Positions 1 to 64,000 of a DNA stretch of 64,000 nt are shown one piece after another; positions within the stretch are counted from its first letter, which is position 1; each line of letters begins with the position of its first letter. Position numbers and translations under genes: made by a program. Origin of the DNA: a virus; the IMG/VR virus record IMGVR_UViG_3300023176_005537, positions 1-64,000 of that record, one strand, 5' to 3'. Under the pieces are notes generated by a model. The model saw nothing but the letters and a program-made list of their open reading frames with translations, was not told where the DNA came from and made no database searches.

Positions 1-1
1 T

Positions 2-475
2 CCGGAGTCTATTGAAATGGCTAAAAAGCTGTTTCCAAAGCAAAGGTTCTTCTCGCCTGTCCTCGTTCGAGGAAAAGAAGAAGAAGGTGTGAAGATTTGG
101 GGTTACTCCAAAACTGTTTATGAGCAATTGCTTCAATTGGTTTTGAACCCCGACTACGGTGATATTACCGATACTGACACTGGAACCGATTTGGTTCTTG
201 CTTATGGTAAAGCACCGGGAGCAATGTTCCCCTCTACCACTCTTACTCCGAAGCGTCGAGCTTCGAAAGCATGCGAAGATGGTGACGAGGAATGCGCTCA
301 ACTTCTGGAGGCTATTCCGGACTTTGATGGTCTTTTCGAAAGAAAAACCACACAAGATGTTCAAGCTCTGCTTGATAGATACCTTGCTGGTGGCGACAAA
401 GATGAAGTTGAGAAATACTCTTCTAATGTCGAAGACAAAGTTGGAAAGGCTTTCAACGAACTTCTTGGGGGTTGA
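2..475 (+). CDS. single-stranded DNA-binding protein (gp32-like), 5'-truncated by window edge
   Basis: Frame is open to the window start; GVKIWGYSK..DYGDITD..GTDL pattern and acidic C-terminal tail; directly upstream of recA. Confidence 0.65.
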   Translation, partial: PESIEMAKKLFPKQRFFSPVLVRGKEEEGVKIWGYSKTVYEQLLQLVLNPDYGDITDTDTGTDLVLAYGKAPGAMFPSTTLTPKRRASKACEDGDEECAQLLEAIPDFDGLFERKTTQDVQALLDRYLAGGDKDEVEKYSSNVEDKVGKAFNELLGG

Positions 476-478
476 TAA

Positions 479-1561
479 ATGACCGCTGGTAAAGTAGACA
501 TGGATGTGTACCGCAAGCTGCTGAATAAAAAGGTAGGCATGACGGTTGCACACAACCTCAACAAAGAAAATCCAACAGAAGTCAAAGAATGGATTCCCAC
601 CGGCTCACGCTGGTTGGACTCTATCATTTGCAGAGGTCAATTGGCTGGCATCCCTGTTGGAAAGATCACGGAGATTGCAGGACTTGAAGCTAGTGGGAAA
701 AGCTTCATGGCTGCACAAATTGCTGGTAACGCACAAAAGATGGGCATTAGAGTTGCTTACTTCGACGCTGAATCAGCAATTGATCCTACTTTCTTGGCAA
801 AAGCTGGTTGTAATGTTGATGACTTGCTTTATGTCCAAGCAGCATCTGTTGAGAAAGTATTCGAAATGATTGAAACTCTTTTGGCAGATGAAGAGAAATG
901 GCTGTTTATTTGGGATTCCCTAGCACACACTCCTGCGGAGAAAGACGTTGAAGGCGACTTCAACCCTCAATCTTCCATGGCAATGAAAGCTAGGATTCTT
1001 TCCAAAGCCTTCTCGAAGGTGACGATTCCTTTGGCGAACACACAATCAACTTTCTTGATTGTTAATCAGCTTAAAACGAATATCACCAGTAATATTGCAG
1101 AAGCTTTGACTACTCCTTATTTCACACCGGGAGGCAAAGCTGCTCATTATACCTATTCTTTGAGAATCTGGCTCACTGCCAGAAAAGCAAAGGCTGCTTA
1201 CATTTTGGATTCCAATGGTGTTAGGATTGGTTCTGAAGTGAAAGTTAAACTTGAAAAGTCTCGTTTTGGTTCCGCTGGAAGGACTTGCAACTTTAAGTTG
1301 CTTTGGGGTCAGCAAGTTGGAATTCAAGATGAGGAAAGTTGGCTTGATGCCATCAAAGGCTCTGAAAGATTGAAAGCCGGAGGAGCTTGGTACACTCTGA
1401 CCTCGAAAGAGGGAAGAGAGTTTAAGTTTCAAGCAAAGCAATGGGTCGAGAAACTTCAAGACCCAGAGTTCAGACAAGTTATCTTTGACGTTATGGATGA
1501 ACATGTTATCTATAAACCAGCCGAAGATAGCGAAGAAGCATTAGAAACACAGGAGGATTAA
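479..1561 (+). CDS. recA: RecA/UvsX recombinase
   Basis: IPTGS..LD, Walker A GLEASGKS, FDAE, DSLA, NQLK and TPGG motifs. Confidence 0.95.
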   Translation: MTAGKVDMDVYRKLLNKKVGMTVAHNLNKENPTEVKEWIPTGSRWLDSIICRGQLAGIPVGKITEIAGLEASGKSFMAAQIAGNAQKMGIRVAYFDAESAIDPTFLAKAGCNVDDLLYVQAASVEKVFEMIETLLADEEKWLFIWDSLAHTPAEKDVEGDFNPQSSMAMKARILSKAFSKVTIPLANTQSTFLIVNQLKTNITSNIAEALTTPYFTPGGKAAHYTYSLRIWLTARKAKAAYILDSNGVRIGSEVKVKLEKSRFGSAGRTCNFKLLWGQQVGIQDEESWLDAIKGSERLKAGGAWYTLTSKEGREFKFQAKQWVEKLQDPEFRQVIFDVMDEHVIYKPAEDSEEALETQED

Positions 1562-1562
1562 A

Positions 1563-1793
1563 ATGCGAAGCAAAAACCCTTATGAATTGAGATTTGATAT
1601 CTTTCATTCTGCTCAACAAAGAAAGATGGATGAATATTACGAAAGTATGACTGACTACCGTCAAGCGTGGAACCTTTCTCAAGAAGGCCGTTCGGTCGAT
1701 GTTCCAGTCCGTCCAGAATTTCCCACCTTGGACGAAGTCTTCAACGAAGCTTACCGCATCAAAGCTTTCGTAGAAGAGCGCGAAGATAGCTAA
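1563..1793 (+). CDS. hypothetical protein
   Basis: GGAGG RBS; in operon after recA. Confidence 0.75.
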   Translation: MRSKNPYELRFDIFHSAQQRKMDEYYESMTDYRQAWNLSQEGRSVDVPVRPEFPTLDEVFNEAYRIKAFVEEREDS

Positions 1794-1808
1794 TATCTTC
1801 CAACCCTG

Positions 1809-1829
1809 AAGCCCGAAAGGGCTTCTTTT
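1809..1829 (+). terminator. GCCC-GAAA-GGGC hairpin with T-rich tail (second copy at about 2076-2096)
   Basis: AAGCCCGAAAGGGCTTCTTTT occurs twice, each time immediately 5' of a tRNA. Confidence 0.6.
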
Positions 1830-1903
1830 CGACTCGTAGCTCAGTAGGTAAGAGCGCACAACTTATAATTGTGAGGGTGAGGGTTCAAATCCCTCCGGGT
1901 CAA
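1830..1903 (+). tRNA. tRNA-Ile(UAU)
   Basis: Anticodon arm CACAA-CTTATAA-TTGTG, T arm GAGGG-TTCAAAT-CCCTC, D arm TAGCTCAG..GAGC; C1:A72 mismatch. Confidence 0.85.
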
Positions 1904-1906
1904 TTT

Positions 1907-1979
1907 TCCGACATAGCTCAGTTGGTAGAGCAGGTGGCTGTTAACCACCTTGTCGCAGGTTCGAGCCCTGCTGTCGGAG
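1907..1979 (+). tRNA. tRNA-Asn(GUU)
   Basis: Cloverleaf; GGTGG-CTGTTAA-CCACC; acceptor TCCGACA/TGTCGGA. Confidence 0.95.
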
Positions 1980-1987
1980 CAAATTTT

Positions 1988-2069
1988 GGGGGTGTGCCCG
2001 AGCGGCCAAAGGGAGCAGACTGTAAATCTGCCGGCGATGCCTTCGGTGGTTCGAATCCACCCGCCCCCA
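1988..2069 (+). tRNA. tRNA-Tyr(GUA)
   Basis: GCAGA-CTGTAAA-TCTGC, long variable arm, GGTTCGAATCC. Confidence 0.95.
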
Positions 2070-2096
2070 CTTTAAAAGCCCGAAAGGGCTTCTTTT

Positions 2097-2168
2097 GGCT
2101 CCTTCGTCTAGTGGTTAGGACGCTGGTCTTTCACATCAGTAACACGGGTTCAAATCCCGTAGGAGTCA
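2097..2168 (+). tRNA. tRNA-Glu(UUC)
   Basis: CTGGT-CTTTCAC-ATCAG; acceptor GGCTCCT/AGGAGTC. Confidence 0.93.
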
Positions 2169-2196
2169 CAATTAGTTTCCAACAAAGGAGAATAAA

Positions 2197-2448
2197 ATGT
2201 CAAAGATTAAAATCACAGAACACCCTGAATTAACCTCACTTTGTAAACAATACATTGATGGAGATAAAGAAGACAAGCAAATTGTTTGGATGGAGATGGC
2301 CGATCTTTGTTTGGAAAAAGGTTTGAACAATCATCTTTTCTTTGAAGAGTATTGCAGAGTTCACGGAGTTGGTCTTTTTGAAGGTCAAAAAAAGAAAAAG
2401 AAAGCCAGACCATCCAACAAAGAAATGAAAAGAATGAAGAAAAGATGA
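2197..2448 (+). CDS. hypothetical protein, basic C-terminus
   Basis: AAGGAG RBS, 83 aa ORF. Confidence 0.7.
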   Translation: MSKIKITEHPELTSLCKQYIDGDKEDKQIVWMEMADLCLEKGLNNHLFFEEYCRVHGVGLFEGQKKKKKARPSNKEMKRMKKR

Positions 2449-2475
2449 AGAATATTACTACGGGAACAGAATCAA

Positions 2476-2706
2476 ATGAAAGAGAAAGTGAATCATCCAA
2501 AGCATTATAATGTAGGCAAAATTGAAGTTATTGATGCAATTCAAGATTGGGAGCTTGACTTTTGCTTAGGAAATGTTGTAAAATATATAGCAAGACACAA
2601 CCACAAGAAAGATCCTTTAACAGATCTTAAGAAAGCAAAGTGGTATTTGGATTATGCTATAAAAGAAAAGGAGAGATTAGATGAAGAGGTCGAAAGCAGA
2701 CGTTAA
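2476..2706 (+). CDS. DUF3310 family (T7 gp1.7-like nucleotide kinase domain)
   Basis: VNHPKHY..EVIDAI..FCLGNVVKY..DLKKAKWYL signature. Confidence 0.85.
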   Translation: MKEKVNHPKHYNVGKIEVIDAIQDWELDFCLGNVVKYIARHNHKKDPLTDLKKAKWYLDYAIKEKERLDEEVESRR

Positions 2707-2902
2707 AAACCTTGTCGAAGCCGCTGTGGTTCCACACCACATCCACTCAACCGATGAAGAAAGGGAAAAGTTCATTAAGTTTCTCAAGAAAGACATCAAA
2801 GCTGCAAATCTAAAAGCAAGAGTATACAGACGAAAGGTTTCTTTTGATGGAAACTCAATTGACTTGACAGTTGTTGCAGGTTATGGTATACTAGATGAGT
2901 AA
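2681..2902 (+). CDS. hypothetical protein
   Basis: AAGGAG RBS; overlaps the previous gene. Confidence 0.6.
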   Translation: MKRSKADVKNLVEAAVVPHHIHSTDEEREKFIKFLKKDIKAANLKARVYRRKVSFDGNSIDLTVVAGYGILDE

Positions 2903-2909
2903 TTTGATC

Positions 2910-2984
2910 GTGCCCGTAGCCAAGTCTGGTTAAGGCATTCCGCTCATAACGGAGTTATCGTAGGTTCGAATCCTACCGGGCACA
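2910..2984 (+). tRNA. tRNA-Met(CAU), elongator or Ile2
   Basis: TTCCG-CTCATAA-CGGAG; G1-C72 paired, so not a canonical initiator. Confidence 0.9.
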
Positions 2985-2989
2985 TTTCG

Positions 2990-3073
2990 GGGGCTGTGGT
3001 GGAATTGGTAGACACTGGGCACTTAAAATGCCTTGCTCGTAAGAGCGTGAGGGTTCGAGTCCCTCCAGCCCCA
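2990..3073 (+). tRNA. tRNA-Leu(UAA)
   Basis: GGGCA-CTTAAAA-TGCCT, variable arm GCTC-GTAA-GAGC. Confidence 0.93.
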
Positions 3074-3154
3074 CTGGTCGCGGAACCGAAAGTGAGGTGA
3101 TATCATTAATGCGACTGGGGCTTTGCCCCACTTATACCACACAAGGAAAAGACA

Positions 3155-3538
3155 ATGAGAAGAAAACCTTTACATGACCCTGTTCTTATTTCAAACAATG
3201 TTTATTTATTTTCTGCTTTCTCGGCATATCTAGATAACTTTCCTTATTTGTCTGTAATGATATTAATATCTTGGACTTTGTCTTTTCTTTATCATTATTC
3301 TAAAGAGCAAGACTTCCACAAGCTAGATGTCAAAATGGCTTGCACAACAGTTGGATATGCTCTTTGGTGCTTTATTGTGGTTGATCCTCCTCCTCCAATT
3401 TATTTGTTTGTTGGTGTGGGGGTCTTCACTTTGGGAATGTTTTGTTTGAAGATTGAAAGTTATGATGATAGGTACGACCTTTATCACACCCTCTGGCATT
3501 TGCTGTCAGGTTTGTCAATTATTATTCTTTGCCATTAA
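3155..3538 (+). CDS. small multi-pass membrane protein with CREST-like motifs
   Basis: About 4 hydrophobic segments; SFLYH..D and HTLWH motifs. Confidence 0.55.
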   Translation: MRRKPLHDPVLISNNVYLFSAFSAYLDNFPYLSVMILISWTLSFLYHYSKEQDFHKLDVKMACTTVGYALWCFIVVDPPPPIYLFVGVGVFTLGMFCLKIESYDDRYDLYHTLWHLLSGLSIIILCH

Positions 3539-3559
3539 AATTTATCAATAGGAGAGAAA

Positions 3560-3970
3560 ATGGAATACTATCCAGTACACAAAATTGGTTTTGAGTTTAC
3601 AGATGAAAATATGAATTACTTTCTTGATTATTTTGATCCAGAAGAGCTAGAAGAAGGAGAAGAGCCTCAGACTGCTAGGATGGATTGGGAAAGCAGCTTT
3701 GGAGACTTTTCTTGCAACAAAGCCGACTACGAGTTTGAAATGGAGTTTATTGACTTTATTTGGAATCACCTCCAAGAGGACTGTGAAATTAGGTCTTACG
3801 AGTGGCGTAAGGGGGGCTATATTCAAGGTTTGAGCGGTTTTGAGTATGGTAAGACCTATCTTACTTTTGAAGCGCCTGAAGACGGCGATGAGCGCCTCCA
3901 ACTTTGCAGGGAACTGGAAGAGCGATTTGGTCTTCCAATGATTGAAGCAACATATTCTGAACTTGGCTAA
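3560..3970 (+). CDS. acidic hypothetical protein
   Basis: AGGAG RBS, 136 aa. Confidence 0.75.
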   Translation: MEYYPVHKIGFEFTDENMNYFLDYFDPEELEEGEEPQTARMDWESSFGDFSCNKADYEFEMEFIDFIWNHLQEDCEIRSYEWRKGGYIQGLSGFEYGKTYLTFEAPEDGDERLQLCRELEERFGLPMIEATYSELG

Positions 3971-3977
3971 TTTCTTC

Positions 3978-4006
3978 TTGACTTCCTTCCTATAATCTGC
4001 TATAAT
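3978..4006 (+). promoter_or_regulatory. sigma70-type promoter
   Basis: TTGACT-17bp-TATAAT with TGn extension. Confidence 0.75.
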
Positions 4007-4039
4007 CCTACCATACTTTTCACCACACAGGAGAACAAA

Positions 4040-5005
4040 ATGAAAGAAAGAGTTGTGATCATTGATGGGCTCAATTTGTATTTGAGAAACTACATTGTCA
4101 ACCCCAGCCTTTCAACCAATGGCGATCCGATCGGAGGCGTTAAGGGCTTTCTTGCATCTGTGCAAAAGATGATCAGAGAGCTTAAACCAGATCGGATCAT
4201 TGTTGCTTGGGATGGCCCCGGAGGCTCTCAAAAAAGAAGAGCGCAAAACAAAAACTACAAAGCTGGTCGCAAGCCTATTCGCTTCAATCGTGGTGTCAAG
4301 CTGATGTCCGAAGAAGAAGAGGTCAAGAACAAGATTTGGCAACAAACTAGACTGCTGGAATACATCAACATGATGCCTATCCCACAGATCCTCTTGCAAG
4401 GTATTGAAGCTGATGACGTTATCGCAAAGATTTGCAGAACAATGCGAGGCTGTCAGAAAGTGATCGTGTCCAGCGACAAAGACTTTATTCAACTGTGTGA
4501 TGAAGAAACAGTGCTTTATCGCCCAATTCAAAAAGAACTGGTCACAAAAAAGACTGTCTTGGAAGAGCATCAGATCTCCCCAGCAAACTTTGCAATGGCA
4601 AGAGCAATTGCAGGAGACAAGTCTGATAACCTTGCCGGTGTTCCCGGAGCAGGTTTGAAAACAATTGCAAAAAGACTTCCTTTCCTTAAAGAGGAGAAGG
4701 ACGCAACCTTTGAAGATGTCTTCCAAGCCTGTGAGAAAGAAGAAAAGAAGCTGAAGTTTCACAATGGTATTTTGGAAAACAAAGATCTGATCAAAAAGAA
4801 CTATGGACTCATGCAACTTTACACTCCAAACATTTCGCCAAACAACTCGGCAGTGATTAAAGAAGCGATTGAAGAGATCAAACCAGACTTTAACAAAACG
4901 AATATTATTAAGATGATGAATGAAGATGGCTTCGGTGTGTACGACTGGAGCGACCTTTGGAGGTTTTGCAGAAAAAATGTAGTTGACTTAAAGAATAAAG
5001 TCTGA
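4040..5005 (+). CDS. 5'-3' exonuclease / flap endonuclease (PolA N-terminal, T4 RNase H-like)
   Basis: IIDGLN, AWDG, YKAGR, EADD, SSDKD and GDKSDN..GVPGAG.KT motifs. Confidence 0.93.
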   Translation: MKERVVIIDGLNLYLRNYIVNPSLSTNGDPIGGVKGFLASVQKMIRELKPDRIIVAWDGPGGSQKRRAQNKNYKAGRKPIRFNRGVKLMSEEEEVKNKIWQQTRLLEYINMMPIPQILLQGIEADDVIAKICRTMRGCQKVIVSSDKDFIQLCDEETVLYRPIQKELVTKKTVLEEHQISPANFAMARAIAGDKSDNLAGVPGAGLKTIAKRLPFLKEEKDATFEDVFQACEKEEKKLKFHNGILENKDLIKKNYGLMQLYTPNISPNNSAVIKEAIEEIKPDFNKTNIIKMMNEDGFGVYDWSDLWRFCRKNVVDLKNKV

Positions 5006-5059
5006 TAGAATTCTATTTAAACTCACCCCCTCAAGAAACAAAATCTAACAGGAGTAGAT

Positions 5060-6433
5060 ATGATTAACACACATGACAAGATAGACTTCTCTCGGTTCGG
5101 CAAAAAGTTCCAAGAAAGTCTCTGCCGAATTGTATTAGATGATCGCGAGTTTTGTGATCAAGTCTTTGAAGTTTTGAAGGTGGAGTTTTTTGAGGTCAAG
5201 TATCTTCAGCTTTTCGTTCAAGTTATCGTCGATTACAAAAGGGAATTTGGAACACACCCCTCAAGAGATATTGTTGCAACCATTCTTCGCTCTGGTATCG
5301 AAGATGAATCTGATGTCCTCAAGAAGCAAGTGCGAGATTACTTCACAAAGCTGATGACAACAGTGCCAGACTTTGAAGGGGACGCATTCATCAAGAAAAA
5401 GGCTTTGGACTTTTGCAGAAAGCAAAACTTGAAAGAGGCCATGATCAAATCAGCAAAGCTGATTCATTCTGCTTCTTTTGAAGAGATCAGCAAGATTATC
5501 AACGATTCTTTGAAGCTTGGATCGAACACAGACTTTGGCTATGATTACCTGAAAGACTTTGAGAAAAGGTATGAAGTGAAGTTTCGAAGGCCAATCACAA
5601 CAGGCTGGAAGCAAGTCGATGCTATCACTGGCGGCGGCCTTGGTAAGGGAGAGTTGGGTGTTGTTGTGGCTCCCACTGGCGCAGGAAAATCAATGGCCTT
5701 GGTCCATCTGGCTGCACAAGCTCTGAAGCAAGGCAAAACAGTTGTTTATTACACTTTGGAGTTGGAAGATACCGTTGTTGCAAAAAGGTTTGACTCATGC
5801 CTCACCGGTGTTCATCTAACTGACCTTAACGACATGAAAGAAGTTGTTTTGGAAAAGGTTCGGGAACTTAATGGGCATTTGATTGTAAAAGAGTACCCAA
5901 CAAAGTATGCTTCAACTGAAACAATCAAAGCGCACCTTCTTCGTTTGAAGAATAGAGGCATTGAGCCAGACTTTATTGCAATTGATTATGCTGATCTTTT
6001 AAAGCCAGTGCGACATCAAAGAGAAAAAAGACAAGAGTTGGAAGAGATTTATGAAGAACTGCGAGGAATTGCAAAGCTTTCAGAAGCAACTCTCTACACA
6101 GCTTCTCAAACAAACCGCTCTGGCTTGAACGCAGAGGTTGTTACAATGGAGTCAATCTCTGAAGCGTTTAACAAATGTTTTGTTGCAGACTTTATCTTTT
6201 CGCTTTCAAGAACAGTCGAAGATAAAAACAACAACACAGGAAGGATCTTTATTGCAAAGAACCGAAACGGAGCAGATGGAATGGTTTATCCTCTCTTTAT
6301 GGATACTTCCAACGTTTGCATTAAAGTTATTGATGACAATGGAGAAAGTCCATCTGTTGTGATGGACAGAGCAGCGAAAAAGCAAGATGAATTGTTAAGA
6401 GAAAAGTACAAGAAATTTAAGAGCAGTCAATAA
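5060..6433 (+). CDS. replicative DNA helicase (DnaB/gp41-like)
   Basis: APTGAGKS, TLE, IDYADL, ASQTNR and KNRNG motifs. Confidence 0.93.
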   Translation: MINTHDKIDFSRFGKKFQESLCRIVLDDREFCDQVFEVLKVEFFEVKYLQLFVQVIVDYKREFGTHPSRDIVATILRSGIEDESDVLKKQVRDYFTKLMTTVPDFEGDAFIKKKALDFCRKQNLKEAMIKSAKLIHSASFEEISKIINDSLKLGSNTDFGYDYLKDFEKRYEVKFRRPITTGWKQVDAITGGGLGKGELGVVVAPTGAGKSMALVHLAAQALKQGKTVVYYTLELEDTVVAKRFDSCLTGVHLTDLNDMKEVVLEKVRELNGHLIVKEYPTKYASTETIKAHLLRLKNRGIEPDFIAIDYADLLKPVRHQREKRQELEEIYEELRGIAKLSEATLYTASQTNRSGLNAEVVTMESISEAFNKCFVADFIFSLSRTVEDKNNNTGRIFIAKNRNGADGMVYPLFMDTSNVCIKVIDDNGESPSVVMDRAAKKQDELLREKYKKFKSSQ

Positions 6434-6444
6434 GGAGACAAGTA

Positions 6445-8307
6445 ATGGAAAAGAGTAGTGAGATTTTGAGCGATGTCGTACAGTGGATGAAGTATTCCAA
6501 GTACGATGATAGAAAGAAAAGAAGAGAGTTGTTTCACGAAGCGGTCAATAGAAACCGCGCAATGCATTTGAAAAAGTTTAAACACATTCCCGGGTTTGAA
6601 GAAGAACTTATCAATGCTTATATGACAGTTTATGACAAGAAAGTTCTTGGTTCGATGAGGGCAATGCAGTTCTCCGGTCGTCCTATTGAGATCAACCCGG
6701 CAAGACAATACAACTGCTCTTATCTGGCAATGGATGATTGGCGAGCCTTTTCGGAGATTATGTTTCTTCTTCTCGGCGGTACTGGTGTTGGCTTCTCTGT
6801 GCAGAACCACCACATTGAAAAGCTCCCAGAGATCAAAAAGCCAATCAAAAGAAAGCGGCGTTATCTGATCGGAGACTCCATTGAAGGTTGGGCAGATGCA
6901 GTCAAGACTTTGATGAAGTCTTACTTCTCTGGAACCAGCACGATTGTATTTGACTATAGCGATATCAGAGCGAAAGGTGAGCGTTTGATCACTTCAGGCG
7001 GAAAAGCTCCCGGCCCACAACCTCTCCATGATTGCCTCCACAATATCCGAAAGGTTTTGGAAGCAAAAGAAACTGGAGAAAAGTTGACTTCTCTTGAAGT
7101 TCATGATATTGTATGTTATATTGCTGATGCTGTGTTAGCTGGTGGTATTCGCCGCGCTGCTTTGATCTCTCTTTTTGATTTTGACGACGAGCAAATGATT
7201 AGCTGTAAGGCCGGCAACTGGTGGGAATACGCTCCTCAAAGAGCAAGGTCGAACAACTCCGCTGTTGTTCTTCGTCACAAGATCAAGAAAGAAGAGTTCT
7301 TGAAGTTCTGGGAAAAGATTGAAGCTTCCAACTCTGGTGAGCCCGGTATTTACTTCTCGAACAATGCTGATCGCGGAGTCAACCCATGTTGCGAGATCTC
7401 CCTGAAGAGCCACCAGTTCTGCAACTTGACAACTGTGAATGTCTCTGATGTTTACGATCAAGAAGAATTGGAGAAGAGAGTGAGGGCTGCTGCGTTCATA
7501 GGGACGGTTCAGGCGGCGTATACGGACTTCCACTACCTAAGAGATAGTTGGAGGAAGGTTACGGAAAAGGATGCCCTTATTGGCGTTTCTATGACCGGTA
7601 TCGCATCCGGTGGAGTGATGAGCCTTGACCTTAAAAGAGCAGCGCAAGTTGTCAAAGAAGAGAACGCAAGAGTGGCAGAGATGCTTGGCATCAATCCCGC
7701 TGCAAGAACAACTTGCGTGAAACCTGAAGGAACTGCTTCGATCATTCTGGGAACTTCCAGCGGTATCCACGCTTGGCACGACCAGTATTACATTCGTCGT
7801 GTTCGCGTTGGAAAGAATGAAGCAATCTATCCTTACCTGAAGGAAGTTGCTCCTGAAATGTTGGAAGATGAATTGTTTAACCCTTCAACGCAGGCTGTCA
7901 TTAGCGTCCCGCAAAAAGCCCCTGAAGGTGCTATTACTAGAGACGAAGATGTTATGGACATGTTGGAGAGGGTTCGCAAGTTCAACGTTGAATGGGTTCA
8001 AGAAGGCCACAGAAGTGGACAGAACACAAACAATGTTTCTGCAACTGTTAGCATTGGTCAAGGTGAGTGGGAAAAGGTTGGAGAATGGATGTGGGAAAAC
8101 CGACACAACTTCAACGGACTTTCTGTGCTTCCCAAAGACCTAGGAACTTACAAGCAAGCACCTTTTGAGACTTGCACCAAAGAAGAATACGAAAGACTTC
8201 TTGGCACACTTAAGTCACTTGACCTTTCAAAAGTTGTGGAAGAAGTGGACAACACCAATCTTTCAGGCGAGATTGCTTGTGGCGGTGGGTCTTGTGAAAT
8301 AATTTAA
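6445..8307 (+). CDS. nrdJ: class II (adenosylcobalamin-dependent) ribonucleotide reductase
   Basis: YNCSY, GTGVG, GGIRR, NPCCEI, KPEGT and C-terminal ACGGGSCE; no beta-subunit gene adjacent. Confidence 0.88.
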   Translation: MEKSSEILSDVVQWMKYSKYDDRKKRRELFHEAVNRNRAMHLKKFKHIPGFEEELINAYMTVYDKKVLGSMRAMQFSGRPIEINPARQYNCSYLAMDDWRAFSEIMFLLLGGTGVGFSVQNHHIEKLPEIKKPIKRKRRYLIGDSIEGWADAVKTLMKSYFSGTSTIVFDYSDIRAKGERLITSGGKAPGPQPLHDCLHNIRKVLEAKETGEKLTSLEVHDIVCYIADAVLAGGIRRAALISLFDFDDEQMISCKAGNWWEYAPQRARSNNSAVVLRHKIKKEEFLKFWEKIEASNSGEPGIYFSNNADRGVNPCCEISLKSHQFCNLTTVNVSDVYDQEELEKRVRAAAFIGTVQAAYTDFHYLRDSWRKVTEKDALIGVSMTGIASGGVMSLDLKRAAQVVKEENARVAEMLGINPAARTTCVKPEGTASIILGTSSGIHAWHDQYYIRRVRVGKNEAIYPYLKEVAPEMLEDELFNPSTQAVISVPQKAPEGAITRDEDVMDMLERVRKFNVEWVQEGHRSGQNTNNVSATVSIGQGEWEKVGEWMWENRHNFNGLSVLPKDLGTYKQAPFETCTKEEYERLLGTLKSLDLSKVVEEVDNTNLSGEIACGGGSCEII

Positions 8308-8326
8308 CAAAAGCTTAAACAAAGTG

Positions 8327-8369
8327 TTGACAAAGACCCCTACATTTGCTATAATGTAGGGGTCTTTTT
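8327..8369 (+). promoter_or_regulatory. sigma70 promoter overlapping an intrinsic terminator hairpin
   Basis: TTGACA(8327)-17-TATAAT(8350) inside AAAGACCCCTACATT/AATGTAGGGGTCTTT plus T-tract. Confidence 0.75.
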
Positions 8370-8401
8370 GTTTGAGTTGGAGATTATTTAAAATAAAAAC
8401 C

Positions 8402-8437
8402 TTGACAAAAGTTGTCACAATTGATATAATTGTGACA
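8402..8437 (+). promoter_or_regulatory. sigma70 promoter with overlapping palindromic operator
   Basis: TTGACA(8402)-17-TATAAT(8425); TGTCACAATT-gatat-AATTGTGACA dyad. Confidence 0.75.
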
Positions 8438-8540
8438 TAAAGTCGAGACAGAAAAGAGTGGGTTGTGTTTCATGATAGGCAACGTGCTTAAGAACTGTTT
8501 TGACAAATTAGCTGTTAACGACACAAAGGAGAAAGAAGAC

Positions 8541-9128
8541 ATGTCAATTAGTGTAAAACAGGCAAAACAAATTTGGAAAGAGGAAGTTAGAAGGGTAAAT
8601 TTTCAAAAAAAACAAACCATCAAGGTTAGTGCAAAAGGACTGCTGTTCCCAGAACAGCAGGGGTTTTCCATACAGTCTGTATGCATTAAGGCTGGAAATA
8701 TTATTGAAAAAGTATTTAATAGGCTAGCAAAAGAAAGTAACAAAGTTAATTATCATGAATTAGACCACGTAACGATCCCGGGAAAGAAAAATAAAGTGCA
8801 GATTGATCTAGCCTATAGTAATAAATATTATGAAATTAAGTGTAATATTGATTTTGACACAGAAAAAAATCCAGCAGTTATTCAAAAGCTTGATCTTGTT
8901 GCGGAACATCTTTCTAAACAAAGTCTTGATAGAGAAAGATTTGCTGGAAAGATACTCGTCCCAACCATGTGGGAAGCAGCCGGATATAAATATTTTAAAG
9001 AAGGGCAAGAAGATGTAACGGTTGGTGTGAAGTCTTTTTTTGACGATATTGGCTTGGATATGACAGAGAAAGAATACAAAGATATGTGGGCTTGGATGGG
9101 TAAATACTCAAAAGGAGAAGTAAAATGA
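8541..9128 (+). CDS. putative PD-(D/E)xK endonuclease (restriction enzyme-like)
   Basis: GNIIE..QIDL..YYEIK pattern; stop overlaps MTase start; start moved to RBS-preceded ATG. Confidence 0.55.
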   Translation: MSISVKQAKQIWKEEVRRVNFQKKQTIKVSAKGLLFPEQQGFSIQSVCIKAGNIIEKVFNRLAKESNKVNYHELDHVTIPGKKNKVQIDLAYSNKYYEIKCNIDFDTEKNPAVIQKLDLVAEHLSKQSLDRERFAGKILVPTMWEAAGYKYFKEGQEDVTVGVKSFFDDIGLDMTEKEYKDMWAWMGKYSKGEVK

Positions 9129-10114
9129 TTCCGATGTTTAAGTGGTCTGGTGGAAAAAGACGAGAATTGAATTCGATTAAAGAGTGGATGCCAGAAAAAT
9201 ATGAAACATATTGCGAACCATTCATTGGAGGCGGCGCTCTCTGGTTAAACTTGGAGCATGATAAGTGCATTATCAATGATAGCTATTTTGATTTGATTAA
9301 CTTTTATAACGTTTGTAAAAGCGATCCTAAAAAACTAGCTGATCATCTTAATTCAATAACGTCTGATTATAATAAAGATGTCAAGGCTTTAAATGCACAG
9401 TCTAAAGACGACTACAAAGATGTAGCTAAAAAGTATTTTTATGATGTTAGAGATGGTGAGGTTGCTAGCGATTTTGAGAATGCCGTTAGGTTTTATACAC
9501 TTAGGCAGCTTAGTTATGGCGGCATGCTCAGGTTCAACAAAGATGGAAAATTCAACGTTCCATATGGCTATTACAAGACATTTAAAACATTTGATACGGA
9601 TGTTAAAAAGCTTACAACTTTATTGAACAATACAGAGATACTTCATGGAGATTGGAAAGACGCTGTTAAAAATTGTGGGCCAAATGACTTTGTTTTTATA
9701 GATCCCCCTTACACTAGGGAATTTACAAAGTACCATCCGAATGGCGAGTTTCTAGACAAAGAGCAAGAAGAGCTAGCCAACTGGTTTAAAACAACGAAAA
9801 CAAGAGCGTTGATTATTATCAACAAAGATGAATTTACTAGTAAACTGTACGATGGCTACATCAAAAAGGAGTACGAACACAATTATGGCGTTAAATATAG
9901 AAAAAAAGAAGTAGAAGATGGGGTAGAATATGTTGTTGTTTCTGAGAAGGATGTCACAGAGCCCTTGAAAGACAAGGACGCCAAGAAAGCAAATGCTGCT
10001 GTGAAAAGTTTGCAAAAGCTTGGAATCAATAATATATCTTTTGAAAGAGTTGACAAAGAAAAAAGAGATTCTCATTCTTATTCTGCTGTTCATATTATTT
10101 GCACAAACTACTAG
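9125..10114 (+). CDS. dam: DNA adenine methyltransferase (Dam/D12 class)
   Basis: KWSGGK, EPFIGGGA, RFNKDGKFNVPYG, DPPY. Confidence 0.92.
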   Translation: MIPMFKWSGGKRRELNSIKEWMPEKYETYCEPFIGGGALWLNLEHDKCIINDSYFDLINFYNVCKSDPKKLADHLNSITSDYNKDVKALNAQSKDDYKDVAKKYFYDVRDGEVASDFENAVRFYTLRQLSYGGMLRFNKDGKFNVPYGYYKTFKTFDTDVKKLTTLLNNTEILHGDWKDAVKNCGPNDFVFIDPPYTREFTKYHPNGEFLDKEQEELANWFKTTKTRALIIINKDEFTSKLYDGYIKKEYEHNYGVKYRKKEVEDGVEYVVVSEKDVTEPLKDKDAKKANAAVKSLQKLGINNISFERVDKEKRDSHSYSAVHIICTNY

Positions 10115-10122
10115 GAGGAAAA

Positions 10123-10386
10123 ATGAAGCCGTTAAACAGACATTATTTGGTTAAGAAAGAAGACAAAAAGAAAGAACAATCTGCTGTTCTTCTTCCGGAC
10201 AATTACAGAAAGGAAGAAGATCCCCTAGTTGTTGTGGAGATTTTGCAGGCTAGTGACAATTGTACAACTAGCGTCCCAGTTGGTTCTAAAGTTGTTGTAG
10301 AGAAAACAATGATTAGAGAAGTTAAAGCATTGGGTGAAACTTATCACCTAATTCAAGAAAATTATCTTCTGGGGGTGGTTCAATGA
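10123..10386 (+). CDS. groES: co-chaperonin GroES
   Basis: MKPL..YLVK..VLLPD..VGSKVV..YHLIQE.YLLGVV; GGAGG RBS. Confidence 0.75.
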   Translation: MKPLNRHYLVKKEDKKKEQSAVLLPDNYRKEEDPLVVVEILQASDNCTTSVPVGSKVVVEKTMIREVKALGETYHLIQENYLLGVVQ

Positions 10387-10670
10387 AAGTGGGAGATATT
10401 GTATATACAATTTATTCAACGCATGTTCTTCGCTTTGGAAGGATTACCGGCACAACTACCAGAGAAGGTTGGAACGGAGAGAACTCCACTGATTGGAAAT
10501 ATTATGTTGTGGATTGGTTTCCAAACAAGCAATTTGAAAAATGCTTTGAGGAAGCAAAGCAGGGGTTTTATGAATATTACCAAGCGAAGCCGATCAGGTG
10601 TGATAATGTTTACCCTGTTGACGAAGACATGAAAAAACTTTTGAGAATGGCACTGGGAGAAGAAAATTGA
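10383..10670 (+). CDS. hypothetical protein (KVGD-type small beta-barrel)
   Basis: ATGA overlap with the previous gene; MKVGDIV start. Confidence 0.7.
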   Translation: MKVGDIVYTIYSTHVLRFGRITGTTTREGWNGENSTDWKYYVVDWFPNKQFEKCFEEAKQGFYEYYQAKPIRCDNVYPVDEDMKKLLRMALGEEN

Positions 10671-11383
10671 AATATTCTAAATCAATTGAACTGTACGGAG
10701 ACGGCATTGGCAAAGTTGAGTTTGTTGAGCATATGGGAACCGACCTTACAGTCGTCAACTCTGCTCGCGTGAGCTTTGGCAAACACAAAGAGATTATGGA
10801 TCTGAAAGATCAAAAGCTGATTAAATATTTGATCAAACACAAGCATACTTCTACTTTGGAACACAACAATGTTACGTTTCGGTTTAAAGTTCCGCTTTTT
10901 GTCCGCTCGCAGCATCATCGCCATCGTACTTGGAAGTACAATGAGATTTCCAGAAGATATACAGACTTCAACATTGAGTTTTATGAGCCGACCCAATTCA
11001 GAACTCAACATAAGTCTAACAGGCAAGCTAGCAATGAAGATGAATTGGTCAATCCCAATGTTTATTCAAGATATTTGGGGTATGCTGCTCCGGCTAATTT
11101 AGTAATTCAAGATCATCACACAAGATCGTTGAAGCTTTTCAATGAATTGATTGACAAAGGCATTTGTAGGGAGCAAGCAAGGGGAGTGCTTCCTCAAAAC
11201 ATGTACACAGAATATTATGGCACAGTCGATCTAAACAACCTTCTTAAGTTTATTGGCCTTCGCACACACGAAGGAGCGCAATGGGAAATTCAAAAAGCAG
11301 CCGAAGCTTGTTTGGAGATTGCAGAAGACCTTTGGCCCGTTACTGTTAGAGCGTATAGAGAGATCAACAAAGAGGATAAATGA
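10667..11383 (+). CDS. thyX: FAD-dependent thymidylate synthase
   Basis: ARVS, H.S.LEH, RHR..NE.SRRY, REQAR.VLP, AQWEI. Confidence 0.95.
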   Translation: MKYSKSIELYGDGIGKVEFVEHMGTDLTVVNSARVSFGKHKEIMDLKDQKLIKYLIKHKHTSTLEHNNVTFRFKVPLFVRSQHHRHRTWKYNEISRRYTDFNIEFYEPTQFRTQHKSNRQASNEDELVNPNVYSRYLGYAAPANLVIQDHHTRSLKLFNELIDKGICREQARGVLPQNMYTEYYGTVDLNNLLKFIGLRTHEGAQWEIQKAAEACLEIAEDLWPVTVRAYREINKEDK

Positions 11384-12156
11384 TCAAGTGTGACAAAATA
11401 GTTATTGGCTCTTCTCATAAAGCGGTTAAGTTCGCTGTTCAAAACAACCTACCAATTATTAGAACCAAGCCCCTTCCTTTCTTCTTCTTTGACCATACCA
11501 AAGAAGAAGAAAGATCAGAAATGCTTTACTGGCATTCTTTGAAGGGGTTGGTTTCTACCCTTTCTGATTTCAATCCTTCAATCAAAATAGAAGATAATCT
11601 TATTTCTTTCCATGATGGAAAAGCCTCAAAGGAATTTGAATTTAATCATTGTTTTGTTTTTGATTATGTTCAGATTATTTCAGATCAATTCCAAGTTTTG
11701 GAAACAGAATTGTTGTGTAATAAGGTTGTTGATTGGCTTAAATTAAGAACAGGTATATACAACGAAGAAGGTTTGATTGAGGAAGATCTTGTTTTTGAGG
11801 ATGATAACAGAGTGATCAACAAGATCTTCTTACACTCAACAAGTCGCGACAACCACAACAAGAATGAAAAAGACATAGCGATCTTGTCTTATCTTGAAGG
11901 CAGTGAGTTGAATGATGCAGACCTAGAAGGCTCGATCTTTCGATTGACAGTGTTGGCGAGGCTAAAAGAAGAAGGGTATAGAACTGATAGGATCGCAACA
12001 GTCTATAACGGCAGGAAATATTATAAACCAATAAAACTAGAGCATATGCACAGAGATGTCGTAAAGATACAAAAACACAAAGTAGAGACAGGTAAGAGAA
12101 TAACATTTGAAAATTCGTATTACAAGGAGGTGTTAAATGGAAAAACCATACTTTGA
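11380..12156 (+). CDS. hypothetical protein
   Basis: 258 aa ORF coupled to its neighbours. Confidence 0.75.
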   Translation: MIKCDKIVIGSSHKAVKFAVQNNLPIIRTKPLPFFFFDHTKEEERSEMLYWHSLKGLVSTLSDFNPSIKIEDNLISFHDGKASKEFEFNHCFVFDYVQIISDQFQVLETELLCNKVVDWLKLRTGIYNEEGLIEEDLVFEDDNRVINKIFLHSTSRDNHNKNEKDIAILSYLEGSELNDADLEGSIFRLTVLARLKEEGYRTDRIATVYNGRKYYKPIKLEHMHRDVVKIQKHKVETGKRITFENSYYKEVLNGKTIL

Positions 12157-12985
12157 CGCAATGATAGCAAATGTCGTCGCAGTCATTCCAATAACTGATC
12201 AGAAGACAGATTATCGCTTCCCTTGGCATCCCGCCCTTCAACCGGTAGGAAAATCATTCACAGCAATACAGCGCGTCGTAGCAGATGCTTGTTTTATGGG
12301 CGTTAGTTCAATTTGGCTTGTCTGTAACAAGAATATGCAACCTCTAATCAAAAAGGTTGTTGGAGAGAGATTAAGACATCCAAGCACCTTTCTTCTGGAG
12401 AGAAGAGATACTAAACATACAGTCCCAATTTATTACGTTCCGGTTCATATCAAAGATAGACACAAAGCAGAATGCCCTTCTTGGTCTGTGCTTCACGGCT
12501 GCTTGGAGGCATATGAGATGTCTGGATTGATCTCCAAGTGGACTTTGCCTGATCGCTTTCTTATTATTGATCCTTATTTGGTATGTGATTATTATGATGC
12601 AATATACGAGAAGAAGCATATGAAGCAAGACATAAACTTTGCTTTTAAATCAGAAGGTAAAACATACAAAGATGGTGTCAACGTTCCTTTTACTATCACT
12701 TACAAGGATTGTATCGAAGCAAAAGAGAAATATGATGAACTGGCCTATGAATTTTATGAAGAAAATTCAATGGTTGAAGCAAGCATAAAAATACCTCTTG
12801 ACAAAATCTTTAATTCTGCTACAATAGATCGTGATTTTGAAATTGGAAAGACATATGACATAAGAAAGTGGGAGGGCTACATGGAGTATATGCGAACAGA
12901 TTTTGCAGCAGAGCTTCATAAGCCCGGCTTTGTTGCGTCATATTCTTTTGGAGAGCTTTTTAAAGAGGAGGAAGAAGATGCTTGA
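12137..12985 (+). CDS. sugar-phosphate nucleotidyltransferase-like protein (divergent)
   Basis: VAVIP..HPALQPVGK..IQRVV..GVSSIWLVC resembles the NTP_transferase N-terminus but lacks the GxGTR loop. Confidence 0.5.
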   Translation: MEKPYFDAMIANVVAVIPITDQKTDYRFPWHPALQPVGKSFTAIQRVVADACFMGVSSIWLVCNKNMQPLIKKVVGERLRHPSTFLLERRDTKHTVPIYYVPVHIKDRHKAECPSWSVLHGCLEAYEMSGLISKWTLPDRFLIIDPYLVCDYYDAIYEKKHMKQDINFAFKSEGKTYKDGVNVPFTITYKDCIEAKEKYDELAYEFYEENSMVEASIKIPLDKIFNSATIDRDFEIGKTYDIRKWEGYMEYMRTDFAAELHKPGFVASYSFGELFKEEEEDA

Positions 12986-13235
12986 ACCAGACAAAGTTTA
13001 TGATCGGATCATAAACCAACTCAAAATTGACGCAGAGATGCCTAGAAGTTACGCAGATTTAAACTACGACGAGCAAGTTTTGATTGACACAATCTGTGAA
13101 GAGTGCTATAATGAATACCTCAACAACACTAGATTAGGCTCAATTGAAAGAATGTTGGAAGACATTGCTTTCTCTGTTGAAGAAATTGAAGACGCTGTTG
13201 TGTATTTGAAAAGAGACATAAAAAGATCCAAATAG
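12978..13235 (+). CDS. hypothetical protein
   Basis: GAGGAGG RBS before ATG 12978. Confidence 0.7.
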   Translation: MLEPDKVYDRIINQLKIDAEMPRSYADLNYDEQVLIDTICEECYNEYLNNTRLGSIERMLEDIAFSVEEIEDAVVYLKRDIKRSK

Positions 13236-13244
13236 GAGTATTAA

Positions 13245-16200
13245 ATGGAAAGAGTAAAATCAAAACTTAAGTTTGTCGGACTTCACGCTCACTCTGTTGC
13301 TGGCTCACCCTTCGACGCTCTTGGTTACCCAAGTGATCATATGGACTTTGCCTATGAGAACGGCATGGATGCAATGGCTTTGACCGATCACGGAAACATG
13401 AATGGCTTCTCTTGGCAGCTTCTTCACGCAAAGAAGATGAACAAAGAAGGAAGAACATTCAAACCTCTCTTTGGTTGCGAAGCTTATTACATCAAAGATG
13501 TTGAAGAGTGGCAAGAAGCTTTTGATGCTGCGAATGAAAAGAAGAAAAAAGAAAAGGCAAAGGGTGTTAACATGGAAGCTTCCGAAGGAAAGAACCGTGT
13601 TCGCACCTACAACCACCTCCTCTTGATCGCACAGAACCAAAAGGGATTGAACAACCTTTTCAAGTTGGTTTCCACTTCTCACGAAGATAAATACTTTTAT
13701 CGTAAGCCTCGTATCGATCTAAAGCTTTTGAAAGAATACAATGAAGGTTTGATCTGCTCTACTACTTGCATCAGTGGGCCTTTCGCACAGGTTGTCTGGG
13801 ACAACCCTGAAGCTAGTCACGAAGAGCTTGTGGCCTTGATGCGTCCCGTTGTTGAAGACTTTATTGATATCTTTGGCAAAGAAAGATACTTTGCAGAACT
13901 TCAATGGAACAACATTCCAGAGCAACACAAGCTTAATAAATGTATCATTGAGCTTTCCAAGGAATATGGCATCAAGCTGATCTCGACTGTGGACTCTCAC
14001 TACGCTCGACCAGAGCTTTGGAAAGACCGCGAACTTTACAAGAGGCTCGGCTGGCTTGGAATGTCGAAGAAGCCAGACTGGCTGTCTGACGAGCTTCCGC
14101 AGTCTGTTGATGAGATTGGCTATGAGTTGTATCCAAAGAACGGAGATCAAGTCTTTGAATCTTACTTGAAGTATTCCAAACTTTCCGGTCACGAATACAA
14201 CGATGAAGATGTTCGACAAAGTATTGAGAACACTTACTACATTGCTCATGAGTTGGTTGAAGACTTTGAACCAGATGCAACTGTTCGACTGCCAGACTTT
14301 GTCGTCCCAGAAGGAAAGGACGAAGACCAAGCTCTAATTGAACTTTGTTTTGAAGGTTTGAAGGCTAAAGGACTGGACAAGAAGAGAGATTATGTTGCTC
14401 GCTTGAAAGAGGAGGTGACTGTTATTTCTTCTCGTGGCTTCTCAAAGTATTTCTTGACGATGAAAGCAATCTCCGATAAAGCATTGGAGTATCAGTTGAC
14501 AGGAGCCGGACGCGGCTCTGCTGCTGGTTCTTTGGTTGCTTATGTTCTGGGTATCACGCAGATTGATCCAATCAAGTGGGGTCTTCTGTTCTCACGCTTT
14601 CTTCGCAAAGATGCGACAGACTATCCTGACATTGACTATGACGTTTCCGACCCTATGGCTTTGAAGGATATGTTTATTCAAGAGTGGGGTGATGATGTTG
14701 TTGTCCCTATTTCGAACTGGAACACTTTGCAGCTTCGTTCCCTGATCAAGGACATTGCAAAGTTCTATGACATTCCCTTTACGGAAGTCAACCCTGTTAC
14801 CAGCAGGATGCTGAAGGAAGCTACGCCGATTGCAAAGCAAGTTCACGGCATAAAGGCGGGTGTTTACACCCCGACTTTTGAAGAAGTGATGGAGTACTCT
14901 GATTCCTTGAAAGCTTTCTTGCAGAAGTACCCAAACGTTAAGACGCACGTCTTGCAATTGTATGGGCAGGTTCGATCATGTTCAAGACACGCAGGGGGCG
15001 TGGTGGTCGGAGAGAACTTAGATAAATATATGCCTCTGATCAAGAACGGTGGCGTTCGTCAAACTCCTTGGTCGGAAGGTCAGAACGTTCGTCACTTGGA
15101 GCCTCTTGGCTTCATCAAGTTTGATATTCTTGGATTGGCTTCGCTTCGGATGATTGAATCTTGCATTGAGCATATCCTGACTAGGCAGGGAAAGAAAGAC
15201 GTTTCTTTCAATGACATTAAAGAGTTCTACAACAAACACTTGCATCCGGACGTGATGGACATTAAAGACAAGGAAGTTTATGAGAATGTTTTCCACAAAG
15301 GCAACTTCGCTGGGACATTCCAGTTCACAGAAACAGGAGCGCAAAACTTTTGTGTTAAAGCAAAACCTAACAGCATCATTGATATTTCTGCTATCACTTC
15401 GATCTTTCGCCCCGGTCCCCTATCAGCCGGCGTTGATCAAGAATATGTGGATGCAAAAGAAGGCTTGAAACATGTTGAATACATTCATCCGATTGTTGAA
15501 GAAGTAACAAAAGAAACTCACGGCTTCCTGATCTTTCAAGAGCAGATTGCTTTGCTAGCTCACAAGTTGGGCAAGAACGTTTCTTTGGATGAGGGTAACA
15601 AACTTCGCAAACTTCTGACAAAGAAAGGAACGGGCAAAGGTCATGAAGAGAAAGACAAGATATACAAAAAGTTCATTCGCGGATGTTCTGAAAAGAAAAT
15701 CCCAAACGGTGATGCAGAAAAGTTGTGGAAAACTTTCGAATACTTTTCGGGATATGGTTTTAATAAGTCGCATGCTGTTTCTTATTCTATGCTTTCTTAC
15801 CAATGCGCTTGGTTATCATATTACTATCCTGTGGAATGGATGGCAGCGTTCCTAGATAAGGAGCCAGAAAGCAGGAAAGAGAAGGCAATCTCTATTGCAA
15901 AAGGTTTGGGCTTTGACATTCAAGAGGTCAGCATCAACAAGTCGGAAAGGCATTGGGCTATCTTGGACGACAAGACCTTGGTTCAGCCCCTTCTTTCGAT
16001 CAAAGGATTGGGTGAGAAAGCAATTGATGAGCTTTTGATGCACAGACCTTTTGATACAATTGATGAGCTTTTGTTTCACGACGAGATAAAGCACAACAAA
16101 CTCAACAAGAAAGCGGTGGATGTCTTGATTAGAGCCGGAGCAATGAACGAACTTATTGATGATCGCTTCACTGGTGACAAACACTTCTGGTCTGCTGTCG

Positions 16201-16643
16201 CTGTTGACAAACCTAGAAACAAAAAGAAGCTAGCGGAGAACATCGAACTTTACAAACCAGAGGGAGAGTTCTCCGAAGAGGAAAGGATTGAGTATCTTGT
16301 CGGGTTGACTGGTATGTATCCCTTCCACAAGGTTATGGACGACGATGTTGTGAGGCAATTGGAGCAGCATTGTGTTCCGCCCCTCTCCCAGTTCGATGAG
16401 GATCTTATGGTTGCTTGGTTTGTTCCAAGAGAGATCATCAAAAAGAAAACAAAGAATGGCAAACTTTATTGGATCTTGAAGACTATTGATGATTCAGGTA
16501 TGGTCGATATCAAATGTTGGGGGGTTGATCCTGAGAAAGACAAGATCCATATTAATCGTCCCTACATGGCGAAGCTTGAGTATCACCCCACTTGGGGGTT
16601 CAGCACTCGCTCTATCCGAAAAAACTTTAAACTATTAGCTTGA
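13245..16643 (+). CDS. dnaE: DNA polymerase III alpha subunit
   Basis: PHP LHAHS/TDHG, GRGSAAGS, PDIDYD, RHAGG, KFDILG, GFNKSH. Confidence 0.97.
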   Translation: MERVKSKLKFVGLHAHSVAGSPFDALGYPSDHMDFAYENGMDAMALTDHGNMNGFSWQLLHAKKMNKEGRTFKPLFGCEAYYIKDVEEWQEAFDAANEKKKKEKAKGVNMEASEGKNRVRTYNHLLLIAQNQKGLNNLFKLVSTSHEDKYFYRKPRIDLKLLKEYNEGLICSTTCISGPFAQVVWDNPEASHEELVALMRPVVEDFIDIFGKERYFAELQWNNIPEQHKLNKCIIELSKEYGIKLISTVDSHYARPELWKDRELYKRLGWLGMSKKPDWLSDELPQSVDEIGYELYPKNGDQVFESYLKYSKLSGHEYNDEDVRQSIENTYYIAHELVEDFEPDATVRLPDFVVPEGKDEDQALIELCFEGLKAKGLDKKRDYVARLKEEVTVISSRGFSKYFLTMKAISDKALEYQLTGAGRGSAAGSLVAYVLGITQIDPIKWGLLFSRFLRKDATDYPDIDYDVSDPMALKDMFIQEWGDDVVVPISNWNTLQLRSLIKDIAKFYDIPFTEVNPVTSRMLKEATPIAKQVHGIKAGVYTPTFEEVMEYSDSLKAFLQKYPNVKTHVLQLYGQVRSCSRHAGGVVVGENLDKYMPLIKNGGVRQTPWSEGQNVRHLEPLGFIKFDILGLASLRMIESCIEHILTRQGKKDVSFNDIKEFYNKHLHPDVMDIKDKEVYENVFHKGNFAGTFQFTETGAQNFCVKAKPNSIIDISAITSIFRPGPLSAGVDQEYVDAKEGLKHVEYIHPIVEEVTKETHGFLIFQEQIALLAHKLGKNVSLDEGNKLRKLLTKKGTGKGHEEKDKIYKKFIRGCSEKKIPNGDAEKLWKTFEYFSGYGFNKSHAVSYSMLSYQCAWLSYYYPVEWMAAFLDKEPESRKEKAISIAKGLGFDIQEVSINKSERHWAILDDKTLVQPLLSIKGLGEKAIDELLMHRPFDTIDELLFHDEIKHNKLNKKAVDVLIRAGAMNELIDDRFTGDKHFWSAVAVDKPRNKKKLAENIELYKPEGEFSEEERIEYLVGLTGMYPFHKVMDDDVVRQLEQHCVPPLSQFDEDLMVAWFVPREIIKKKTKNGKLYWILKTIDDSGMVDIKCWGVDPEKDKIHINRPYMAKLEYHPTWGFSTRSIRKNFKLLA

Positions 16644-16694
16644 CATTTGTGTAACATTTTGCTATAATGATAGCATAACTTAAAAGGAGAAAAG

Positions 16695-16931
16695 ATGAGT
16701 ACACTTAAGTATGATGCGCTTGTGCGCCGTTATGAAGCAGAGATTGCCGAAGCAAAGGCTGTTCTCGAAGTTTATTTTGCAGCTTCCGTTGGAGTTGGGG
16801 ATCATCCCAATATTGTCAACTCGATGGACAAGATGGTTCAAAAGCTGGCAGATGCAGAAGGAAAGCTTCTTTCCCTGCAACAGTTGGTTTCTGTACAAGC
16901 AGAGGAGGTTGAAGATGGAGACGAAGGTTAA
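16695..16931 (+). CDS. hypothetical protein
   Basis: AAGGAG RBS, behind TTGACA(16640)-17-TATAAT(16663). Confidence 0.75.
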   Translation: MSTLKYDALVRRYEAEIAEAKAVLEVYFAASVGVGDHPNIVNSMDKMVQKLADAEGKLLSLQQLVSVQAEEVEDGDEG

Positions 16932-17382
16932 GAAGTTGAGGCCAGACGCTGTGATCCCTCGCAAGGCTCACCTTAGTGATACTGGATATGATCTTTGGGT
17001 TCTTGACAAACACAAAGAGTTGGACAATGGTGTTGTAATGTTTTCAACTGGGTTGGCTATTGAGCCGCCATGTGGTTATTACTTTGAGATTGTTCCACGC
17101 TCCAGTATCATTAAGTCCGGATACATTCAAGCTAACTCTATTGGGGTTGTTGACTCTGGATATAGAGGAGAGCTTTTTGTTCCTCTTCTCAAGCTGGATC
17201 AGGCATCGCCCGATATTGAATTTCCAAAGAAGATCGCACAGTTGGTTCTCCGCAAAGTGGAGACTTGTGCTTTTATCGAGGCTGATGAACTTTATGACTC
17301 CAGCAGGGGTGATGGCGGCTTTGGCTCGACTGACGGAAAAGAAGAAGCATACTGGAAAAGAGAACTGTTCAATCAAAATTAA
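16915..17382 (+). CDS. dut: dUTPase
   Basis: GYDL, PRSS, GVVDSGYRGE, AQLV, RGDGGFGST. Confidence 0.95.
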   Translation: METKVKKLRPDAVIPRKAHLSDTGYDLWVLDKHKELDNGVVMFSTGLAIEPPCGYYFEIVPRSSIIKSGYIQANSIGVVDSGYRGELFVPLLKLDQASPDIEFPKKIAQLVLRKVETCAFIEADELYDSSRGDGGFGSTDGKEEAYWKRELFNQN

Positions 17383-17391
17383 GGAGAGAGA

Positions 17392-18402
17392 ATGAACATC
17401 ACAGCAGACGTAGTGGTAGGTCTTCAAGCAGGAGACGAAGCAAAAGGCAAAGTTACATATCAACTGTTGCAACAAAAGTCATATGATTATTGTATTAGGT
17501 TCAATGGTAGTGCAAACGCAGGCCATACAATTTATCACAATGGCAAGAAGTTTGTAACACACCAAATCCCAACAGGAGTTTTCTTTGGCGTTAAGTCTAT
17601 CATTGGGTCTGGCTGTGTTGTTGATTCTCAAGCTCTTTACAAAGAGATTGAAGACTTGGAAGAGCAAGGCATCAAAGTTCGTGGTAATCTTTTTGTTTCA
17701 AAGAAAGCCCATATCATCCATGAGAAGCATCGCAAAGAGGATGCAACTGGTTCTAATGTTGGTTCAACAAAGAAAGGTGTCGGCCCTGCTTACAAAGATA
17801 AAGTAGGAAGGGTTGGCATTAGAGCAGACCAGATCATTCAAAAAGATATGTTGATTGATCTTTACGAAGAGCTTTACTCGGATGACAGAGAGAAAGAAGT
17901 TCTTTTTGAAGGCGCGCAAGGCTACAACCTAGACATTGACTGGGGTGATTACCCTTATGTTACTTCTTCAGTTTGTACAACAGCCGGAGCCATTCAGAAT
18001 GGTGTTCCGCATTCTTGCATTCGTCGTGTTTATGGCGTTGCAAAATGTTATGAAACTTATGTTGGAGCAAAAGAGTTTCAATCGGACGATCCAGTCTTTG
18101 TTGATATTGCCAACATTGGGCAGGAGATTGGCTCAACAACAGGGCGAAGGCGACAATGCAACTGGATGGACTTGACAAAGCTTAAGAAAGCTGTTATAAT
18201 GAACGGGGTAACACACCTAGTGGTCAACAAACTAGATGTTATGAGAGAAGTTGGGAAGTGGGCTTGCTTCTCGAAAGGAATCAGGTTCACTTATGCAGAC
18301 GAGGTAAGTTTTAAACTAACAATCATCAAAGAGTTTGACAAGATCGTAGAAAGAACAATGTTTTCTGATAACCCGAAAGAAGTGAGAGGCTTGCTAATAT
18401 GA
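17392..18402 (+). CDS. purA: adenylosuccinate synthetase (short form)
   Basis: GDEAKGK, NAGHT, GVGPAY.DK, EGAQG, YPYVTSS, TTGRRR, NKLD. Confidence 0.93.
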   Translation: MNITADVVVGLQAGDEAKGKVTYQLLQQKSYDYCIRFNGSANAGHTIYHNGKKFVTHQIPTGVFFGVKSIIGSGCVVDSQALYKEIEDLEEQGIKVRGNLFVSKKAHIIHEKHRKEDATGSNVGSTKKGVGPAYKDKVGRVGIRADQIIQKDMLIDLYEELYSDDREKEVLFEGAQGYNLDIDWGDYPYVTSSVCTTAGAIQNGVPHSCIRRVYGVAKCYETYVGAKEFQSDDPVFVDIANIGQEIGSTTGRRRQCNWMDLTKLKKAVIMNGVTHLVVNKLDVMREVGKWACFSKGIRFTYADEVSFKLTIIKEFDKIVERTMFSDNPKEVRGLLI

Positions 18403-18641
18403 GACAGATTAAAAGAAGAATTGAAAAGCAAAAGAAAAAGGAAGCAAAAAAGCAAATGAAATCAGTAATTGATCTAATGTTGAACGGTGTGCCAGACAAA
18501 TGCACAACTTGTGGAACAAAGTATAACAAACAAGACAAACAACACGTTCAGACTTTCAAAGTAGAAGTAACGGAAAGCTTGAAACAAGTTTTGCTTTATT
18601 GTCCAGATTGTCAAGAAAAGGAGACAACTTATGGATGCTAA
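18399..18641 (+). CDS. hypothetical Zn-ribbon protein
   Basis: CTTC..CPDC. Confidence 0.7.
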   Translation: MRQIKRRIEKQKKKEAKKQMKSVIDLMLNGVPDKCTTCGTKYNKQDKQHVQTFKVEVTESLKQVLLYCPDCQEKETTYGC

Positions 18642-19101
18642 CACACAGAAGGTGATGTTTTCTTCGAAGACACCGGAATGGGCAACTCCACAAGACTTTT
18701 ATGACAAACTGGATAGAGAGTTCAACTTTGATCTTGATCCCTGTTCGACAGAAGATAATGCAAAGTGCGACAACTTCTTTACGGAAGAGGACAACGGCTT
18801 GGAGCAGGACTGGGAAGGCTTTGTCTTTATGAACCCCCCATACGGCAGAACAATCAAGCAATGGGTCAAGAAAGCTTATCAAGAGTCTTACAAGGATGGG
18901 ACAACAGTTGTGTGTCTCCTGCCCGCCAGAACTTGTACTCAATGGTGGCACGATTACTGTATGAAAGCTAGAGAAATTCGCTTTGTCAAGGGAAGACTTA
19001 AGTTTGGTGCAGGAACCAACTCTGCTCCTTTTCCTTCTGCTGTTGTTATCTTTGATGGCTTTGATTACCTTGCGCCTAAAACTTCCACAATGGAGAGATA
19101 A
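18631..19101 (+). CDS. phage N6-adenine DNA methyltransferase
   Basis: EWATP, FDLDPC, NPPY, LLPART, GRLKF. Confidence 0.92.
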   Translation: MDANTQKVMFSSKTPEWATPQDFYDKLDREFNFDLDPCSTEDNAKCDNFFTEEDNGLEQDWEGFVFMNPPYGRTIKQWVKKAYQESYKDGTTVVCLLPARTCTQWWHDYCMKAREIRFVKGRLKFGAGTNSAPFPSAVVIFDGFDYLAPKTSTMER

Positions 19102-20115
19102 ATGTTAGAAAAAACTTATTGCTTTGATGATGTTCTTTTGGTTCCAGCTTACTCACAGATCAGAACAAGAAAGGACGTAGACATTTCAGTTGAACTGTCG
19201 CCGGATCTTAAGCTTCATATCCCAATCATTGCGTCCCCAATGGACACGGTGTCTGGTTCAAAGATGGCTATCCGCCTAAATGAACTGGGAGGTATCGCAA
19301 TCCTTCATCGCTACTGTACAATTGAAAGACAAGTGGAAATGGTTGATGAAGTTGTTTCCGCCGGAAGAAAAGTTGGAGCAGCAGTGGGTGCAGTCGGAGA
19401 CTATCTAGAACGCGCTCAGAGGCTCGTAGAGGCTGGTGTATCACTTCTTTGTGTGGATGTGGCTAATGGAGACCACATCTTGGTTGAAGAGGCTCTATAC
19501 CACCTTAAAAGGGTTGTTTCAAATGACATCCACATTATGACAGGGAACGTTGCAACTTTGGCTGGCTTCTCACACAATGCCAGCCACGGAGCGAGTTCTG
19601 TTCGTTGTGGTGTTGGCGGCGGCTCAATGTGTACAACTCGAATTCAAACCGGTCACGGCGTTCCAACTCTACAAACTATCATGTGGGCTTCGAAAGCAAA
19701 GAGAGGCGGAACAAAGATTGTAGCAGATGGTGGGATTAAAACAGCGGGAGATATTGTTAAGTCTCTTGCAGCAGGGGCAGACGTTGTGATGCTTGGCTCT
19801 CTGCTCGCTGGGACAGATGAAGCTCCGGGTCAAATCTTGAACTTGGATGGTAGGCTTTATAAACAATTCAGAGGGATGGCTTCAAAAGAAGCGCAAACAG
19901 ATTGGAGAGGAATGGCAAACTCTGTTGAGGGTGTTACAAGTTATTCTCCCTATAAAGGAAGTGTTGATGGTGTTGTTAAAGGTTTGGTGGATGGCATTCG
20001 CTCTGGCCTTTCCTACTCCGGTGTAACAAGCATCAAAGAACTTCAAGAGAAAGCTAGGTTCTGTCAGATCTCCTCTGCTGGTATGGCAGAATCAAAACCT
20101 CACGGACTGCGATAA
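19102..20115 (+). CDS. IMP dehydrogenase / GMP reductase (CBS-less)
   Basis: FDDVLL.P, SPMDTV, GGGSMCTTR, ADGGI, FRGMAS, EG. Confidence 0.9.
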   Translation: MLEKTYCFDDVLLVPAYSQIRTRKDVDISVELSPDLKLHIPIIASPMDTVSGSKMAIRLNELGGIAILHRYCTIERQVEMVDEVVSAGRKVGAAVGAVGDYLERAQRLVEAGVSLLCVDVANGDHILVEEALYHLKRVVSNDIHIMTGNVATLAGFSHNASHGASSVRCGVGGGSMCTTRIQTGHGVPTLQTIMWASKAKRGGTKIVADGGIKTAGDIVKSLAAGADVVMLGSLLAGTDEAPGQILNLDGRLYKQFRGMASKEAQTDWRGMANSVEGVTSYSPYKGSVDGVVKGLVDGIRSGLSYSGVTSIKELQEKARFCQISSAGMAESKPHGLR

Positions 20116-20456
20116 TGTCAAAGATTTATGGCATTCAAACTAGAGAGAATATAAAAAGACTTTGCCTCTGGATCGACACAGACAAACACGCTAGATTTTT
20201 AATGTGGCTTCGTTACCACGGGCTTTTAAGGCAAGGTGACTTCTTTCGGACATTTGTTGATCTTTGCAACGAAGAGAACCCCGAAGCAATTAAGTTGGTT
20301 GAGCAAGTTAAAACAGAACTTAAACTGGGGAAAAGAAACAATCAATATGCAGCAAAGAAGTTAAGAGAGTCCGAAGGGATAATGGAAGATTATAATTTTG
20401 ATGAGGAAGAGTTGGAGGATCTCTTCAATCTTATCGCAAAAGAAAGGGATTTTTAA
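20115..20456 (+). CDS. hypothetical protein
   Basis: Coupled ORF, 113 aa. Confidence 0.7.
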   Translation: MSKIYGIQTRENIKRLCLWIDTDKHARFLMWLRYHGLLRQGDFFRTFVDLCNEENPEAIKLVEQVKTELKLGKRNNQYAAKKLRESEGIMEDYNFDEEELEDLFNLIAKERDF

Positions 20457-20457
20457 T

Positions 20458-20700
20458 ATGAAAGCGTGTGTGAAAAAATGTGTAATAATGAAAAAGGAGT
20501 GCGAAGAAAGATTATGTAGAATGTGGATCAATTTCCCAGAAGAACTTAATTGTTCTTTTGTTTCAATACAGTTAAACGGTCACATGACACTCAAAGAGAT
20601 TGCAACTAGGTTAAATACTTCTGCGGTTACAATACACGAAACAGAAAAAAAAGCTGTCAATAAAGTGAAATATTTACTTGAATTTGATCTTTTGCCTTAA
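20458..20700 (+). CDS. small protein with sigma70 region-4-like HTH
   Basis: MTLKEIATRLNTS.VTIHETEKKA matches the region 4.2 pattern; Cys-rich N-terminus. Confidence 0.7.
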   Translation: MKACVKKCVIMKKECEERLCRMWINFPEELNCSFVSIQLNGHMTLKEIATRLNTSAVTIHETEKKAVNKVKYLLEFDLLP

Positions 20701-20762
20701 AAGGACTATTTATTTGTAACTGAAACAAATTATATTTGCGCAAATATAAAGGAGAATACGCA

Positions 20763-21311
20763 ATGTCTAAAAGACTGTTGAACGAAGAGGCGATCAGACG
20801 CTTCCAAAAACTGGCTAACATCGCCAGTGGCAAACTTAATGAAGGCATGTACAAAGACGATGAGCCGGCGTACATGGGCCGCGCTTACAAAGAAGATGAG
20901 CCCGAAATGGACGCTCCGGAAATGGACGAGCCGATGCCCGAAAAGAAAACCTTTGACGAAGATGATCTGGTCGCAGGTATCAAAGCAATGATGGACTCTT
21001 TAGGTGTAGACGCAGAAGTTGAGGCCGGCGATGTTGATGAAGCTCCCGAAATGGATGACATGGAAGCTGACGAAGAAGACCTCGAAGTGGACATGGAAGA
21101 AGAGGCCCCCGCTGAAGACTTGATGGAAGCTATGGCTAGCCGTATCACTAAGCGAGTTGTTCGTCGCCTTGACGAAACAAAAAGAAAAAGCAGGAAAGCA
21201 GAAGCTGTCGCTGAAGGAGTGATGAGGCGACTTGATGAAGCAAAGCGAAAAGACAGAAAAGCAGAAGTTATCGCTGAAAGAGTGATGAGACGACTTCAGA
21301 AGCTGAAATAA
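20763..21311 (+). CDS. acidic low-complexity protein, probably virion/scaffold-associated
   Basis: LLNE..RFQKLANI N-terminus, D/E-rich middle, repeated A..V.RRL C-terminus; CTATTTAT at 20706. Confidence 0.55.
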   Translation: MSKRLLNEEAIRRFQKLANIASGKLNEGMYKDDEPAYMGRAYKEDEPEMDAPEMDEPMPEKKTFDEDDLVAGIKAMMDSLGVDAEVEAGDVDEAPEMDDMEADEEDLEVDMEEEAPAEDLMEAMASRITKRVVRRLDETKRKSRKAEAVAEGVMRRLDEAKRKDRKAEVIAERVMRRLQKLK

Positions 21312-21418
21312 TTTGATTTATTTCAAGAAAAGTATTGACTTTTAAAGAACCCGTGAGTATAATAATATTCACGGGTTTTGTTTTATCTGCAAACTAATTA
21401 TTAAAAAAGAGGTGAAAT

Positions 21419-22099
21419 ATGAAGATTTCCGAAGAAAAACAAGCAAAAGAAGAGAAAAAAGAAGAAAAAGGTCTTGATCTTCTTTCTGCGTTTTACATTG
21501 ATGATGTTGCCGGAGGCAAAGAAGAGAACCGTTCGTTTGGTCTTTATGAAGACCTTACCGAAGAAGCAGGAGCTTCTATGGTTTATTCTCTCCTGCATCT
21601 CCACAAAACAGGAAAACAAAGTGTTCTCAAAGAAGAGGCAATGGACAAAGAAGAGCCTACTGACGAAGATTATGAAGAAACATATAAACCAATCAAGTTT
21701 ATTATCTCAACGCACGGCGGCTCCGCTCACGAAATGTTTGCCATTTATGATGTAATGGATCTTGTCAAAGAAGACTGTGAGATTGAAACAATCGGTCTTG
21801 GAAAGGTTATGTCAGCAGGAGTTCTTCTTCTCGCAGCAGGAACAAAAGGCAAGAGAAAGATTGGAAAGAATTGCAGGGTGATGATCCACCCTGTTGCTGG
21901 TGGGGCAGTTGGAGATCTTCAAGACATTGAAAACGACACAAAAGAAATCAAAGTTCTTCAAAAGCAATACATTGAATGCCTTGCAAGAGAAACAAACCTT
22001 TCAGAGAAAAAGTTGAGGTCTTTGATCAAAAAGAAAGTGAATTGTTATTTTTCAGCAGAAGAAGCAATTGAAATGGGAATTGCAGATCAAATTTTATAA
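21419..22099 (+). CDS. clpP: ATP-dependent Clp protease proteolytic subunit
   Basis: ISTHGGS, GLGKVMSAG, GTKGKR, MIHP, SAEEA..GIAD. Confidence 0.9.
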   Translation: MKISEEKQAKEEKKEEKGLDLLSAFYIDDVAGGKEENRSFGLYEDLTEEAGASMVYSLLHLHKTGKQSVLKEEAMDKEEPTDEDYEETYKPIKFIISTHGGSAHEMFAIYDVMDLVKEDCEIETIGLGKVMSAGVLLLAAGTKGKRKIGKNCRVMIHPVAGGAVGDLQDIENDTKEIKVLQKQYIECLARETNLSEKKLRSLIKKKVNCYFSAEEAIEMGIADQIL

Positions 22100-22111
22100 G
22101 GAATTGTTAAA

Positions 22112-23395
22112 ATGGAATTGAAAATTAATGAACTTTTGGAACTTATCCGTGAACAAGTTGAATTGTTTGAAGAAAGATCACCTTCTGTCCAAGCACAGGT
22201 TAACGCTCGCGCTTCGGATGACATGTCTATTCCCTTCCCGACAATCAAGATCACGGAAGCGTGGGGACAGCCAGACTCGGAAGATCGACAGGTTCTAGAA
22301 CTTCTTATGAAGAATGTTAAGGGAAACACTGTTGAGGAAAAATTGGACAGTGTGAGTAAGTTCTTGGAATATCAACCGGAAAGAAAGATCAATGAGATCT
22401 TTTCAAATCTTTTGTTCACAGAGATTTTCTCTAATATTATGGATGAGTACAATGCTTCAACGGCTGGGTTTCTGTTTGAAGCTTTCCTAGCAGGTCTTTT
22501 TGGTGGTTCGCGCTCTTTGCAGATTGCTGATAAAGATGAAGAAACTGGAAACCTTCCAATTGTTGACGTTGAATTGAATGGAGAGCCTTATAGTTTGAAA
22601 GTCCTTTCTCCTAAAACTTCTGTCAAGGGATCGTTTTTTAACTTGGTTAACCATTTTGATAAAAGCGACTATGTAAAATACTTGGTCGTTGAAAAACAAG
22701 GCGAAGGGGTACTGGCGTTTTATGAATTTGAACTTAACTTAAAGACATTTCTGGACTACATCGGCTTCAGCAGTGGTGAAATGAAAGATAAGTACTATAC
22801 AGGTCTTGTGAAGGTTAAGGATCTTAAGATCGACTCCGACGGCAAATTATACTACGTCCCCGAAGACAATGATGAAGAGGATCCGGAAGAGTATCCGGTC
22901 ACAGGCGGAGTACAAGCAGCAAAAGAAGCTATTAAAAACTTGAAAGACGGCGAAGACGCGGAAGTCCAAATTAAATATTCTCCGGGACAGGCCCCAGTTG
23001 TCAGCGCGAATACAAAAAAGCTGTATGGTAGTCTTGAAGCTTATAAGGAATTGCGTGAAAAGAGGCCAAACGAGTTGCTCGACGCACTGAAGTTAACTCC
23101 CGGATATCAAAAAGAAGAACAATTCTTGATCAGTCCAGCGTATGTGAAAAATACAGCAGTACTAATCGGTAAGTTAGATCTGGGTCGCGAAAAGTTAAAA
23201 GCCGTTGCAAAAGAATATGCCAAAGATCTAGAAGATAGTTTGATTCCAATTTACAGAGCATTGCAAGAAATTACAATGAATACAAATAAATATTTCTTAT
23301 CAGATGAGGGTGAAACTGGAAGAAAGAAACACGCTTTGCAGGCATCCGGCAATGCCGGAACTTTGAAAACAGAAACGGATAAGCTGATTAAATAG
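22112..23395 (+). CDS. hypothetical protein with leader-like N-terminus and possible restriction-endonuclease-like core
   Basis: MELKINELLELIREQ; GFLFEAFLA..IVDV..YSLK. Confidence 0.5.
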   Translation: MELKINELLELIREQVELFEERSPSVQAQVNARASDDMSIPFPTIKITEAWGQPDSEDRQVLELLMKNVKGNTVEEKLDSVSKFLEYQPERKINEIFSNLLFTEIFSNIMDEYNASTAGFLFEAFLAGLFGGSRSLQIADKDEETGNLPIVDVELNGEPYSLKVLSPKTSVKGSFFNLVNHFDKSDYVKYLVVEKQGEGVLAFYEFELNLKTFLDYIGFSSGEMKDKYYTGLVKVKDLKIDSDGKLYYVPEDNDEEDPEEYPVTGGVQAAKEAIKNLKDGEDAEVQIKYSPGQAPVVSANTKKLYGSLEAYKELREKRPNELLDALKLTPGYQKEEQFLISPAYVKNTAVLIGKLDLGREKLKAVAKEYAKDLEDSLIPIYRALQEITMNTNKYFLSDEGETGRKKHALQASGNAGTLKTETDKLIK

Positions 23396-23403
23396 GAGGG
23401 CAT

Positions 23404-24972
23404 ATGCCGCTAGAATACAATTCAAAAAAACAACTTCAAGAAAAGATCCAAAAAGGGATCAAAACCCTAACAGAGTATGTTTCTTCAACTCTCGGCCCGA
23501 AAGGAAGAAATGTTATTCTACATCAAAAAGATACAACCCCAATCATCACAAAAGATGGAGTAACAGTTGCAAACTTTGTTTCATTTGAAGATCCATTTGA
23601 AAACATCGGAGCGCAGGTTCTTAAACAAGCATCACAAAAAACAGCAAACGACGCTGGCGATGGAACCACAACAACAACTGTTCTTGCTTCTGCAATCTAC
23701 GAAGAGTCCCAGAAATACATTTCAGCAGGACTTTCCCCTACTGATCTGAAAAGAGGAATGGAGAAAGCAGCAGAAGATCTTATTGGGAACCTTCAAAAGC
23801 AAAGCAACCCTGTTTCTTCAATTGAAGATATTGAAAGGGTTGCAACAATCTCTGCCAACAACGATCAAAAGATTGGTTCTCTTATTGCAGAAGCAATTGA
23901 GAAAGCAGGTAGAGACGGTGCAATCAACATTGAAGAAGGCAACAGCCTAGAAACCACCTTACAGACCATTGAAGGCTTTAGAATCGACACAGGCTGGGTA
24001 GCATCGGCTTTCATCACAGATGAGCGTAGAGGGGCTGCTAGGCTGTCTAACGCGCATATTCTAATCACTGACCACAAGGTAGAGATGGTCGAAGATATGC
24101 TTCCTGCTTTGGAACTGGTCGCAAGAGATGGAAGGCCACTAGTGATCGTGGCTGATGCCCTTGAGGGTCAAGCATTAGCTGCTTTGATCATGAACACTGT
24201 TCGAGGCTCTTTGAAGATCTTGGCTGTTAAGCCTCCTCGCTTTGGAACAGAGCGAAGAAAGATCATGGAAGACCTTGCAATCTCTACGGGAGCCACAATG
24301 GTTTCAATGGAGAAAGGAATGTCTTTGCGAGATGTTACTTTGGAAATGCTCGGCTCAACAAAGTCTGTTGATTCAATCAAGAACAACACAGTCTTTATGG
24401 GAGGTGGCGGAGATCCTGAAAAGATCGACAAAAGAATTGACGCACTAACAGAAGAGATCAAACAAACAGATGACATTCACGAGTGCGAAAGAATCCAAGA
24501 AAGGATCACAAGGTTGGCTTCTGGCGTGTCAGTTATCAGAGTTGGTGGTCTAACAGAAGTGGAAATGATTGAAAGAAAACATCGCATTGAAGATGCTTTG
24601 GAGGCAGTTCGCTCCGCACAGGAAGAAGGGATCGTTGTTGGAGGAGGGATGGCTCTCCTGAAAGCTAGAAGAAAGCTCAAGCCCAAAGGAGACAACGAAG
24701 ATCAGATCGCTGGCTACAAGATTGTTTTGAAGGCTTGCGAGAAACCTTTCAGGCAGATTGCAGACAACTGTGGTCTGGATGCTTCTGTTTGTTTGGAGAG
24801 AGCAGAGAAGGGAAAGAAAGACTGGGGTTACAACTTCCAGAGAAACAAGTTGACAAACTTTGTTGAAGATGGTATCATTGATCCTGTTAAAGTCACACGA
24901 TGTGCTTTGCTCAACGCTGTCTCTGTCGCTGGAACTTTAATTACTTCCAACCACGCCATTGTAGAGGTTTGA
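23404..24972 (+). CDS. groEL: chaperonin GroEL
   Basis: TLGPKGRNV, TKDGVTVA, AGDGTTT, ISANND, IEDAL, GGG, GIIDP.KV. Confidence 0.97.
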   Translation: MPLEYNSKKQLQEKIQKGIKTLTEYVSSTLGPKGRNVILHQKDTTPIITKDGVTVANFVSFEDPFENIGAQVLKQASQKTANDAGDGTTTTTVLASAIYEESQKYISAGLSPTDLKRGMEKAAEDLIGNLQKQSNPVSSIEDIERVATISANNDQKIGSLIAEAIEKAGRDGAINIEEGNSLETTLQTIEGFRIDTGWVASAFITDERRGAARLSNAHILITDHKVEMVEDMLPALELVARDGRPLVIVADALEGQALAALIMNTVRGSLKILAVKPPRFGTERRKIMEDLAISTGATMVSMEKGMSLRDVTLEMLGSTKSVDSIKNNTVFMGGGGDPEKIDKRIDALTEEIKQTDDIHECERIQERITRLASGVSVIRVGGLTEVEMIERKHRIEDALEAVRSAQEEGIVVGGGMALLKARRKLKPKGDNEDQIAGYKIVLKACEKPFRQIADNCGLDASVCLERAEKGKKDWGYNFQRNKLTNFVEDGIIDPVKVTRCALLNAVSVAGTLITSNHAIVEV

Positions 24973-25011
24973 ACTAATTATTGTGTATGACATTGAAAGG
25001 AGGGAAATAAA

Positions 25012-25305
25012 ATGACACCATCTAAAGATTCAATGCAAGCGATTAAAAACTTGGACATGGAGATCGACTTTGAATTAAAAAAGATTTCCCTTACAGTAGA
25101 CGAGATTAATAAACGCCAAGAGCAAATGGCATCGGACATTAAACAAATTAAAGACGCAGTGTACAACCCTGAAACTGGTTTGTACGCTAGAATTAAACAG
25201 TTGGAAAACTGGAAGAACGGAGTATCAAAAGTTCTTTGGTCTGTTGCTACAACAACCTTGGGACTTTTGGTCGTTACTGTATGGAAACTAATCACAACAA
25301 AATAA
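25012..25305 (+). CDS. coiled-coil plus C-terminal TM protein (XhlA/holin-like)
   Basis: Heptad N-terminus and a single C-terminal hydrophobic helix. Confidence 0.45.
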   Translation: MTPSKDSMQAIKNLDMEIDFELKKISLTVDEINKRQEQMASDIKQIKDAVYNPETGLYARIKQLENWKNGVSKVLWSVATTTLGLLVVTVWKLITTK

Positions 25306-25317
25306 CAGGAGGCAGGA

Positions 25318-25614
25318 ATGCTGGTAGAATTGGTTGAAGTTTTTGCAAGAACAAATTACACAAATGCTCCCAAAAGGGATTTTAATTTAAGAAAAGTTTA
25401 TGTTAATCCAAAAAGCGTTTCTCTGATTAGAGAAGAAACAATGATGAGAACTTATCTACAAGAAGGTGTTCTTCCTGAAGGTTTGAATGAGGCAACTTCT
25501 TTTACTAGGTTGAACCTCCATGACTCTGGCTCTGTTTCTTCTATTGTTGTTGTGGGAACACCGCAAGCTATCAACGAAAAGCTAGCCACCCAAAGAGGTC
25601 TTTTAAAAGGTTAA
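25318..25614 (+). CDS. hypothetical protein
   Basis: AGGAGG RBS. Confidence 0.75.
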   Translation: MLVELVEVFARTNYTNAPKRDFNLRKVYVNPKSVSLIREETMMRTYLQEGVLPEGLNEATSFTRLNLHDSGSVSSIVVVGTPQAINEKLATQRGLLKG

Positions 25615-25950
25615 ATGAAGTTTTTCATCCTAATGTTCCTATTCACAATAGGACACGCATTAAGCTGGTTACAACTTAATGCAGGGTTTTGTATTAAGTG
25701 GTTTGAAGGCAAGCTCTTCACTCCACTTTTTTTGTTTGGAACTCCTTCTGGTATAATTTTTATGCTTGGTTTCAAGTACGGTTACGAGGACTTTGGCTCG
25801 TGGGGCAATCGTTTTATTGCGTTTGCAGCGAGCTTTTTGGTTTGGCCTGTATTTAGTTATATGTTTCTAAATGAGCCTTTCTTTACTTTACGGTCTTTGA
25901 CTTGTTTTGTTTTGGCTTGTTTGATCTTGTTGGCACAATTTAAACTATGA
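25615..25950 (+). CDS. small 4-TM membrane protein (SMR/EamA-like size)
   Basis: Four hydrophobic segments; LNEP loop. Confidence 0.6.
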   Translation: MKFFILMFLFTIGHALSWLQLNAGFCIKWFEGKLFTPLFLFGTPSGIIFMLGFKYGYEDFGSWGNRFIAFAASFLVWPVFSYMFLNEPFFTLRSLTCFVLACLILLAQFKL

Positions 25951-26615
25951 AGGTAATACCAATGGCTTGTTCTTTTTGCGGTAAGAAAAATCACAATGTT
26001 CGCACTTGTAGAAGATACATACAGCACGAGCATCTGCAAAAAGAAATCACCCATTGGCTAACAGAGATAGCAAAAGACATTATCGTGTCAACTGGACTTC
26101 ACCGTGGGGTCTTTTGTCAGGTTTACAAATCAAAAGAGATTACTCCAACAAACGGTGTCATCCTAGATATTGCTTGGAGAAACTTCTCTGCCAATTCTCT
26201 TTTTGAGTTTAATTGGAAAAACAATAACAACTGGTTCTTCCCTCACACCTACTACTGTATTAAAGTATTAAATCAAAAAACAATGAAGCCAGACCATTTC
26301 CATCTAACACAGATAGAACAAGTCAGGATGTTCTTGTTGAAAAAGTTCCCAGAAGTTAGAGAACAGAACAGCCTTATTAAACTAAATCATACAACTGGTG
26401 TCAATTCAAAGCTGTACTCCGATGTTATCAATGTTTATCAGACAGACAACGAAAAAAGTATCCAAGAAGAGTTGGGGAGGTTATCTGATATAAACAATAT
26501 TGTTTTGTCAGGTGAATACCCAAACAACCTTCATCACTCCTACAATCGCTCCTACACAAAGTTCTACACCCTCGTCCACCAGTATCTTAAAGACCACTTC
26601 AAAAAAACTTCTTGA
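25947..26615 (+). CDS. hypothetical protein with N-terminal CCHC zinc knuckle
   Basis: CSFCGKKNHNVRTC. Confidence 0.65.
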   Translation: MKVIPMACSFCGKKNHNVRTCRRYIQHEHLQKEITHWLTEIAKDIIVSTGLHRGVFCQVYKSKEITPTNGVILDIAWRNFSANSLFEFNWKNNNNWFFPHTYYCIKVLNQKTMKPDHFHLTQIEQVRMFLLKKFPEVREQNSLIKLNHTTGVNSKLYSDVINVYQTDNEKSIQEELGRLSDINNIVLSGEYPNNLHHSYNRSYTKFYTLVHQYLKDHFKKTS

Positions 26616-26663
26616 CATTTCAGCCCAACTTTGCAATAATGGCTGCAAACGTTGGAGGTTCAA

Positions 26664-26984
26664 ATGAGAACAAAAGAGATCAGAAAATGGATCAATGAAG
26701 GAGGATCGCTCCCTCAAGATCTGACACAAGAAGAAAAAGAACACCTCAAGGGATTGGAGTGTTTGAAGTTGCAAGGCTGGCATAACAACGGGCAGAAGAG
26801 CTATGAACGGTACTACCTCCGAGGGAAACAGCACGGAAAGAAAGAATCATGGTGGAGCAGCGGACAGAAGTCTTATGAATGGAACTTCCTCCACGGAATG
26901 AAGCACGGTGTGTTCAAAGGTTGGGATAAAGACGGAAACCTCTTCATTGACGAAGAATATTTCTACGGGAACAAAATCAAATGA
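26664..26984 (+). CDS. MORN-variant (YwqK-like) repeat protein, paralogue 1
   Basis: W..NGQK..E..Y..G..HG repeats; GGAGG RBS. Confidence 0.85.
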   Translation: MRTKEIRKWINEGGSLPQDLTQEEKEHLKGLECLKLQGWHNNGQKSYERYYLRGKQHGKKESWWSSGQKSYEWNFLHGMKHGVFKGWDKDGNLFIDEEYFYGNKIK

Positions 26985-27382
26985 GAACAAAAGAGATCAG
27001 AAAATGGATCAATGAAGGCGGATCACTCCCTCAAGATCTAACTCAAGAAGAACACAAATACCTTTCAAGGTTGGGGTGGAGGAAGATGGTGATGGAGTAT
27101 GATAATGGACAGAAAGAGTTTGAATGGCACTATCTCCATGAAGAGTGGCACGGAGAGTGGAAAAAGTGGTATCCGAACGGGCAGAAGTTCTGTGAACGGC
27201 ACTACCTCCACGGGGAAAAGCACGGAAAGCAGGAAGGGTGGTGGGAAAACGGAAAGAAGAGTTTTGAACAACACTGCTTCCACGGAATGAAGCACGGTGT
27301 GTTCAAAGAGTGGTATGAAGATGGAGACCTCCTCATTGACGAAGAGTATTTCTATGGGAACAAAATCAAAAAAACTTCTTGA
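26981..27382 (+). CDS. MORN-variant repeat protein, paralogue 2
   Basis: First 24 aa identical to paralogue 1; one extra repeat. Confidence 0.85.
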   Translation: MRTKEIRKWINEGGSLPQDLTQEEHKYLSRLGWRKMVMEYDNGQKEFEWHYLHEEWHGEWKKWYPNGQKFCERHYLHGEKHGKQEGWWENGKKSFEQHCFHGMKHGVFKEWYEDGDLLIDEEYFYGNKIKKTS

Positions 27383-27455
27383 CAAGCAAAGACAGAATGG
27401 TTATACTTTCAACACAAAAGGGCAAAAGCCCATTTCAAACAAAAGGAGATTTATT

Positions 27456-27842
27456 ATGTTTGCACTTACCACAAAAAACGATGGACTTTTTGATCTTTTC
27501 TTTGATCGACCTCTGGATGTTAGGTCAAGCTATCAAAGAACAAAAGTTCAAACAAAGGTTGTTTCGGAGAGCGATCAGTTCAAGATCCAGATTGCAGCCG
27601 TTGGTGTCCCCAAGGAATTGGTTGACATTCAGGTTGTTGGGGATGTTTTGACAGTTTCTCACGAACACAACGAAGAAAAAGAAAACAGTTACTTCTGTTC
27701 TTCTTTCAAGAAAAGCTGGACACTCCCAGAAAACACTGATCTTGAAAAGATCTCGGCAAAAGCACAGGATGGCATCTTTGAGATTTCAATTCCAAAAGTG
27801 GAGCCTGTCAAGCCGACAACAAAAAAGATCGAAATTAATTAA
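27456..27842 (+). CDS. small heat-shock protein Hsp20
   Basis: Alpha-crystallin features: GV.KE.VDI, F.KSWTLPEN.D..KISA..DG..EISIPK. Confidence 0.9.
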   Translation: MFALTTKNDGLFDLFFDRPLDVRSSYQRTKVQTKVVSESDQFKIQIAAVGVPKELVDIQVVGDVLTVSHEHNEEKENSYFCSSFKKSWTLPENTDLEKISAKAQDGIFEISIPKVEPVKPTTKKIEIN

Positions 27843-27889
27843 GAAAACACTGGGATTTCTTCTATTTATATACAAAAAGGAGGTTAAAA

Positions 27890-27973
27890 ATGGACTTTAG
27901 AGAAAAATGCTGTGCAGGTGCAATTGGATTTTATATTTCTTGTATTGTTACTTTGTGCTTTATGTTTTATTAA
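27890..27973 (+). CDS. 27-aa hydrophobic peptide (not in ORF track)
   Basis: AAGGAGG RBS, CTATTTAT at 27862; MDFREKCCAGAIGFYISCIVTLCFMFY. Confidence 0.5.
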   Translation: MDFREKCCAGAIGFYISCIVTLCFMFY

Positions 27974-27986
27974 TAGAGGAAATCTT

Positions 27987-28367
27987 ATGAAGAAATTATT
28001 ACTAGAAGACCTTGAGTTTGAGATTTTTGAAGTTTATGTTTTGTTTTCTTTTGCTCGCGACCGTGACATTGAAACAAAGAAGTTTGAAAACATTCTTCGC
28101 TCTGTTCCAAACGTCACAGTTACGCGAGGGTTGGAAACAATCAAAAGACCAAGCAGGACTTACATTAAAACTATCGTAAAGTTTAACTCAATGTTTATTG
28201 GAGATAGAACACCTGAAAAATATGTTAGAGATGTTCTGATCCCCTCTATCAAGAAAAACATTCCCTTTAAGTATCGCCCTTCTATCTTGGATTGGAAAAT
28301 GGAAGGCTCCTATGGTTCCGAAAAATCCAACCTCCAGCCCGGACACGCCACACGAGAAACCTCTTGA
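27987..28367 (+). CDS. hypothetical protein
   Basis: GAGG RBS; MKKLLLE start. Confidence 0.7.
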   Translation: MKKLLLEDLEFEIFEVYVLFSFARDRDIETKKFENILRSVPNVTVTRGLETIKRPSRTYIKTIVKFNSMFIGDRTPEKYVRDVLIPSIKKNIPFKYRPSILDWKMEGSYGSEKSNLQPGHATRETS

Positions 28368-28410
28368 CATTCCCTTGAAATTGTGCTATCCTTTATAAAA
28401 AGGAGCAGCA

Positions 28411-28824
28411 ATGGACAAAAAACTAACCGATTGGATCGAATCAAAAGGGATCACCCTGATCCCTGACAAGATCGATCTTTTCGATCGCTACACCAAAACA
28501 ATCAAATACAACAAGCACAACAAGAAAGAGAATCAATTGTTCTCTATCCTGCATGAGTGCGGTCACTTCCTGCTACAACAAAACATATATACATACGCGA
28601 AGAAGTACAAGGCGCAAGTAGATTTCAATACAAGGTTGTTTGATAAGCCTTTTCGTCCTTACAAGATCTCTGTTTTGAAAGAAGAATACGATGCTTGGGA
28701 CAGAGGCTTGGCTTTGGCAAAAAGGTTAAAGATTGACATTGACGAAGAAAAGTATTACAATTACGCTTCAAAGTTTTTGTACACATACTGCAAATGGGTG
28801 GTATCAAGGAGGAGAAATGTGTAA
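28411..28824 (+). CDS. zincin-like metallopeptidase
   Basis: HECGH plus downstream EEYDAW. Confidence 0.7.
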   Translation: MDKKLTDWIESKGITLIPDKIDLFDRYTKTIKYNKHNKKENQLFSILHECGHFLLQQNIYTYAKKYKAQVDFNTRLFDKPFRPYKISVLKEEYDAWDRGLALAKRLKIDIDEEKYYNYASKFLYTYCKWVVSRRRNV

Positions 28825-29026
28825 GATCGCAGAAAAGATCGCAAAAAAGATCACAAGGAAAAGATCAGTTTGCAACGGAGTGATCCCAGAGATCGAAAAA
28901 GAGATCAAAGAAGTTATTGAATTACTTCTTTGCCATTCAGAAAATCATCCGGAAACGTTTGGTTCATTGATGGTTGGGAGTAAAGAAGTGGCAATTCAAA
29001 AGCTAGAACAGTGGATGGAAAAATGA
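28817..29026 (+). CDS. hypothetical protein
   Basis: GGAGGAG RBS. Confidence 0.65.
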   Translation: MCKIAEKIAKKITRKRSVCNGVIPEIEKEIKEVIELLLCHSENHPETFGSLMVGSKEVAIQKLEQWMEK

Positions 29027-29083
29027 GAACTGGAGAGAACGACAAGTGGAAAGTAATCATTTCAACCGCTTGTGAAATAGTTC

Positions 29084-29113
29084 TTGACTGATCCTGCCAG
29101 ATCGTGCAATAAT
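29084..29113 (+). promoter_or_regulatory. GATC-containing sigma70 promoter class (copies at 31644, 32346, 34942; variants at 33404, 34216, about 38187, about 39443)
   Basis: TTGACTGATCnnnnnAGATCGTGCAATAAT repeated in front of separate cassettes. Confidence 0.8.
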
Positions 29114-29154
29114 GATTTCACACTGGCAAAAGCCCAAACAAAAAGGAGAACACA

Positions 29155-29343
29155 ATGTCTTGGGTTATACTTTTCTTTCTTTCTACTCTTTTCGTTTCAC
29201 AAATAATGAGAACAGTGTTAAGAACAGGAGACACTGTTATCGGTGCTTGGATTGCAATTTCAGCAATCGCAGCGTTCTGGATCGGGGTAGCAGTTGTTAT
29301 GTATCAGATCTTTATCTTCTTGGTTAATTTAATTGGAGCCTAA
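29155..29343 (+). CDS. small membrane protein
   Basis: Two hydrophobic segments; AAGGAG RBS. Confidence 0.7.
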   Translation: MSWVILFFLSTLFVSQIMRTVLRTGDTVIGAWIAISAIAAFWIGVAVVMYQIFIFLVNLIGA

Positions 29344-29344
29344 C

Positions 29345-29539
29345 ATGAAGAGCTTATTCTACAAAGGACAATATTGGAAAGTCGGAGACCTTGTTAAAGG
29401 CAGAGATGGTCGTTGTGGTTATATTGTGGGGTTAAATGTTCAAGAATATATTGATGTATATGTTAGTGCTGACGTTATTTGGCAAGACGGAGAGAAATTA
29501 TCCTTCTCTTTGAATTACTTGGAGTTGGTCAATGAATAA
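29345..29539 (+). CDS. small KOW/SH3-like protein
   Basis: YKG..WKVGDLV..A.V.WQ.GE...LNYLEL; paralogue of the next gene. Confidence 0.7.
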   Translation: MKSLFYKGQYWKVGDLVKGRDGRCGYIVGLNVQEYIDVYVSADVIWQDGEKLSFSLNYLELVNE

Positions 29540-29762
29540 CATGAGATATAAAGGAAAAACTTGGAAAGTAGGGGACTTCGTTTATAATAGAGCCGAAATC
29601 AGATTCTATCCTCGTCGCTTTGGTCACATTTTGAAGCTGGTCAAGGAAGAGTGCCAAGATGCTTATTCAGTTGGCCTTTTCAGGTATGAAGCCAATGTTG
29701 TTTGGCAAAACGGAGAGATTCATAGAATTAGCTTGGATTACTTGGAGTTGATCAATGAATGA
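29532..29762 (+). CDS. small KOW/SH3-like protein
   Basis: YKG..WKVGDFV..ANVVWQNGE..LDYLEL. Confidence 0.7.
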   Translation: MNNMRYKGKTWKVGDFVYNRAEIRFYPRRFGHILKLVKEECQDAYSVGLFRYEANVVWQNGEIHRISLDYLELINE

Positions 29763-29958
29763 TTTCAAAGTCGGAGATCTTGTCGTGGTCTCTCCAAACG
29801 CAACCCGTTGGTGTTCACTCAAGCCCCATCTGGGAATAGTGGTTAAGTGCCGTGGCAGTCTTATTGGGACTTGTGTTGTTGTTCTACAGGATGGGCGAAA
29901 AAGATTATTTAAAACATCGCAATTGCAAAAACTACTTGACAAACCAGAAAAATCCTGA
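29755..29958 (+). CDS. small KOW/SH3-like protein
   Basis: FKVGDLV..GIVV. Confidence 0.65.
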   Translation: MNDFKVGDLVVVSPNATRWCSLKPHLGIVVKCRGSLIGTCVVVLQDGRKRLFKTSQLQKLLDKPEKS

Positions 29959-30004
29959 TACCATTTAGAACAAGCTGGAAACACAAAACACAGGAGAATA
30001 TAAC

Positions 30005-30247
30005 ATGAAAACAGCTTACATCGCCTACTCAGACTGGGATGATGGTGTAATCATCTCGTCAAAAGTCTTTCAAACCGAACACGAGGCTAAAGCAGAACTC
30101 GAAATGATTCTCTGCGAAATTGCCGAAGCTAACGAGATCACATATACACCGCCCGAAAACCCTCAAAGGGATGAGTTTGAAGAAATCCTGCTCGATTGTG
30201 CTGGAACCTTCCACTTCGGAGTCCATAAGGTAAGACTTGTCTGGTAA
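30005..30247 (+). CDS. hypothetical protein
   Basis: AGGAG RBS. Confidence 0.7.
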   Translation: MKTAYIAYSDWDDGVIISSKVFQTEHEAKAELEMILCEIAEANEITYTPPENPQRDEFEEILLDCAGTFHFGVHKVRLVW

Positions 30248-30278
30248 CTAAAGAACACAAATACAGGAGAACAAAGAC

Positions 30279-31199
30279 ATGATGGGCTATGCTTGCATCA
30301 ACACCGATCTCTCAAGCCGATCCAAAAAAGATCGCATCACAACCAACCGCACAATGATCAAAAGAACCTTTGAACAGAAAGGTGTTGAGTATGCCTCTGA
30401 ATTGGCTGTGCAAAACTGTGCAGACCTTCTTCCCATCCTCCAGTGGAACGAGAAGAACGGCATTCGCTTCTTCCGCCTTTCATCGGAGTTCTTCCCGTGG
30501 GCATCCGAATATGATCTCAAAGATCTCCCGCACTACGAGCAGATCAAGAAATCACTTGCACAAGCGGGTGCATACGCAAAAAAACACAATCATCGCTTGA
30601 CTTGTCATCCCGGACATTTCAACAAGCTGGCCTCTCCAAAACCCAAGGTTGTCGAGAATACAATCAGGGATCTGGAAATCCACGGAGAATTGTTTGATCT
30701 TCTTGGCCTTTCAAGAACCCCTTACAACAAAATCAATATTCATGTGGGCGCAACGTATGGCGACAAAGAATCTGCCTGTGCCACATTCAATTCCAACTTC
30801 AAGAAATTATCAGACGCAGTGCGCTCCCGCCTGACCGTGGAGAACGACGACAAGGCATCCCTTTATTCTACAAAGGATCTGCACGAATTGATCTGGAAAA
30901 AGATCGGCACACCAATTGTTTTTGACTACCACCACCACAAGTTCTGTACTGGTGGGCAATCAGAAGAAGAAGCCCTCAAACTGGCAGCGTCCACTTGGGG
31001 TAAGTACAAGCCCGTTGTCCATTATTCAGAGAGCAGGGCAAAAGAGCAAAACGATTCAAAGATCAAGCCACAGGCGCATTCCGACTACATTCAAGAAAAG
31101 ATCTTGACTTATGGCGTTGACGTTGATATAATGGTCGAAGCCAAAGCAAAAGAGCAGGCTTTGTTGGAATGGAGCAAAAAACATGGAACGCTGGTATAA
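30279..31199 (+). CDS. uvsE: UV damage repair endonuclease
   Basis: GYACIN, FFRLSS, HPG.F, INIHVG, ENDD, FDYHHH, HYSE, AHSD, MVEAK.KE. Confidence 0.93.
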   Translation: MMGYACINTDLSSRSKKDRITTNRTMIKRTFEQKGVEYASELAVQNCADLLPILQWNEKNGIRFFRLSSEFFPWASEYDLKDLPHYEQIKKSLAQAGAYAKKHNHRLTCHPGHFNKLASPKPKVVENTIRDLEIHGELFDLLGLSRTPYNKINIHVGATYGDKESACATFNSNFKKLSDAVRSRLTVENDDKASLYSTKDLHELIWKKIGTPIVFDYHHHKFCTGGQSEEEALKLAASTWGKYKPVVHYSESRAKEQNDSKIKPQAHSDYIQEKILTYGVDVDIMVEAKAKEQALLEWSKKHGTLV

Positions 31200-31392
31200 A
31201 GAGGGAGAAGTAGTCAGAGATTGGAAAGGAAGGGTGGGCGTGATCATCCGTATGTACGACAAGAAAGCATACGGGCAAGAGATCTTCAAAGTGATCTGGC
31301 AAGATCAAACACAAACAACAGAGACGATCAGATCGGTTTGGTCTGGGGAGCAGGAAGATGAGGACAGCAGAGATCAACAAGTGGATCAATGA
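31183..31392 (+). CDS. hypothetical protein
   Basis: Coupled ORF; KEGEVV..GVI. Confidence 0.55.
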   Translation: MERWYKEGEVVRDWKGRVGVIIRMYDKKAYGQEIFKVIWQDQTQTTETIRSVWSGEQEDEDSRDQQVDQ

Positions 31393-31606
31393 AGGCGGAT
31401 CACTCTCTCAAGATCTAACACAAGAAGAGAAAGACCACCTCACAAAGTTGGGGCGGAGTGTTGACGAACACTGGCATTCCAACGGACAGAAGTCTTATGA
31501 ATGGAACTGGTTCCACGGAATGAAGCACGGCGTGTTCAAACATTGGGATAGAGACGGAATCCTCACCTATGATGCAGAATATTACTATGGGAACAAAATC
31601 AAGTAA
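31358..31606 (+). CDS. MORN-variant repeat protein, paralogue 3 (shortest)
   Basis: Same N- and C-terminal blocks as the 26664 and 26981 genes. Confidence 0.8.
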   Translation: MRTAEINKWINEGGSLSQDLTQEEKDHLTKLGRSVDEHWHSNGQKSYEWNWFHGMKHGVFKHWDRDGILTYDAEYYYGNKIK

Positions 31607-31715
31607 TCATTTCAGTTGTTTACAAAATAGTTGAAAATAGTTCTTGACTGATCCTTCGAGATCGTGCAATAATGTTTGCACATTGGCAGAAACACACCCC
31701 AAGGAGTACAAGAAA

Positions 31716-32099
31716 ATGGAATTGGTTGAACACGTTAAAGAATTGCTTCCCACCTGTGAGGAAGGCGCATACGGTGATCTGGAAGTAGTCGCATCCTGTC
31801 TTCAAGGTCTGCTTATCGCGGAAAACGCGGAGTTGGCAGACACCCATCTGGAGAGAATCTTCGATGCGATCAAAGAAGATCGGATCGTTGAGGATCACTG
31901 GGTGGAGGTATGGCTAGAGAACCGGGAGCCAGAAAGACGAGAGCTTCCGGGTCTCGTAGCCTTCGCAAGTTGGCTGCACACTTGGGATCTGATCGAGGAC
32001 GAGGAGTGGTATCACCACTTCGACAAATGGTGCGATGAGGAGTTTGGACAGTGCTATGATGGCGCACTATTCGAGTACGACAAGGAGTTGGGAGCATGA
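31716..32099 (+). CDS. acidic hypothetical protein
   Basis: AAGGAG RBS after promoter at 31644. Confidence 0.7.
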   Translation: MELVEHVKELLPTCEEGAYGDLEVVASCLQGLLIAENAELADTHLERIFDAIKEDRIVEDHWVEVWLENREPERRELPGLVAFASWLHTWDLIEDEEWYHHFDKWCDEEFGQCYDGALFEYDKELGA

Positions 32100-32332
32100 A
32101 AAAGCTGAACGCATTTCTCGAAGAATGGGGCGATCTCGTCTTTGAATACGGGATCAAATACAGTGACGACGACTTTCCGTTGGATGATCGCTTTGAGCCA
32201 ATGGCGCGAGCGATCGAAAGACAAGGCGTGTGGTGGCACATGCCCAAAGGCATTCAAAACTATGTGGTCATGTCCGACAGGGCAATGATGATCATGGAAA
32301 AAGCCTTTCAAAATCTGGCACTTACAGAATAA
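32096..32332 (+). CDS. hypothetical protein
   Basis: ATGA coupling. Confidence 0.7.
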   Translation: MKKLNAFLEEWGDLVFEYGIKYSDDDFPLDDRFEPMARAIERQGVWWHMPKGIQNYVVMSDRAMMIMEKAFQNLALTE

Positions 32333-32413
32333 TCGAAAAAAGATCTTGACTGATCTCACCAGATCGTGCAATAATGATTGTCGTTGGTGAGAACAAACAC
32401 AGAGGAGGCTGAT

Positions 32414-33325
32414 ATGCCGCACATGACTTGGAAGTCGGAATTGGAAAAAAGAGTCGCAATCATCGAGGAGTTTCTCCGTTTTCACAATGAAAACAAGGAG
32501 TTCAACAAAGAGGCTTCGTATGGGCTACACAGGTTCCTCAAAGAAGAGGAGACTGTCTCGGTTCTTCGCGATCTGGCGGCTATCGCACCAGCAGATCACA
32601 GGATCAATGTTGCGACATACTCGGAGGACGTGTGTCCACCCCTGCACAAACGCTACATGGAGATCGGATATACAATGCGCAACGCTATTGATCAGACTTC
32701 AGGGAACCTTCAGGATTATCTGGAAGACTACAAGAAGCTGATCGCGTCGGAGGTGACATTCAGAGACAAAACACATTCTGAAGAAATGCTCGCCCTCTGG
32801 GAGCTTTTCAAAAGATCAGCCCGTGAAGGTTCCCTGAAGCCCGGAGGTGATCAATTCAAGAACATGGGGGCGGAACCAACAAAGCAGCAGCATGATGAGC
32901 TTTTCTACTACGATGGCGACAAGGTATGCCTCAAGTACAACAGTTGGGCTAACGACCAGTTTAAAACGAAGTACCAGTGGATGAGGTGTCTTTCAAAGCC
33001 AAAATACAATCAGGGTCAGACCGTTTATTTCAAGACCAACGCCCCTGTTCGCAAGGGTCGCGGCTACTGGTACAGCAGCATTACTGACGTAGAAAAAGCC
33101 GAGAGAAAGCTGGCAGAAGAGAAGGCGGCTGGTACGCTGACAAACAAACCTGCCCTTGTTATCGAGGTTCCGGAGATTGTTCCGGAGGGTGATTACCAAG
33201 GCAACCGTCTTTACAAGGTGATGCTTCCGGGGTATCCTGCTCCTGTTTGCCTCCCAGAGCGGTGCTTCAAGAAGTCTATTTCTACCAGAGGTAGGAAGAA
33301 AAACAAAAGCAATCTTCCTGCATAA
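32414..33325 (+). CDS. hypothetical protein, paralogue family A
   Basis: Shares LWxLFxRSAREGS..NMGAEPTK..KPKY..NKPALVIEVPEIVPEGDY.GNRLYK with the 33473 gene. Confidence 0.8.
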   Translation: MPHMTWKSELEKRVAIIEEFLRFHNENKEFNKEASYGLHRFLKEEETVSVLRDLAAIAPADHRINVATYSEDVCPPLHKRYMEIGYTMRNAIDQTSGNLQDYLEDYKKLIASEVTFRDKTHSEEMLALWELFKRSAREGSLKPGGDQFKNMGAEPTKQQHDELFYYDGDKVCLKYNSWANDQFKTKYQWMRCLSKPKYNQGQTVYFKTNAPVRKGRGYWYSSITDVEKAERKLAEEKAAGTLTNKPALVIEVPEIVPEGDYQGNRLYKVMLPGYPAPVCLPERCFKKSISTRGRKKNKSNLPA

Positions 33326-33456
33326 AAAAAGATTCACCAGCAAGATCAAGGGGTTGGAAACCAGAGTGCGTCAACCCCCTGATTTTGTTGAAGATCTTTT
33401 TCCTTGATCGATCCTACCAGATCGGCTATAATGGTCGTCGTTGGTGAGAACACAAA
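33323..33456 (+). repeat. about 135-bp intergenic direct repeat (copy 2 at about 34136-34268)
   Basis: Near-identical block containing an inverted IHF-like pair, a GATC promoter and a leader. Confidence 0.9.
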
Positions 33457-33472
33457 TGACAAGGAGAAAAGA

Positions 33473-34138
33473 ATGTTCAGCGCAGAATACTGTAAAGCGT
33501 CGGAACGAGATCTACGAAGACTCATTGAGTCAGAGGAGGCTTTCAAAAATAAAACACACTGGGATCAAATAATCCCCCTGTGGGATCTTTTCCGTAGATC
33601 CGCACGGGAGGGTTCGATCGTACCCAGAGGCGGCTTTGCAGCCCCCAACCTCTTCGAGAACATGGGGGCGGAGCCAACAAAAGAGCAGTATGATAGGCTT
33701 TTTTACTGTGATGGAGGGCGGCTTTTCCTCCAGTATAACTCCTGCGTCACCGACTCATTCACCGACAGGTACGGGTGGATGAAGCAGCTTTCAAAGCCAA
33801 AATACAAACAGGGGCAGACGATCTACTTCAAGGCAAACGCCCCTGTTCGCAAGGGTAAGCGCGGTATCCTCCAGAAGTTGTCGCGCTGGGGCAACTTCAA
33901 CGAAGTAGAGAAAGCCGAGGAGAAGCTAGCCAAAGAGAAGGAGGCTGGCACGTTGGCAAACAAGCCCGCCCTTGTCATCGAGGTTCCGGAGATCGTCCCG
34001 GAGGGCGACTATAAAGGGAACCGTCTCTATAAGCTTGAGATTTCGGGGTATCCTGCTCCGGTGATCCTTCCAGAGAGGTGCTTCAAGAAGTCTAACACGG
34101 TCAGACGTAGGAAGAAGAAAAGCAACAAACCTTCATAA
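33473..34138 (+). CDS. hypothetical protein, paralogue family A
   Basis: High similarity to the C-terminal two-thirds of the 32414 gene. Confidence 0.8.
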   Translation: MFSAEYCKASERDLRRLIESEEAFKNKTHWDQIIPLWDLFRRSAREGSIVPRGGFAAPNLFENMGAEPTKEQYDRLFYCDGGRLFLQYNSCVTDSFTDRYGWMKQLSKPKYKQGQTIYFKANAPVRKGKRGILQKLSRWGNFNEVEKAEEKLAKEKEAGTLANKPALVIEVPEIVPEGDYKGNRLYKLEISGYPAPVILPERCFKKSNTVRRRKKKSNKPS

Positions 34139-34281
34139 AAAAGATTCATCAGCAAGATCAAGGAGTTGGAAACCAGAGTGCGTCAACGCTTTGATTTTGT
34201 TGAAGATCTTTTTTGTTGACCGATCCTGCCAGATCGGCTATAATGGTCGTCGTTGGTGAGAACACAAACGAGGAGGATGCG

Positions 34282-34908
34282 ATGAGCGTCAAAAAGAAGA
34301 TCAAAGAGATGAAGGATCGCGGTGGCTACAAGGCTCTCACAGAGTGGGAGCAGCGGTTCTGTGATTCTGTTCTTTCCTCCAAGTATGACTCCCTGACCTA
34401 TCGACAGGAGCCGTACTTTGAGAGGATCATGAAGAAAACCTCCCCAGAGCGTATGAATGGCCTCGCCCTCTGGCAGAGGAGCGGCGGCTACACTGAAGAA
34501 AGAAAGGCGATCGCAAAGATCGTCGCCCCTTATTACCTGCGAGGCAAGAAGTATTTCTATGACCTCGCCAAGCAAGCCCTCGAAGGGAAAGAGCTTTCCT
34601 TTGGTCAATACAAGGCTATGTGCGAGAACAAGTACGCACGAGCCATTGTAGAGGCTCACAGAGCCAAGCCAAAATACAAAGAAGGCGATCAAGTCTTCGT
34701 CACCACCAACATAAAGGGGGATTCCTCTACACAGAAGAGGGAATACTTCAGCAAAATCAGAGGTTTGCGAGGAACGCCTCTTTTTATTCTCGAAGTCAAC
34801 GCGGAGACACCCCTATCCCCCGCGAAGGGCGCGAAACAATACCGCGTTCTTCCGATCGGAGGGGAGCCAGTTTTGATTGAGGAGCGAAACCTCAAAAAGC
34901 GGAAGTAA
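34282..34908 (+). CDS. hypothetical protein, divergent member of family A
   Basis: KPKYKEG..P.FILEV..Y.V...G..PV..EER..KK. Confidence 0.75.
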   Translation: MSVKKKIKEMKDRGGYKALTEWEQRFCDSVLSSKYDSLTYRQEPYFERIMKKTSPERMNGLALWQRSGGYTEERKAIAKIVAPYYLRGKKYFYDLAKQALEGKELSFGQYKAMCENKYARAIVEAHRAKPKYKEGDQVFVTTNIKGDSSTQKREYFSKIRGLRGTPLFILEVNAETPLSPAKGAKQYRVLPIGGEPVLIEERNLKKRK

Positions 34909-35042
34909 ACCAAGAACTTACAAAATAGTTGAAAAAAGTTCTTGACTGATCCTGTCAGATCGTGCAATAATGTTTGCACATCGTCGGGAGTGAGATTGTC
35001 TCCTCCCATTTTTTTCAAGCCATTCTTTCTAGGAGAAACATC

Positions 35043-36092
35043 ATGGCTATTGATTTCAAAACCTTCAATTCCGTCGTCCCCCATGTTGTCGCAGACCTCA
35101 AACCCGTCCTGATCCGTGGTAGACACGGGGTCGGAAAGTCCGAGACCGTCTATCAGATCGCAGAAAAGATCGGCCTGCCCGTGGTGGAGCGTCGTGCTTC
35201 TCAAATGACCGAGGGCGATCTGATCGGATTGCCCGTCGTGGACGGAGAAGCTACAAGCTGGAACCCTCCCGACTGGTTCAAGACCGCTTGCAGCGAGCCT
35301 GTGGTCTTGTTTCTTGACGAGATTGATCGAGCCACCCTCGAAGTCCGTCAAGGGATCTTCGAGCTTACCGATAGCCGCAAGCTCAACGGTCACGCTCTCC
35401 ACGAGCAGACCGTGATCTTCGGTGCTATCAACGGTGGGGAGCATGGCTCCCAATACCAAGTCGGCGAGTTTGACCCTGCCGAATTGGATCGCTGGACGGT
35501 CTTCGATGTTGAGCCAAGCGTCGAGGACTGGCTCACTTGGGCAGCGGATCACGTTGACCAGAAGATCTGGGACTTCGTGAACCAGAACCGCCAACACCTC
35601 GAACACAAGGAAGACTTTGAGCCAAACAAAGTGTACCCTTCCCGACGTTCGTGGAAGCGGCTGTCCGATTGTCTCGTCAAAGGCGACCTCTTGAACGAGG
35701 CCTCGCCTGTTCTGTTCCAGTTGTCCGTAGCCTACGTCGGCTTCGAGGCTGGCGTGGCTCTCAACGACTTCATCGACCAGTACAAGAGCGTCGTTACCAT
35801 CGAGCAACTGCTCGACAAGGGCGATGTGAAGGCAACCAAAGACTTCAGCATCAACGACCACTGCGCGATGATCGAGAAGATCGACGCTGCAAAGGTGTTT
35901 GACTCCATCCTTCCTGCGGGAAGAATGAAGAACCTCGCCAAGTACTTTGTGACGCTTCCCTCCGAGGTGGCGGTCAAACTGTGGGCTCAGATGGGCTCCT
36001 CCGGTCGTCCGGTGGAGAACAGCACCGCGTTCCACAAAGAGCCGGGTGTGTCCGAGGCTTTCGTCAAAATGTACGCTTCTCAAAACAAATAA
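35043..36092 (+). CDS. MoxR-like AAA+ ATPase
   Basis: GRHGVGKS, DLIGLP, LFLDEIDRA, DPA.LDR, PSRRSW. Confidence 0.9.
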   Translation: MAIDFKTFNSVVPHVVADLKPVLIRGRHGVGKSETVYQIAEKIGLPVVERRASQMTEGDLIGLPVVDGEATSWNPPDWFKTACSEPVVLFLDEIDRATLEVRQGIFELTDSRKLNGHALHEQTVIFGAINGGEHGSQYQVGEFDPAELDRWTVFDVEPSVEDWLTWAADHVDQKIWDFVNQNRQHLEHKEDFEPNKVYPSRRSWKRLSDCLVKGDLLNEASPVLFQLSVAYVGFEAGVALNDFIDQYKSVVTIEQLLDKGDVKATKDFSINDHCAMIEKIDAAKVFDSILPAGRMKNLAKYFVTLPSEVAVKLWAQMGSSGRPVENSTAFHKEPGVSEAFVKMYASQNK

Positions 36093-36177
36093 TCCTTTTT
36101 CCGCTTGACAAACGATCGGGGTTTTTGCTATAATGTGTGGACATTGGCAAAACCCCTTTCGTTTTTGGAGGATCGCT

Positions 36178-37341
36178 ATGTTCGATCTAAATGATCACAC
36201 CGCCCGTGTTCTCGTGGGTGAACCGTTCTTTGCTGCCCTGTCCCGCAGGGTGGAGAAGAGGATCAACAAGGACATCCCGACCGCTGGCGTTCGCGTCAAC
36301 GAGCGCGGGTTCTACGAGATGGTCTACAATCCGGATTTCTTCGAGACTCTCACAGACCGAGAGATCGGTGGTGTCCTCAAGCACGAGTTTTACCACCTGA
36401 TCTTCCGGCATTGCGAAGAGCGTCTCCCCGAAGGGGGCATGTCGAAGATTTGGAACATTGCCACCGATCTGGCTATCAACAGCCACCTGATCGGTGAACT
36501 GCCGGAGAATGGCTGCATTCCGGGTCAGGGGCATTTCAAGGACTATCCTGTCGGCCTCTCTTCCGAGCAGTATCTCAAAATGCTGCAAGATGATCCACGC
36601 TCCCAGTCCAGTGGTGGCGGGGAAGATGGAGAAGAAGGAGACGGTCTTCCCGATAACATGGACGATCACTCCGGCTGGGGTGGTGACAAGGACAGCGAAG
36701 ACAAAAAGGAGCAAGCCAAGCAGAGGCTCAAGGAAGCCCTCAAAGGGGCTGCTGAGGAGGCTGCGAAGCGTGACTGGGGGTCTGTGTCCAATTCCGTGCG
36801 AGAGACCGTTATGGAGGCTCTCAAGAGCCGTCTGGACTGGCGCAAGGTTCTGCGTTACTTCGTAAAGTGTTCACAGAACGCTCACAAGAAAAGCACGATC
36901 AAAAGGATCAACAAGCGGTTTCCCTACATCCACGCCGGACGTAGAGCAGACCGCGTTGCCAACGTCGCGATCTCGATTGATCAGTCCGGATCGGTGTCTG
37001 AAGAGATGCTAGCCGCGTTCTACGCGGAGTTGGACAAGCTGTCCACACTGGCAACGTTCACTGTGATCCCCTTCGACACGAGGGTAGAAGAGGAGCATGT
37101 CTTCATCTGGAAGAAGGGAATGACCCACAAGAAGGAGCGTTACCTTCACGGTGGGACTTGTTTCGACGCTCCCACCGCGTTTGTGAACGATCGTGACTTC
37201 GACGGTCACATCATCCTGACGGACATGGAGGCTCCTAAGCCTCGGCGTTCAAAGTGTCAGAGAATGTGGCTCACAACCCAAGACTGCAAAGACAGAGTGT
37301 ACTGGTCAACCCACGAGAGAATCGTCGCTATCGACGATTGA
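36178..37341 (+). CDS. metallopeptidase-like plus VWA domain protein (DUF2201-type)
   Basis: HEFYH, WNIA.D.AIN, IDQSGS MIDAS, GGT.F, LTD. Confidence 0.88.
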   Translation: MFDLNDHTARVLVGEPFFAALSRRVEKRINKDIPTAGVRVNERGFYEMVYNPDFFETLTDREIGGVLKHEFYHLIFRHCEERLPEGGMSKIWNIATDLAINSHLIGELPENGCIPGQGHFKDYPVGLSSEQYLKMLQDDPRSQSSGGGEDGEEGDGLPDNMDDHSGWGGDKDSEDKKEQAKQRLKEALKGAAEEAAKRDWGSVSNSVRETVMEALKSRLDWRKVLRYFVKCSQNAHKKSTIKRINKRFPYIHAGRRADRVANVAISIDQSGSVSEEMLAAFYAELDKLSTLATFTVIPFDTRVEEEHVFIWKKGMTHKKERYLHGGTCFDAPTAFVNDRDFDGHIILTDMEAPKPRRSKCQRMWLTTQDCKDRVYWSTHERIVAIDD

Positions 37342-37355
37342 GAGGAAAGAAAAGA

Positions 37356-37787
37356 ATGTATCAACCCCATGCCTTCGACGAGAGAGTAGCAGAAGGTTTC
37401 GCAAACTACGAGAAAGAGGAGAAGACAATGACAGACGTATCCATTTCAAGCGGCGCATTCCGCGCTTACATGGAGCAGAATTATTTAAACCAGTTGGACA
37501 AGGAAGCTCTGTTGGAGATGCTGGTGGAGGTTCTTCCCCTCGAAGACCTCGTGCTTCTAGCAAGAGAAGTGTGGGATCTTCCCTTCGCGATGAAGCCAGA
37601 TGGCTCCGTTGCCATCGAGGATGTGGAGCAGTTGCTAGTCCCAGACTACAACGATCCTCTCGACGACGACGAGGATTGTGGCTGTGATGAATGGCAAGAG
37701 GACGAGGAATACCTCGAATACACGGGGATGGGAGAAGACCTCGAAACCTCTTACCGCGAGGACTTCGAAAGGTTGGTCGGACAATGA
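37356..37787 (+). CDS. acidic hypothetical protein (alternative start 37428)
   Basis: ORF track plus RBS. Confidence 0.6.
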   Translation: MYQPHAFDERVAEGFANYEKEEKTMTDVSISSGAFRAYMEQNYLNQLDKEALLEMLVEVLPLEDLVLLAREVWDLPFAMKPDGSVAIEDVEQLLVPDYNDPLDDDEDCGCDEWQEDEEYLEYTGMGEDLETSYREDFERLVGQ

Positions 37788-38017
37788 GAGAGTTGATACA
37801 GGAGACATATCAAAAATACCGTGATATTTCACAGTGTTCCCCCCAAATGTTTGTGACAGCCACTTGGACTGATCTTCTCGCTCTTGCCGAGGGTGACAGG
37901 CTTGAAGAGCTTTTGGAGGAAGGGTTGATCCCCAACCTCCCACCAGAGGCTTGGCAGGGGATTGTGGAAGACCTAAAGCCCCACTACGAGCTAGCTTTGT
38001 GGAAGGTATCGCCATGA
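37784..38017 (+). CDS. hypothetical protein
   Basis: ATGA coupling. Confidence 0.65.
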   Translation: MRELIQETYQKYRDISQCSPQMFVTATWTDLLALAEGDRLEELLEEGLIPNLPPEAWQGIVEDLKPHYELALWKVSP

Positions 38018-38109
38018 GAGACAGGGAATGGTGGGGGGATTTCCTTTTACTTATCGGGATGTTGCTGGCCTTTCTCTGGGTCAATTCCCTTTTCTTTTTG
38101 TCCAGATAA
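38014..38109 (+). CDS. 31-aa single-TM peptide (not in ORF track)
   Basis: ATGA coupling; MRDREWWGDFLLLIGMLLAFLWVNSLFFLSR. Confidence 0.5.
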   Translation: MRDREWWGDFLLLIGMLLAFLWVNSLFFLSR

Positions 38110-38262
38110 AATATTTTCTTCAATGAGATCAGGGGGTTGAGAGAGCATCGGCCTCAACTCCTTGGTTTCATTGAGGATCTTTTTTGTTGATCGATCCTGA
38201 TCTTTTTGCTATAATAGAGGACACAAGGGCAATGAAGCCCCCAAGAAGGTGGAGACAACGCC

Positions 38263-39141
38263 ATGTCTAGCAAGATCACAAACATCATCATCGAGGACAT
38301 CATCAACCTGATCGAAGAAAGCAAGGAGTTGCCGTGGGAAAAGCCGTGGAACGCGGCAGCATCCAGCCCGCAGAACATGGTATGGCAGAAGCCGTACCGT
38401 GGGATCAACCGCTTCATGTGTTCGCTCACGGCGACCGTGCGAGGCTACAACAGCCCCTTCTGGCTCACCTTTGGGCAGGTCAAGAAGGCCGGAGGCAAGA
38501 TCAAGAAAGGAGAAAAGGCGACAAAGATCGTCAAATGGGGGGCGATCGAGATCAAAGACAAGCAGACGGGAGAGGTGAAAGATAAAATCTGGAAGCCTTT
38601 CAAGTACTTCAAGATCTTCAACGTCGATCAGTGCGAGGGGATCGAGGTTCCAGAACAGGAGATCGAAACCCTCGAATGGAAGCCGCTTGAGCGGTGCGAC
38701 ATGATCATCGAAGGATACGCAGACATCCCCAGCATCGGGGAAGGAGGAGACAGGGCATGCTACATTCCAGCGATGGATGTGATCAAAATGCCCAACAAAA
38801 CGACGTTCAAGAGCGTGGAAGGGTTCTATGCGACCCTGTTCCACGAGCTTGCACACTCAACTGGTGCGAAGCAAAGACTCAACAGGGTCGGCGTGACCGA
38901 TCCGATCCAGTTTGGATCGCACCAATACAGCAAAGAGGAGTTGATCGCGGAGTTTTGCTCCGCCCTGCTTTGCGCTCACGCAGGAATCGAACGCGAAACC
39001 CGAAAGAACTCGGCTGCTTACGTCAAAGGATGGTGTAAGTATCTGAGAGAAAAAGGGAAAGAGATCTTCTCTGCTGCTTCACAGGCAGAGAAGGCTTTTG
39101 ATTACATTGTTTCTCAACAAAAACAGGAGGTTACAGAATGA
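38263..39141 (+). CDS. ardC: ArdC-family antirestriction / ssDNA-binding protein
   Basis: LPWEKPW, YRGIN, WLTF.Q..GG.IKKGEK, FN.DQ, HELAH.TG..RL.R, EEL.AE. Confidence 0.9.
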   Translation: MSSKITNIIIEDIINLIEESKELPWEKPWNAAASSPQNMVWQKPYRGINRFMCSLTATVRGYNSPFWLTFGQVKKAGGKIKKGEKATKIVKWGAIEIKDKQTGEVKDKIWKPFKYFKIFNVDQCEGIEVPEQEIETLEWKPLERCDMIIEGYADIPSIGEGGDRACYIPAMDVIKMPNKTTFKSVEGFYATLFHELAHSTGAKQRLNRVGVTDPIQFGSHQYSKEELIAEFCSALLCAHAGIERETRKNSAAYVKGWCKYLREKGKEIFSAASQAEKAFDYIVSQQKQEVTE

Positions 39142-39365
39142 GAAAAGCAATTTTGATTATGGTGGTCTTCATGACCCTCGTGTCCATCGGATGCACAGCA
39201 AGCAAAGGAGGCGAAACCGTCGCTGGTGACGCAGCCAGTGAAAAGGTGGCGGAGCCACGAGAAGAGAAAAAAGAAGAAAAACAGGAGGTTGACGGAGGTG
39301 TAGCCGAAGGAGACACAAAAGAAGGAGGCGTTGTGCTTCCCGGAGGCGGCACAAACAAAGACTGA
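39138..39365 (+). CDS. small lipoprotein
   Basis: Signal peptide with SIGC lipobox. Confidence 0.65.
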   Translation: MRKAILIMVVFMTLVSIGCTASKGGETVAGDAASEKVAEPREEKKEEKQEVDGGVAEGDTKEGGVVLPGGGTNKD

Positions 39366-39493
39366 AAGTTTTTTCCTTAGCAAGATCAGGGGGTTGAGTC
39401 AACCAAAGGCTCATCCCCTTGATTTTGTTCAGGATCTTTTATTTGATCGATCCTGATCTTTTTGCTATAATAGGTGCAGAAAGGAGGGAGAGC

Positions 39494-39694
39494 ATGAAAA
39501 GACCAACTGAAGGAGATTGGGTTCACTGTAATTTCCGAGACGAGGAGGGGATCGTTGTTCGCGACTTCTCGCAGACTGAGGGTTGTGGTCATTGGTTGCT
39601 CGTCCTTTTTGTGGGAAGAACCACCCCTGCAAGAACCCTCGGATTCAACCTGCTCGTCCTCGAAAGAGCCGAGGATAACAATGACAAAAATTAA
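39494..39694 (+). CDS. hypothetical protein
   Basis: AAGGAGG RBS after promoter. Confidence 0.6.
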   Translation: MKRPTEGDWVHCNFRDEEGIVVRDFSQTEGCGHWLLVLFVGRTTPARTLGFNLLVLERAEDNNDKN

Positions 39695-39935
39695 AAAAGG
39701 AGATTGGGTCAGGTATAGCAGCCCTCTCATCAGGTTTAGTTTCCAGTTCATGAAAGAGACTCCGCTGTTTTCTCCAACAGACTACAAGGATGCCGAGAAG
39801 CGACTGCATGGGTTCGTGGTCGGTGAGGAGGGTGATCAATTGCTTGTCCTTCACGCTGGGCAGGACAGCCCCGTCCTGCGTGACAGGCGAGACCTCAAAA
39901 AGATCGAGGATAACAAAACAAACCTTTGTCTTTGA
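39681..39935 (+). CDS. hypothetical protein
   Basis: GAGG RBS; KKGDWV. Confidence 0.6.
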   Translation: MTKIKKGDWVRYSSPLIRFSFQFMKETPLFSPTDYKDAEKRLHGFVVGEEGDQLLVLHAGQDSPVLRDRRDLKKIEDNKTNLCL

Positions 39936-39945
39936 TTTAAAAGGA

Positions 39946-40479
39946 GGAATCACCTTCGAGTGAGAAATCACCTGCGGGGGCAAGAAATCACCTGTGGGTG
40001 GGCAGGAGAAACCACCTAACACCCCCACAGATACGAGAGGAGAAATCACCTGCGCCTTGCCAGAAATCACCTACGGGGGCGCGTGTTTGGAAATCATTGA
40101 AAAGTGTGGGGCTCTTAACCCCAGTAATGGCGCGGGTTTGCGGGGTTTTCCACAGGTTTTTCCACAGGAAATCCACAGGTAATGACAAGTTCGCAAATCC
40201 CCACCAATAGGGGATTAGAGACCTGCTGGAGAAATCACCTGTACCTGTGGGAAATCACACAGGAAATCACCTGTGTCACGATATGACACATATGCATGGT
40301 ATAATAAAAGGACGAGGCAGAGGAGAAATCACCCACACACGAGAAAACAGCGTTTTTCGCAAACACCGAGAAATAGGGGGGTTTGATTAGCACCCCCCCT
40401 AAAGGAGACTCGAAAATGTCCAAAGAAATCAAGCAAGTACAGGCACAGATTGGCGGCACACGCCCACAGGAAATCACCC
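39946..40479. repeat. GAAATCAC(C/A) iteron-like repeat field with DnaA-box-like sites; candidate origin or terminus-associated region
   Basis: Copies at 39964, 39984, 40042, 40063, 40231, 40251, 40263, 40325, 40470 (variants 39946, 40008); TTTTCCACA at 40146 and 40158. Confidence 0.7.
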
Positions 40480-40717
40480 CTGCACGAGCGCAAACCCCGC
40501 CCCTGTGGGCGGCAGCGATTGTCCTGCACCCGCAACGCAGGCAAACCGCGCTTGACTGGACACGGGTCATGGCGCACCCACGAGGGAACACGCCAGATCC
40601 CCAATTCCCGCAAACCCCGAGAAACACGGGGGTTTGATTTACCCCCCTCCTAAAGGCCACTCGATTTCATTTTGAGATCAAGGGGTTGGAGATCCCTGGA
40701 ATCCTTTTCTAGAAACG

Positions 40718-40806
40718 TGTGTCACGATCTGACACAGATCGATCGTATAATAGAGGGCGAGGGCAAGAAAGCCCCAGAAACCACACACCGATCAAAGGAG
40801 ATCGCC
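40718..40806 (+). promoter_or_regulatory. repeated palindrome-type promoter/leader module (copies at 40272, 41042, 42067, 42703, 43291, 43816)
   Basis: TGTGWCA-CGATC-TGWCACA, 9 bp, TATAAT, GGGC-N6-GCCC hairpin, GATC-flanked SD. Confidence 0.85.
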
Positions 40807-41046
40807 ATGAGGAACGAGCTTTGGGAGCAGCACGAGGCTTTCCTGTTACGCAATGGGATCAAGAGCTTAGGAGACGAGGAGGCTTTCCAGTGGGCGCACA
40901 ACGATCTACAATGGGCGATCTCCGACCTTCGCGTCTATCTCCGCAAGAACCCCTGCGACCGTCTCGCGATTGTGATCGAGGAGCGCAAGGGAGACCTCGC
41001 GAGGCTCGAAGAGGTCTGGTTTCTCGCTTCTGGGAAGCACCTGTGA
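40807..41046 (+). CDS. hypothetical early protein
   Basis: Follows promoter module; AAGGAG RBS. Confidence 0.7.
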   Translation: MRNELWEQHEAFLLRNGIKSLGDEEAFQWAHNDLQWAISDLRVYLRKNPCDRLAIVIEERKGDLARLEEVWFLASGKHL

Positions 41047-41130
41047 CACGATCTGACACAGGTCGATCGTATAATGTAGCACGAGGGCAAGAAAGCCCCA
41101 CCAACCCAAAACGATCAAAGGAGATCGCTC

Positions 41131-41403
41131 ATGAAAGTCTTCACCGTCTGGTTCGCTCAGTCCCCCGATCGCACCTTCCGCCTCTTCGATCGCTCCCCCG
41201 AAGGTGCGCCTCTCTGGTTCGTCACTCGCTCCCATGCCGTCGAATGGTGCAGGGACGAGATCTTCGGGGATCTCGATCGTCTTCCTGTCCCCTATTCCAT
41301 CGAGATCAGAGAGATCCACGTCGACGATCTGCCCCTTGAATCCCCGATCACATGGGACGTGGAAGCAGCCTGCGAAGGCTGGCACGAATCCAGTTGGGTC
41401 TGA
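41131..41403 (+). CDS. hypothetical early protein
   Basis: Follows promoter module at 41042. Confidence 0.7.
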   Translation: MKVFTVWFAQSPDRTFRLFDRSPEGAPLWFVTRSHAVEWCRDEIFGDLDRLPVPYSIEIREIHVDDLPLESPITWDVEAACEGWHESSWV

Positions 41404-41519
41404 TTCCCCTTCAAAATCAACTGTTTACAAAATAGTTGAAAAAAATTGTCAGAAAGATCCACCCCGATCGTATAATAGGGGGCAAGGGCAATTCAGCCCC
41501 AGAAAATGGAGAACACGCC

Positions 41520-42023
41520 ATGAGAGTCACATTCCGCACCTACAACACCAACCTTGACGGCTTCGCAATCTCCCACTGGCTCGACGATTTGCACCAATCC
41601 GAGGCTTGCTACTGGAACATCCTTCCCCGCTGGTGCTGGGAAACCAGCACCTTCCACACCGCCACCAGCGGCTACACCTACCGCCTCATGTCCAAGCACG
41701 ACCACTGGCACATGTGGGTCTACGAAGGCGCAGACAAGGGCTTCATGGCTCAGGCGTTCCTCCCAGACTTCGGTGGCTGGGAGGTCGTAGAGGTCGAAGG
41801 CTCCTTCGGCCTGTTTGTCGGGTCTTCCGCTCTGCTTCATTACCGCGAGGTGAAGGAGGGCAGCGGCTTCTACGCAATCTCTCACACCCTCACAGACCCA
41901 GAGGCGTGGATCAAGCGCAACTGGGGGTGGATCAAGGGCGAACCTGTCCCTGTTCCCCTCCATGAGGCTCTCGCAGAGCCTGTCGTCCGTCAATGGGATC
42001 GTGACCTGTACGGGGCGCGCTGA
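41520..42023 (+). CDS. hypothetical early protein (Trp/His-rich)
   Basis: GATCGTATAAT and GGGC hairpin upstream; GGAG RBS. Confidence 0.7.
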   Translation: MRVTFRTYNTNLDGFAISHWLDDLHQSEACYWNILPRWCWETSTFHTATSGYTYRLMSKHDHWHMWVYEGADKGFMAQAFLPDFGGWEVVEVEGSFGLFVGSSALLHYREVKEGSGFYAISHTLTDPEAWIKRNWGWIKGEPVPVPLHEALAEPVVRQWDRDLYGAR

Positions 42024-42144
42024 GAAATCACCTGCACATGTGCGAAATCGCACAGGAAATCACATGTGTGACGCGATCTGTCACAGATCGATCGTATAAT
42101 AGAGGACACAGGGCAACAACGCCCACCAACTGAGGAGAGATCAC

Positions 42145-42435
42145 ATGCGAAAGATCACGCAAGAAGCCTTCACCGCTTGGAAGACCGGAAAATCATTCAA
42201 CAAATCCAACACCCGCGTCACCCCTGACGGATCGGTCTTCCTCCACGGAAACCAGATCGTCCGCGTCACCCCTGACGCCGTTCTTGTCTCTGACGGGGGT
42301 TTCGGCTGGTCGAAGACCACCAGAGAGCGTCTCAGCCCGTGGATCACGTTCTCCCAGAAAAACTGGGAGCCCCTGATGGATGGAAACCCTTACAAATCAG
42401 GTACTTGGGTGGCTCTCACCCGCAAGACTTGGTAG
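42145..42435 (+). CDS. hypothetical early protein
   Basis: Follows module at 42067; LHGNQI..TT.ERL. Confidence 0.75.
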   Translation: MRKITQEAFTAWKTGKSFNKSNTRVTPDGSVFLHGNQIVRVTPDAVLVSDGGFGWSKTTRERLSPWITFSQKNWEPLMDGNPYKSGTWVALTRKTW

Positions 42436-42491
42436 CCTCAGCCCCTAACCCTTTGATTTCCTTTCATTTTTTCCCTTCAGGAGAAAAACCT

Positions 42492-42695
42492 ATGCATTTT
42501 CAATACTTTGTCGCTGCTGTCTGCCAGACCCTCGAAAGCATGGATCACCCGATCGAGAAGCTTCTTTCCCGCAGGGAGGCGGAAATGCTCCTCTGCGATT
42601 GCTTCGAGGCTGGCTGGACACCAGACCAAACGATCGACAAGGTTCTCTCTGATGCCCGCGGGGACTGGCTTTTCAACGATTTCTGGAGGGATTGA
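42492..42695 (+). CDS. hypothetical early protein
   Basis: CAGGAG RBS after a pyrimidine-rich leader. Confidence 0.65.
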   Translation: MHFQYFVAAVCQTLESMDHPIEKLLSRREAEMLLCDCFEAGWTPDQTIDKVLSDARGDWLFNDFWRD

Positions 42696-42787
42696 TCCAA
42701 CGTGTGTCACGATCTGACACAGATCGATCGTATAATAGGGGACACAGGGGGCAACGAAGCCCCACACAACGATCCAAGGAGATCACT

Positions 42788-43111
42788 ATGCAGTACCGCG
42801 AATGGCGAAAAAACAAAGCAAAATCAGACACTTCCTTCGTTTCGGCGTGGAGAGATTCCAGGGGTCTCCCGAAGCTCTCTGATGCCGAGAACAGCGAGCG
42901 TTTCGACAGCTACCTCTGGCTGATGCGCGAGCTAGACAAGATCGTGCTTCGCAAGATGCGCGCCGAAGAGCGCGAGGAGCGCGGGCTTTCCGGCTCCCTG
43001 TCCTTTGAGGCCGAGCGTCACGGGGAAAAGGTCGATTTCGACGACATCTCCCTCGACTATGCCGAAGAGGTCGACGTTGACGGCCTCACAGACGAAGACG
43101 TTGCTTTCTGA
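42788..43111 (+). CDS. hypothetical early protein
   Basis: Follows module at 42703. Confidence 0.7.
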   Translation: MQYREWRKNKAKSDTSFVSAWRDSRGLPKLSDAENSERFDSYLWLMRELDKIVLRKMRAEEREERGLSGSLSFEAERHGEKVDFDDISLDYAEEVDVDGLTDEDVAF

Positions 43112-43119
43112 CCCTCACC

Positions 43120-43139
43120 ACCGCCCTTTTGGGCGGTTT
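43120..43139 (+). terminator. GC hairpin, terminator-like (similar one at about 44327-44349)
   Basis: ACCGCCC-TTTT-GGGCGGT-TT. Confidence 0.55.
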
Positions 43140-43189
43140 CCCTTCTAACCCTTTGATTTTCTTTTCCTTTTCCTCCAAAGAGGTGCTAA

Positions 43190-43288
43190 ATGTCTGAAAC
43201 AATTAAGCTTTTCGCTGGTGTCCTGATTGCTTCCCTCTTCTACTTCGCCCCCGCCCTGATTTTCTTCTTTTTGCAGCTTCCCTCATGA
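43190..43288 (+). CDS. 32-aa single-TM peptide (not in ORF track)
   Basis: GAGGT RBS; MSETIKLFAGVLIASLFYFAPALIFFFLQLPS. Confidence 0.55.
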   Translation: MSETIKLFAGVLIASLFYFAPALIFFFLQLPS

Positions 43289-43375
43289 CCTGTGACACGA
43301 TCTGTCACACGTTGATCGTATAATAGAGGGCAAGGGGGCAACAACGCCCCACACAATGATCGAAGGAGATCAAGC

Positions 43376-43807
43376 ATGAGAATCGACAGCTACGCAACCA
43401 AAGACCTTTTCCTCTTTGAAATCGCAGACATGGAGCGCAAGATCGACGCACACGTCGCAATGCGCGACCACGTCGACGCTTCCGGCAAACTCTCCGAGGA
43501 GATGGACGCTCTCTTCGCGTCCATCCTCACGCCCCTCCGCGAGGGGGTTGCAGCCCGCAAGGCTGCCATTGCTGCGCTCACAACGGCGGATCATCTCCGC
43601 CTAGCGGAGCAGGAAGAGGAGCGCATGCGCTTCGTGGAGACCTCCACAGAGGAGGAGGAGGCGATCAAAGCGGAGATCTCCTTCTACCGCTGCAAGCTCC
43701 TGCGTGAAGGGGGTTTTCGCATCCCTCTGGCCTCCAGCCCCGAAGCCGCGGGGGCTATGATGGAACGCATGGGCGAAGCGCACGACCTGCGACGTTTGCG
43801 CAATTAA
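43376..43807 (+). CDS. hypothetical helical early protein
   Basis: Follows module at 43291. Confidence 0.7.
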   Translation: MRIDSYATKDLFLFEIADMERKIDAHVAMRDHVDASGKLSEEMDALFASILTPLREGVAARKAAIAALTTADHLRLAEQEEERMRFVETSTEEEEAIKAEISFYRCKLLREGGFRIPLASSPEAAGAMMERMGEAHDLRRLRN

Positions 43808-43898
43808 TGCGGACATGTGTCACGATCTGACACTGTTGGATCGTATAATAGGGGAGAAGGGGCAACGAAGCCCCCAACACTGATCGAAGGAGATCAAA

Positions 43899-44309
43899 AT
43901 GGCAAACGCTAACTACCTGAAATATACCGTGATTCCCGGTCTCGCTGAATCCCTTCGCGAAGCAGACGAGCTTCAGGGTATCCTCCGCACCTTCCCCGAC
44001 CTCAGCCCCCTCAACAAGGGGCTGATCGAGGGTCGTTTGATCACCGTCAACGAGGCGGTGGAAGACTACTCTGCCGAAATGCGCGCTGAATACGAGGTTT
44101 CGGAGCAGTTGAACGCTGTGCGCGAATACCGCGCCGGCTTCGGGTCTTACGTCCACCCCACTATCGAAAGGTTCGTGGAACAGGAGATCACAGCCCTTGA
44201 GGCTGCTCTAGCCCTCGAAGAGGCTCGTAGCGACGGGGAACGCCTCACCTTCGCAAGCTTCGAGGATTTCGAGGCTTTCGTCCGGTCTACCTTCAACGTG
44301 GTGGAATGA
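43899..44309 (+). CDS. hypothetical acidic early protein
   Basis: Follows module at 43816. Confidence 0.7.
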   Translation: MANANYLKYTVIPGLAESLREADELQGILRTFPDLSPLNKGLIEGRLITVNEAVEDYSAEMRAEYEVSEQLNAVREYRAGFGSYVHPTIERFVEQEITALEAALALEEARSDGERLTFASFEDFEAFVRSTFNVVE

Positions 44310-44391
44310 CCGCCAACCCCGGAGCAGCCGCCCTTCGGGGCGGTTGTTTCCCAACCCTTTGATTTTCTTCACCTTTTCAGGAGCAACAATC

Positions 44392-44637
44392 ATGGCTATC
44401 TCCCTGTCTTCATTGGCAAATCTCTTCTTCTTCGTTTCCCTCGCTGCCGTGGGCTTCTACGGCGTGATCATGTTCGTTCTGTGCGATCAATACGTCCGAG
44501 CGATCATGGGCTCCCCAGAAGTCGACGGCTACGAGGTGATCGAAGCCACCCCTTCGATCCTCCTCTTGTTCTCGGTGTCTCTGACCGGTTCGATCGTTTG
44601 GTTCGCTGTCGGCGGGTTTTGCCAGACCTTCGCCTGA
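44392..44637 (+). CDS. 2-TM membrane protein
   Basis: CAGGAG RBS; two hydrophobic helices. Confidence 0.65.
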   Translation: MAISLSSLANLFFFVSLAAVGFYGVIMFVLCDQYVRAIMGSPEVDGYEVIEATPSILLLFSVSLTGSIVWFAVGGFCQTFA

Positions 44638-44688
44638 CCCCTAACCCTAACCCCTTCTTTTCTTTCACTTTTTTTCAGGAGTTTCAAA

Positions 44689-45036
44689 ATGAAAAAGGCT
44701 TTCACTGTAACTATCGAGAATGGCTCAAGAATTGGCAAGGCTGTCTTCGAGGCTGCGAGCTTCGCGGAGGTTCGCCGGCAGTTCGCCCTGATGCAGCGTA
44801 ACGACGCGAATCTGAAAGGGTTTTGCATCGTCAAAATACAGGAGAACGAAAAGCCCCAGCGGGTCGGGCGTTTCGAACGCCCCGTTCTCAAGAGCGCGAT
44901 GGGCAGGGCGCTTGACGCTGCCAGCAATTCTAAGTCCTTGGGATCAAAGCGAAATCCGTTTCGCGATCCCAAACAAGCCGCGAAGATTCGCCGCGAGCAA
45001 AACGCGATCTTGAAAAAGGAGAACAAAAACAAATAG
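44689..45036 (+). CDS. basic hypothetical protein
   Basis: CAGGAG RBS. Confidence 0.7.
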   Translation: MKKAFTVTIENGSRIGKAVFEAASFAEVRRQFALMQRNDANLKGFCIVKIQENEKPQRVGRFERPVLKSAMGRALDAASNSKSLGSKRNPFRDPKQAAKIRREQNAILKKENKNK

Positions 45037-45263
45037 TTAGAGGGGGGGCTCCCCCTCCCCCCCTATTCCTCGCCCTTCCGGAAAGTAAAATCCCCTGAGA
45101 GATCAGGGGGTTACAGGCGCGGCCTAGTCCCAACGACACACACAGAAAAATTCCACAAATTCGAACCCTTTCCAATGACTTCCCAAAAATCCAAAGCTTT
45201 CCAAAAGAAAGCCAAAGAGAAAAAATCCCCAAAAAAAAATTCCAAAATTTGAACCTTTTCAAC

Positions 45264-45271
45264 CTATTTAT
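45264..45271 (+). promoter_or_regulatory. candidate late promoter motif CTATTTAT
   Basis: Intergenic copies at 20706, 27862, 45264, 47260, 48716, 49560, 53334; variants at 21394, 24974, 55035, 63012 and on the minus strand 62977-62984. Confidence 0.65.
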
Positions 45272-45293
45272 GATAAACAAAAAGGAAACCCCA

Positions 45294-47147
45294 ATGAAGA
45301 TCACCAAATCAGATCTAACCAAAATCATCAAAGAAGAGATCTTTGAACTTCTCCTAATGGAAGCAAAAGTTAAAGTTTCTTATGAAGATATAGAAAGTGT
45401 TAAAGCTTTGTACCCTAATGAACAAGATGAGAAGGCTCTTGAAGATCTGTGGAAGAAGTATGAAAAAGCAAAAGAAGACCAAAAAGCTAGAGCTAAAACA
45501 AAAGCTTTGATAGTTTGGCTTAAAACCAACTACATTTCCAAAAAAAGAACAGACCATCCGCCTCATGAGGCTCTTCCTGTGGTGGAAAGATTCATTGGAA
45601 AAATGAATAGTGTTAAACAAAAGTACAAAGACAATCCAGAATTCAAAGAAAAAGTTAACAAACTAACCAAAGGAAAACCACCTCAAATCAATCTTTTTTC
45701 TGCAATTAACATGGAAGGTCTTGAAGATGCCCTTGAGAAAAAAGTCGGGGATATCGAAGGAAACAAAGAGCTAGCTCAAGGTGACAAAATAGGTGAAACT
45801 CAAAACTGGGAAGTTTTCATGCCCACCAGAGTAGATTCCTCTTGTGAGCTTGGCAAAGGAACCACTTGGTGTACTGCTCGAACGAGAGGAGACAACCTTT
45901 TTTACAATTACATATCTCGATCTATTGTTTTGTTTTATGTGATCAAAAAAAATGCCGGCACTCCTCCGGACGAACATCCAAATGATTATCTAAGCTTGGG
46001 TTATAAAGAAGATGGCTCTAAGATAGAGGTATATTCTGATGGTCAAACCAACATCAACTCTGACAACAAAGGAATCGATCCAGAACAATTTGAAGCTATT
46101 GTGGGAGCGGAGGAAAGCAAAGAAGTTTATCAAATCATCGAAAAAATATTTCAAAACTTTGAAGAGCACCCAGCAAAAGAATTGCTCAGAAAAGCAGGTC
46201 AAGACTTGAATACTTTTCATTCCATGTTTACAAGAGGCCAAAGCTTTCAAGTTACCTTCGATATAATTGCAGAGATACGACGACTTGCAAAAAAAGAGAA
46301 AGGGTTGTCCACAGAAGTAGAAAAAGCTATAAATGATAAAATGATTAAAGTGATCAAAAAGGATAATTTGAAAGAAAAATTAAAGTGGACGTGGTTTCGT
46401 AATGTTGATTTTCGAGGGGTTGAACTTAAAGGTATAGATTTTAGCGGAAGAAAGCTTGATCATCCCAACTTTGAAGGGGTCAACCTAGAAGGGATTAATT
46501 TTTCTAGATCACAACTGTCATATGCTAATTTTAAAGGAGCTAAACTTCAAAAGGTTAAATTTAATTTTTGTTCTCTTCCGGATGCCGATTTTGAAGCGGC
46601 AGATCTTCGAGAGGTTGATTTTGAAGAAGCTGACCTTTCTATTGCTAAGTTTGTAAGGGCGAAGCTTCAAGGGGCGAAGCTTCAAGGGGCGAAGCTTTAC
46701 CGTTCAAATTTGAGCGAGGCTGATTTTAGCGGGGCTGATCTTGAAAGGGCATCTGCCCCCCTCGCCAACTTTGAAAAATGTAACCTTGAAAAATGCAACC
46801 TTCGAAAGGCCTTTCTTCTAGAAGCCAAGCTTAAAGGAGCTAACCTTAAAGGGGGCTACCTTGGCAGTGCCAACCTTGAAAAATGCAACCTTGAAAAATG
46901 CAACCTTGAAGGGGCCTATCTCAACAAGGCCAACCTTTGGCAGGCTGATCTTCGAGGGGCCAACCTTGAAGGGGCTAGCCTTAAAGGTGCCTATCTTGTA
47001 GGGGTCAACCTTGAAGGGGTTAACCTTAAAGGAGCCAAATACAACTCTGAAACAACATTTCCAGTAGGATTTGAAGAAAAGTTTACTAAATCAAAATTAT
47101 TTAAAATGATCAAAGAAGAGATTTTAAAAGAAATGAATGACTGGTGA
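45294..47147 (+). CDS. leader-bearing protein with GTxWCT domain and C-terminal pentapeptide repeats
   Basis: MKITKSDLTKIIKEE; long A(N/D/K)Lxx run; leader-like motif repeated at the C-terminus. Confidence 0.85.
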   Translation: MKITKSDLTKIIKEEIFELLLMEAKVKVSYEDIESVKALYPNEQDEKALEDLWKKYEKAKEDQKARAKTKALIVWLKTNYISKKRTDHPPHEALPVVERFIGKMNSVKQKYKDNPEFKEKVNKLTKGKPPQINLFSAINMEGLEDALEKKVGDIEGNKELAQGDKIGETQNWEVFMPTRVDSSCELGKGTTWCTARTRGDNLFYNYISRSIVLFYVIKKNAGTPPDEHPNDYLSLGYKEDGSKIEVYSDGQTNINSDNKGIDPEQFEAIVGAEESKEVYQIIEKIFQNFEEHPAKELLRKAGQDLNTFHSMFTRGQSFQVTFDIIAEIRRLAKKEKGLSTEVEKAINDKMIKVIKKDNLKEKLKWTWFRNVDFRGVELKGIDFSGRKLDHPNFEGVNLEGINFSRSQLSYANFKGAKLQKVKFNFCSLPDADFEAADLREVDFEEADLSIAKFVRAKLQGAKLQGAKLYRSNLSEADFSGADLERASAPLANFEKCNLEKCNLRKAFLLEAKLKGANLKGGYLGSANLEKCNLEKCNLEGAYLNKANLWQADLRGANLEGASLKGAYLVGVNLEGVNLKGAKYNSETTFPVGFEEKFTKSKLFKMIKEEILKEMNDW

Positions 47148-47289
47148 GTGATTGGAACAAATTGGACACCTACCTAACCCCTCATGGCATAAAAGCCTTG
47201 ACAACATCTTGAATCCAAAAAAAAATCCCAAAATTGAAAAAAATGTCCGATCCTTTGACCTATTTATAATAAACAAAAAGGTACCCCTA

Positions 47290-48066
47290 ATGAAAATCAG
47301 CAAATTAATCTTGAAAAGAATCATCAAAGAAGAAATCCTTCGAGAAGCATATGGTCGCGAAGAGTTGACCCAAATCAGACACTTAGCAAGCCCTCCGGGA
47401 AATAAAAGGCTTTCCAACGCCTTGAAAGCATACAGGCTAGTGGCCTCAATAGAAGATGCTAATATGAAAAGTCTGGCACAAGACTATTTCATGAAACACT
47501 TTGGAAAGGACGCTTTTGAAAAGGTAGAGCGCCTTATTAATCATAACCCCGAAAGTAAGGAAATACTTGACTTATCCGGGGTGGACCTTTCTGGGGGGGA
47601 ACTCTCAGGTGTAAACTTGAGCCGCGCAAACTTGAGCGGTGCAAACTTGAGCGGTGCAAACTTGAGCGGTGCATATCTGAGAAGTGCAACCTTGAACGGT
47701 GCAAACTTGAGCGGTGCTAGCCTTACCGGTGCAGACCTTATTAACTGTTTTTTGTTTGAAACTGATCTCACCGGTGCTGATTTGACAAACTCATTCATGA
47801 CAAATGTTAGATTAGATAAGACTAATTTTACAAATGCAAATCTAGCAAATGTTCGCTTGCTCCCATTTGCCTCTGGAGATCTCGCAGGAAGCATTTTTAA
47901 AGGGGCTAAATGGAATTCTAAAACCATGATTAACAATTTTTGGTTCGGCAGCACTTATGTCAGACCACAGGCTGCACGATTCAGGGACGAAAACGAGTTG
48001 GTTCAAACGGACGAAGTAGGTCCAATGGGCGCTCCTGACGATGCGGTTCTTTTGAGCGATCTTTAA
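47290..48066 (+). CDS. leader-bearing pentapeptide repeat protein
   Basis: MKISKLILKRIIKEE; ANLSG repeats. Confidence 0.85.
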   Translation: MKISKLILKRIIKEEILREAYGREELTQIRHLASPPGNKRLSNALKAYRLVASIEDANMKSLAQDYFMKHFGKDAFEKVERLINHNPESKEILDLSGVDLSGGELSGVNLSRANLSGANLSGANLSGAYLRSATLNGANLSGASLTGADLINCFLFETDLTGADLTNSFMTNVRLDKTNFTNANLANVRLLPFASGDLAGSIFKGAKWNSKTMINNFWFGSTYVRPQAARFRDENELVQTDEVGPMGAPDDAVLLSDL

Positions 48067-48086
48067 AATAAAAGGAGAATATATAA

Positions 48087-48698
48087 ATGAAAATCACTAA
48101 ATCAATTTTAACCAAAATCATCAAAGAAGAAATCCTTCGAGAAAGTGGATACATGGAAAGAGAACCCCTCAGCCCACGAGGCTTTCACAACGTTGGGATT
48201 GATGATGATCGCCTTCAGCAAATTCGACTTTTTATGAGCGGAACAAAAATCCACCCCCTCAAAAATCTAACAGATATGGAAAAAGACTATATCCTGAATT
48301 TTCTTGGAGATACTCCGGGAATTCGAAAAAAACTTCAAGACGACAGAGACAAGTTCCCCTTGGGAACCGGTGACGCAATTATTGCAGCTTTTGAAGACTT
48401 TGTTGCAGAGAATGGCTTGAATGAAGACCCCCAGTTCAAAGATGGATTTGAGGACCACGATTATACCACTCATTATTTCGATGCCCATAATCAATTGGTT
48501 CTTGGCACGATCAGGCGCGCTGGTGGCGATTATCTTTATGAACACATTGAAAAGAGTGGTCTCTTGCCTGAATTGGAAGAAAAAATACGCGACTACGTTC
48601 AAAAGTATACCAACCCTAGGAAAAGACCAGCAAAAATTCAAGTCATTCCTTACACCAACTATCAGTGGAATGAAGATAGATACGGAGAAGAGCTTTGA
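48087..48698 (+). CDS. leader-bearing hypothetical protein
   Basis: MKITKSILTKIIKEE. Confidence 0.8.
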   Translation: MKITKSILTKIIKEEILRESGYMEREPLSPRGFHNVGIDDDRLQQIRLFMSGTKIHPLKNLTDMEKDYILNFLGDTPGIRKKLQDDRDKFPLGTGDAIIAAFEDFVAENGLNEDPQFKDGFEDHDYTTHYFDAHNQLVLGTIRRAGGDYLYEHIEKSGLLPELEEKIRDYVQKYTNPRKRPAKIQVIPYTNYQWNEDRYGEEL

Positions 48699-48760
48699 AG
48701 TTCACCAAATCATCACTATTTATAATAACGAAAGAATTTTCATAAAAGGAGAATATATAA

Positions 48761-49261
48761 ATGAAAATTACAAAGAAACTGCTGAAAAAGCTGATCTTGG
48801 AAGCAATGGAAGAAGAGGAGCGTGGATCTGGGGTCGTCGCAAAGCTTAAAGCAAAGCTTGGCGAAATCGCAAATCGTGAAAAGATTAAACCAGAAGATCG
48901 GGAGGACTTTATGGATGAAGCCTTGAAGACCGCAAGAATGATGAAGCCAGAAGCTCAAAAAGATCTTGAAGCGCTTCTTGATGCTGGCGCACTGGAGCAC
49001 TTCGCGGTGGATTGGAATACCCAGCCGCAGGGCCTTGTATATATGGTTGCTTATGCTCACGATCCCGTTGGCGAGGACTACTTCGAAGATATATTGTCAG
49101 CCGAGTATGATGACCCACTTAAGGCATTTGTTAGAGACACTGGAAATCCCGTCGCAGAGAAAATTTTAAACCTAGTCCTCCAACACATCTTGGATCGACA
49201 CGAACAAATAAGAAGAGAAGACGACGAGTATGAAGAAAGGTTGGCTCAGGGTCTCATTTAA
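48761..49261 (+). CDS. leader-bearing hypothetical protein
   Basis: MKITKKLLKKLILEA. Confidence 0.8.
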   Translation: MKITKKLLKKLILEAMEEEERGSGVVAKLKAKLGEIANREKIKPEDREDFMDEALKTARMMKPEAQKDLEALLDAGALEHFAVDWNTQPQGLVYMVAYAHDPVGEDYFEDILSAEYDDPLKAFVRDTGNPVAEKILNLVLQHILDRHEQIRREDDEYEERLAQGLI

Positions 49262-49274
49262 GGAAAATATATAA

Positions 49275-49490
49275 ATGAAAATTACAAAGAAAATTCTGAA
49301 AAGAATGATCTTGGAAGCACTTCAAGAAGAAGTTGTGGAGATGCCCCCATCTTATCTGCAAGCCAGAGAAGTTGAAGAGCCCACCCCACGGGAAGAGTCT
49401 CTGGAAGAAAAACTGGCAAGACTGGAAATGGAAAGGCCGGAAGATTATGCTCTGGTTATGAAAATTCTTATGAGTTTGAGCCCCAACTAG
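49275..49490 (+). CDS. leader-bearing small protein
   Basis: MKITKKILKRMILEA. Confidence 0.8.
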   Translation: MKITKKILKRMILEALQEEVVEMPPSYLQAREVEEPTPREESLEEKLARLEMERPEDYALVMKILMSLSPN

Positions 49491-49591
49491 ATTGCCCTCA
49501 CTTTGTTCAAAAGTGAAAAACCCTTCAAAAAAAAATCCTCAAATTTGAACCTTTTTGATCTATTTATTGTAAGCAAAAAGGACAAATGCAA

Positions 49592-49831
49592 ATGAAAATC
49601 ACAAAAGATCAAATAACTCAAATTCTTTTTGAAGAGATCACAAAATCCGAAGTGAAAAAGATCTCTAAAAAAGAAGCAAAGAAAATCAAAAAAGAGATTG
49701 AAAAAAGCTTTGAAAAAAACCTTCGCTCCAAGATCTCAAAAGAAATCATTGAAGATGTTGTGAAGCAACTCCTCAAAAAGTTCCATCGTGAGCTTTCTGT
49801 TAATTATCCACAATTAATCAATCGTCTTTGA
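49592..49831 (+). CDS. leader-bearing small basic protein
   Basis: MKITKDQITQILFEE. Confidence 0.75.
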   Translation: MKITKDQITQILFEEITKSEVKKISKKEAKKIKKEIEKSFEKNLRSKISKEIIEDVVKQLLKKFHRELSVNYPQLINRL

Positions 49832-49857
49832 TTTATTAAGAAAGGTTTAGATTTAAT

Positions 49858-50820
49858 ATGTTTACTGCTTTTGAAATTGAAAAAAATGTTTTTTCAAACA
49901 TTATTATGGAAGAAATGATTTCTTCCCTTTCTTACTCTGATTCTTGTCGTGTTTTGCAAGAGCAACAAAAGGTTTTCACTCCTGATGTGATTGTTCAAAG
50001 TTTTTTTATTAATTTTCTTGAAGGCCAAGCCGTTAATGTTGATCCTAAAAGAGAAAAAATGAACGCTGCTTTTAAAGGTGTTTTTTCCACTCTTAAAACA
50101 GTTATGGGACAGCACAATGAAAAGGAGAAAGATCCTTTTGAGTTTGCTTTTAACGGAAAAATTGATAAATCCAATCCAGTAGATGACAACGAATATGTTG
50201 AAGCATTTATTTATTTTCTACTCTCGGAGAAGAAAAGCAAAATTGCAAATTGGTTTAAACAAAAAACTCCAAAGTCATACAATTCCGCGCTTCAAGCCTT
50301 CAAAGGTGGAAAAAAACAAGGAGGCGGAGCTTCTTCCAACATTAGCAAACTTTTAATCGATTTAGTAAAACAACTCACTGGTCTTCTTGAAAAAGGAAAT
50401 GAAAGAAACATTTTATTTTTCATAACTCAAAATTTAGAAAATAACAATCTAAAACAAGAAGAAAATAAAAATAAAATATTAACTCAACTTGTAAAAACTG
50501 GTAAAAGTTACAAAAACGACACAAAAGTGGTTCAAGCAATTGAAATCTTAATAGAAATTGTTAAAGGAGAAAAAGACGAAGAAGAGATTAGGAAAATGGC
50601 GGCAAAAACCATCAAACCAGAAGGAGAAGGAAAACCGAGGTTTCAACCTCTAAAACATCCAATATTTAATATTAATAAAAAAACACCAAGGTTTCAACCT
50701 CTAAAACATCCAATGTTTAATATTAATAAAAAAACCTTGTCTGAATCTAAAATCAGAATTTCCAAAAGAAAAGTAAACAAAATACTTTCCGAAGAAGTTG
50801 AAAAACTATTTAATATATAA
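49858..50820 (+). CDS. hypothetical protein with C-terminal leader-like motif and 51-bp tandem duplication
   Basis: IRISKRKVNKILSEE; PRFQPLKHP.FNINKKT x2. Confidence 0.75.
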   Translation: MFTAFEIEKNVFSNIIMEEMISSLSYSDSCRVLQEQQKVFTPDVIVQSFFINFLEGQAVNVDPKREKMNAAFKGVFSTLKTVMGQHNEKEKDPFEFAFNGKIDKSNPVDDNEYVEAFIYFLLSEKKSKIANWFKQKTPKSYNSALQAFKGGKKQGGGASSNISKLLIDLVKQLTGLLEKGNERNILFFITQNLENNNLKQEENKNKILTQLVKTGKSYKNDTKVVQAIEILIEIVKGEKDEEEIRKMAAKTIKPEGEGKPRFQPLKHPIFNINKKTPRFQPLKHPMFNINKKTLSESKIRISKRKVNKILSEEVEKLFNI

Positions 50821-50838
50821 AACAAAAAGGAAATTAAC

Positions 50839-51783
50839 ATGAAAATCTCAAAAAACCAATTAGAACAACTTATTCTAGAAGAACTGCGAGAGCAGCTTCT
50901 AGAGCAAAGCCGACTTGAAAAGATGGCCGGTGCTCTCAAAAAAGGAGCAAAAAGCGTAGGCTCCGCTCTCAAAAAAGGAGCAAAAGCTGCTGGTCAAGAA
51001 CTTGGATTGTCAAACATTGACGTTCAAAAAGCAGCAAAAGATTTTAAAAAAATGATCCAAAGCTCCGGAGGCGATTACTTTAAGGCATTGTCTGATTTTA
51101 TTGGAAAATATGGTGATCCAAAAGACGACAAATTGCAAGGTCTCAGGGTGGAATTTGATAAACTAACTCAAAGAGGATCAGGTACAAAGGCAAAAAACCC
51201 AGTGGCTGCATCTAATCCTCTTAGATTTGGACTTGAGGAAGATTTCAAAAAAGGCAAAATGAGTTTCAATGATTTTCTAGATCTTAGAGGTGAATTGTTC
51301 TTCAAAGTATATAAAGATATTCCTTCGAAGGAAATGGAAAAAAACTTGGTAAAATTAAATGGCGTAATTGATAAATACTACAATGAAAATAGTACGTCAA
51401 TGGCAATCCCAAAAACTTCACAAGAAATTGAAGAAGAACCAAAAAAATCAGAAGAAGTCCCAACACAACTTCAAAGTTTGATAAGAACAACTTTCGAACA
51501 AGACGAATTAGAAGTAATTATGCCCAAAATCAGAAGAAAAGTTAAAACGCTTTCGATCGGTCAAAAGTTACAATTTTTCAACTGGATGGCCAACCAATTT
51601 GGTCTTTATGATGTAATCACAAAAAGACCCTCTGATATTTTAAAAATGGCAAAGAACGCAGTCGGTCTTAGGGAATACAAGATTTCCAACGAAGAGTTGA
51701 GCCATCTAATCCTAGAAGAAGCCATAATGGAAGTCTACTCCTTCTCTATGGGAGAGCGCTCAAGTAACCATTGGCAGCGATAA
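50839..51783 (+). CDS. leader-bearing hypothetical protein
   Basis: MKISKNQLEQLILEE and C-terminal YKISNEELSHLILEE. Confidence 0.8.
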   Translation: MKISKNQLEQLILEELREQLLEQSRLEKMAGALKKGAKSVGSALKKGAKAAGQELGLSNIDVQKAAKDFKKMIQSSGGDYFKALSDFIGKYGDPKDDKLQGLRVEFDKLTQRGSGTKAKNPVAASNPLRFGLEEDFKKGKMSFNDFLDLRGELFFKVYKDIPSKEMEKNLVKLNGVIDKYYNENSTSMAIPKTSQEIEEEPKKSEEVPTQLQSLIRTTFEQDELEVIMPKIRRKVKTLSIGQKLQFFNWMANQFGLYDVITKRPSDILKMAKNAVGLREYKISNEELSHLILEEAIMEVYSFSMGERSSNHWQR

Positions 51784-51836
51784 TATAGACTTGGACTTAG
51801 AAAGTTATCTGAGAAACTACTACAGATAACGAAACC

Positions 51837-52607
51837 TCAAGGACACCACTCGGTTCTTTTAAAAGGGCATTTTGAACAAGAAGTCTTTTTCTTTGGATAA
51901 AATCCTTTATCAATAAAATGAACAGCTTTGCTCAAAGCTTCTTCCGCATTCTTCATCTTCCTATTGCCAGTTGTTATTCTTACAAATTCTACTTGGTCTT
52001 TCTTTGCAGTTCTTTTTAAGAGGGCAAAGAAGCATTCAATCATTTTTGGTTCGACTTTAAGCTTTTCAGCAATGAACTTTTTGTAAAAAACCAACTGATA
52101 GCCTGTGATCTTGTCAGATTTTCTTCTAGCATCCCATCCCCAAGAACATGTTTTCCAATCAATGATGTAATATTTACCAGTTTTTGGATTTTTTAAGATC
52201 AGATCCACAAATCCTTTGAACTTTAAGTTAGAACCTTCAATGTTTTCATAAAGATCCATCTCTGTTTGAACAACTTCGCAGCCTTCAAAGACTTTTTTAA
52301 GTTCTGGAATGCAAATTGGAGCTAATTTTTTGCCTTGTTCCATGAAAACATCCAAATCTTTTTCAACTTTTAGGTCTTCGTCAAGACTTTCCCACTCTTT
52401 TTGAAAGGATTGTGAGAAATTTTGAGCTTCTTCGCCAGTTTTCCACTCATTTAGAAGCGTTTTTTCACAAACTTCGTGGATTGCTGTTCCAAAAGCAGTG
52501 AAAATGTTGCCCGTGAAGCCTTTTTTTCCGTCAATGTATTCGATCTTGAAGCGATGAGGGCACTCATCCCAAATTTTGAACCCTGAAAATGAAATATGCT
52601 GAACCAT
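51837..52607 (-). CDS. Cas4/RecB-like PD-(D/E)xK exonuclease
   Basis: ISFS..CP, GTAIH, E..GFVDL..IIDWKT, QL.FY, C..CP....C; minus-strand TTGACT-17-TATAAT at 52665-52637. Confidence 0.88.
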   Translation of the reverse strand: MVQHISFSGFKIWDECPHRFKIEYIDGKKGFTGNIFTAFGTAIHEVCEKTLLNEWKTGEEAQNFSQSFQKEWESLDEDLKVEKDLDVFMEQGKKLAPICIPELKKVFEGCEVVQTEMDLYENIEGSNLKFKGFVDLILKNPKTGKYYIIDWKTCSWGWDARRKSDKITGYQLVFYKKFIAEKLKVEPKMIECFFALLKRTAKKDQVEFVRITTGNRKMKNAEEALSKAVHFIDKGFYPKKKTSCSKCPFKRTEWCP

Positions 52608-52690
52608 TTTGGTCTCCTTTGTGTTTGTTGACCTCTATTATACTAGTTATCGGTGTCAAAGTCAACCTTTTTCTCGTGGGAGGATAAAAA

Positions 52691-53332
52691 ATGTCTGAAA
52701 AAATCTTCAACCTTACAAGAATCCGATGGAAATTGGAAAACATGATCCTTGATGACATTCCAAACTTTGAGATCGTGTCAAAAACAACTTCTTTTTTGAT
52801 GAAAGTTCTTTCTGTTATTCTTTTTTTCAACAAATCCTTTATGACTTCGTACATTTCTGTGATTTATCCCCGAATGTATGTTCCAAAATTGCCTTGGAAA
52901 GAAAACGATCATTATTCAGCCATTTTGGTGCTTGCTCACGAATGGGTCCATTTAAGCGATAGGAAGCGTTTTGGGCTCCTATTCGACATTGGATACCTTT
53001 TTCCACAATGCCTAGCCTTCTTGAGCCTCCTAGCCCCCTTCTTGAGTGTCTGGTGGCTTCTTTGTTTGCTGTTTCTGCTTCCGATACCTTCTCCGACCCG
53101 TGCTTGGTTGGAGTTTCGTGGTTATTCAATGACAATGGCTTGCAAATGGTGGTTGACTGGTAATGAAATTAACTATTATTGGATTGAAAGGCAATTTGTT
53201 GGTCAATGGTATTACTTTATGTGGCCTTTCAAAGGCATTGTTCGCAAAATGTTCGAAAAACAAATGGAAAAAATCAAAAACGACGACCTTTCGCCGGAAC
53301 AAAGAAAGGTTAAAGAAATCATCTTCTCTTAA
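52691..53332 (+). CDS. membrane-associated HExxH protein
   Basis: HEWVH, hydrophobic hairpin, R..LE.RGY. Confidence 0.65.
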   Translation: MSEKIFNLTRIRWKLENMILDDIPNFEIVSKTTSFLMKVLSVILFFNKSFMTSYISVIYPRMYVPKLPWKENDHYSAILVLAHEWVHLSDRKRFGLLFDIGYLFPQCLAFLSLLAPFLSVWWLLCLLFLLPIPSPTRAWLEFRGYSMTMACKWWLTGNEINYYWIERQFVGQWYYFMWPFKGIVRKMFEKQMEKIKNDDLSPEQRKVKEIIFS

Positions 53333-53373
53333 ACTATTTATTTATGTGATACTATAACATAAAGGTAGTTTAC

Positions 53374-53676
53374 ATGTCAAATAATAAATCAAAAAACCAT
53401 TCAAAGTTTCTTTCTGCCTCGGTGGAGTCGGCAAAAGACATTCTAGGCTTAAAAAATCCTTGGGTTGTCAATGATTTTGAATCTGAAGCTGGAAACACGA
53501 ACATGAATGACGAAGAAATCTATTACATTGCTGTTTTTGTTGCTGATTTGAAAACTTTGAAAGAACAAAGAGCCGTTTTTGATATTATTCATCTAAAATG
53601 TGACGATGATACAGTTGCTCGCTTCAAAACTTTGTTTTCAAACGAAAATTTAAACAAAATTATGTTATCTTGCTAA
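53374..53676 (+). CDS. hypothetical protein
   Basis: CTATTTAT upstream. Confidence 0.7.
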   Translation: MSNNKSKNHSKFLSASVESAKDILGLKNPWVVNDFESEAGNTNMNDEEIYYIAVFVADLKTLKEQRAVFDIIHLKCDDDTVARFKTLFSNENLNKIMLSC

Positions 53677-53690
53677 AAAAGGGAAAATAA

Positions 53691-54716
53691 ATGTCTGATT
53701 TTATGGAAGAATGGAAGTTTTTCTTGGAAAACAAGAAAGATCCTTTGCCAAAGTCTCCTTTTCAAAAGAAAATGTTCAAAAATCATCCAAAAAAGAAGAA
53801 AGATCTTATTGGAAAGGGTGGAAACAAGTACAAGTCCAAACCTTATACCAAAAAGCCTTCAATGAAAAGGTCAAAGTCTGCTCCTCCTATTGGAGAAGCA
53901 AAGATTAAGGTTATTTTGAAAGAGTTTATCTCAATGTTTGATTATTCTTCTTTCAATGTTCGAGATTCTCTCAATCCAGCCTTTTGGGGTGAAAGGGATG
54001 TCCTTAAAGCAGAAGTTGCAAACAAATTGATTCAAATTGGAAGAGACTTTTTTGAAAATAATCTTAAATTTCCAAAAAATGTTGAATTGATCGATATCAA
54101 GTTCACAGGATCTTTGGCAAATTACAACTGGACTGATAATTCTGATATTGATCTTCATCTTGTGATTGACTTCAAGAAAACTGGGGCTGATCCCAAACTG
54201 ATTCGTGATTATGTTAATTCTAAAAAGAACCTTTGGAATGAACAACACGATATTATGATGAAAGGTCACGAAGTTGAAATTTATGTTGAAAATTTAAATG
54301 AAAAGCATTATTCAACCGGTGTTTATTCTCTTTTAAACAACGAGTGGATTGTGAAACCTTCTCCTGCAAAGCCGAACATTGACGACCAACAGATCATGGT
54401 CAAAATCAATGGCTTTCAGCAAAAGCTGGATCATTTAAAAGACCTTTTTGCAAAAGGACAATACAAGTCTTCTTTTATTTACGCAGAAAATTTAATGGAC
54501 AAGTTAAAAAATATGAGAACTGCTGGCCTTGTGAAGGGAGGCGAGTTTTCTGTTGAAAATCTAACTTACAAAGCACTTCGAAAAGTCGGAGTTATTGAAG
54601 AGATCTTTGATCTTAAACACGAAGCATACGACAAGATGATGTCTGTTGATGCATCTGGTAATACACCGGGAGAACACCCCGTAGATCAAGGAACTTTAGT
54701 TTATTCAAACCTATAA
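53691..54716 (+). CDS. Pol-beta superfamily nucleotidyltransferase with WxxF leader
   Basis: TGSLANYNW...SDIDLH; third acidic residue likely in VEIYVE. Confidence 0.75.
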   Translation: MSDFMEEWKFFLENKKDPLPKSPFQKKMFKNHPKKKKDLIGKGGNKYKSKPYTKKPSMKRSKSAPPIGEAKIKVILKEFISMFDYSSFNVRDSLNPAFWGERDVLKAEVANKLIQIGRDFFENNLKFPKNVELIDIKFTGSLANYNWTDNSDIDLHLVIDFKKTGADPKLIRDYVNSKKNLWNEQHDIMMKGHEVEIYVENLNEKHYSTGVYSLLNNEWIVKPSPAKPNIDDQQIMVKINGFQQKLDHLKDLFAKGQYKSSFIYAENLMDKLKNMRTAGLVKGGEFSVENLTYKALRKVGVIEEIFDLKHEAYDKMMSVDASGNTPGEHPVDQGTLVYSNL

Positions 54717-54725
54717 GGCCTTACT

Positions 54726-55034
54726 ATGTTTAATGAAAAACAAATCAAACTCTTTCTTTGGGCAACCATCATCTTTAATCTGATCGATACAGTTGTCTCA
54801 ATTTATGTTATCAAGTTTGGGCATTTAAAAGAATCAAATCCAATAATGGACTTCTTTTTGAAGTTTGATTCAATTATGCCCTTTGTTTTTGCAAAAATGT
54901 TCTTGATCTGTTCTGGATCTTATATTATCTGGAAAAGAAGAGATATGTTGATCGCTCAGTTGGGAGCTTATTTTGTTTTTGGATTTTATTGGGCTTTAAT
55001 TATTCAATTTTACTTTTTTTTAGTTTTAAAATAA
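54726..55034 (+). CDS. small membrane protein (DUF5658-like)
   Basis: N.ID...E.NP.M..F..K pattern; 3 TM. Confidence 0.65.
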   Translation: MFNEKQIKLFLWATIIFNLIDTVVSIYVIKFGHLKESNPIMDFFLKFDSIMPFVFAKMFLICSGSYIIWKRRDMLIAQLGAYFVFGFYWALIIQFYFFLVLK

Positions 55035-55065
55035 CTAATTAAGTTAAATGAAAGGGAGTTTATAT

Positions 55066-56145
55066 ATGTCTACTTTTAGTTCATATGAAAAAGATAAAAA
55101 AATATTTGATAATTGGCGACAATTTGTAATTAGAGAACAAGCGGAGATTGACGAAGATTTGGAGCTTACCGAAGATGCGGCAAAAACTCTGCAAGAATTA
55201 CAGATTGGTGAAAAATACGCGGCGGTGGAAGGAATTGGAGATATAAAAAACGTTGGCGAATTGTTGTATTATTTAACCGCCAAAGGCGTTCTTAAACCTT
55301 CACAATGGGATAAAGTCAAACTCGATATAGCGAAAAAATTGGAAAGCCTTAGAGAGACGCGCTTTGGAAAGTTAGCTGACTTTCTTAGTAGTGGAATTGT
55401 GGCGGGTTTAGGCACAGCGGCTGTTGCCACTATTTTATCTGCAGCGGGGGTTGATGCGGAGACTATAGCCGCAGCATCAGTCCCCACCGGTGGCCTGTCT
55501 TTTATTGGGTTAGCTGTTCTTAATCAAGCTGGTGGTGGAGGTTTTGGTAAGATCACTGATTTCCTGTTTGATTCTGGTTTGAAGGTATTGGTAGGTGAGA
55601 ACAAAGAAGTGCTAGCTCAATTAATAGGCTGGCCAGATACCGGAAAAGGTAAAAGCGGAGAGGCTCCTTTGATTGGCCTGTTTGACTTGGATGATGATTA
55701 TCAAGCTCTTGCTAGGGTTTTCGAAAAGAAAGAGCCATCTGATTTCTCTGATTTGGAAAAGGAATCTTTGGAATTGTTTATAAAAAAGATTATCAAAGCT
55801 AGTATTAGCAATTTAGATACCACGATTGAAAAAATCTCTTCTGACCTGAACCATGATGAACAATTTAAAGATCTTATCAAAAAAAACTTAGGCATCGATG
55901 TAGACAAAACAGAGGCTGAAGATAGTCTTCATATGCAACCAAATAGAAAACCAAAAAGACCTATAGCCTCGGACGATTATTTTGGAACACCTAGGGCTAC
56001 AGCCCCGAGAAAGCAGAGGAAGACCTCATCGGACTCCAGATTCGATTGGGAGAAGTACTCCCCGAAAAGCAGAAGAAAACCTCGTGTTCGTGAGGCTCGA
56101 TTGAGAGAAAGTACTACTAGTACTTTAAAGATTAATAGGAATTAG
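55066..56145 (+). CDS. hypothetical protein with NWRQF leader and Gly/Ala-rich hydrophobic hairpin
   Basis: IFDNWRQFVIRE; glycine-zipper-like segment. Confidence 0.7.
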   Translation: MSTFSSYEKDKKIFDNWRQFVIREQAEIDEDLELTEDAAKTLQELQIGEKYAAVEGIGDIKNVGELLYYLTAKGVLKPSQWDKVKLDIAKKLESLRETRFGKLADFLSSGIVAGLGTAAVATILSAAGVDAETIAAASVPTGGLSFIGLAVLNQAGGGGFGKITDFLFDSGLKVLVGENKEVLAQLIGWPDTGKGKSGEAPLIGLFDLDDDYQALARVFEKKEPSDFSDLEKESLELFIKKIIKASISNLDTTIEKISSDLNHDEQFKDLIKKNLGIDVDKTEAEDSLHMQPNRKPKRPIASDDYFGTPRATAPRKQRKTSSDSRFDWEKYSPKSRRKPRVREARLRESTTSTLKINRN

Positions 56146-56152
56146 TTTTATA

Positions 56153-56839
56153 ATGCAAGAAATCAATAACAATACAGATCGAGATCTTTCTTCTCTTCAA
56201 AACATTTTAACTTCCTTTCTTCCTTATGCAAAAGAAAGATTGGGTTACGACAAGCCTTGCTGTGTCAACTTTGTTTCAGATATTGAAAACTCAAAAATGG
56301 ACTTTGGCAAAACTGCTTATTATGATCCCTCCAATATGGAAATTGTAATTTATGTGGATGGAAGACATCCAAAAGATATGCTTCGCTCTATCTCGCACGA
56401 ATTGGTTCATCATGCACAAAATTGTAGAGGAGACTTTGATTTTCAGTTTGAAACAAAGCCCGGATACGCCCAAAACAACCAAAAATTAAGAGAATTGGAA
56501 GCTGAAGCCTATTTACTAGGAAACGGATTTCTTGTAAGAGATTTCGAAGATTCAATCAAATTAGGAGACCAAGTTCTTATGGAATGGAAAAATAAAGAAA
56601 AGAAAAAACTTTTGAAAGAAGCCAAAACAGAAAAATATAATGACGCTCCGGAACTAGAGGGTAAACAGGCAACGGAATTGCCTGATCACCTTCAAAAAGC
56701 AATTATTGACAAAGATAAAGATGCCGGTGGCAAAAAAGATGAGAAAGAAGATGAGAAAGAAAATGTCAAAGAACATTACATCACTCGTTCTGAAATCGTT
56801 GGAAATGAATTAATGAAACGTTGGTTTTCTAAAAAATAA
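56153..56839 (+). CDS. zincin-like metallopeptidase
   Basis: GKTAYYDP, HELVHH.Q, EAEAY. Confidence 0.7.
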   Translation: MQEINNNTDRDLSSLQNILTSFLPYAKERLGYDKPCCVNFVSDIENSKMDFGKTAYYDPSNMEIVIYVDGRHPKDMLRSISHELVHHAQNCRGDFDFQFETKPGYAQNNQKLRELEAEAYLLGNGFLVRDFEDSIKLGDQVLMEWKNKEKKKLLKEAKTEKYNDAPELEGKQATELPDHLQKAIIDKDKDAGGKKDEKEDEKENVKEHYITRSEIVGNELMKRWFSKK

Positions 56840-56854
56840 AAAGGATTTGTAAAA

Positions 56855-57106
56855 ATGGGTAGAAAAAAGAAAAGACTTCGAATTTTGAAAAGGCAGCTTG
56901 ATGCTAAAAAAGCATTGGAAGCTCTTGAATTGGAAAAAGAACTTGCTTTGAAAGCTGAAGTTGAAAAGAGAGCGGCAGCAGAAGCCGAAGCGAAAAAGAA
57001 AGCAGAAGCCGAAGCAAAAAAGAAAGCAGAAGCTGAAGCAAAGAAAAAAACCGAAGCAAAACCCAAAAAAACCACCAAGAAAAAGGTAGTTAAAAAAGAT
57101 GACTGA
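56855..57106 (+). CDS. Lys/Ala-rich low-complexity protein
   Basis: AEAEAKKK x3 (24-bp tandem repeats). Confidence 0.7.
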   Translation: MGRKKKRLRILKRQLDAKKALEALELEKELALKAEVEKRAAAEAEAKKKAEAEAKKKAEAEAKKKTEAKPKKTTKKKVVKKDD

Positions 57107-57290
57107 TCATCGCAAAATGACCCGCGAGTTTCTTGAAGGAAAAACAAAACAAGAGTATACCCTCTTGGAGCACCTTCAAGAGATCGAAAAACAAGTTGAG
57201 CAGCTACCTTCCGGATGGAAAAAAGAGCAAGTTAAAGAGCACATCAAGAGTGCTAAAAGAAAAGCAAGAATTTTAACCAAGGATAACTAA
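57099..57290 (+). CDS. hypothetical protein
   Basis: Coupled ORF. Confidence 0.6.
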   Translation: MTDHRKMTREFLEGKTKQEYTLLEHLQEIEKQVEQLPSGWKKEQVKEHIKSAKRKARILTKDN

Positions 57291-57294
57291 CAAC

Positions 57295-60177
57295 ATGCAA
57301 GAAGAACTTCTTCTAGAGGGCGGCTTGGCCGGCCACATGTCCCACCTTTATGAAAATCCAAAACTTAAGTTTTCCGACATTAAAGAGATTTTCCGGAAAG
57401 CTGGTGTTGGAGAGCTAGAAGGGACTGAAAAAACAGATGGCCAGAACCTTTTTATTTCATATGATCTAGCATCTGGCGAAGCAAGAGCCGCTAGAAACAA
57501 AGGGAATATTGCTAAAGGCGGGATGAACGCTGCTGAATTAGCTCAAAAGTTTGGTGGGCGTGGTTCTTTGGAAATTGCTTTCACGGAAGCTTTCAGCGCC
57601 TTTGAGAAAGCAGTTCAAGCCCTCTCTGACGAAGAAATTTTAGACCTCTTTGGAGAAAGCGCAGATATTTTCTACAATGCTGAGATCCAAGATCCAAGAA
57701 ACCCCAACGTTATTCAATACTCTATTCCAACTTTGAATATTCATCGTGTTGGTCATGTTAAAGTTGAAAATGGAAAACCTGTTGCCACAGATGATGTATC
57801 TTCAGGCTTGGTTGCAAAATTGGAAAATGCAATTGAAAAGATCAAAGAAAAAGATGTTTTAGATAATTTTAGAATTCAAGTCAATGCTATTCGAAGATTG
57901 GAAAGCCTTGACAATGAAAACATTGCAAATGAATTCATTAATAGATTAGAAAGTTTAACTTCTGCCGCTGGCCTTTCTGATTCAAACACCGTTGGAGATT
58001 ATCTTACTTTAAAGATTGTTCCAATGATTGTTGAAGATTTTCCTTTAATTCCGGAGGAAAAGCTGACACTCCTGATGAAAAGGCTTTTCGAAGGAACTTC
58101 TGTTAAGCTCAATGATATCAAGGAAGGTCTTCCAAGGGAAGCCCAGCAGCAAGTTTCAGCAGCATCTAAAAAGCTGGGAAAATACTTTAAAAAGGCAGTC
58201 AAGCCTTTGGAAATGATCATCCACCAGTTCGCTGTTGAAATTCTTAAAAACTTTCAAAGTGCTTTTGTTTTAGATAACAAAGAAGAAGTCCAAAGACTGC
58301 AAAAAGAAGTTTCTGATGCTATCTCTGCTATCCGAAGCTCCGGCGTTGAAGAAGCTATTGGGATCTTGAACACGCAGTTGGAAAAACTTGTCGATGCAGA
58401 GGGTGTTTCCACTGCTGCTGAAGGTTTTGTTTTTGATTACGATGGAAAAACATACAAGTTCACCGGTAACTTTGCTCCTGCTAACCAACTCCTAGGGTTG
58501 TTTAAGTATGGCAGAGGAAAGATCCCAGCTTTGCAAAGCCTTTTGAAAGAAAATAAAAAGCTGGTTCTCCTTCCCGGCGGTTTCAAGCCACCTACCAAAG
58601 CTCACAAAGCAATGATTGACTACTATGCTAGTCTGCCCGATGTTGAGAAGATTTTGGTCCTGATCGGCCCCAAGGCTAGAGAAGGGTTTTCTAGAGAACA
58701 ATCAATGAAAGTTTTTGATCTTTATAATTTAGATGGGAAAGTAGAAGTGTTGGAGACTGATTACAACTCTCCCATTATGGCTGCTTATGAGTTTTTGATC
58801 AGTGATGAAAGAAGGGAAGCTTACAAAGATTTAGCTTTCACAATGGGTGCTGGCTCAAAAGACGCCGATGCAAGAAGAATCGAAGAGTTTAAAAACTATT
58901 TTGAAGTTAAAAACCCGGACAAACTTCCGGAAGGCTTTTCGGTCGATGTTATCTCGCCTTGCGAAACACAACCTTGTGTGGGTCCAGATGCTACTCCAGT
59001 CAGCGCCACAAAGCTTCGAAATGCGATTAGTTCTAGAGACAAAGAAGCTATTAAAACAATGATTCCGGATAACATTGATGTTGATCGTTTTATAGAAATC
59101 TATGACACTGAAAGACTTGAAGAAGCCTCTTCAATGGCCGCTGGAAATGTTGCTGGGCATTCTGGTCGTCCTTTTAAAAAGGACGAAGATGATGAAAAGA
59201 AAAAAGAATTGAAAAAACTCATTAACAAAGGGATAAAAACCGTGAAAGAGCAAAAAAGAATAGAAGAAGCAAAGTTTCGACAGATTGTTCAAGCTTTGGT
59301 TGTAAAGAAATACAAAACACTTATGGAACAAGAAGAAATGAAAGCAGGAGAAAGATCGACTGCTATCAACTATCTTGAAAAAGTTCTGAAAATGATCATT
59401 CCCGGGAAAGTGGGCGGTTCCCAGTTGGAACCAGAGTATAGCGCGCTTTCTACAGCGGCAGAGCGTAGGTCTTTTATCAAGCACGTTATTCAAGGTCTTT
59501 ACGACGAGATTGCACCTGAAATGTCTTTGGATGGACTTATTTCTCGATTTGAGAGAAGAAAAGAATCTTTCTTACAGAAAGATCAAAAACCCCTCATGGA
59601 GCAAGAAGATATCAAAATCACTTTGGATGCTGAAGGGTTACCAAAAACCGAAAAAGAAGTAGAAGAAGATGAACTAGCAGCATCAGACAGCTTGACAACC
59701 GGTCGGGTTACTGACCGTGGCCCGGAAGATGACTTTCCAGAACCTATCTCTGGCGAGAACTCAATTGGTCGAAAAGCAGCTTATCGGTTCATCTCTACCC
59801 AAAAAGCAACCATCGAGAATGCTTTGAAAGACCTTCAAATGACACCGGAAGAATTGGAAGTTTTCAAAAGAGAAAGTCCCGGAAAAGATGAACCTCAAGT
59901 TGAATTCTTGGACTTTTTGTTCACCAATATCGCTCTTCACTTTGATCGCCTAGAGAACAAATACTTCAACTCTGAAGTTTCAATCTCGCAAGACTTCTTT
60001 CAAGATGTCTTGAAGCAAGCGACGGGCGAAAAAGAAGCTGGTGCAGAAATTGCAACCGCTTCAGATAATATTGAGTTAACCGGACCTGAAGAAGGCGGTG
60101 AAGAGGAAATTGAACTTGATCTGGGAGAGGAGGGGCCAGAAGGCGGTGAAGAGGAAGAATTGGAGTTGGAACTTTAA
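57295..60177 (+). CDS. multidomain protein: ATP-dependent ligase-like domain, HIGH-type cytidylyltransferase-like domain and acidic tail
   Basis: EKTDGQN, YNAEI, EGFVF, YKF; PGGFKPPTKAH and SAT.LR. Confidence 0.7.
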   Translation: MQEELLLEGGLAGHMSHLYENPKLKFSDIKEIFRKAGVGELEGTEKTDGQNLFISYDLASGEARAARNKGNIAKGGMNAAELAQKFGGRGSLEIAFTEAFSAFEKAVQALSDEEILDLFGESADIFYNAEIQDPRNPNVIQYSIPTLNIHRVGHVKVENGKPVATDDVSSGLVAKLENAIEKIKEKDVLDNFRIQVNAIRRLESLDNENIANEFINRLESLTSAAGLSDSNTVGDYLTLKIVPMIVEDFPLIPEEKLTLLMKRLFEGTSVKLNDIKEGLPREAQQQVSAASKKLGKYFKKAVKPLEMIIHQFAVEILKNFQSAFVLDNKEEVQRLQKEVSDAISAIRSSGVEEAIGILNTQLEKLVDAEGVSTAAEGFVFDYDGKTYKFTGNFAPANQLLGLFKYGRGKIPALQSLLKENKKLVLLPGGFKPPTKAHKAMIDYYASLPDVEKILVLIGPKAREGFSREQSMKVFDLYNLDGKVEVLETDYNSPIMAAYEFLISDERREAYKDLAFTMGAGSKDADARRIEEFKNYFEVKNPDKLPEGFSVDVISPCETQPCVGPDATPVSATKLRNAISSRDKEAIKTMIPDNIDVDRFIEIYDTERLEEASSMAAGNVAGHSGRPFKKDEDDEKKKELKKLINKGIKTVKEQKRIEEAKFRQIVQALVVKKYKTLMEQEEMKAGERSTAINYLEKVLKMIIPGKVGGSQLEPEYSALSTAAERRSFIKHVIQGLYDEIAPEMSLDGLISRFERRKESFLQKDQKPLMEQEDIKITLDAEGLPKTEKEVEEDELAASDSLTTGRVTDRGPEDDFPEPISGENSIGRKAAYRFISTQKATIENALKDLQMTPEELEVFKRESPGKDEPQVEFLDFLFTNIALHFDRLENKYFNSEVSISQDFFQDVLKQATGEKEAGAEIATASDNIELTGPEEGGEEEIELDLGEEGPEGGEEEELELEL

Positions 60178-60794
60178 TTCAACAAAGAATGGATCTTATC
60201 ACAAACCTCTGGACATTTCCTGCAAACTTCTTCCCTATCATAACAAAAATAATCAGTGAAAACAACCGCATAATACTCCCTCAAGGAAGCCGTTGAATAA
60301 GGGGAGGGAAAGCCTCCCAAGTGACCCCTCAATTTAGAATATCCAACCTCTTCGTGGAAAAACACATCCAAGTTTGGATTGAAATCCACCTTCAAGAAAG
60401 CTTTCTTGTCACAGTCGTAGCCAGCGCTTGTCAAATTGTTGTAAAGATTGTATCTTTTGTTGATAAAGTGATCTCGGATCTCTCCATCGCCATAGATATG
60501 ATCTTGAAACTTCACTTCAGTGAAGTGAGCCAGTTCATGAACAATATCATCCAACATATCTTTAAAGTCATCTTGCTCGTTTGTAATGTAGATTGTGTTG
60601 TCTTTGAACACTGCGTTTCTGTTCAACTCATCAAATTCTTTTAGATGAGCCATATAAAAACCATCCAAACCATCAACCAGTCGCGCAGGGATCATGTCTT
60701 CTACCCTTTGAATGACTTCTTCAGGGTTCACCTTTGAATAGTCAGGTTCGTGAACAATAACGAAAGGAACTCCGTGGATAGAATATTCTTTCAT
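60174..60794 (-). CDS. zincin-like metallopeptidase (start uncertain)
   Basis: HELAH, PY....REYYA..F. Confidence 0.65.
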   Translation of the reverse strand: MKEYSIHGVPFVIVHEPDYSKVNPEEVIQRVEDMIPARLVDGLDGFYMAHLKEFDELNRNAVFKDNTIYITNEQDDFKDMLDDIVHELAHFTEVKFQDHIYGDGEIRDHFINKRYNLYNNLTSAGYDCDKKAFLKVDFNPNLDVFFHEEVGYSKLRGHLGGFPSPYSTASLREYYAVVFTDYFCYDREEVCRKCPEVCDKIHSLLN

Positions 60795-60810
60795 TCTTTT
60801 GTTTGAATAG

Positions 60811-61059
60811 TTATTTGTTTTGTGTCGTTCCATTAAAAGTTGCCTCACGCTCATTTTCAATAAATTCCTTTGCAAAGTCAAAATCTTGTGCTGCTTGTTC
60901 ATATCCTCGAAAAAAGTTCTCTTCCGCAATAGCAATAACAAATTCAGGAAACTCATCAGCAACAACTTCAACAATGTTTTCAACTGTTACTTCTTCTGTT
61001 TCCTTATCGAGGAGGAGCTTCTCTCCAGCATAATCAATCAAATATTGTTTTAAATCCAT
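60811..61059 (-). CDS. hypothetical protein
   Basis: GAGGT RBS on the minus strand. Confidence 0.75.
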   Translation of the reverse strand: MDLKQYLIDYAGEKLLLDKETEEVTVENIVEVVADEFPEFVIAIAEENFFRGYEQAAQDFDFAKEFIENEREATFNGTTQNK

Positions 61060-61100
61060 TTTACACCTCGTTTTCTTTTTTACATTATAACACAGTTTGA

Positions 61101-61625
61101 TTACAATTTAAAGTGTTTTATGCAATTTTTTATTCCAAAGTGAATTGGGGCATTTACGCTTCTTTTTCTGCTTCCGGGAAATTTAAACTTGGAAGACTTA
61201 AGTTTGCAATCTTTTTTAATGCACATTTTGATCTCGTCCAGATCTACCCAGCACCAAGCATCGTGCTCGGAGTTCAGCCTAGGCTCAAACTCATCAACAA
61301 CTTCAACCAAGAAAGTGGTATATTTAAAGTCGTCCCTTTCATTGACAAACTTGTCCATATAATCACGACCAGAAAGATCTTTTCCAATTTCCTCTAGGGT
61401 TTCTCTTTGTGCTGTTTTCTCTGGTTTTTCGCCTACTTTGGCGTGTCCGCCGGGAGAAGCAAGATGGCCTGTTTCAGAACCATCTGCCCTTCTTAGGAGC
61501 AAGACGCTATCTTTTTGAGGGCAGTAAATAAAAAAGCCAGCGCCTTCATCTTGAGAATCTTCGTTTCTCAGACTTTCTCTAATAAACTTGCCCCAACCAA
61601 ATTGGATATACTCTTCTTTTGACAT
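61101..61625 (-). CDS. Nudix hydrolase
   Basis: Nudix box PGG....GE.....A.RE..EEIG; N-terminal WGKFIRE. Confidence 0.9.
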   Translation of the reverse strand: MSKEEYIQFGWGKFIRESLRNEDSQDEGAGFFIYCPQKDSVLLLRRADGSETGHLASPGGHAKVGEKPEKTAQRETLEEIGKDLSGRDYMDKFVNERDDFKYTTFLVEVVDEFEPRLNSEHDAWCWVDLDEIKMCIKKDCKLKSSKFKFPGSRKRSVNAPIHFGIKNCIKHFKL

Positions 61626-62936
61626 TTACAAAATCCTCGCTGCTAAACTGGCGACTTTCGATCTTTCGCCTTTTTGTAGGGTGATATGACCAGCTAATTC
61701 AGTTTCTTTGAAACTTTCAACTGCATATGTCAGCCCGTTGGTTGTTTCATCAATGTAAGCATTGTCAATCTGCTCAATATCTCCTGTTAGAACAATCTTT
61801 GTGTTCTCACCCACACGAGTGATGATCGTTTTCAACTCATGTCTAGACAAGTTTTGAGCTTCATCAATAATAATATAAGCATCAGAAATAGAACGACCCC
61901 TTATGTAAGTGAGAGCCTCTACTTCAATCAAGCCGTTTGAAAGGTATTCTTCCATTAGAATCTTATCATTGCCCATAAGATACTGCAAGTTGTCTCTGAT
62001 CGGAGCTAACCATGGTCTCATTTTCTCTTCCATTGAGCCCGGAAGAAAGCCAATGTCCTTTCCAAGAGGCTGAACGGGTCTGGAAACAACAAGGGTTTTG
62101 TACCTTTCTGTGTTTAAGACCTGCTCCATCCCAGCAGAAATAGCAGCAAGCGTCTTACCAGACCCTGCTTTCCCAATCAAAGTAACCACAGGAACGTCAG
62201 GGTTCATTAGAAGGTCAATAGAGAACCTCTGCTCCTTATTACGGGGCTTGATTAACCATTCGTGACCCTTGCTATCAAAAATGTGTTTAAGGGGCATAGA
62301 ATGGCTTAAAAAGCGCGCTAACGCAGTCTTCTTTTCATTTGAAGAGGAAACCAGCATCACAAACTGGTTTGGATGGAGATTGTGCTCTTCTTTTTCAACA
62401 AAGACATCTTTCTTTGCATAAAACTGATCCACAATCTCTTCATCTACAAGGATTTGCTTTAGGCCGGTGTAAAGCTCGGAAGAGTCTTTTACAACCTTGG
62501 AGGCAACGTATTCTTCACATTCAATACCAATAGCGTCACATTTAACTCGCATATTGATATCACGAGAAACAACAACAACTTTCTTTTTGGGATTTTCTCT
62601 TTTTTCGGTGAGAGCTACGCAGATAATCTGATTGTCGGGGTGTTTAGGGTCAAAGCCTTCTGGAAGATACTCGATATTATACCCTTTGGTATAAATTAAG
62701 CCTTTTCCTTTTTCAATTCGAACACCTTTTTGAAGTGAACCTTTTGTTCTTAACTCATCTAAAATTCTGATAATCTGTCTTGCCTGTGCTCCAACTCCGT
62801 CTTGTCTTGTTTTGTGTTTATCGATTTCCTCTAGAACCTTCAGGGGGATGATAATGTCGTTCTTTTTGAATTCTTTGATTGAGTTTGCGTCTGTGAGATA
62901 AACTGAAGTATCTAGGATGTAAGTTTTCTTTCTCAT
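61626..62936 (-). CDS. phoH: PhoH-family protein with N-terminal PIN domain
   Basis: ILDTS..EEID..DN.I..RD.N.R PIN; GKAGSGKT, GFLPG, RGRS, DEAQN, GD..Q.D. Confidence 0.93.
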   Translation of the reverse strand: MRKKTYILDTSVYLTDANSIKEFKKNDIIIPLKVLEEIDKHKTRQDGVGAQARQIIRILDELRTKGSLQKGVRIEKGKGLIYTKGYNIEYLPEGFDPKHPDNQIICVALTEKRENPKKKVVVVSRDINMRVKCDAIGIECEEYVASKVVKDSSELYTGLKQILVDEEIVDQFYAKKDVFVEKEEHNLHPNQFVMLVSSSNEKKTALARFLSHSMPLKHIFDSKGHEWLIKPRNKEQRFSIDLLMNPDVPVVTLIGKAGSGKTLAAISAGMEQVLNTERYKTLVVSRPVQPLGKDIGFLPGSMEEKMRPWLAPIRDNLQYLMGNDKILMEEYLSNGLIEVEALTYIRGRSISDAYIIIDEAQNLSRHELKTIITRVGENTKIVLTGDIEQIDNAYIDETTNGLTYAVESFKETELAGHITLQKGERSKVASLAARIL

Positions 62937-63049
62937 AATGCTTTCCTTGCAGTGGTTTAGAGTTAAAACTCTATGATTAAATAGTTTTGATACTTTAAAC
63001 AAATTAGAAAACTAGTTAAAATTGTAACCCTAATTTGCGAGGAAAAGCA

Positions 63050-63829
63050 ATGAGGAAACGTTTAATTTACTTTTATCTTTTTTTTATCCCTCTCTGCTTC
63101 CATTTTGCTGGATGTTCCCACCTCACTTATTTCCGCTCGTTCGCAAAGAAAAACCCATTCAAACAAAGAGCCTTTTTCAAATTTGTTCGAGTAGCAACAA
63201 TTCAAATCTGTAAGCCAGAAAGATTTCACATTGCTTGCAGGTCTAGACAAGTAAGATATGAAGGTTCAGCTTTCCATGTCCACAAAGAAGGTAAGTGGAG
63301 TTATGCTTTGACTGCTGCTCACAACATATACCTTGATCCGGTACATCCAATGCACAGAAGAATGTTAAGTGCAATGAAATACAAGATCTCTGTGTCTAAT
63401 GACCATTCCTACTTGATCGATTGGCACAAAAGAAAACACAAGATCGTTGGCTTCAAAATGGTGAAAAAAGCTGATCTGGGCATTGTAAGAGTCAAGTTGG
63501 TCGAAGACCTGCCTACTTACAGGATCGCCACGGAAATGCCCCAAAAAGGCGAGAAAGTTTATAATACAGCCTCACCCCTAGGTTTCTTTTCAGGAAACGT
63601 TCTAGGGCTATATGAAGGGCGTTATCTGGGTAAAAAGATTGTGCCTATCAAAGGATATAAATCTTTAATGGCTGTTTACACGATTCCTGTGATTGGTGGT
63701 TCATCTGGTTCTCCGATCCTGAATAAATGCGGAGAGGTGATCGGCATTGTTTCTTCTGTTCATAGAAGGTTCCATCATATCAGCTTTGGTGTGCCTCTTT
63801 CAGCCATTCGCTCTGCAATGTATAAATAA
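63050..63829 (+). CDS. trypsin-like serine protease, probable lipoprotein
   Basis: TAAH, DLG, GSSGSP; FAGC lipobox. Confidence 0.85.
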   Translation: MRKRLIYFYLFFIPLCFHFAGCSHLTYFRSFAKKNPFKQRAFFKFVRVATIQICKPERFHIACRSRQVRYEGSAFHVHKEGKWSYALTAAHNIYLDPVHPMHRRMLSAMKYKISVSNDHSYLIDWHKRKHKIVGFKMVKKADLGIVRVKLVEDLPTYRIATEMPQKGEKVYNTASPLGFFSGNVLGLYEGRYLGKKIVPIKGYKSLMAVYTIPVIGGSSGSPILNKCGEVIGIVSSVHRRFHHISFGVPLSAIRSAMYK

Positions 63830-64000
63830 TCACTTATTCTTCTGTCTTAAATCAAATCTAGTTAAAAGCTCTCCGAATCTTTCTGTTGTTACACCTAGGA
63901 AAGACGCTGCCCCTCTTATATCTACAGCGGCTGAAATAGCCGTTTTTACTATTGCTTCTTTAATTATTTTGTCTATGTTGTAAAAGATCCTCAAACCATA
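63830..64000 (-). CDS. 3' end of a gene with a Fis-like HTH, truncated by window edge
   Basis: Manual translation ..IIKEAIVKTA..IRGAASFLGVTTERF..LL.RFDL. Confidence 0.5.
   Translation of the reverse strand, partial: YGLRIFYNIDKIIKEAIVKTAISAAVDIRGAASFLGVTTERFGELLTRFDLRQKNK

Follow-up and report, generated by a model that had tools for sequence, protein, structure and literature searches.

Positive selection for GATC sites in the early gene module of an uncultured marine phage, with a possible role as a methylation mark

Davison and Brunel reportedly found in 1979 that the avoidance of restriction sites by phage T5 is limited to its first-step-transfer (FST) DNA. Restriction-site avoidance confined to FST DNA is described for T5-like phages (PMC10644984), and the general expectation of phage genomics is that short palindromes, GATC especially, are avoided (PMC6286503). 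The FST DNA is a terminal or early block of ~8–9% of the genome that carries pre-early anti-defence genes, and restriction sites matter nowhere else. Clusters of GATC occur at oriC and the dnaA promoter of E. coli, where the methylation state after replication is read by cooperative SeqA and the region is silenced (sequestration), and the output of the IS10 pIN, P1 cre and Mu mom promoters can differ between the fully methylated, hemimethylated and unmethylated states. DNA modifications are also read by SPO1 TF1 on hmU DNA, T4 Alc on C-DNA and GcrA on m6A-GANTC promoters. In cyanobacteria, the HIP1 palindrome (GCGATCGC) is linked to GATC/CGATCG methylases (PMC4390886).

The DNA stretch analysed here (the window) comprises the first 64,000 nucleotides of a 156,945-bp record, a linear fragment (86% complete) of an uncultured marine/salt-marsh phage. 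The block at 28411–45150 contained 235 GATC (14 per kb), which is 3.6 times the mononucleotide, 2.4 times the first-order Markov and 1.47 times the maximal-order Markov expectation, in comparison to ~1.5 times expectation in the remainder of the record; as the density already reached ~8 per kb at 20–28 kb, the left edge of the block is soft. The sign of the T5 pattern is reversed in this phage, with one palindrome enriched 3.6-fold. The GC content of the block was 46–57% from 30.2 kb onwards in comparison to ~38% elsewhere, and the 39%-GC left part was as enriched in GATC as the remainder of the block. Hand counts in an earlier note on this DNA (6 GATC in 28434–28497, 7 in 28825–28910 and 13 in 41050–41350) proved exact, and the nuclease-Dam cassette (8463–10114), with 6 GATC, was of ordinary density as it had judged. 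The principal genes of the block are as follows.

28411–45100, plus strand: GATC-enriched early module of ~35 mostly small genes in short transcription units
28411–28824, plus strand: first module gene, an IrrE/ImmA-like M78 peptidase, with 6 GATC within its first 90 nt
34282–37341, plus strand: family-conserved core encoding a 208-aa protein without assignment, an AAA_5 (MoxR-like) ATPase and a DUF2201 metallopeptidase/VWA protein
38263–39141, plus strand: ArdC-like anti-restriction protein (ArdcN and zincin peptidase domains), with 18 GATC

This block is the hypervariable early module of the phage family, with highly variable gene content, a point absent from the earlier note. Its conserved core holds 36 GATC and many orthologues hold none. 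Its small genes recall the host-takeover module of SPO1, in which every small gene likewise has a strong promoter to itself.

The 35 block genes, called by hand from open reading frame and Shine-Dalgarno (SD) box with no gene finder, contained 167 coding GATC in comparison to 98.0±6.3 after synonymous-codon shuffling and 135.4±4.3 after shuffling that preserved amino acids, codon usage and dinucleotides. Of all 256 tetramers GATC was the strongest outlier, with z 10.1 under the synonymous and 7.1 under the dinucleotide-preserving null, where the runners-up reached 6.1 and 3.9, and no other 4-bp palindrome was enriched in the block genes. The enrichment thus withstood the nulls by which the earlier note would have rejected it. 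The base before ATC codons was G in 59% of cases (G makes up 28% of all third bases) and the base after GAT codons was C in 47% (C makes up 20% of all first bases). Of the positions at which codon synonymy permits a GATC, 51% were used in the block in comparison to 24% elsewhere. In a strain at 93% identity, 140 of 158 GATC sites were kept where 118.9 were expected from frame-matched tetramers, and at 85% identity 46 of 66 were kept where 34.4 were expected; losses among these diverged strains (7–15%) were roughly offset by gains. Because codon-context bias, tetramer rank and strain retention all exceed their controls, the GATC sites of the block are under positive selection that acts on the DNA itself, which upholds the earlier note's claim of positive selection.

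Coding sites also lay in clusters: 48 pairs were spaced by ≤15 nt (27.5±4.7 expected) and 97 by ≤31 nt (62±6.8 expected). Neighbours within ~31 bp, including 21 pairs at 10 bp across the block, recall the close spacing of SeqA-bound clusters, often about one helical turn, although those span ~250 bp and serve chromosomal replication initiation whereas this block covers 17 kb of phage early genes. HIP1 is likewise a GATC-containing palindrome over-represented by selection and associated with a methyltransferase, but it is an 8-mer spread across whole chromosomes, in contrast to bare GATC in one phage module; no extended palindrome of HIP1 type (GCGATCGC/CGATCG) was favoured here, CGATCG being observed 30 times in comparison to 31 expected with the GATC flanks free.

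Enrichment extended to non-coding DNA, as the earlier note had stated for promoter DNA, with 67 GATC in the block in comparison to 17.0±3.5 in dinucleotide shuffles, a count in which sites are not independent since the promoter copies are paralogues. Every one of these sites fell in a promoter, terminator or SD module, and none was found in 838 bp of module-less spacers and the iteron region of the block. We recognised 14 near-consensus sigma-70 promoters on the plus strand of the block, the consensus being that of E. coli. The arrangement GATC-N6-GATC, with an exact period of 10 bp or one helical turn, occurred 21 times in the block in comparison to 3 in the remaining 140 kb. Phased pairs occupied the -35/-10 spacer and recurred at +25 to +40, and in 8 distinct class I promoter copies from 4 strains both GATC were invariant while the N6 varied. 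Upstream of each class II promoter stood a terminator hairpin with GATC on its flanks. The modules are as follows.

29084–29113, plus strand: class I promoter, TTGACT-GATC-N6-GATC-G-TG-C-AATAAT
31644–31673, 32346–32375 and 34942–34971: further class I copies
33404–33432, plus strand: class II promoter, TTGAyC-GATC-N6-GATC-GGC-TATAAT, with a second copy at 34216–34244
38187–38215 and 39443–39471: class II variants, TTGATCGATCCTGATC-N7-TATAAT
40715–40782, plus strand: class III unit, with a 19-bp GATC-centred palindrome at the place of the -35 box, GATC(GATC)G-TATAAT and a 5' hairpin GGGGC..GCCCC
41039–41106, 42064–42131, 42700–42767, 43288–43355 and 43813–43880: further class III copies
40269 and 41440: degenerate class III copies
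40790–40803, plus strand: GATC-AAGGAG-type pair (GATC-N6-GATC) around an SD box
41113–41126, 42771–42784, 43358–43371 and 43882–43895: further SD-bracketing pairs
39936–40415, plus strand: GATC-free non-coding stretch of 480 bp with ~10 iteron-like GAAATCACCTG repeats

These promoters share GATC in or beside the -35/-10 elements with the Dam-sensitive promoters pIN, cre and mom, which differ in being single promoters with one to three sites, in comparison to more than 14 promoters of three classes with phased pairs, plus site-saturated genes, in this phage.

The two methylases that the earlier note had assumed are present, the first of them next to a putative nuclease gene.

8463–9128, plus strand: putative PD-(D/E)XK restriction-endonuclease-like protein, its 3' end overlapping the methylase start (9125)
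9125–10114, plus strand: D12-class, Dam-family N6-adenine DNA methyltransferase
18631–19101, plus strand: second adenine methyltransferase, PF05869 (phage T1-type Dam), 117 bits with a cut-off of 28.1

The protein of 9125–10114 matched TIGR00571 (dam) at 187.7 bits (cut-off 114.85) and PF02086 at 138.8 bits (cut-off 22), and scored 97.7 bits with the E. coli-type Dam equivalog NF008152, below the cut-off of 441. Its nearest solved relative was M.DpnIIA (DpnM, 2dpm; 1.5e-32), with E. coli Dam at 5e-21. Among the DNA-contact residues in the alignment, the equivalents of K9 and R124 were conserved and those of N120 and R137 changed, and this contact pattern suggests GATC specificity; for the two methylases together, family membership is the basis on which GATC specificity is presumed. 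Residues D112, E121-x-K123, D129 and E131-K132 of the nuclease were invariant across 31 homologues, and the gene adjoins a D12 methylase in homologues also, P0003 and P0005 likewise lying upstream of a PF02086 gene. The predicted nuclease structure (pLDDT 88.5) had EcoO109I as its top fold match (Z 7.4, rmsd 4.4, 175 residues aligned), followed by PspGI, EcoRII-C, FokI and HindIII, all putative matches with Z below 8. Neither the nuclease nor its 30 homologues matched any family in Pfam or NCBIfam, described GATC endonuclease families (e.g. Pfam DpnII) included.

In relatives of this phage the purge of GATC or of other palindromes is limited to the homologous block, another point absent from the earlier note, and this parallels the restriction of site avoidance to FST DNA in T5. 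The observed/expected (o/e) ratios of GATC in the blocks of G002, G004 and G009 were, in rising order, 0.10, 0.13 and 0.29, in comparison to 0.87–1.31 in the rest of these genomes; in G005 eight other 4-bp palindromes stood at 0–0.27 in the block only, and in G000 the block was depleted of CTAG, GGCC, TTAA and CCGG too. This purging indicates that selection on the relatives' block concerns nucleases and ties the signal to the fate of first-exposed DNA, and the block appears to be the place where the phage family meets GATC-reading systems. Among 149 orthologous pairs of AAA and VWA genes GATC was either absent or enriched, the GATC-rich state having been gained at least 5 and the purged state at least 12 times. 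All four records with a T1-type Dam had an o/e of ≥1.7, and six of seven complete or near-complete genomes without it had ≤0.85, the exception possessing another adenine methylase; GATC-rich blocks thus co-occur with phage-encoded adenine methylases across relatives. G003 and G009 possess a D12 methylase, yet their blocks are depleted of GATC. It is important to note that a second GATC-rich clade (L172, L016, L220) showed block-wide enrichment with no promoter-embedded pairs, so the general cause may not be promoter control.

We tentatively favour, at somewhat less than an even chance, the reading that self-methylated GATC is a selected epigenetic mark on the early module and acts as a methylation-state switch of its early units. 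The block would be an early, promoter-dense, hypervariable module of anti-defence and host-takeover genes that acts first, and by analogy with T5 its DNA probably enters the cell first. Relatives without a suitable methylase would have removed GATC from the module, where GATC-directed systems bite; this lineage would methylate adenine itself, by means of its T1-type Dam and of the Dam-family enzyme that belongs to a restriction-modification-like pair, so that GATC would be safe and could be recruited as an epigenetic mark. Selection would then have driven GATC into half of the synonymously possible positions and fixed phased GATC-N6-GATC pairs in the -35/-10 spacer of every repeated early promoter and around ribosome-binding sites. 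An infecting genome would arrive fully methylated and its early promoters would fire, while after replication the module would be hemimethylated or unmethylated and the early units could be shut off by a cooperative binder of neighbouring GATC, either a host SeqA-like or a phage protein, or alternatively because the promoter itself has lost its methyl groups. The mark would in this way tell parental from replicated DNA. As with TF1, Alc and GcrA, a putative protein would read a modification made by phage or cell and alter transcription of the marked DNA; in contrast to the E. coli system, the phage record has no SeqA homologue (no PF03925 match at E ≤ 1). The uniform enrichment within genes fits a promoter switch loosely. 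Titration of a host GATC reader, which the earlier note had also proposed as a driver, is unlikely because the block raises the genome's GATC total by only ~20% and selection is confined to the block.

Alternatively, and in our view unlikely, the first-exposed DNA may be shielded by densely placed N6-methyladenine in GATC or by a coat of protein that this recruits, either from host nucleases or from the phage's own GATC-directed nuclease or host-DNA degradation, the mark in the latter case telling self from non-self; protection would rise with the number of marks and the promoter pairs would be incidental. The palindrome purging of the same block in relatives argues for shielding, as do the recurrence of block-wide enrichment in an independent clade that lacks promoter pairs, the restriction-like nuclease beside the methylase, the ArdC-like gene inside the block and the avoidance of sites by T5-type phages in FST DNA only (PMC10644984). 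However, GATC methylation guards only GATC and overlapping sites, and zero sites would be equally protective, so that a benefit of density needs a coating factor or an m6A-sensitive nuclease; shielding also leaves the confinement of non-coding sites to promoter, SD and terminator modules unexplained.

The phased pairs, placed exactly between -35 and -10 and at +25 to +40 and invariant over paralogues and strains, could instead be an operator that works independently of methylation, GATC-N6-GATC being bound by a dimeric phage repressor or activator of the early units, with coding sites as weak extra sites or hitch-hikers. The class III units, in which a GATC-centred palindrome replaces the -35 box, point the same way. 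We regard this as quite improbable, as the unconserved flanks and N6 would leave specificity to two 4-bp words, and neither the 167 coding sites, which are conserved and show codon-context selection in their own right, nor the family-wide methylase association would be explained.

Passive origin, by import from a GC-richer, GATC-rich donor or by upward drift once methylation had relaxed avoidance, is largely refuted and very improbable: the deviant GC and the variable gene content of the block speak for it, but high block GC is a trait of the whole phage family, the 39%-GC left part is equally enriched, the vertically inherited AAA and VWA genes are GATC-rich here and GATC-free in orthologues, both nulls are exceeded with sites conserved among strains, and mere relaxation predicts an o/e near 1 rather than 3.6. 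Equally remote is a signal at the RNA level, whereby a ribonuclease or RNA-binding protein would recognise GAUC in the early transcripts, or the word would fold into small hairpins and so present the SD box. GAUC does flank the SD in five 5' UTRs, where a 4-bp stem with the SD in its loop could form, and lies within terminator hairpins. However, the enriched word is palindromic and agrees with the specificity of the families to which the phage methylases belong, many of the sites lie in promoter spacers and thus precede the transcription start, and the change of sign among relatives resembles the purging of palindromes under restriction.

One early module in this phage therefore runs opposite to palindrome avoidance under measurable selection, while its homologues in sister lineages have been purged as expected. 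This provides a natural replicated contrast over ~150 orthologous loci, with the rich state gained at least five and the purged state at least 12 times, that bears on which part of a large phage genome meets defence first, on a possible role of phage "orphan" Dam enzymes beyond protection and on methylation state as an early-gene timer. It is conceivable, if rather doubtful, that in tailed phages generally the word recognised by their own methylase, or by that of the host, labels the first-acting module epigenetically in a density-dependent manner, that this module flips between saturated and purged with methylase gain or loss, and that a reader of neighbouring (hemi)methylated GATC sets early-gene timing or self-recognition. 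If true, phage gene control and the arms race between phage and defence would both have a further layer, general in reach and hitherto undescribed.

The early block of the phage under study (28,411–45,150, + strand) contains 235 GATC sites, or 14 per kb, which is 3.6 times the base-composition expectation, 2.4 times that of a first-order Markov model and 1.47 times that of a maximal-order Markov model; outside the block the genome shows about 1.5 times expectation. The three local hand counts of the earlier note (6, 7 and 13 sites) were exact. Enrichment starts at 28.4 kb, where the GC content of the block is 39%, and GC reaches 46–57% from 30.2 kb onward in comparison to about 38% elsewhere, while a softer shoulder of about 8 GATC per kb occupies 20–28 kb.

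Synonymous choice was analysed in 35 + strand block genes, called by hand from open reading frames and Shine-Dalgarno (SD) sequences. These genes hold 167 GATC sites, against 98.0±6.3 in synonymous-codon shuffles and 135.4±4.3 in shuffles that preserve protein, codon usage and every dinucleotide, and GATC ranked first among the 256 tetramers under both (z of 10.1 and 7.1; runners-up 6.1 and 3.9). Enrichment therefore persists under the stricter null and is not equalled by other 4-mers: no other 4-bp palindrome was enriched in the block genes under either null, and GGCC, TTAA, AGCT and GTAC were depleted. Overlap with GATC accounts for one third of the TCGA enrichment in the block, which was set aside as uninformative. 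The codon context shows the same tendency, with G found before ATC in 59% of cases but before ATT in 35%, and C found after GAT in 47% but after GAC in 18%; positions at which the protein permits GATC are filled at 167 of 330 in the block and at 24% in the remaining genome. No helical periodicity of GATC was detected beyond a peak of 10-bp pairs. Inside genes there was no 5' bias, although sites were closer together than under random placement within genes (48 pairs within 15 nt against 27.5±4.7; 97 within 31 nt against 62±6.8).

Density is higher in non-coding than in coding block DNA (22.8 against 12.1 per kb), with 67 non-coding sites, 6 of which fall in the possibly coding stretch 31200–31357, against 17.0±3.5 in dinucleotide shuffles. 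Every non-coding site sits inside a repeated promoter, terminator or ribosome-binding-site module, and the 838 bp of module-less spacers hold none. A consensus scan found 14 sigma-70-type promoters on the + strand that match at 10 or more of 12 positions, and the repeated early promoters carrying GATC in the spacer fall into three classes.

Repeated early promoter classes of the block
Class I: TTGACT-GATC-N6-GATC-G-TG-C-AATAAT
Class II: TTGAyC-GATC-N6-GATC-GGC-TATAAT; variant TTGATCGATCCTGATC-N7-TATAAT
Class III: a 19-bp palindrome centred on GATC replaces the -35 box, followed by GATC(GATC)G-TATAAT

The 10-bp pair GATC-N6-GATC has 21 copies in the block, against 3 in the remaining 140 kb, and also brackets the AAGGAG box in five units. 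Eight distinct class I and five distinct class II copies, drawn from four strains, share invariant GATCs but differ in the six intervening bases. The class I and class III patterns had no exact match in IMG/VR. Class III palindrome arms covary (TGTGTCA..TGACACA and TGTGACA..TGTCACA, at 40715–43880), and each class III unit carries a conserved 5' hairpin, GGGGC-N5-6-GCCCC, downstream of the -10 box.

Several local features of the block were also recorded. The module-less spacers include a non-coding stretch of 480 bp (39,936–40,415) that is surrounded by GATC-rich DNA but has no GATC itself and bears iteron-like repeats; about ten iteron-like (A)GAAATCACCTG repeats, together with CCACAGG repeats, are found at 39960–40290 and 42023–42070, and this array could serve as an origin or for loading a regulator. 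Overlapping open reading frames in different frames (31183–31392 and 31358–31606) span a very GATC-dense stretch and could reflect a frameshift, a true overlap or a mis-called start. Two neighbouring paralogues of unknown family, at 32414–33325 and 33473–34138, share segments of about 240 and 200 nt at 75–78% identity, and a separate promoter and terminator module goes with each gene. Most block proteins had no match in PHROGs, Pfam or NCBIfam.

Related strains, represented by metagenome contigs at nucleotide identities of 99%, 93%, 92% and 85%, each have 12–13 GATC per kb. Retention in the diverged strains exceeded that of frame-matched tetramers, and losses were about equal to gains.

GATC retention in diverged strains
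L150 (93% identity): 140 of 158 kept, 118.9 expected from frame-matched tetramers, 14 gained
L148 (85% identity): 46 of 66 kept, 34.4 expected from frame-matched tetramers, 17 gained

Segments of the L150 block without a homologue in the phage under study still show 9–11 GATC per kb. The proposal in the earlier note that GATC is positively selected is thus borne out at the DNA level by the shuffle nulls, the tetramer ranking and strain retention, and the module is under both positive and purifying selection for this word.

Contigs of four runs compared with the block revealed strain variation, with about 2,100 variants, and cassette-level indels. Contigs from other samples bridge 29158–31604, 29981–30294, 43282–43812 and other intervals, with break points in conserved promoter modules, which shows that strains are set apart by entire gene cassettes. 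At the family level, the AAA_5 ATPase gene retrieved 71 loci from IMG/VR and over 500 from metagenomes (48–74% identity outside close strains), from phages of 180–193 kb. The only family-wide block genes are a trio at 34282–37341, encoding an unknown protein, the AAA_5 ATPase and a DUF2201/VWA protein, with GroEL about 9 kb upstream; genes outside the trio differ between lineages. Given these lineage-specific genes and the whole-cassette differences between strains, the block is a hypervariable early module.

Homologous blocks of 12–19 kb with mildly raised GC were compared in six relatives whose records were analysed in full.

GATC observed/expected (o/e) by record, block and rest
G000 (phage under study): block 3.65, rest 1.54
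G002: block 0.10, rest 1.03
G004: block 0.13, rest 0.87
G009: block 0.29, rest 1.31
G001: block 0.50, rest 0.98
G003: block 0.59, rest 1.19
G005: block 1.75, rest 1.31

The G005 block (L125–L126, about 123.8–143 kb of its record) is purged of eight other 4-bp palindromes (o/e of AATT 0.13, ACGT 0.06, AGCT 0.11, CATG 0.27, CCGG 0.12, CTAG 0.18, GGCC 0 and TTAA 0.08), in comparison to 0.21–1.44 outside it, where GGCC alone is also low. In the phage under study, too, CTAG, GGCC, TTAA and CCGG are scarcer in the block than in the genome at large. This module is the hot spot of the family for selection on short palindromes. T5-like phages offer a likeness: their site avoidance is limited to first-step-transfer DNA, the one segment in which a site makes the phage vulnerable to restriction (PMC10644984), comparable to the avoidance confined to one early block in the relatives here.

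A replicated contrast was obtained from the orthologous AAA and VWA gene pair (2.2 kb) at 149 loci, where GATC content has two modes: roughly 45 loci lack the site altogether although about 8 would be expected, and 26 have an o/e above 2 (maximum 3.84). Of 134 distinct loci, 61 were depleted when set against synonymous shuffles (z < -2), and several independent lineages were enriched (L173, z 5.1; the clade of the phage under study, 3.2–4.1; L212, 3.4; G005, 3.0). GATC is usually under-represented in phages whose hosts have GATC-directed enzymes (PMC6286503). Well-supported branches of the AAA tree (FastTree, midpoint root, with long branches present) require the GATC-rich state to have arisen at least 5 times and the purged state at least 12 times, and near-identical AAA proteins can differ in state.

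The sign of selection thus varies among lineages, and it tracks methylase genes. The T1-type Dam gene is present in the phage under study and in G007, G014 and G015, the latter three at an o/e of at least 1.7, and absent from G001, G002, G003, G004, G006 and G009, all at 0.85 or below. G005 (o/e 2.49) lacks it and has an N6_N4 methylase, and two relatives with a different D12 methylase (25–26% identical) are still GATC-depleted. This association, drawn from a dozen records, is a correlation and not proof, because the lineages are few and partly related. The genes concerned in the phage under study, with their neighbours, are as follows.

Methylase genes and neighbouring genes
8463–9128: putative nuclease, upstream of and overlapping the D12 methylase gene
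9125–10114: D12-class adenine methylase
10667–11383: ThyX
17392–18402: shortened PurA-like adenylosuccinate synthetase (336 aa)
18631–19101: T1-type Dam, adenine methylase

The D12 methylase passes the Dam-family model TIGR00571 (187.7 bits, cut-off 114.85) and fails the E. coli Dam equivalog model, with M.DpnIIA its nearest relative among solved structures. The T1-type Dam matches PF05869 (117 bits) and is 65% identical to Staphylococcus and Lactococcus phage methylases; the phage has no C5 or N6_N4 methylase. Judged by these family assignments, both enzymes are expected to target GATC. The nuclease-methylase cassette itself has an ordinary 6 sites in 1.65 kb, as the earlier note had judged by eye. 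The putative nuclease carries D...ExK...DxEK motifs invariant in 31 homologues, two of which likewise precede and overlap a D12 methylase gene. Its predicted fold (pLDDT 88.5 with an alignment; 40, and unusable, from the single sequence) is nearest to type II restriction endonucleases, at middling scores (EcoO109I, Z 7.4 over 175 residues, then PspGI, EcoRII-C, FokI and HindIII); a Foldseek search of the PDB returned no match at E ≤ 0.001 and a word-index homologue search returned only the query. Motifs, modelled fold and conserved arrangement indicate that the pair is probably a type II restriction-modification unit.

GATC flanks are free, except that GGATCC is almost missing, with 1 copy in the whole genome against about 20 expected; CACGTG, CAGCTG, CTCGAG, GAGCTC, GTGCAC and several 6-bp palindromes made up of G and C only do not occur at all. 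The pattern points to avoidance, throughout the genome, of 6-bp restriction sites at which Dam methylation would give no protection. At 17392–20115 the T1-type Dam gene is flanked by the PurA-like gene and a GMP-reductase/IMPDH-like gene, which with ThyX look like a purine-conversion set fitting an AT-rich genome. A Z-genome was rejected because the PurA-like protein is much closer to canonical PurA (3e-59) than to PurZ (1e-14 to 4e-19).

The sequence analysed covers the opening 64 kb of a 156,945-bp record (CheckV completeness 86%), whose products also include Pol III alpha, DnaB, a class II ribonucleotide reductase, GroEL and pentapeptide-repeat proteins. Identical sequence is present in salt-marsh, estuary and marine metagenomes, and a near-identity search of GenBank phages with 30–42 kb gave no match. 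No host could be named from the D12 methylase (best bacterial homologues at most 36% identical, in scattered MAGs), the AAA ATPase (nearest cultured phages about 191-kb Vibrio phages, 32%) or Pol III alpha (nearest in Bacillus and Streptomyces phages, about 32%).

We infer that the phage methylates GATC, which would make the word safe, and that, once safe, it was recruited as a mark. A methylation-state switch at the module is favoured because the non-coding sites all lie in transcription-unit modules, pairs are phased by one helical turn and sites are clustered. The early module would be active on the fully methylated infecting genome, and copies made by replication would be switched off, directly or by a factor that binds neighbouring GATC sites cooperatively. 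The main rival is that dense m6A on the first-exposed DNA protects it or marks it as self, which agrees with the family pattern and with a second GATC-rich clade that lacks promoter pairs, but requires a hypothetical density-dependent reader. Passive import or drift of GATC is a weaker explanation, as the orthologue comparison and strain conservation contradict it. An RNA-level role of GAUC is unlikely given that the enriched word is a palindrome fitting the methylase family, and titration of a host GATC reader, raised in the earlier note, is also unlikely because the block adds only about one fifth to the genome's GATC count.

Clusters of GATC are known from oriC and dnaA (SeqA), from the P1 pac site and from individual promoters that respond to Dam. 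In cyanobacterial chromosomes the palindrome HIP1 is over-represented and tied to methylases (PMC4390886). None of these systems corresponds to the module-wide GATC saturation of early phage genes seen here, with its sign reversed among relatives, and literature searches found no account of a phage with GATC enriched across a whole block.
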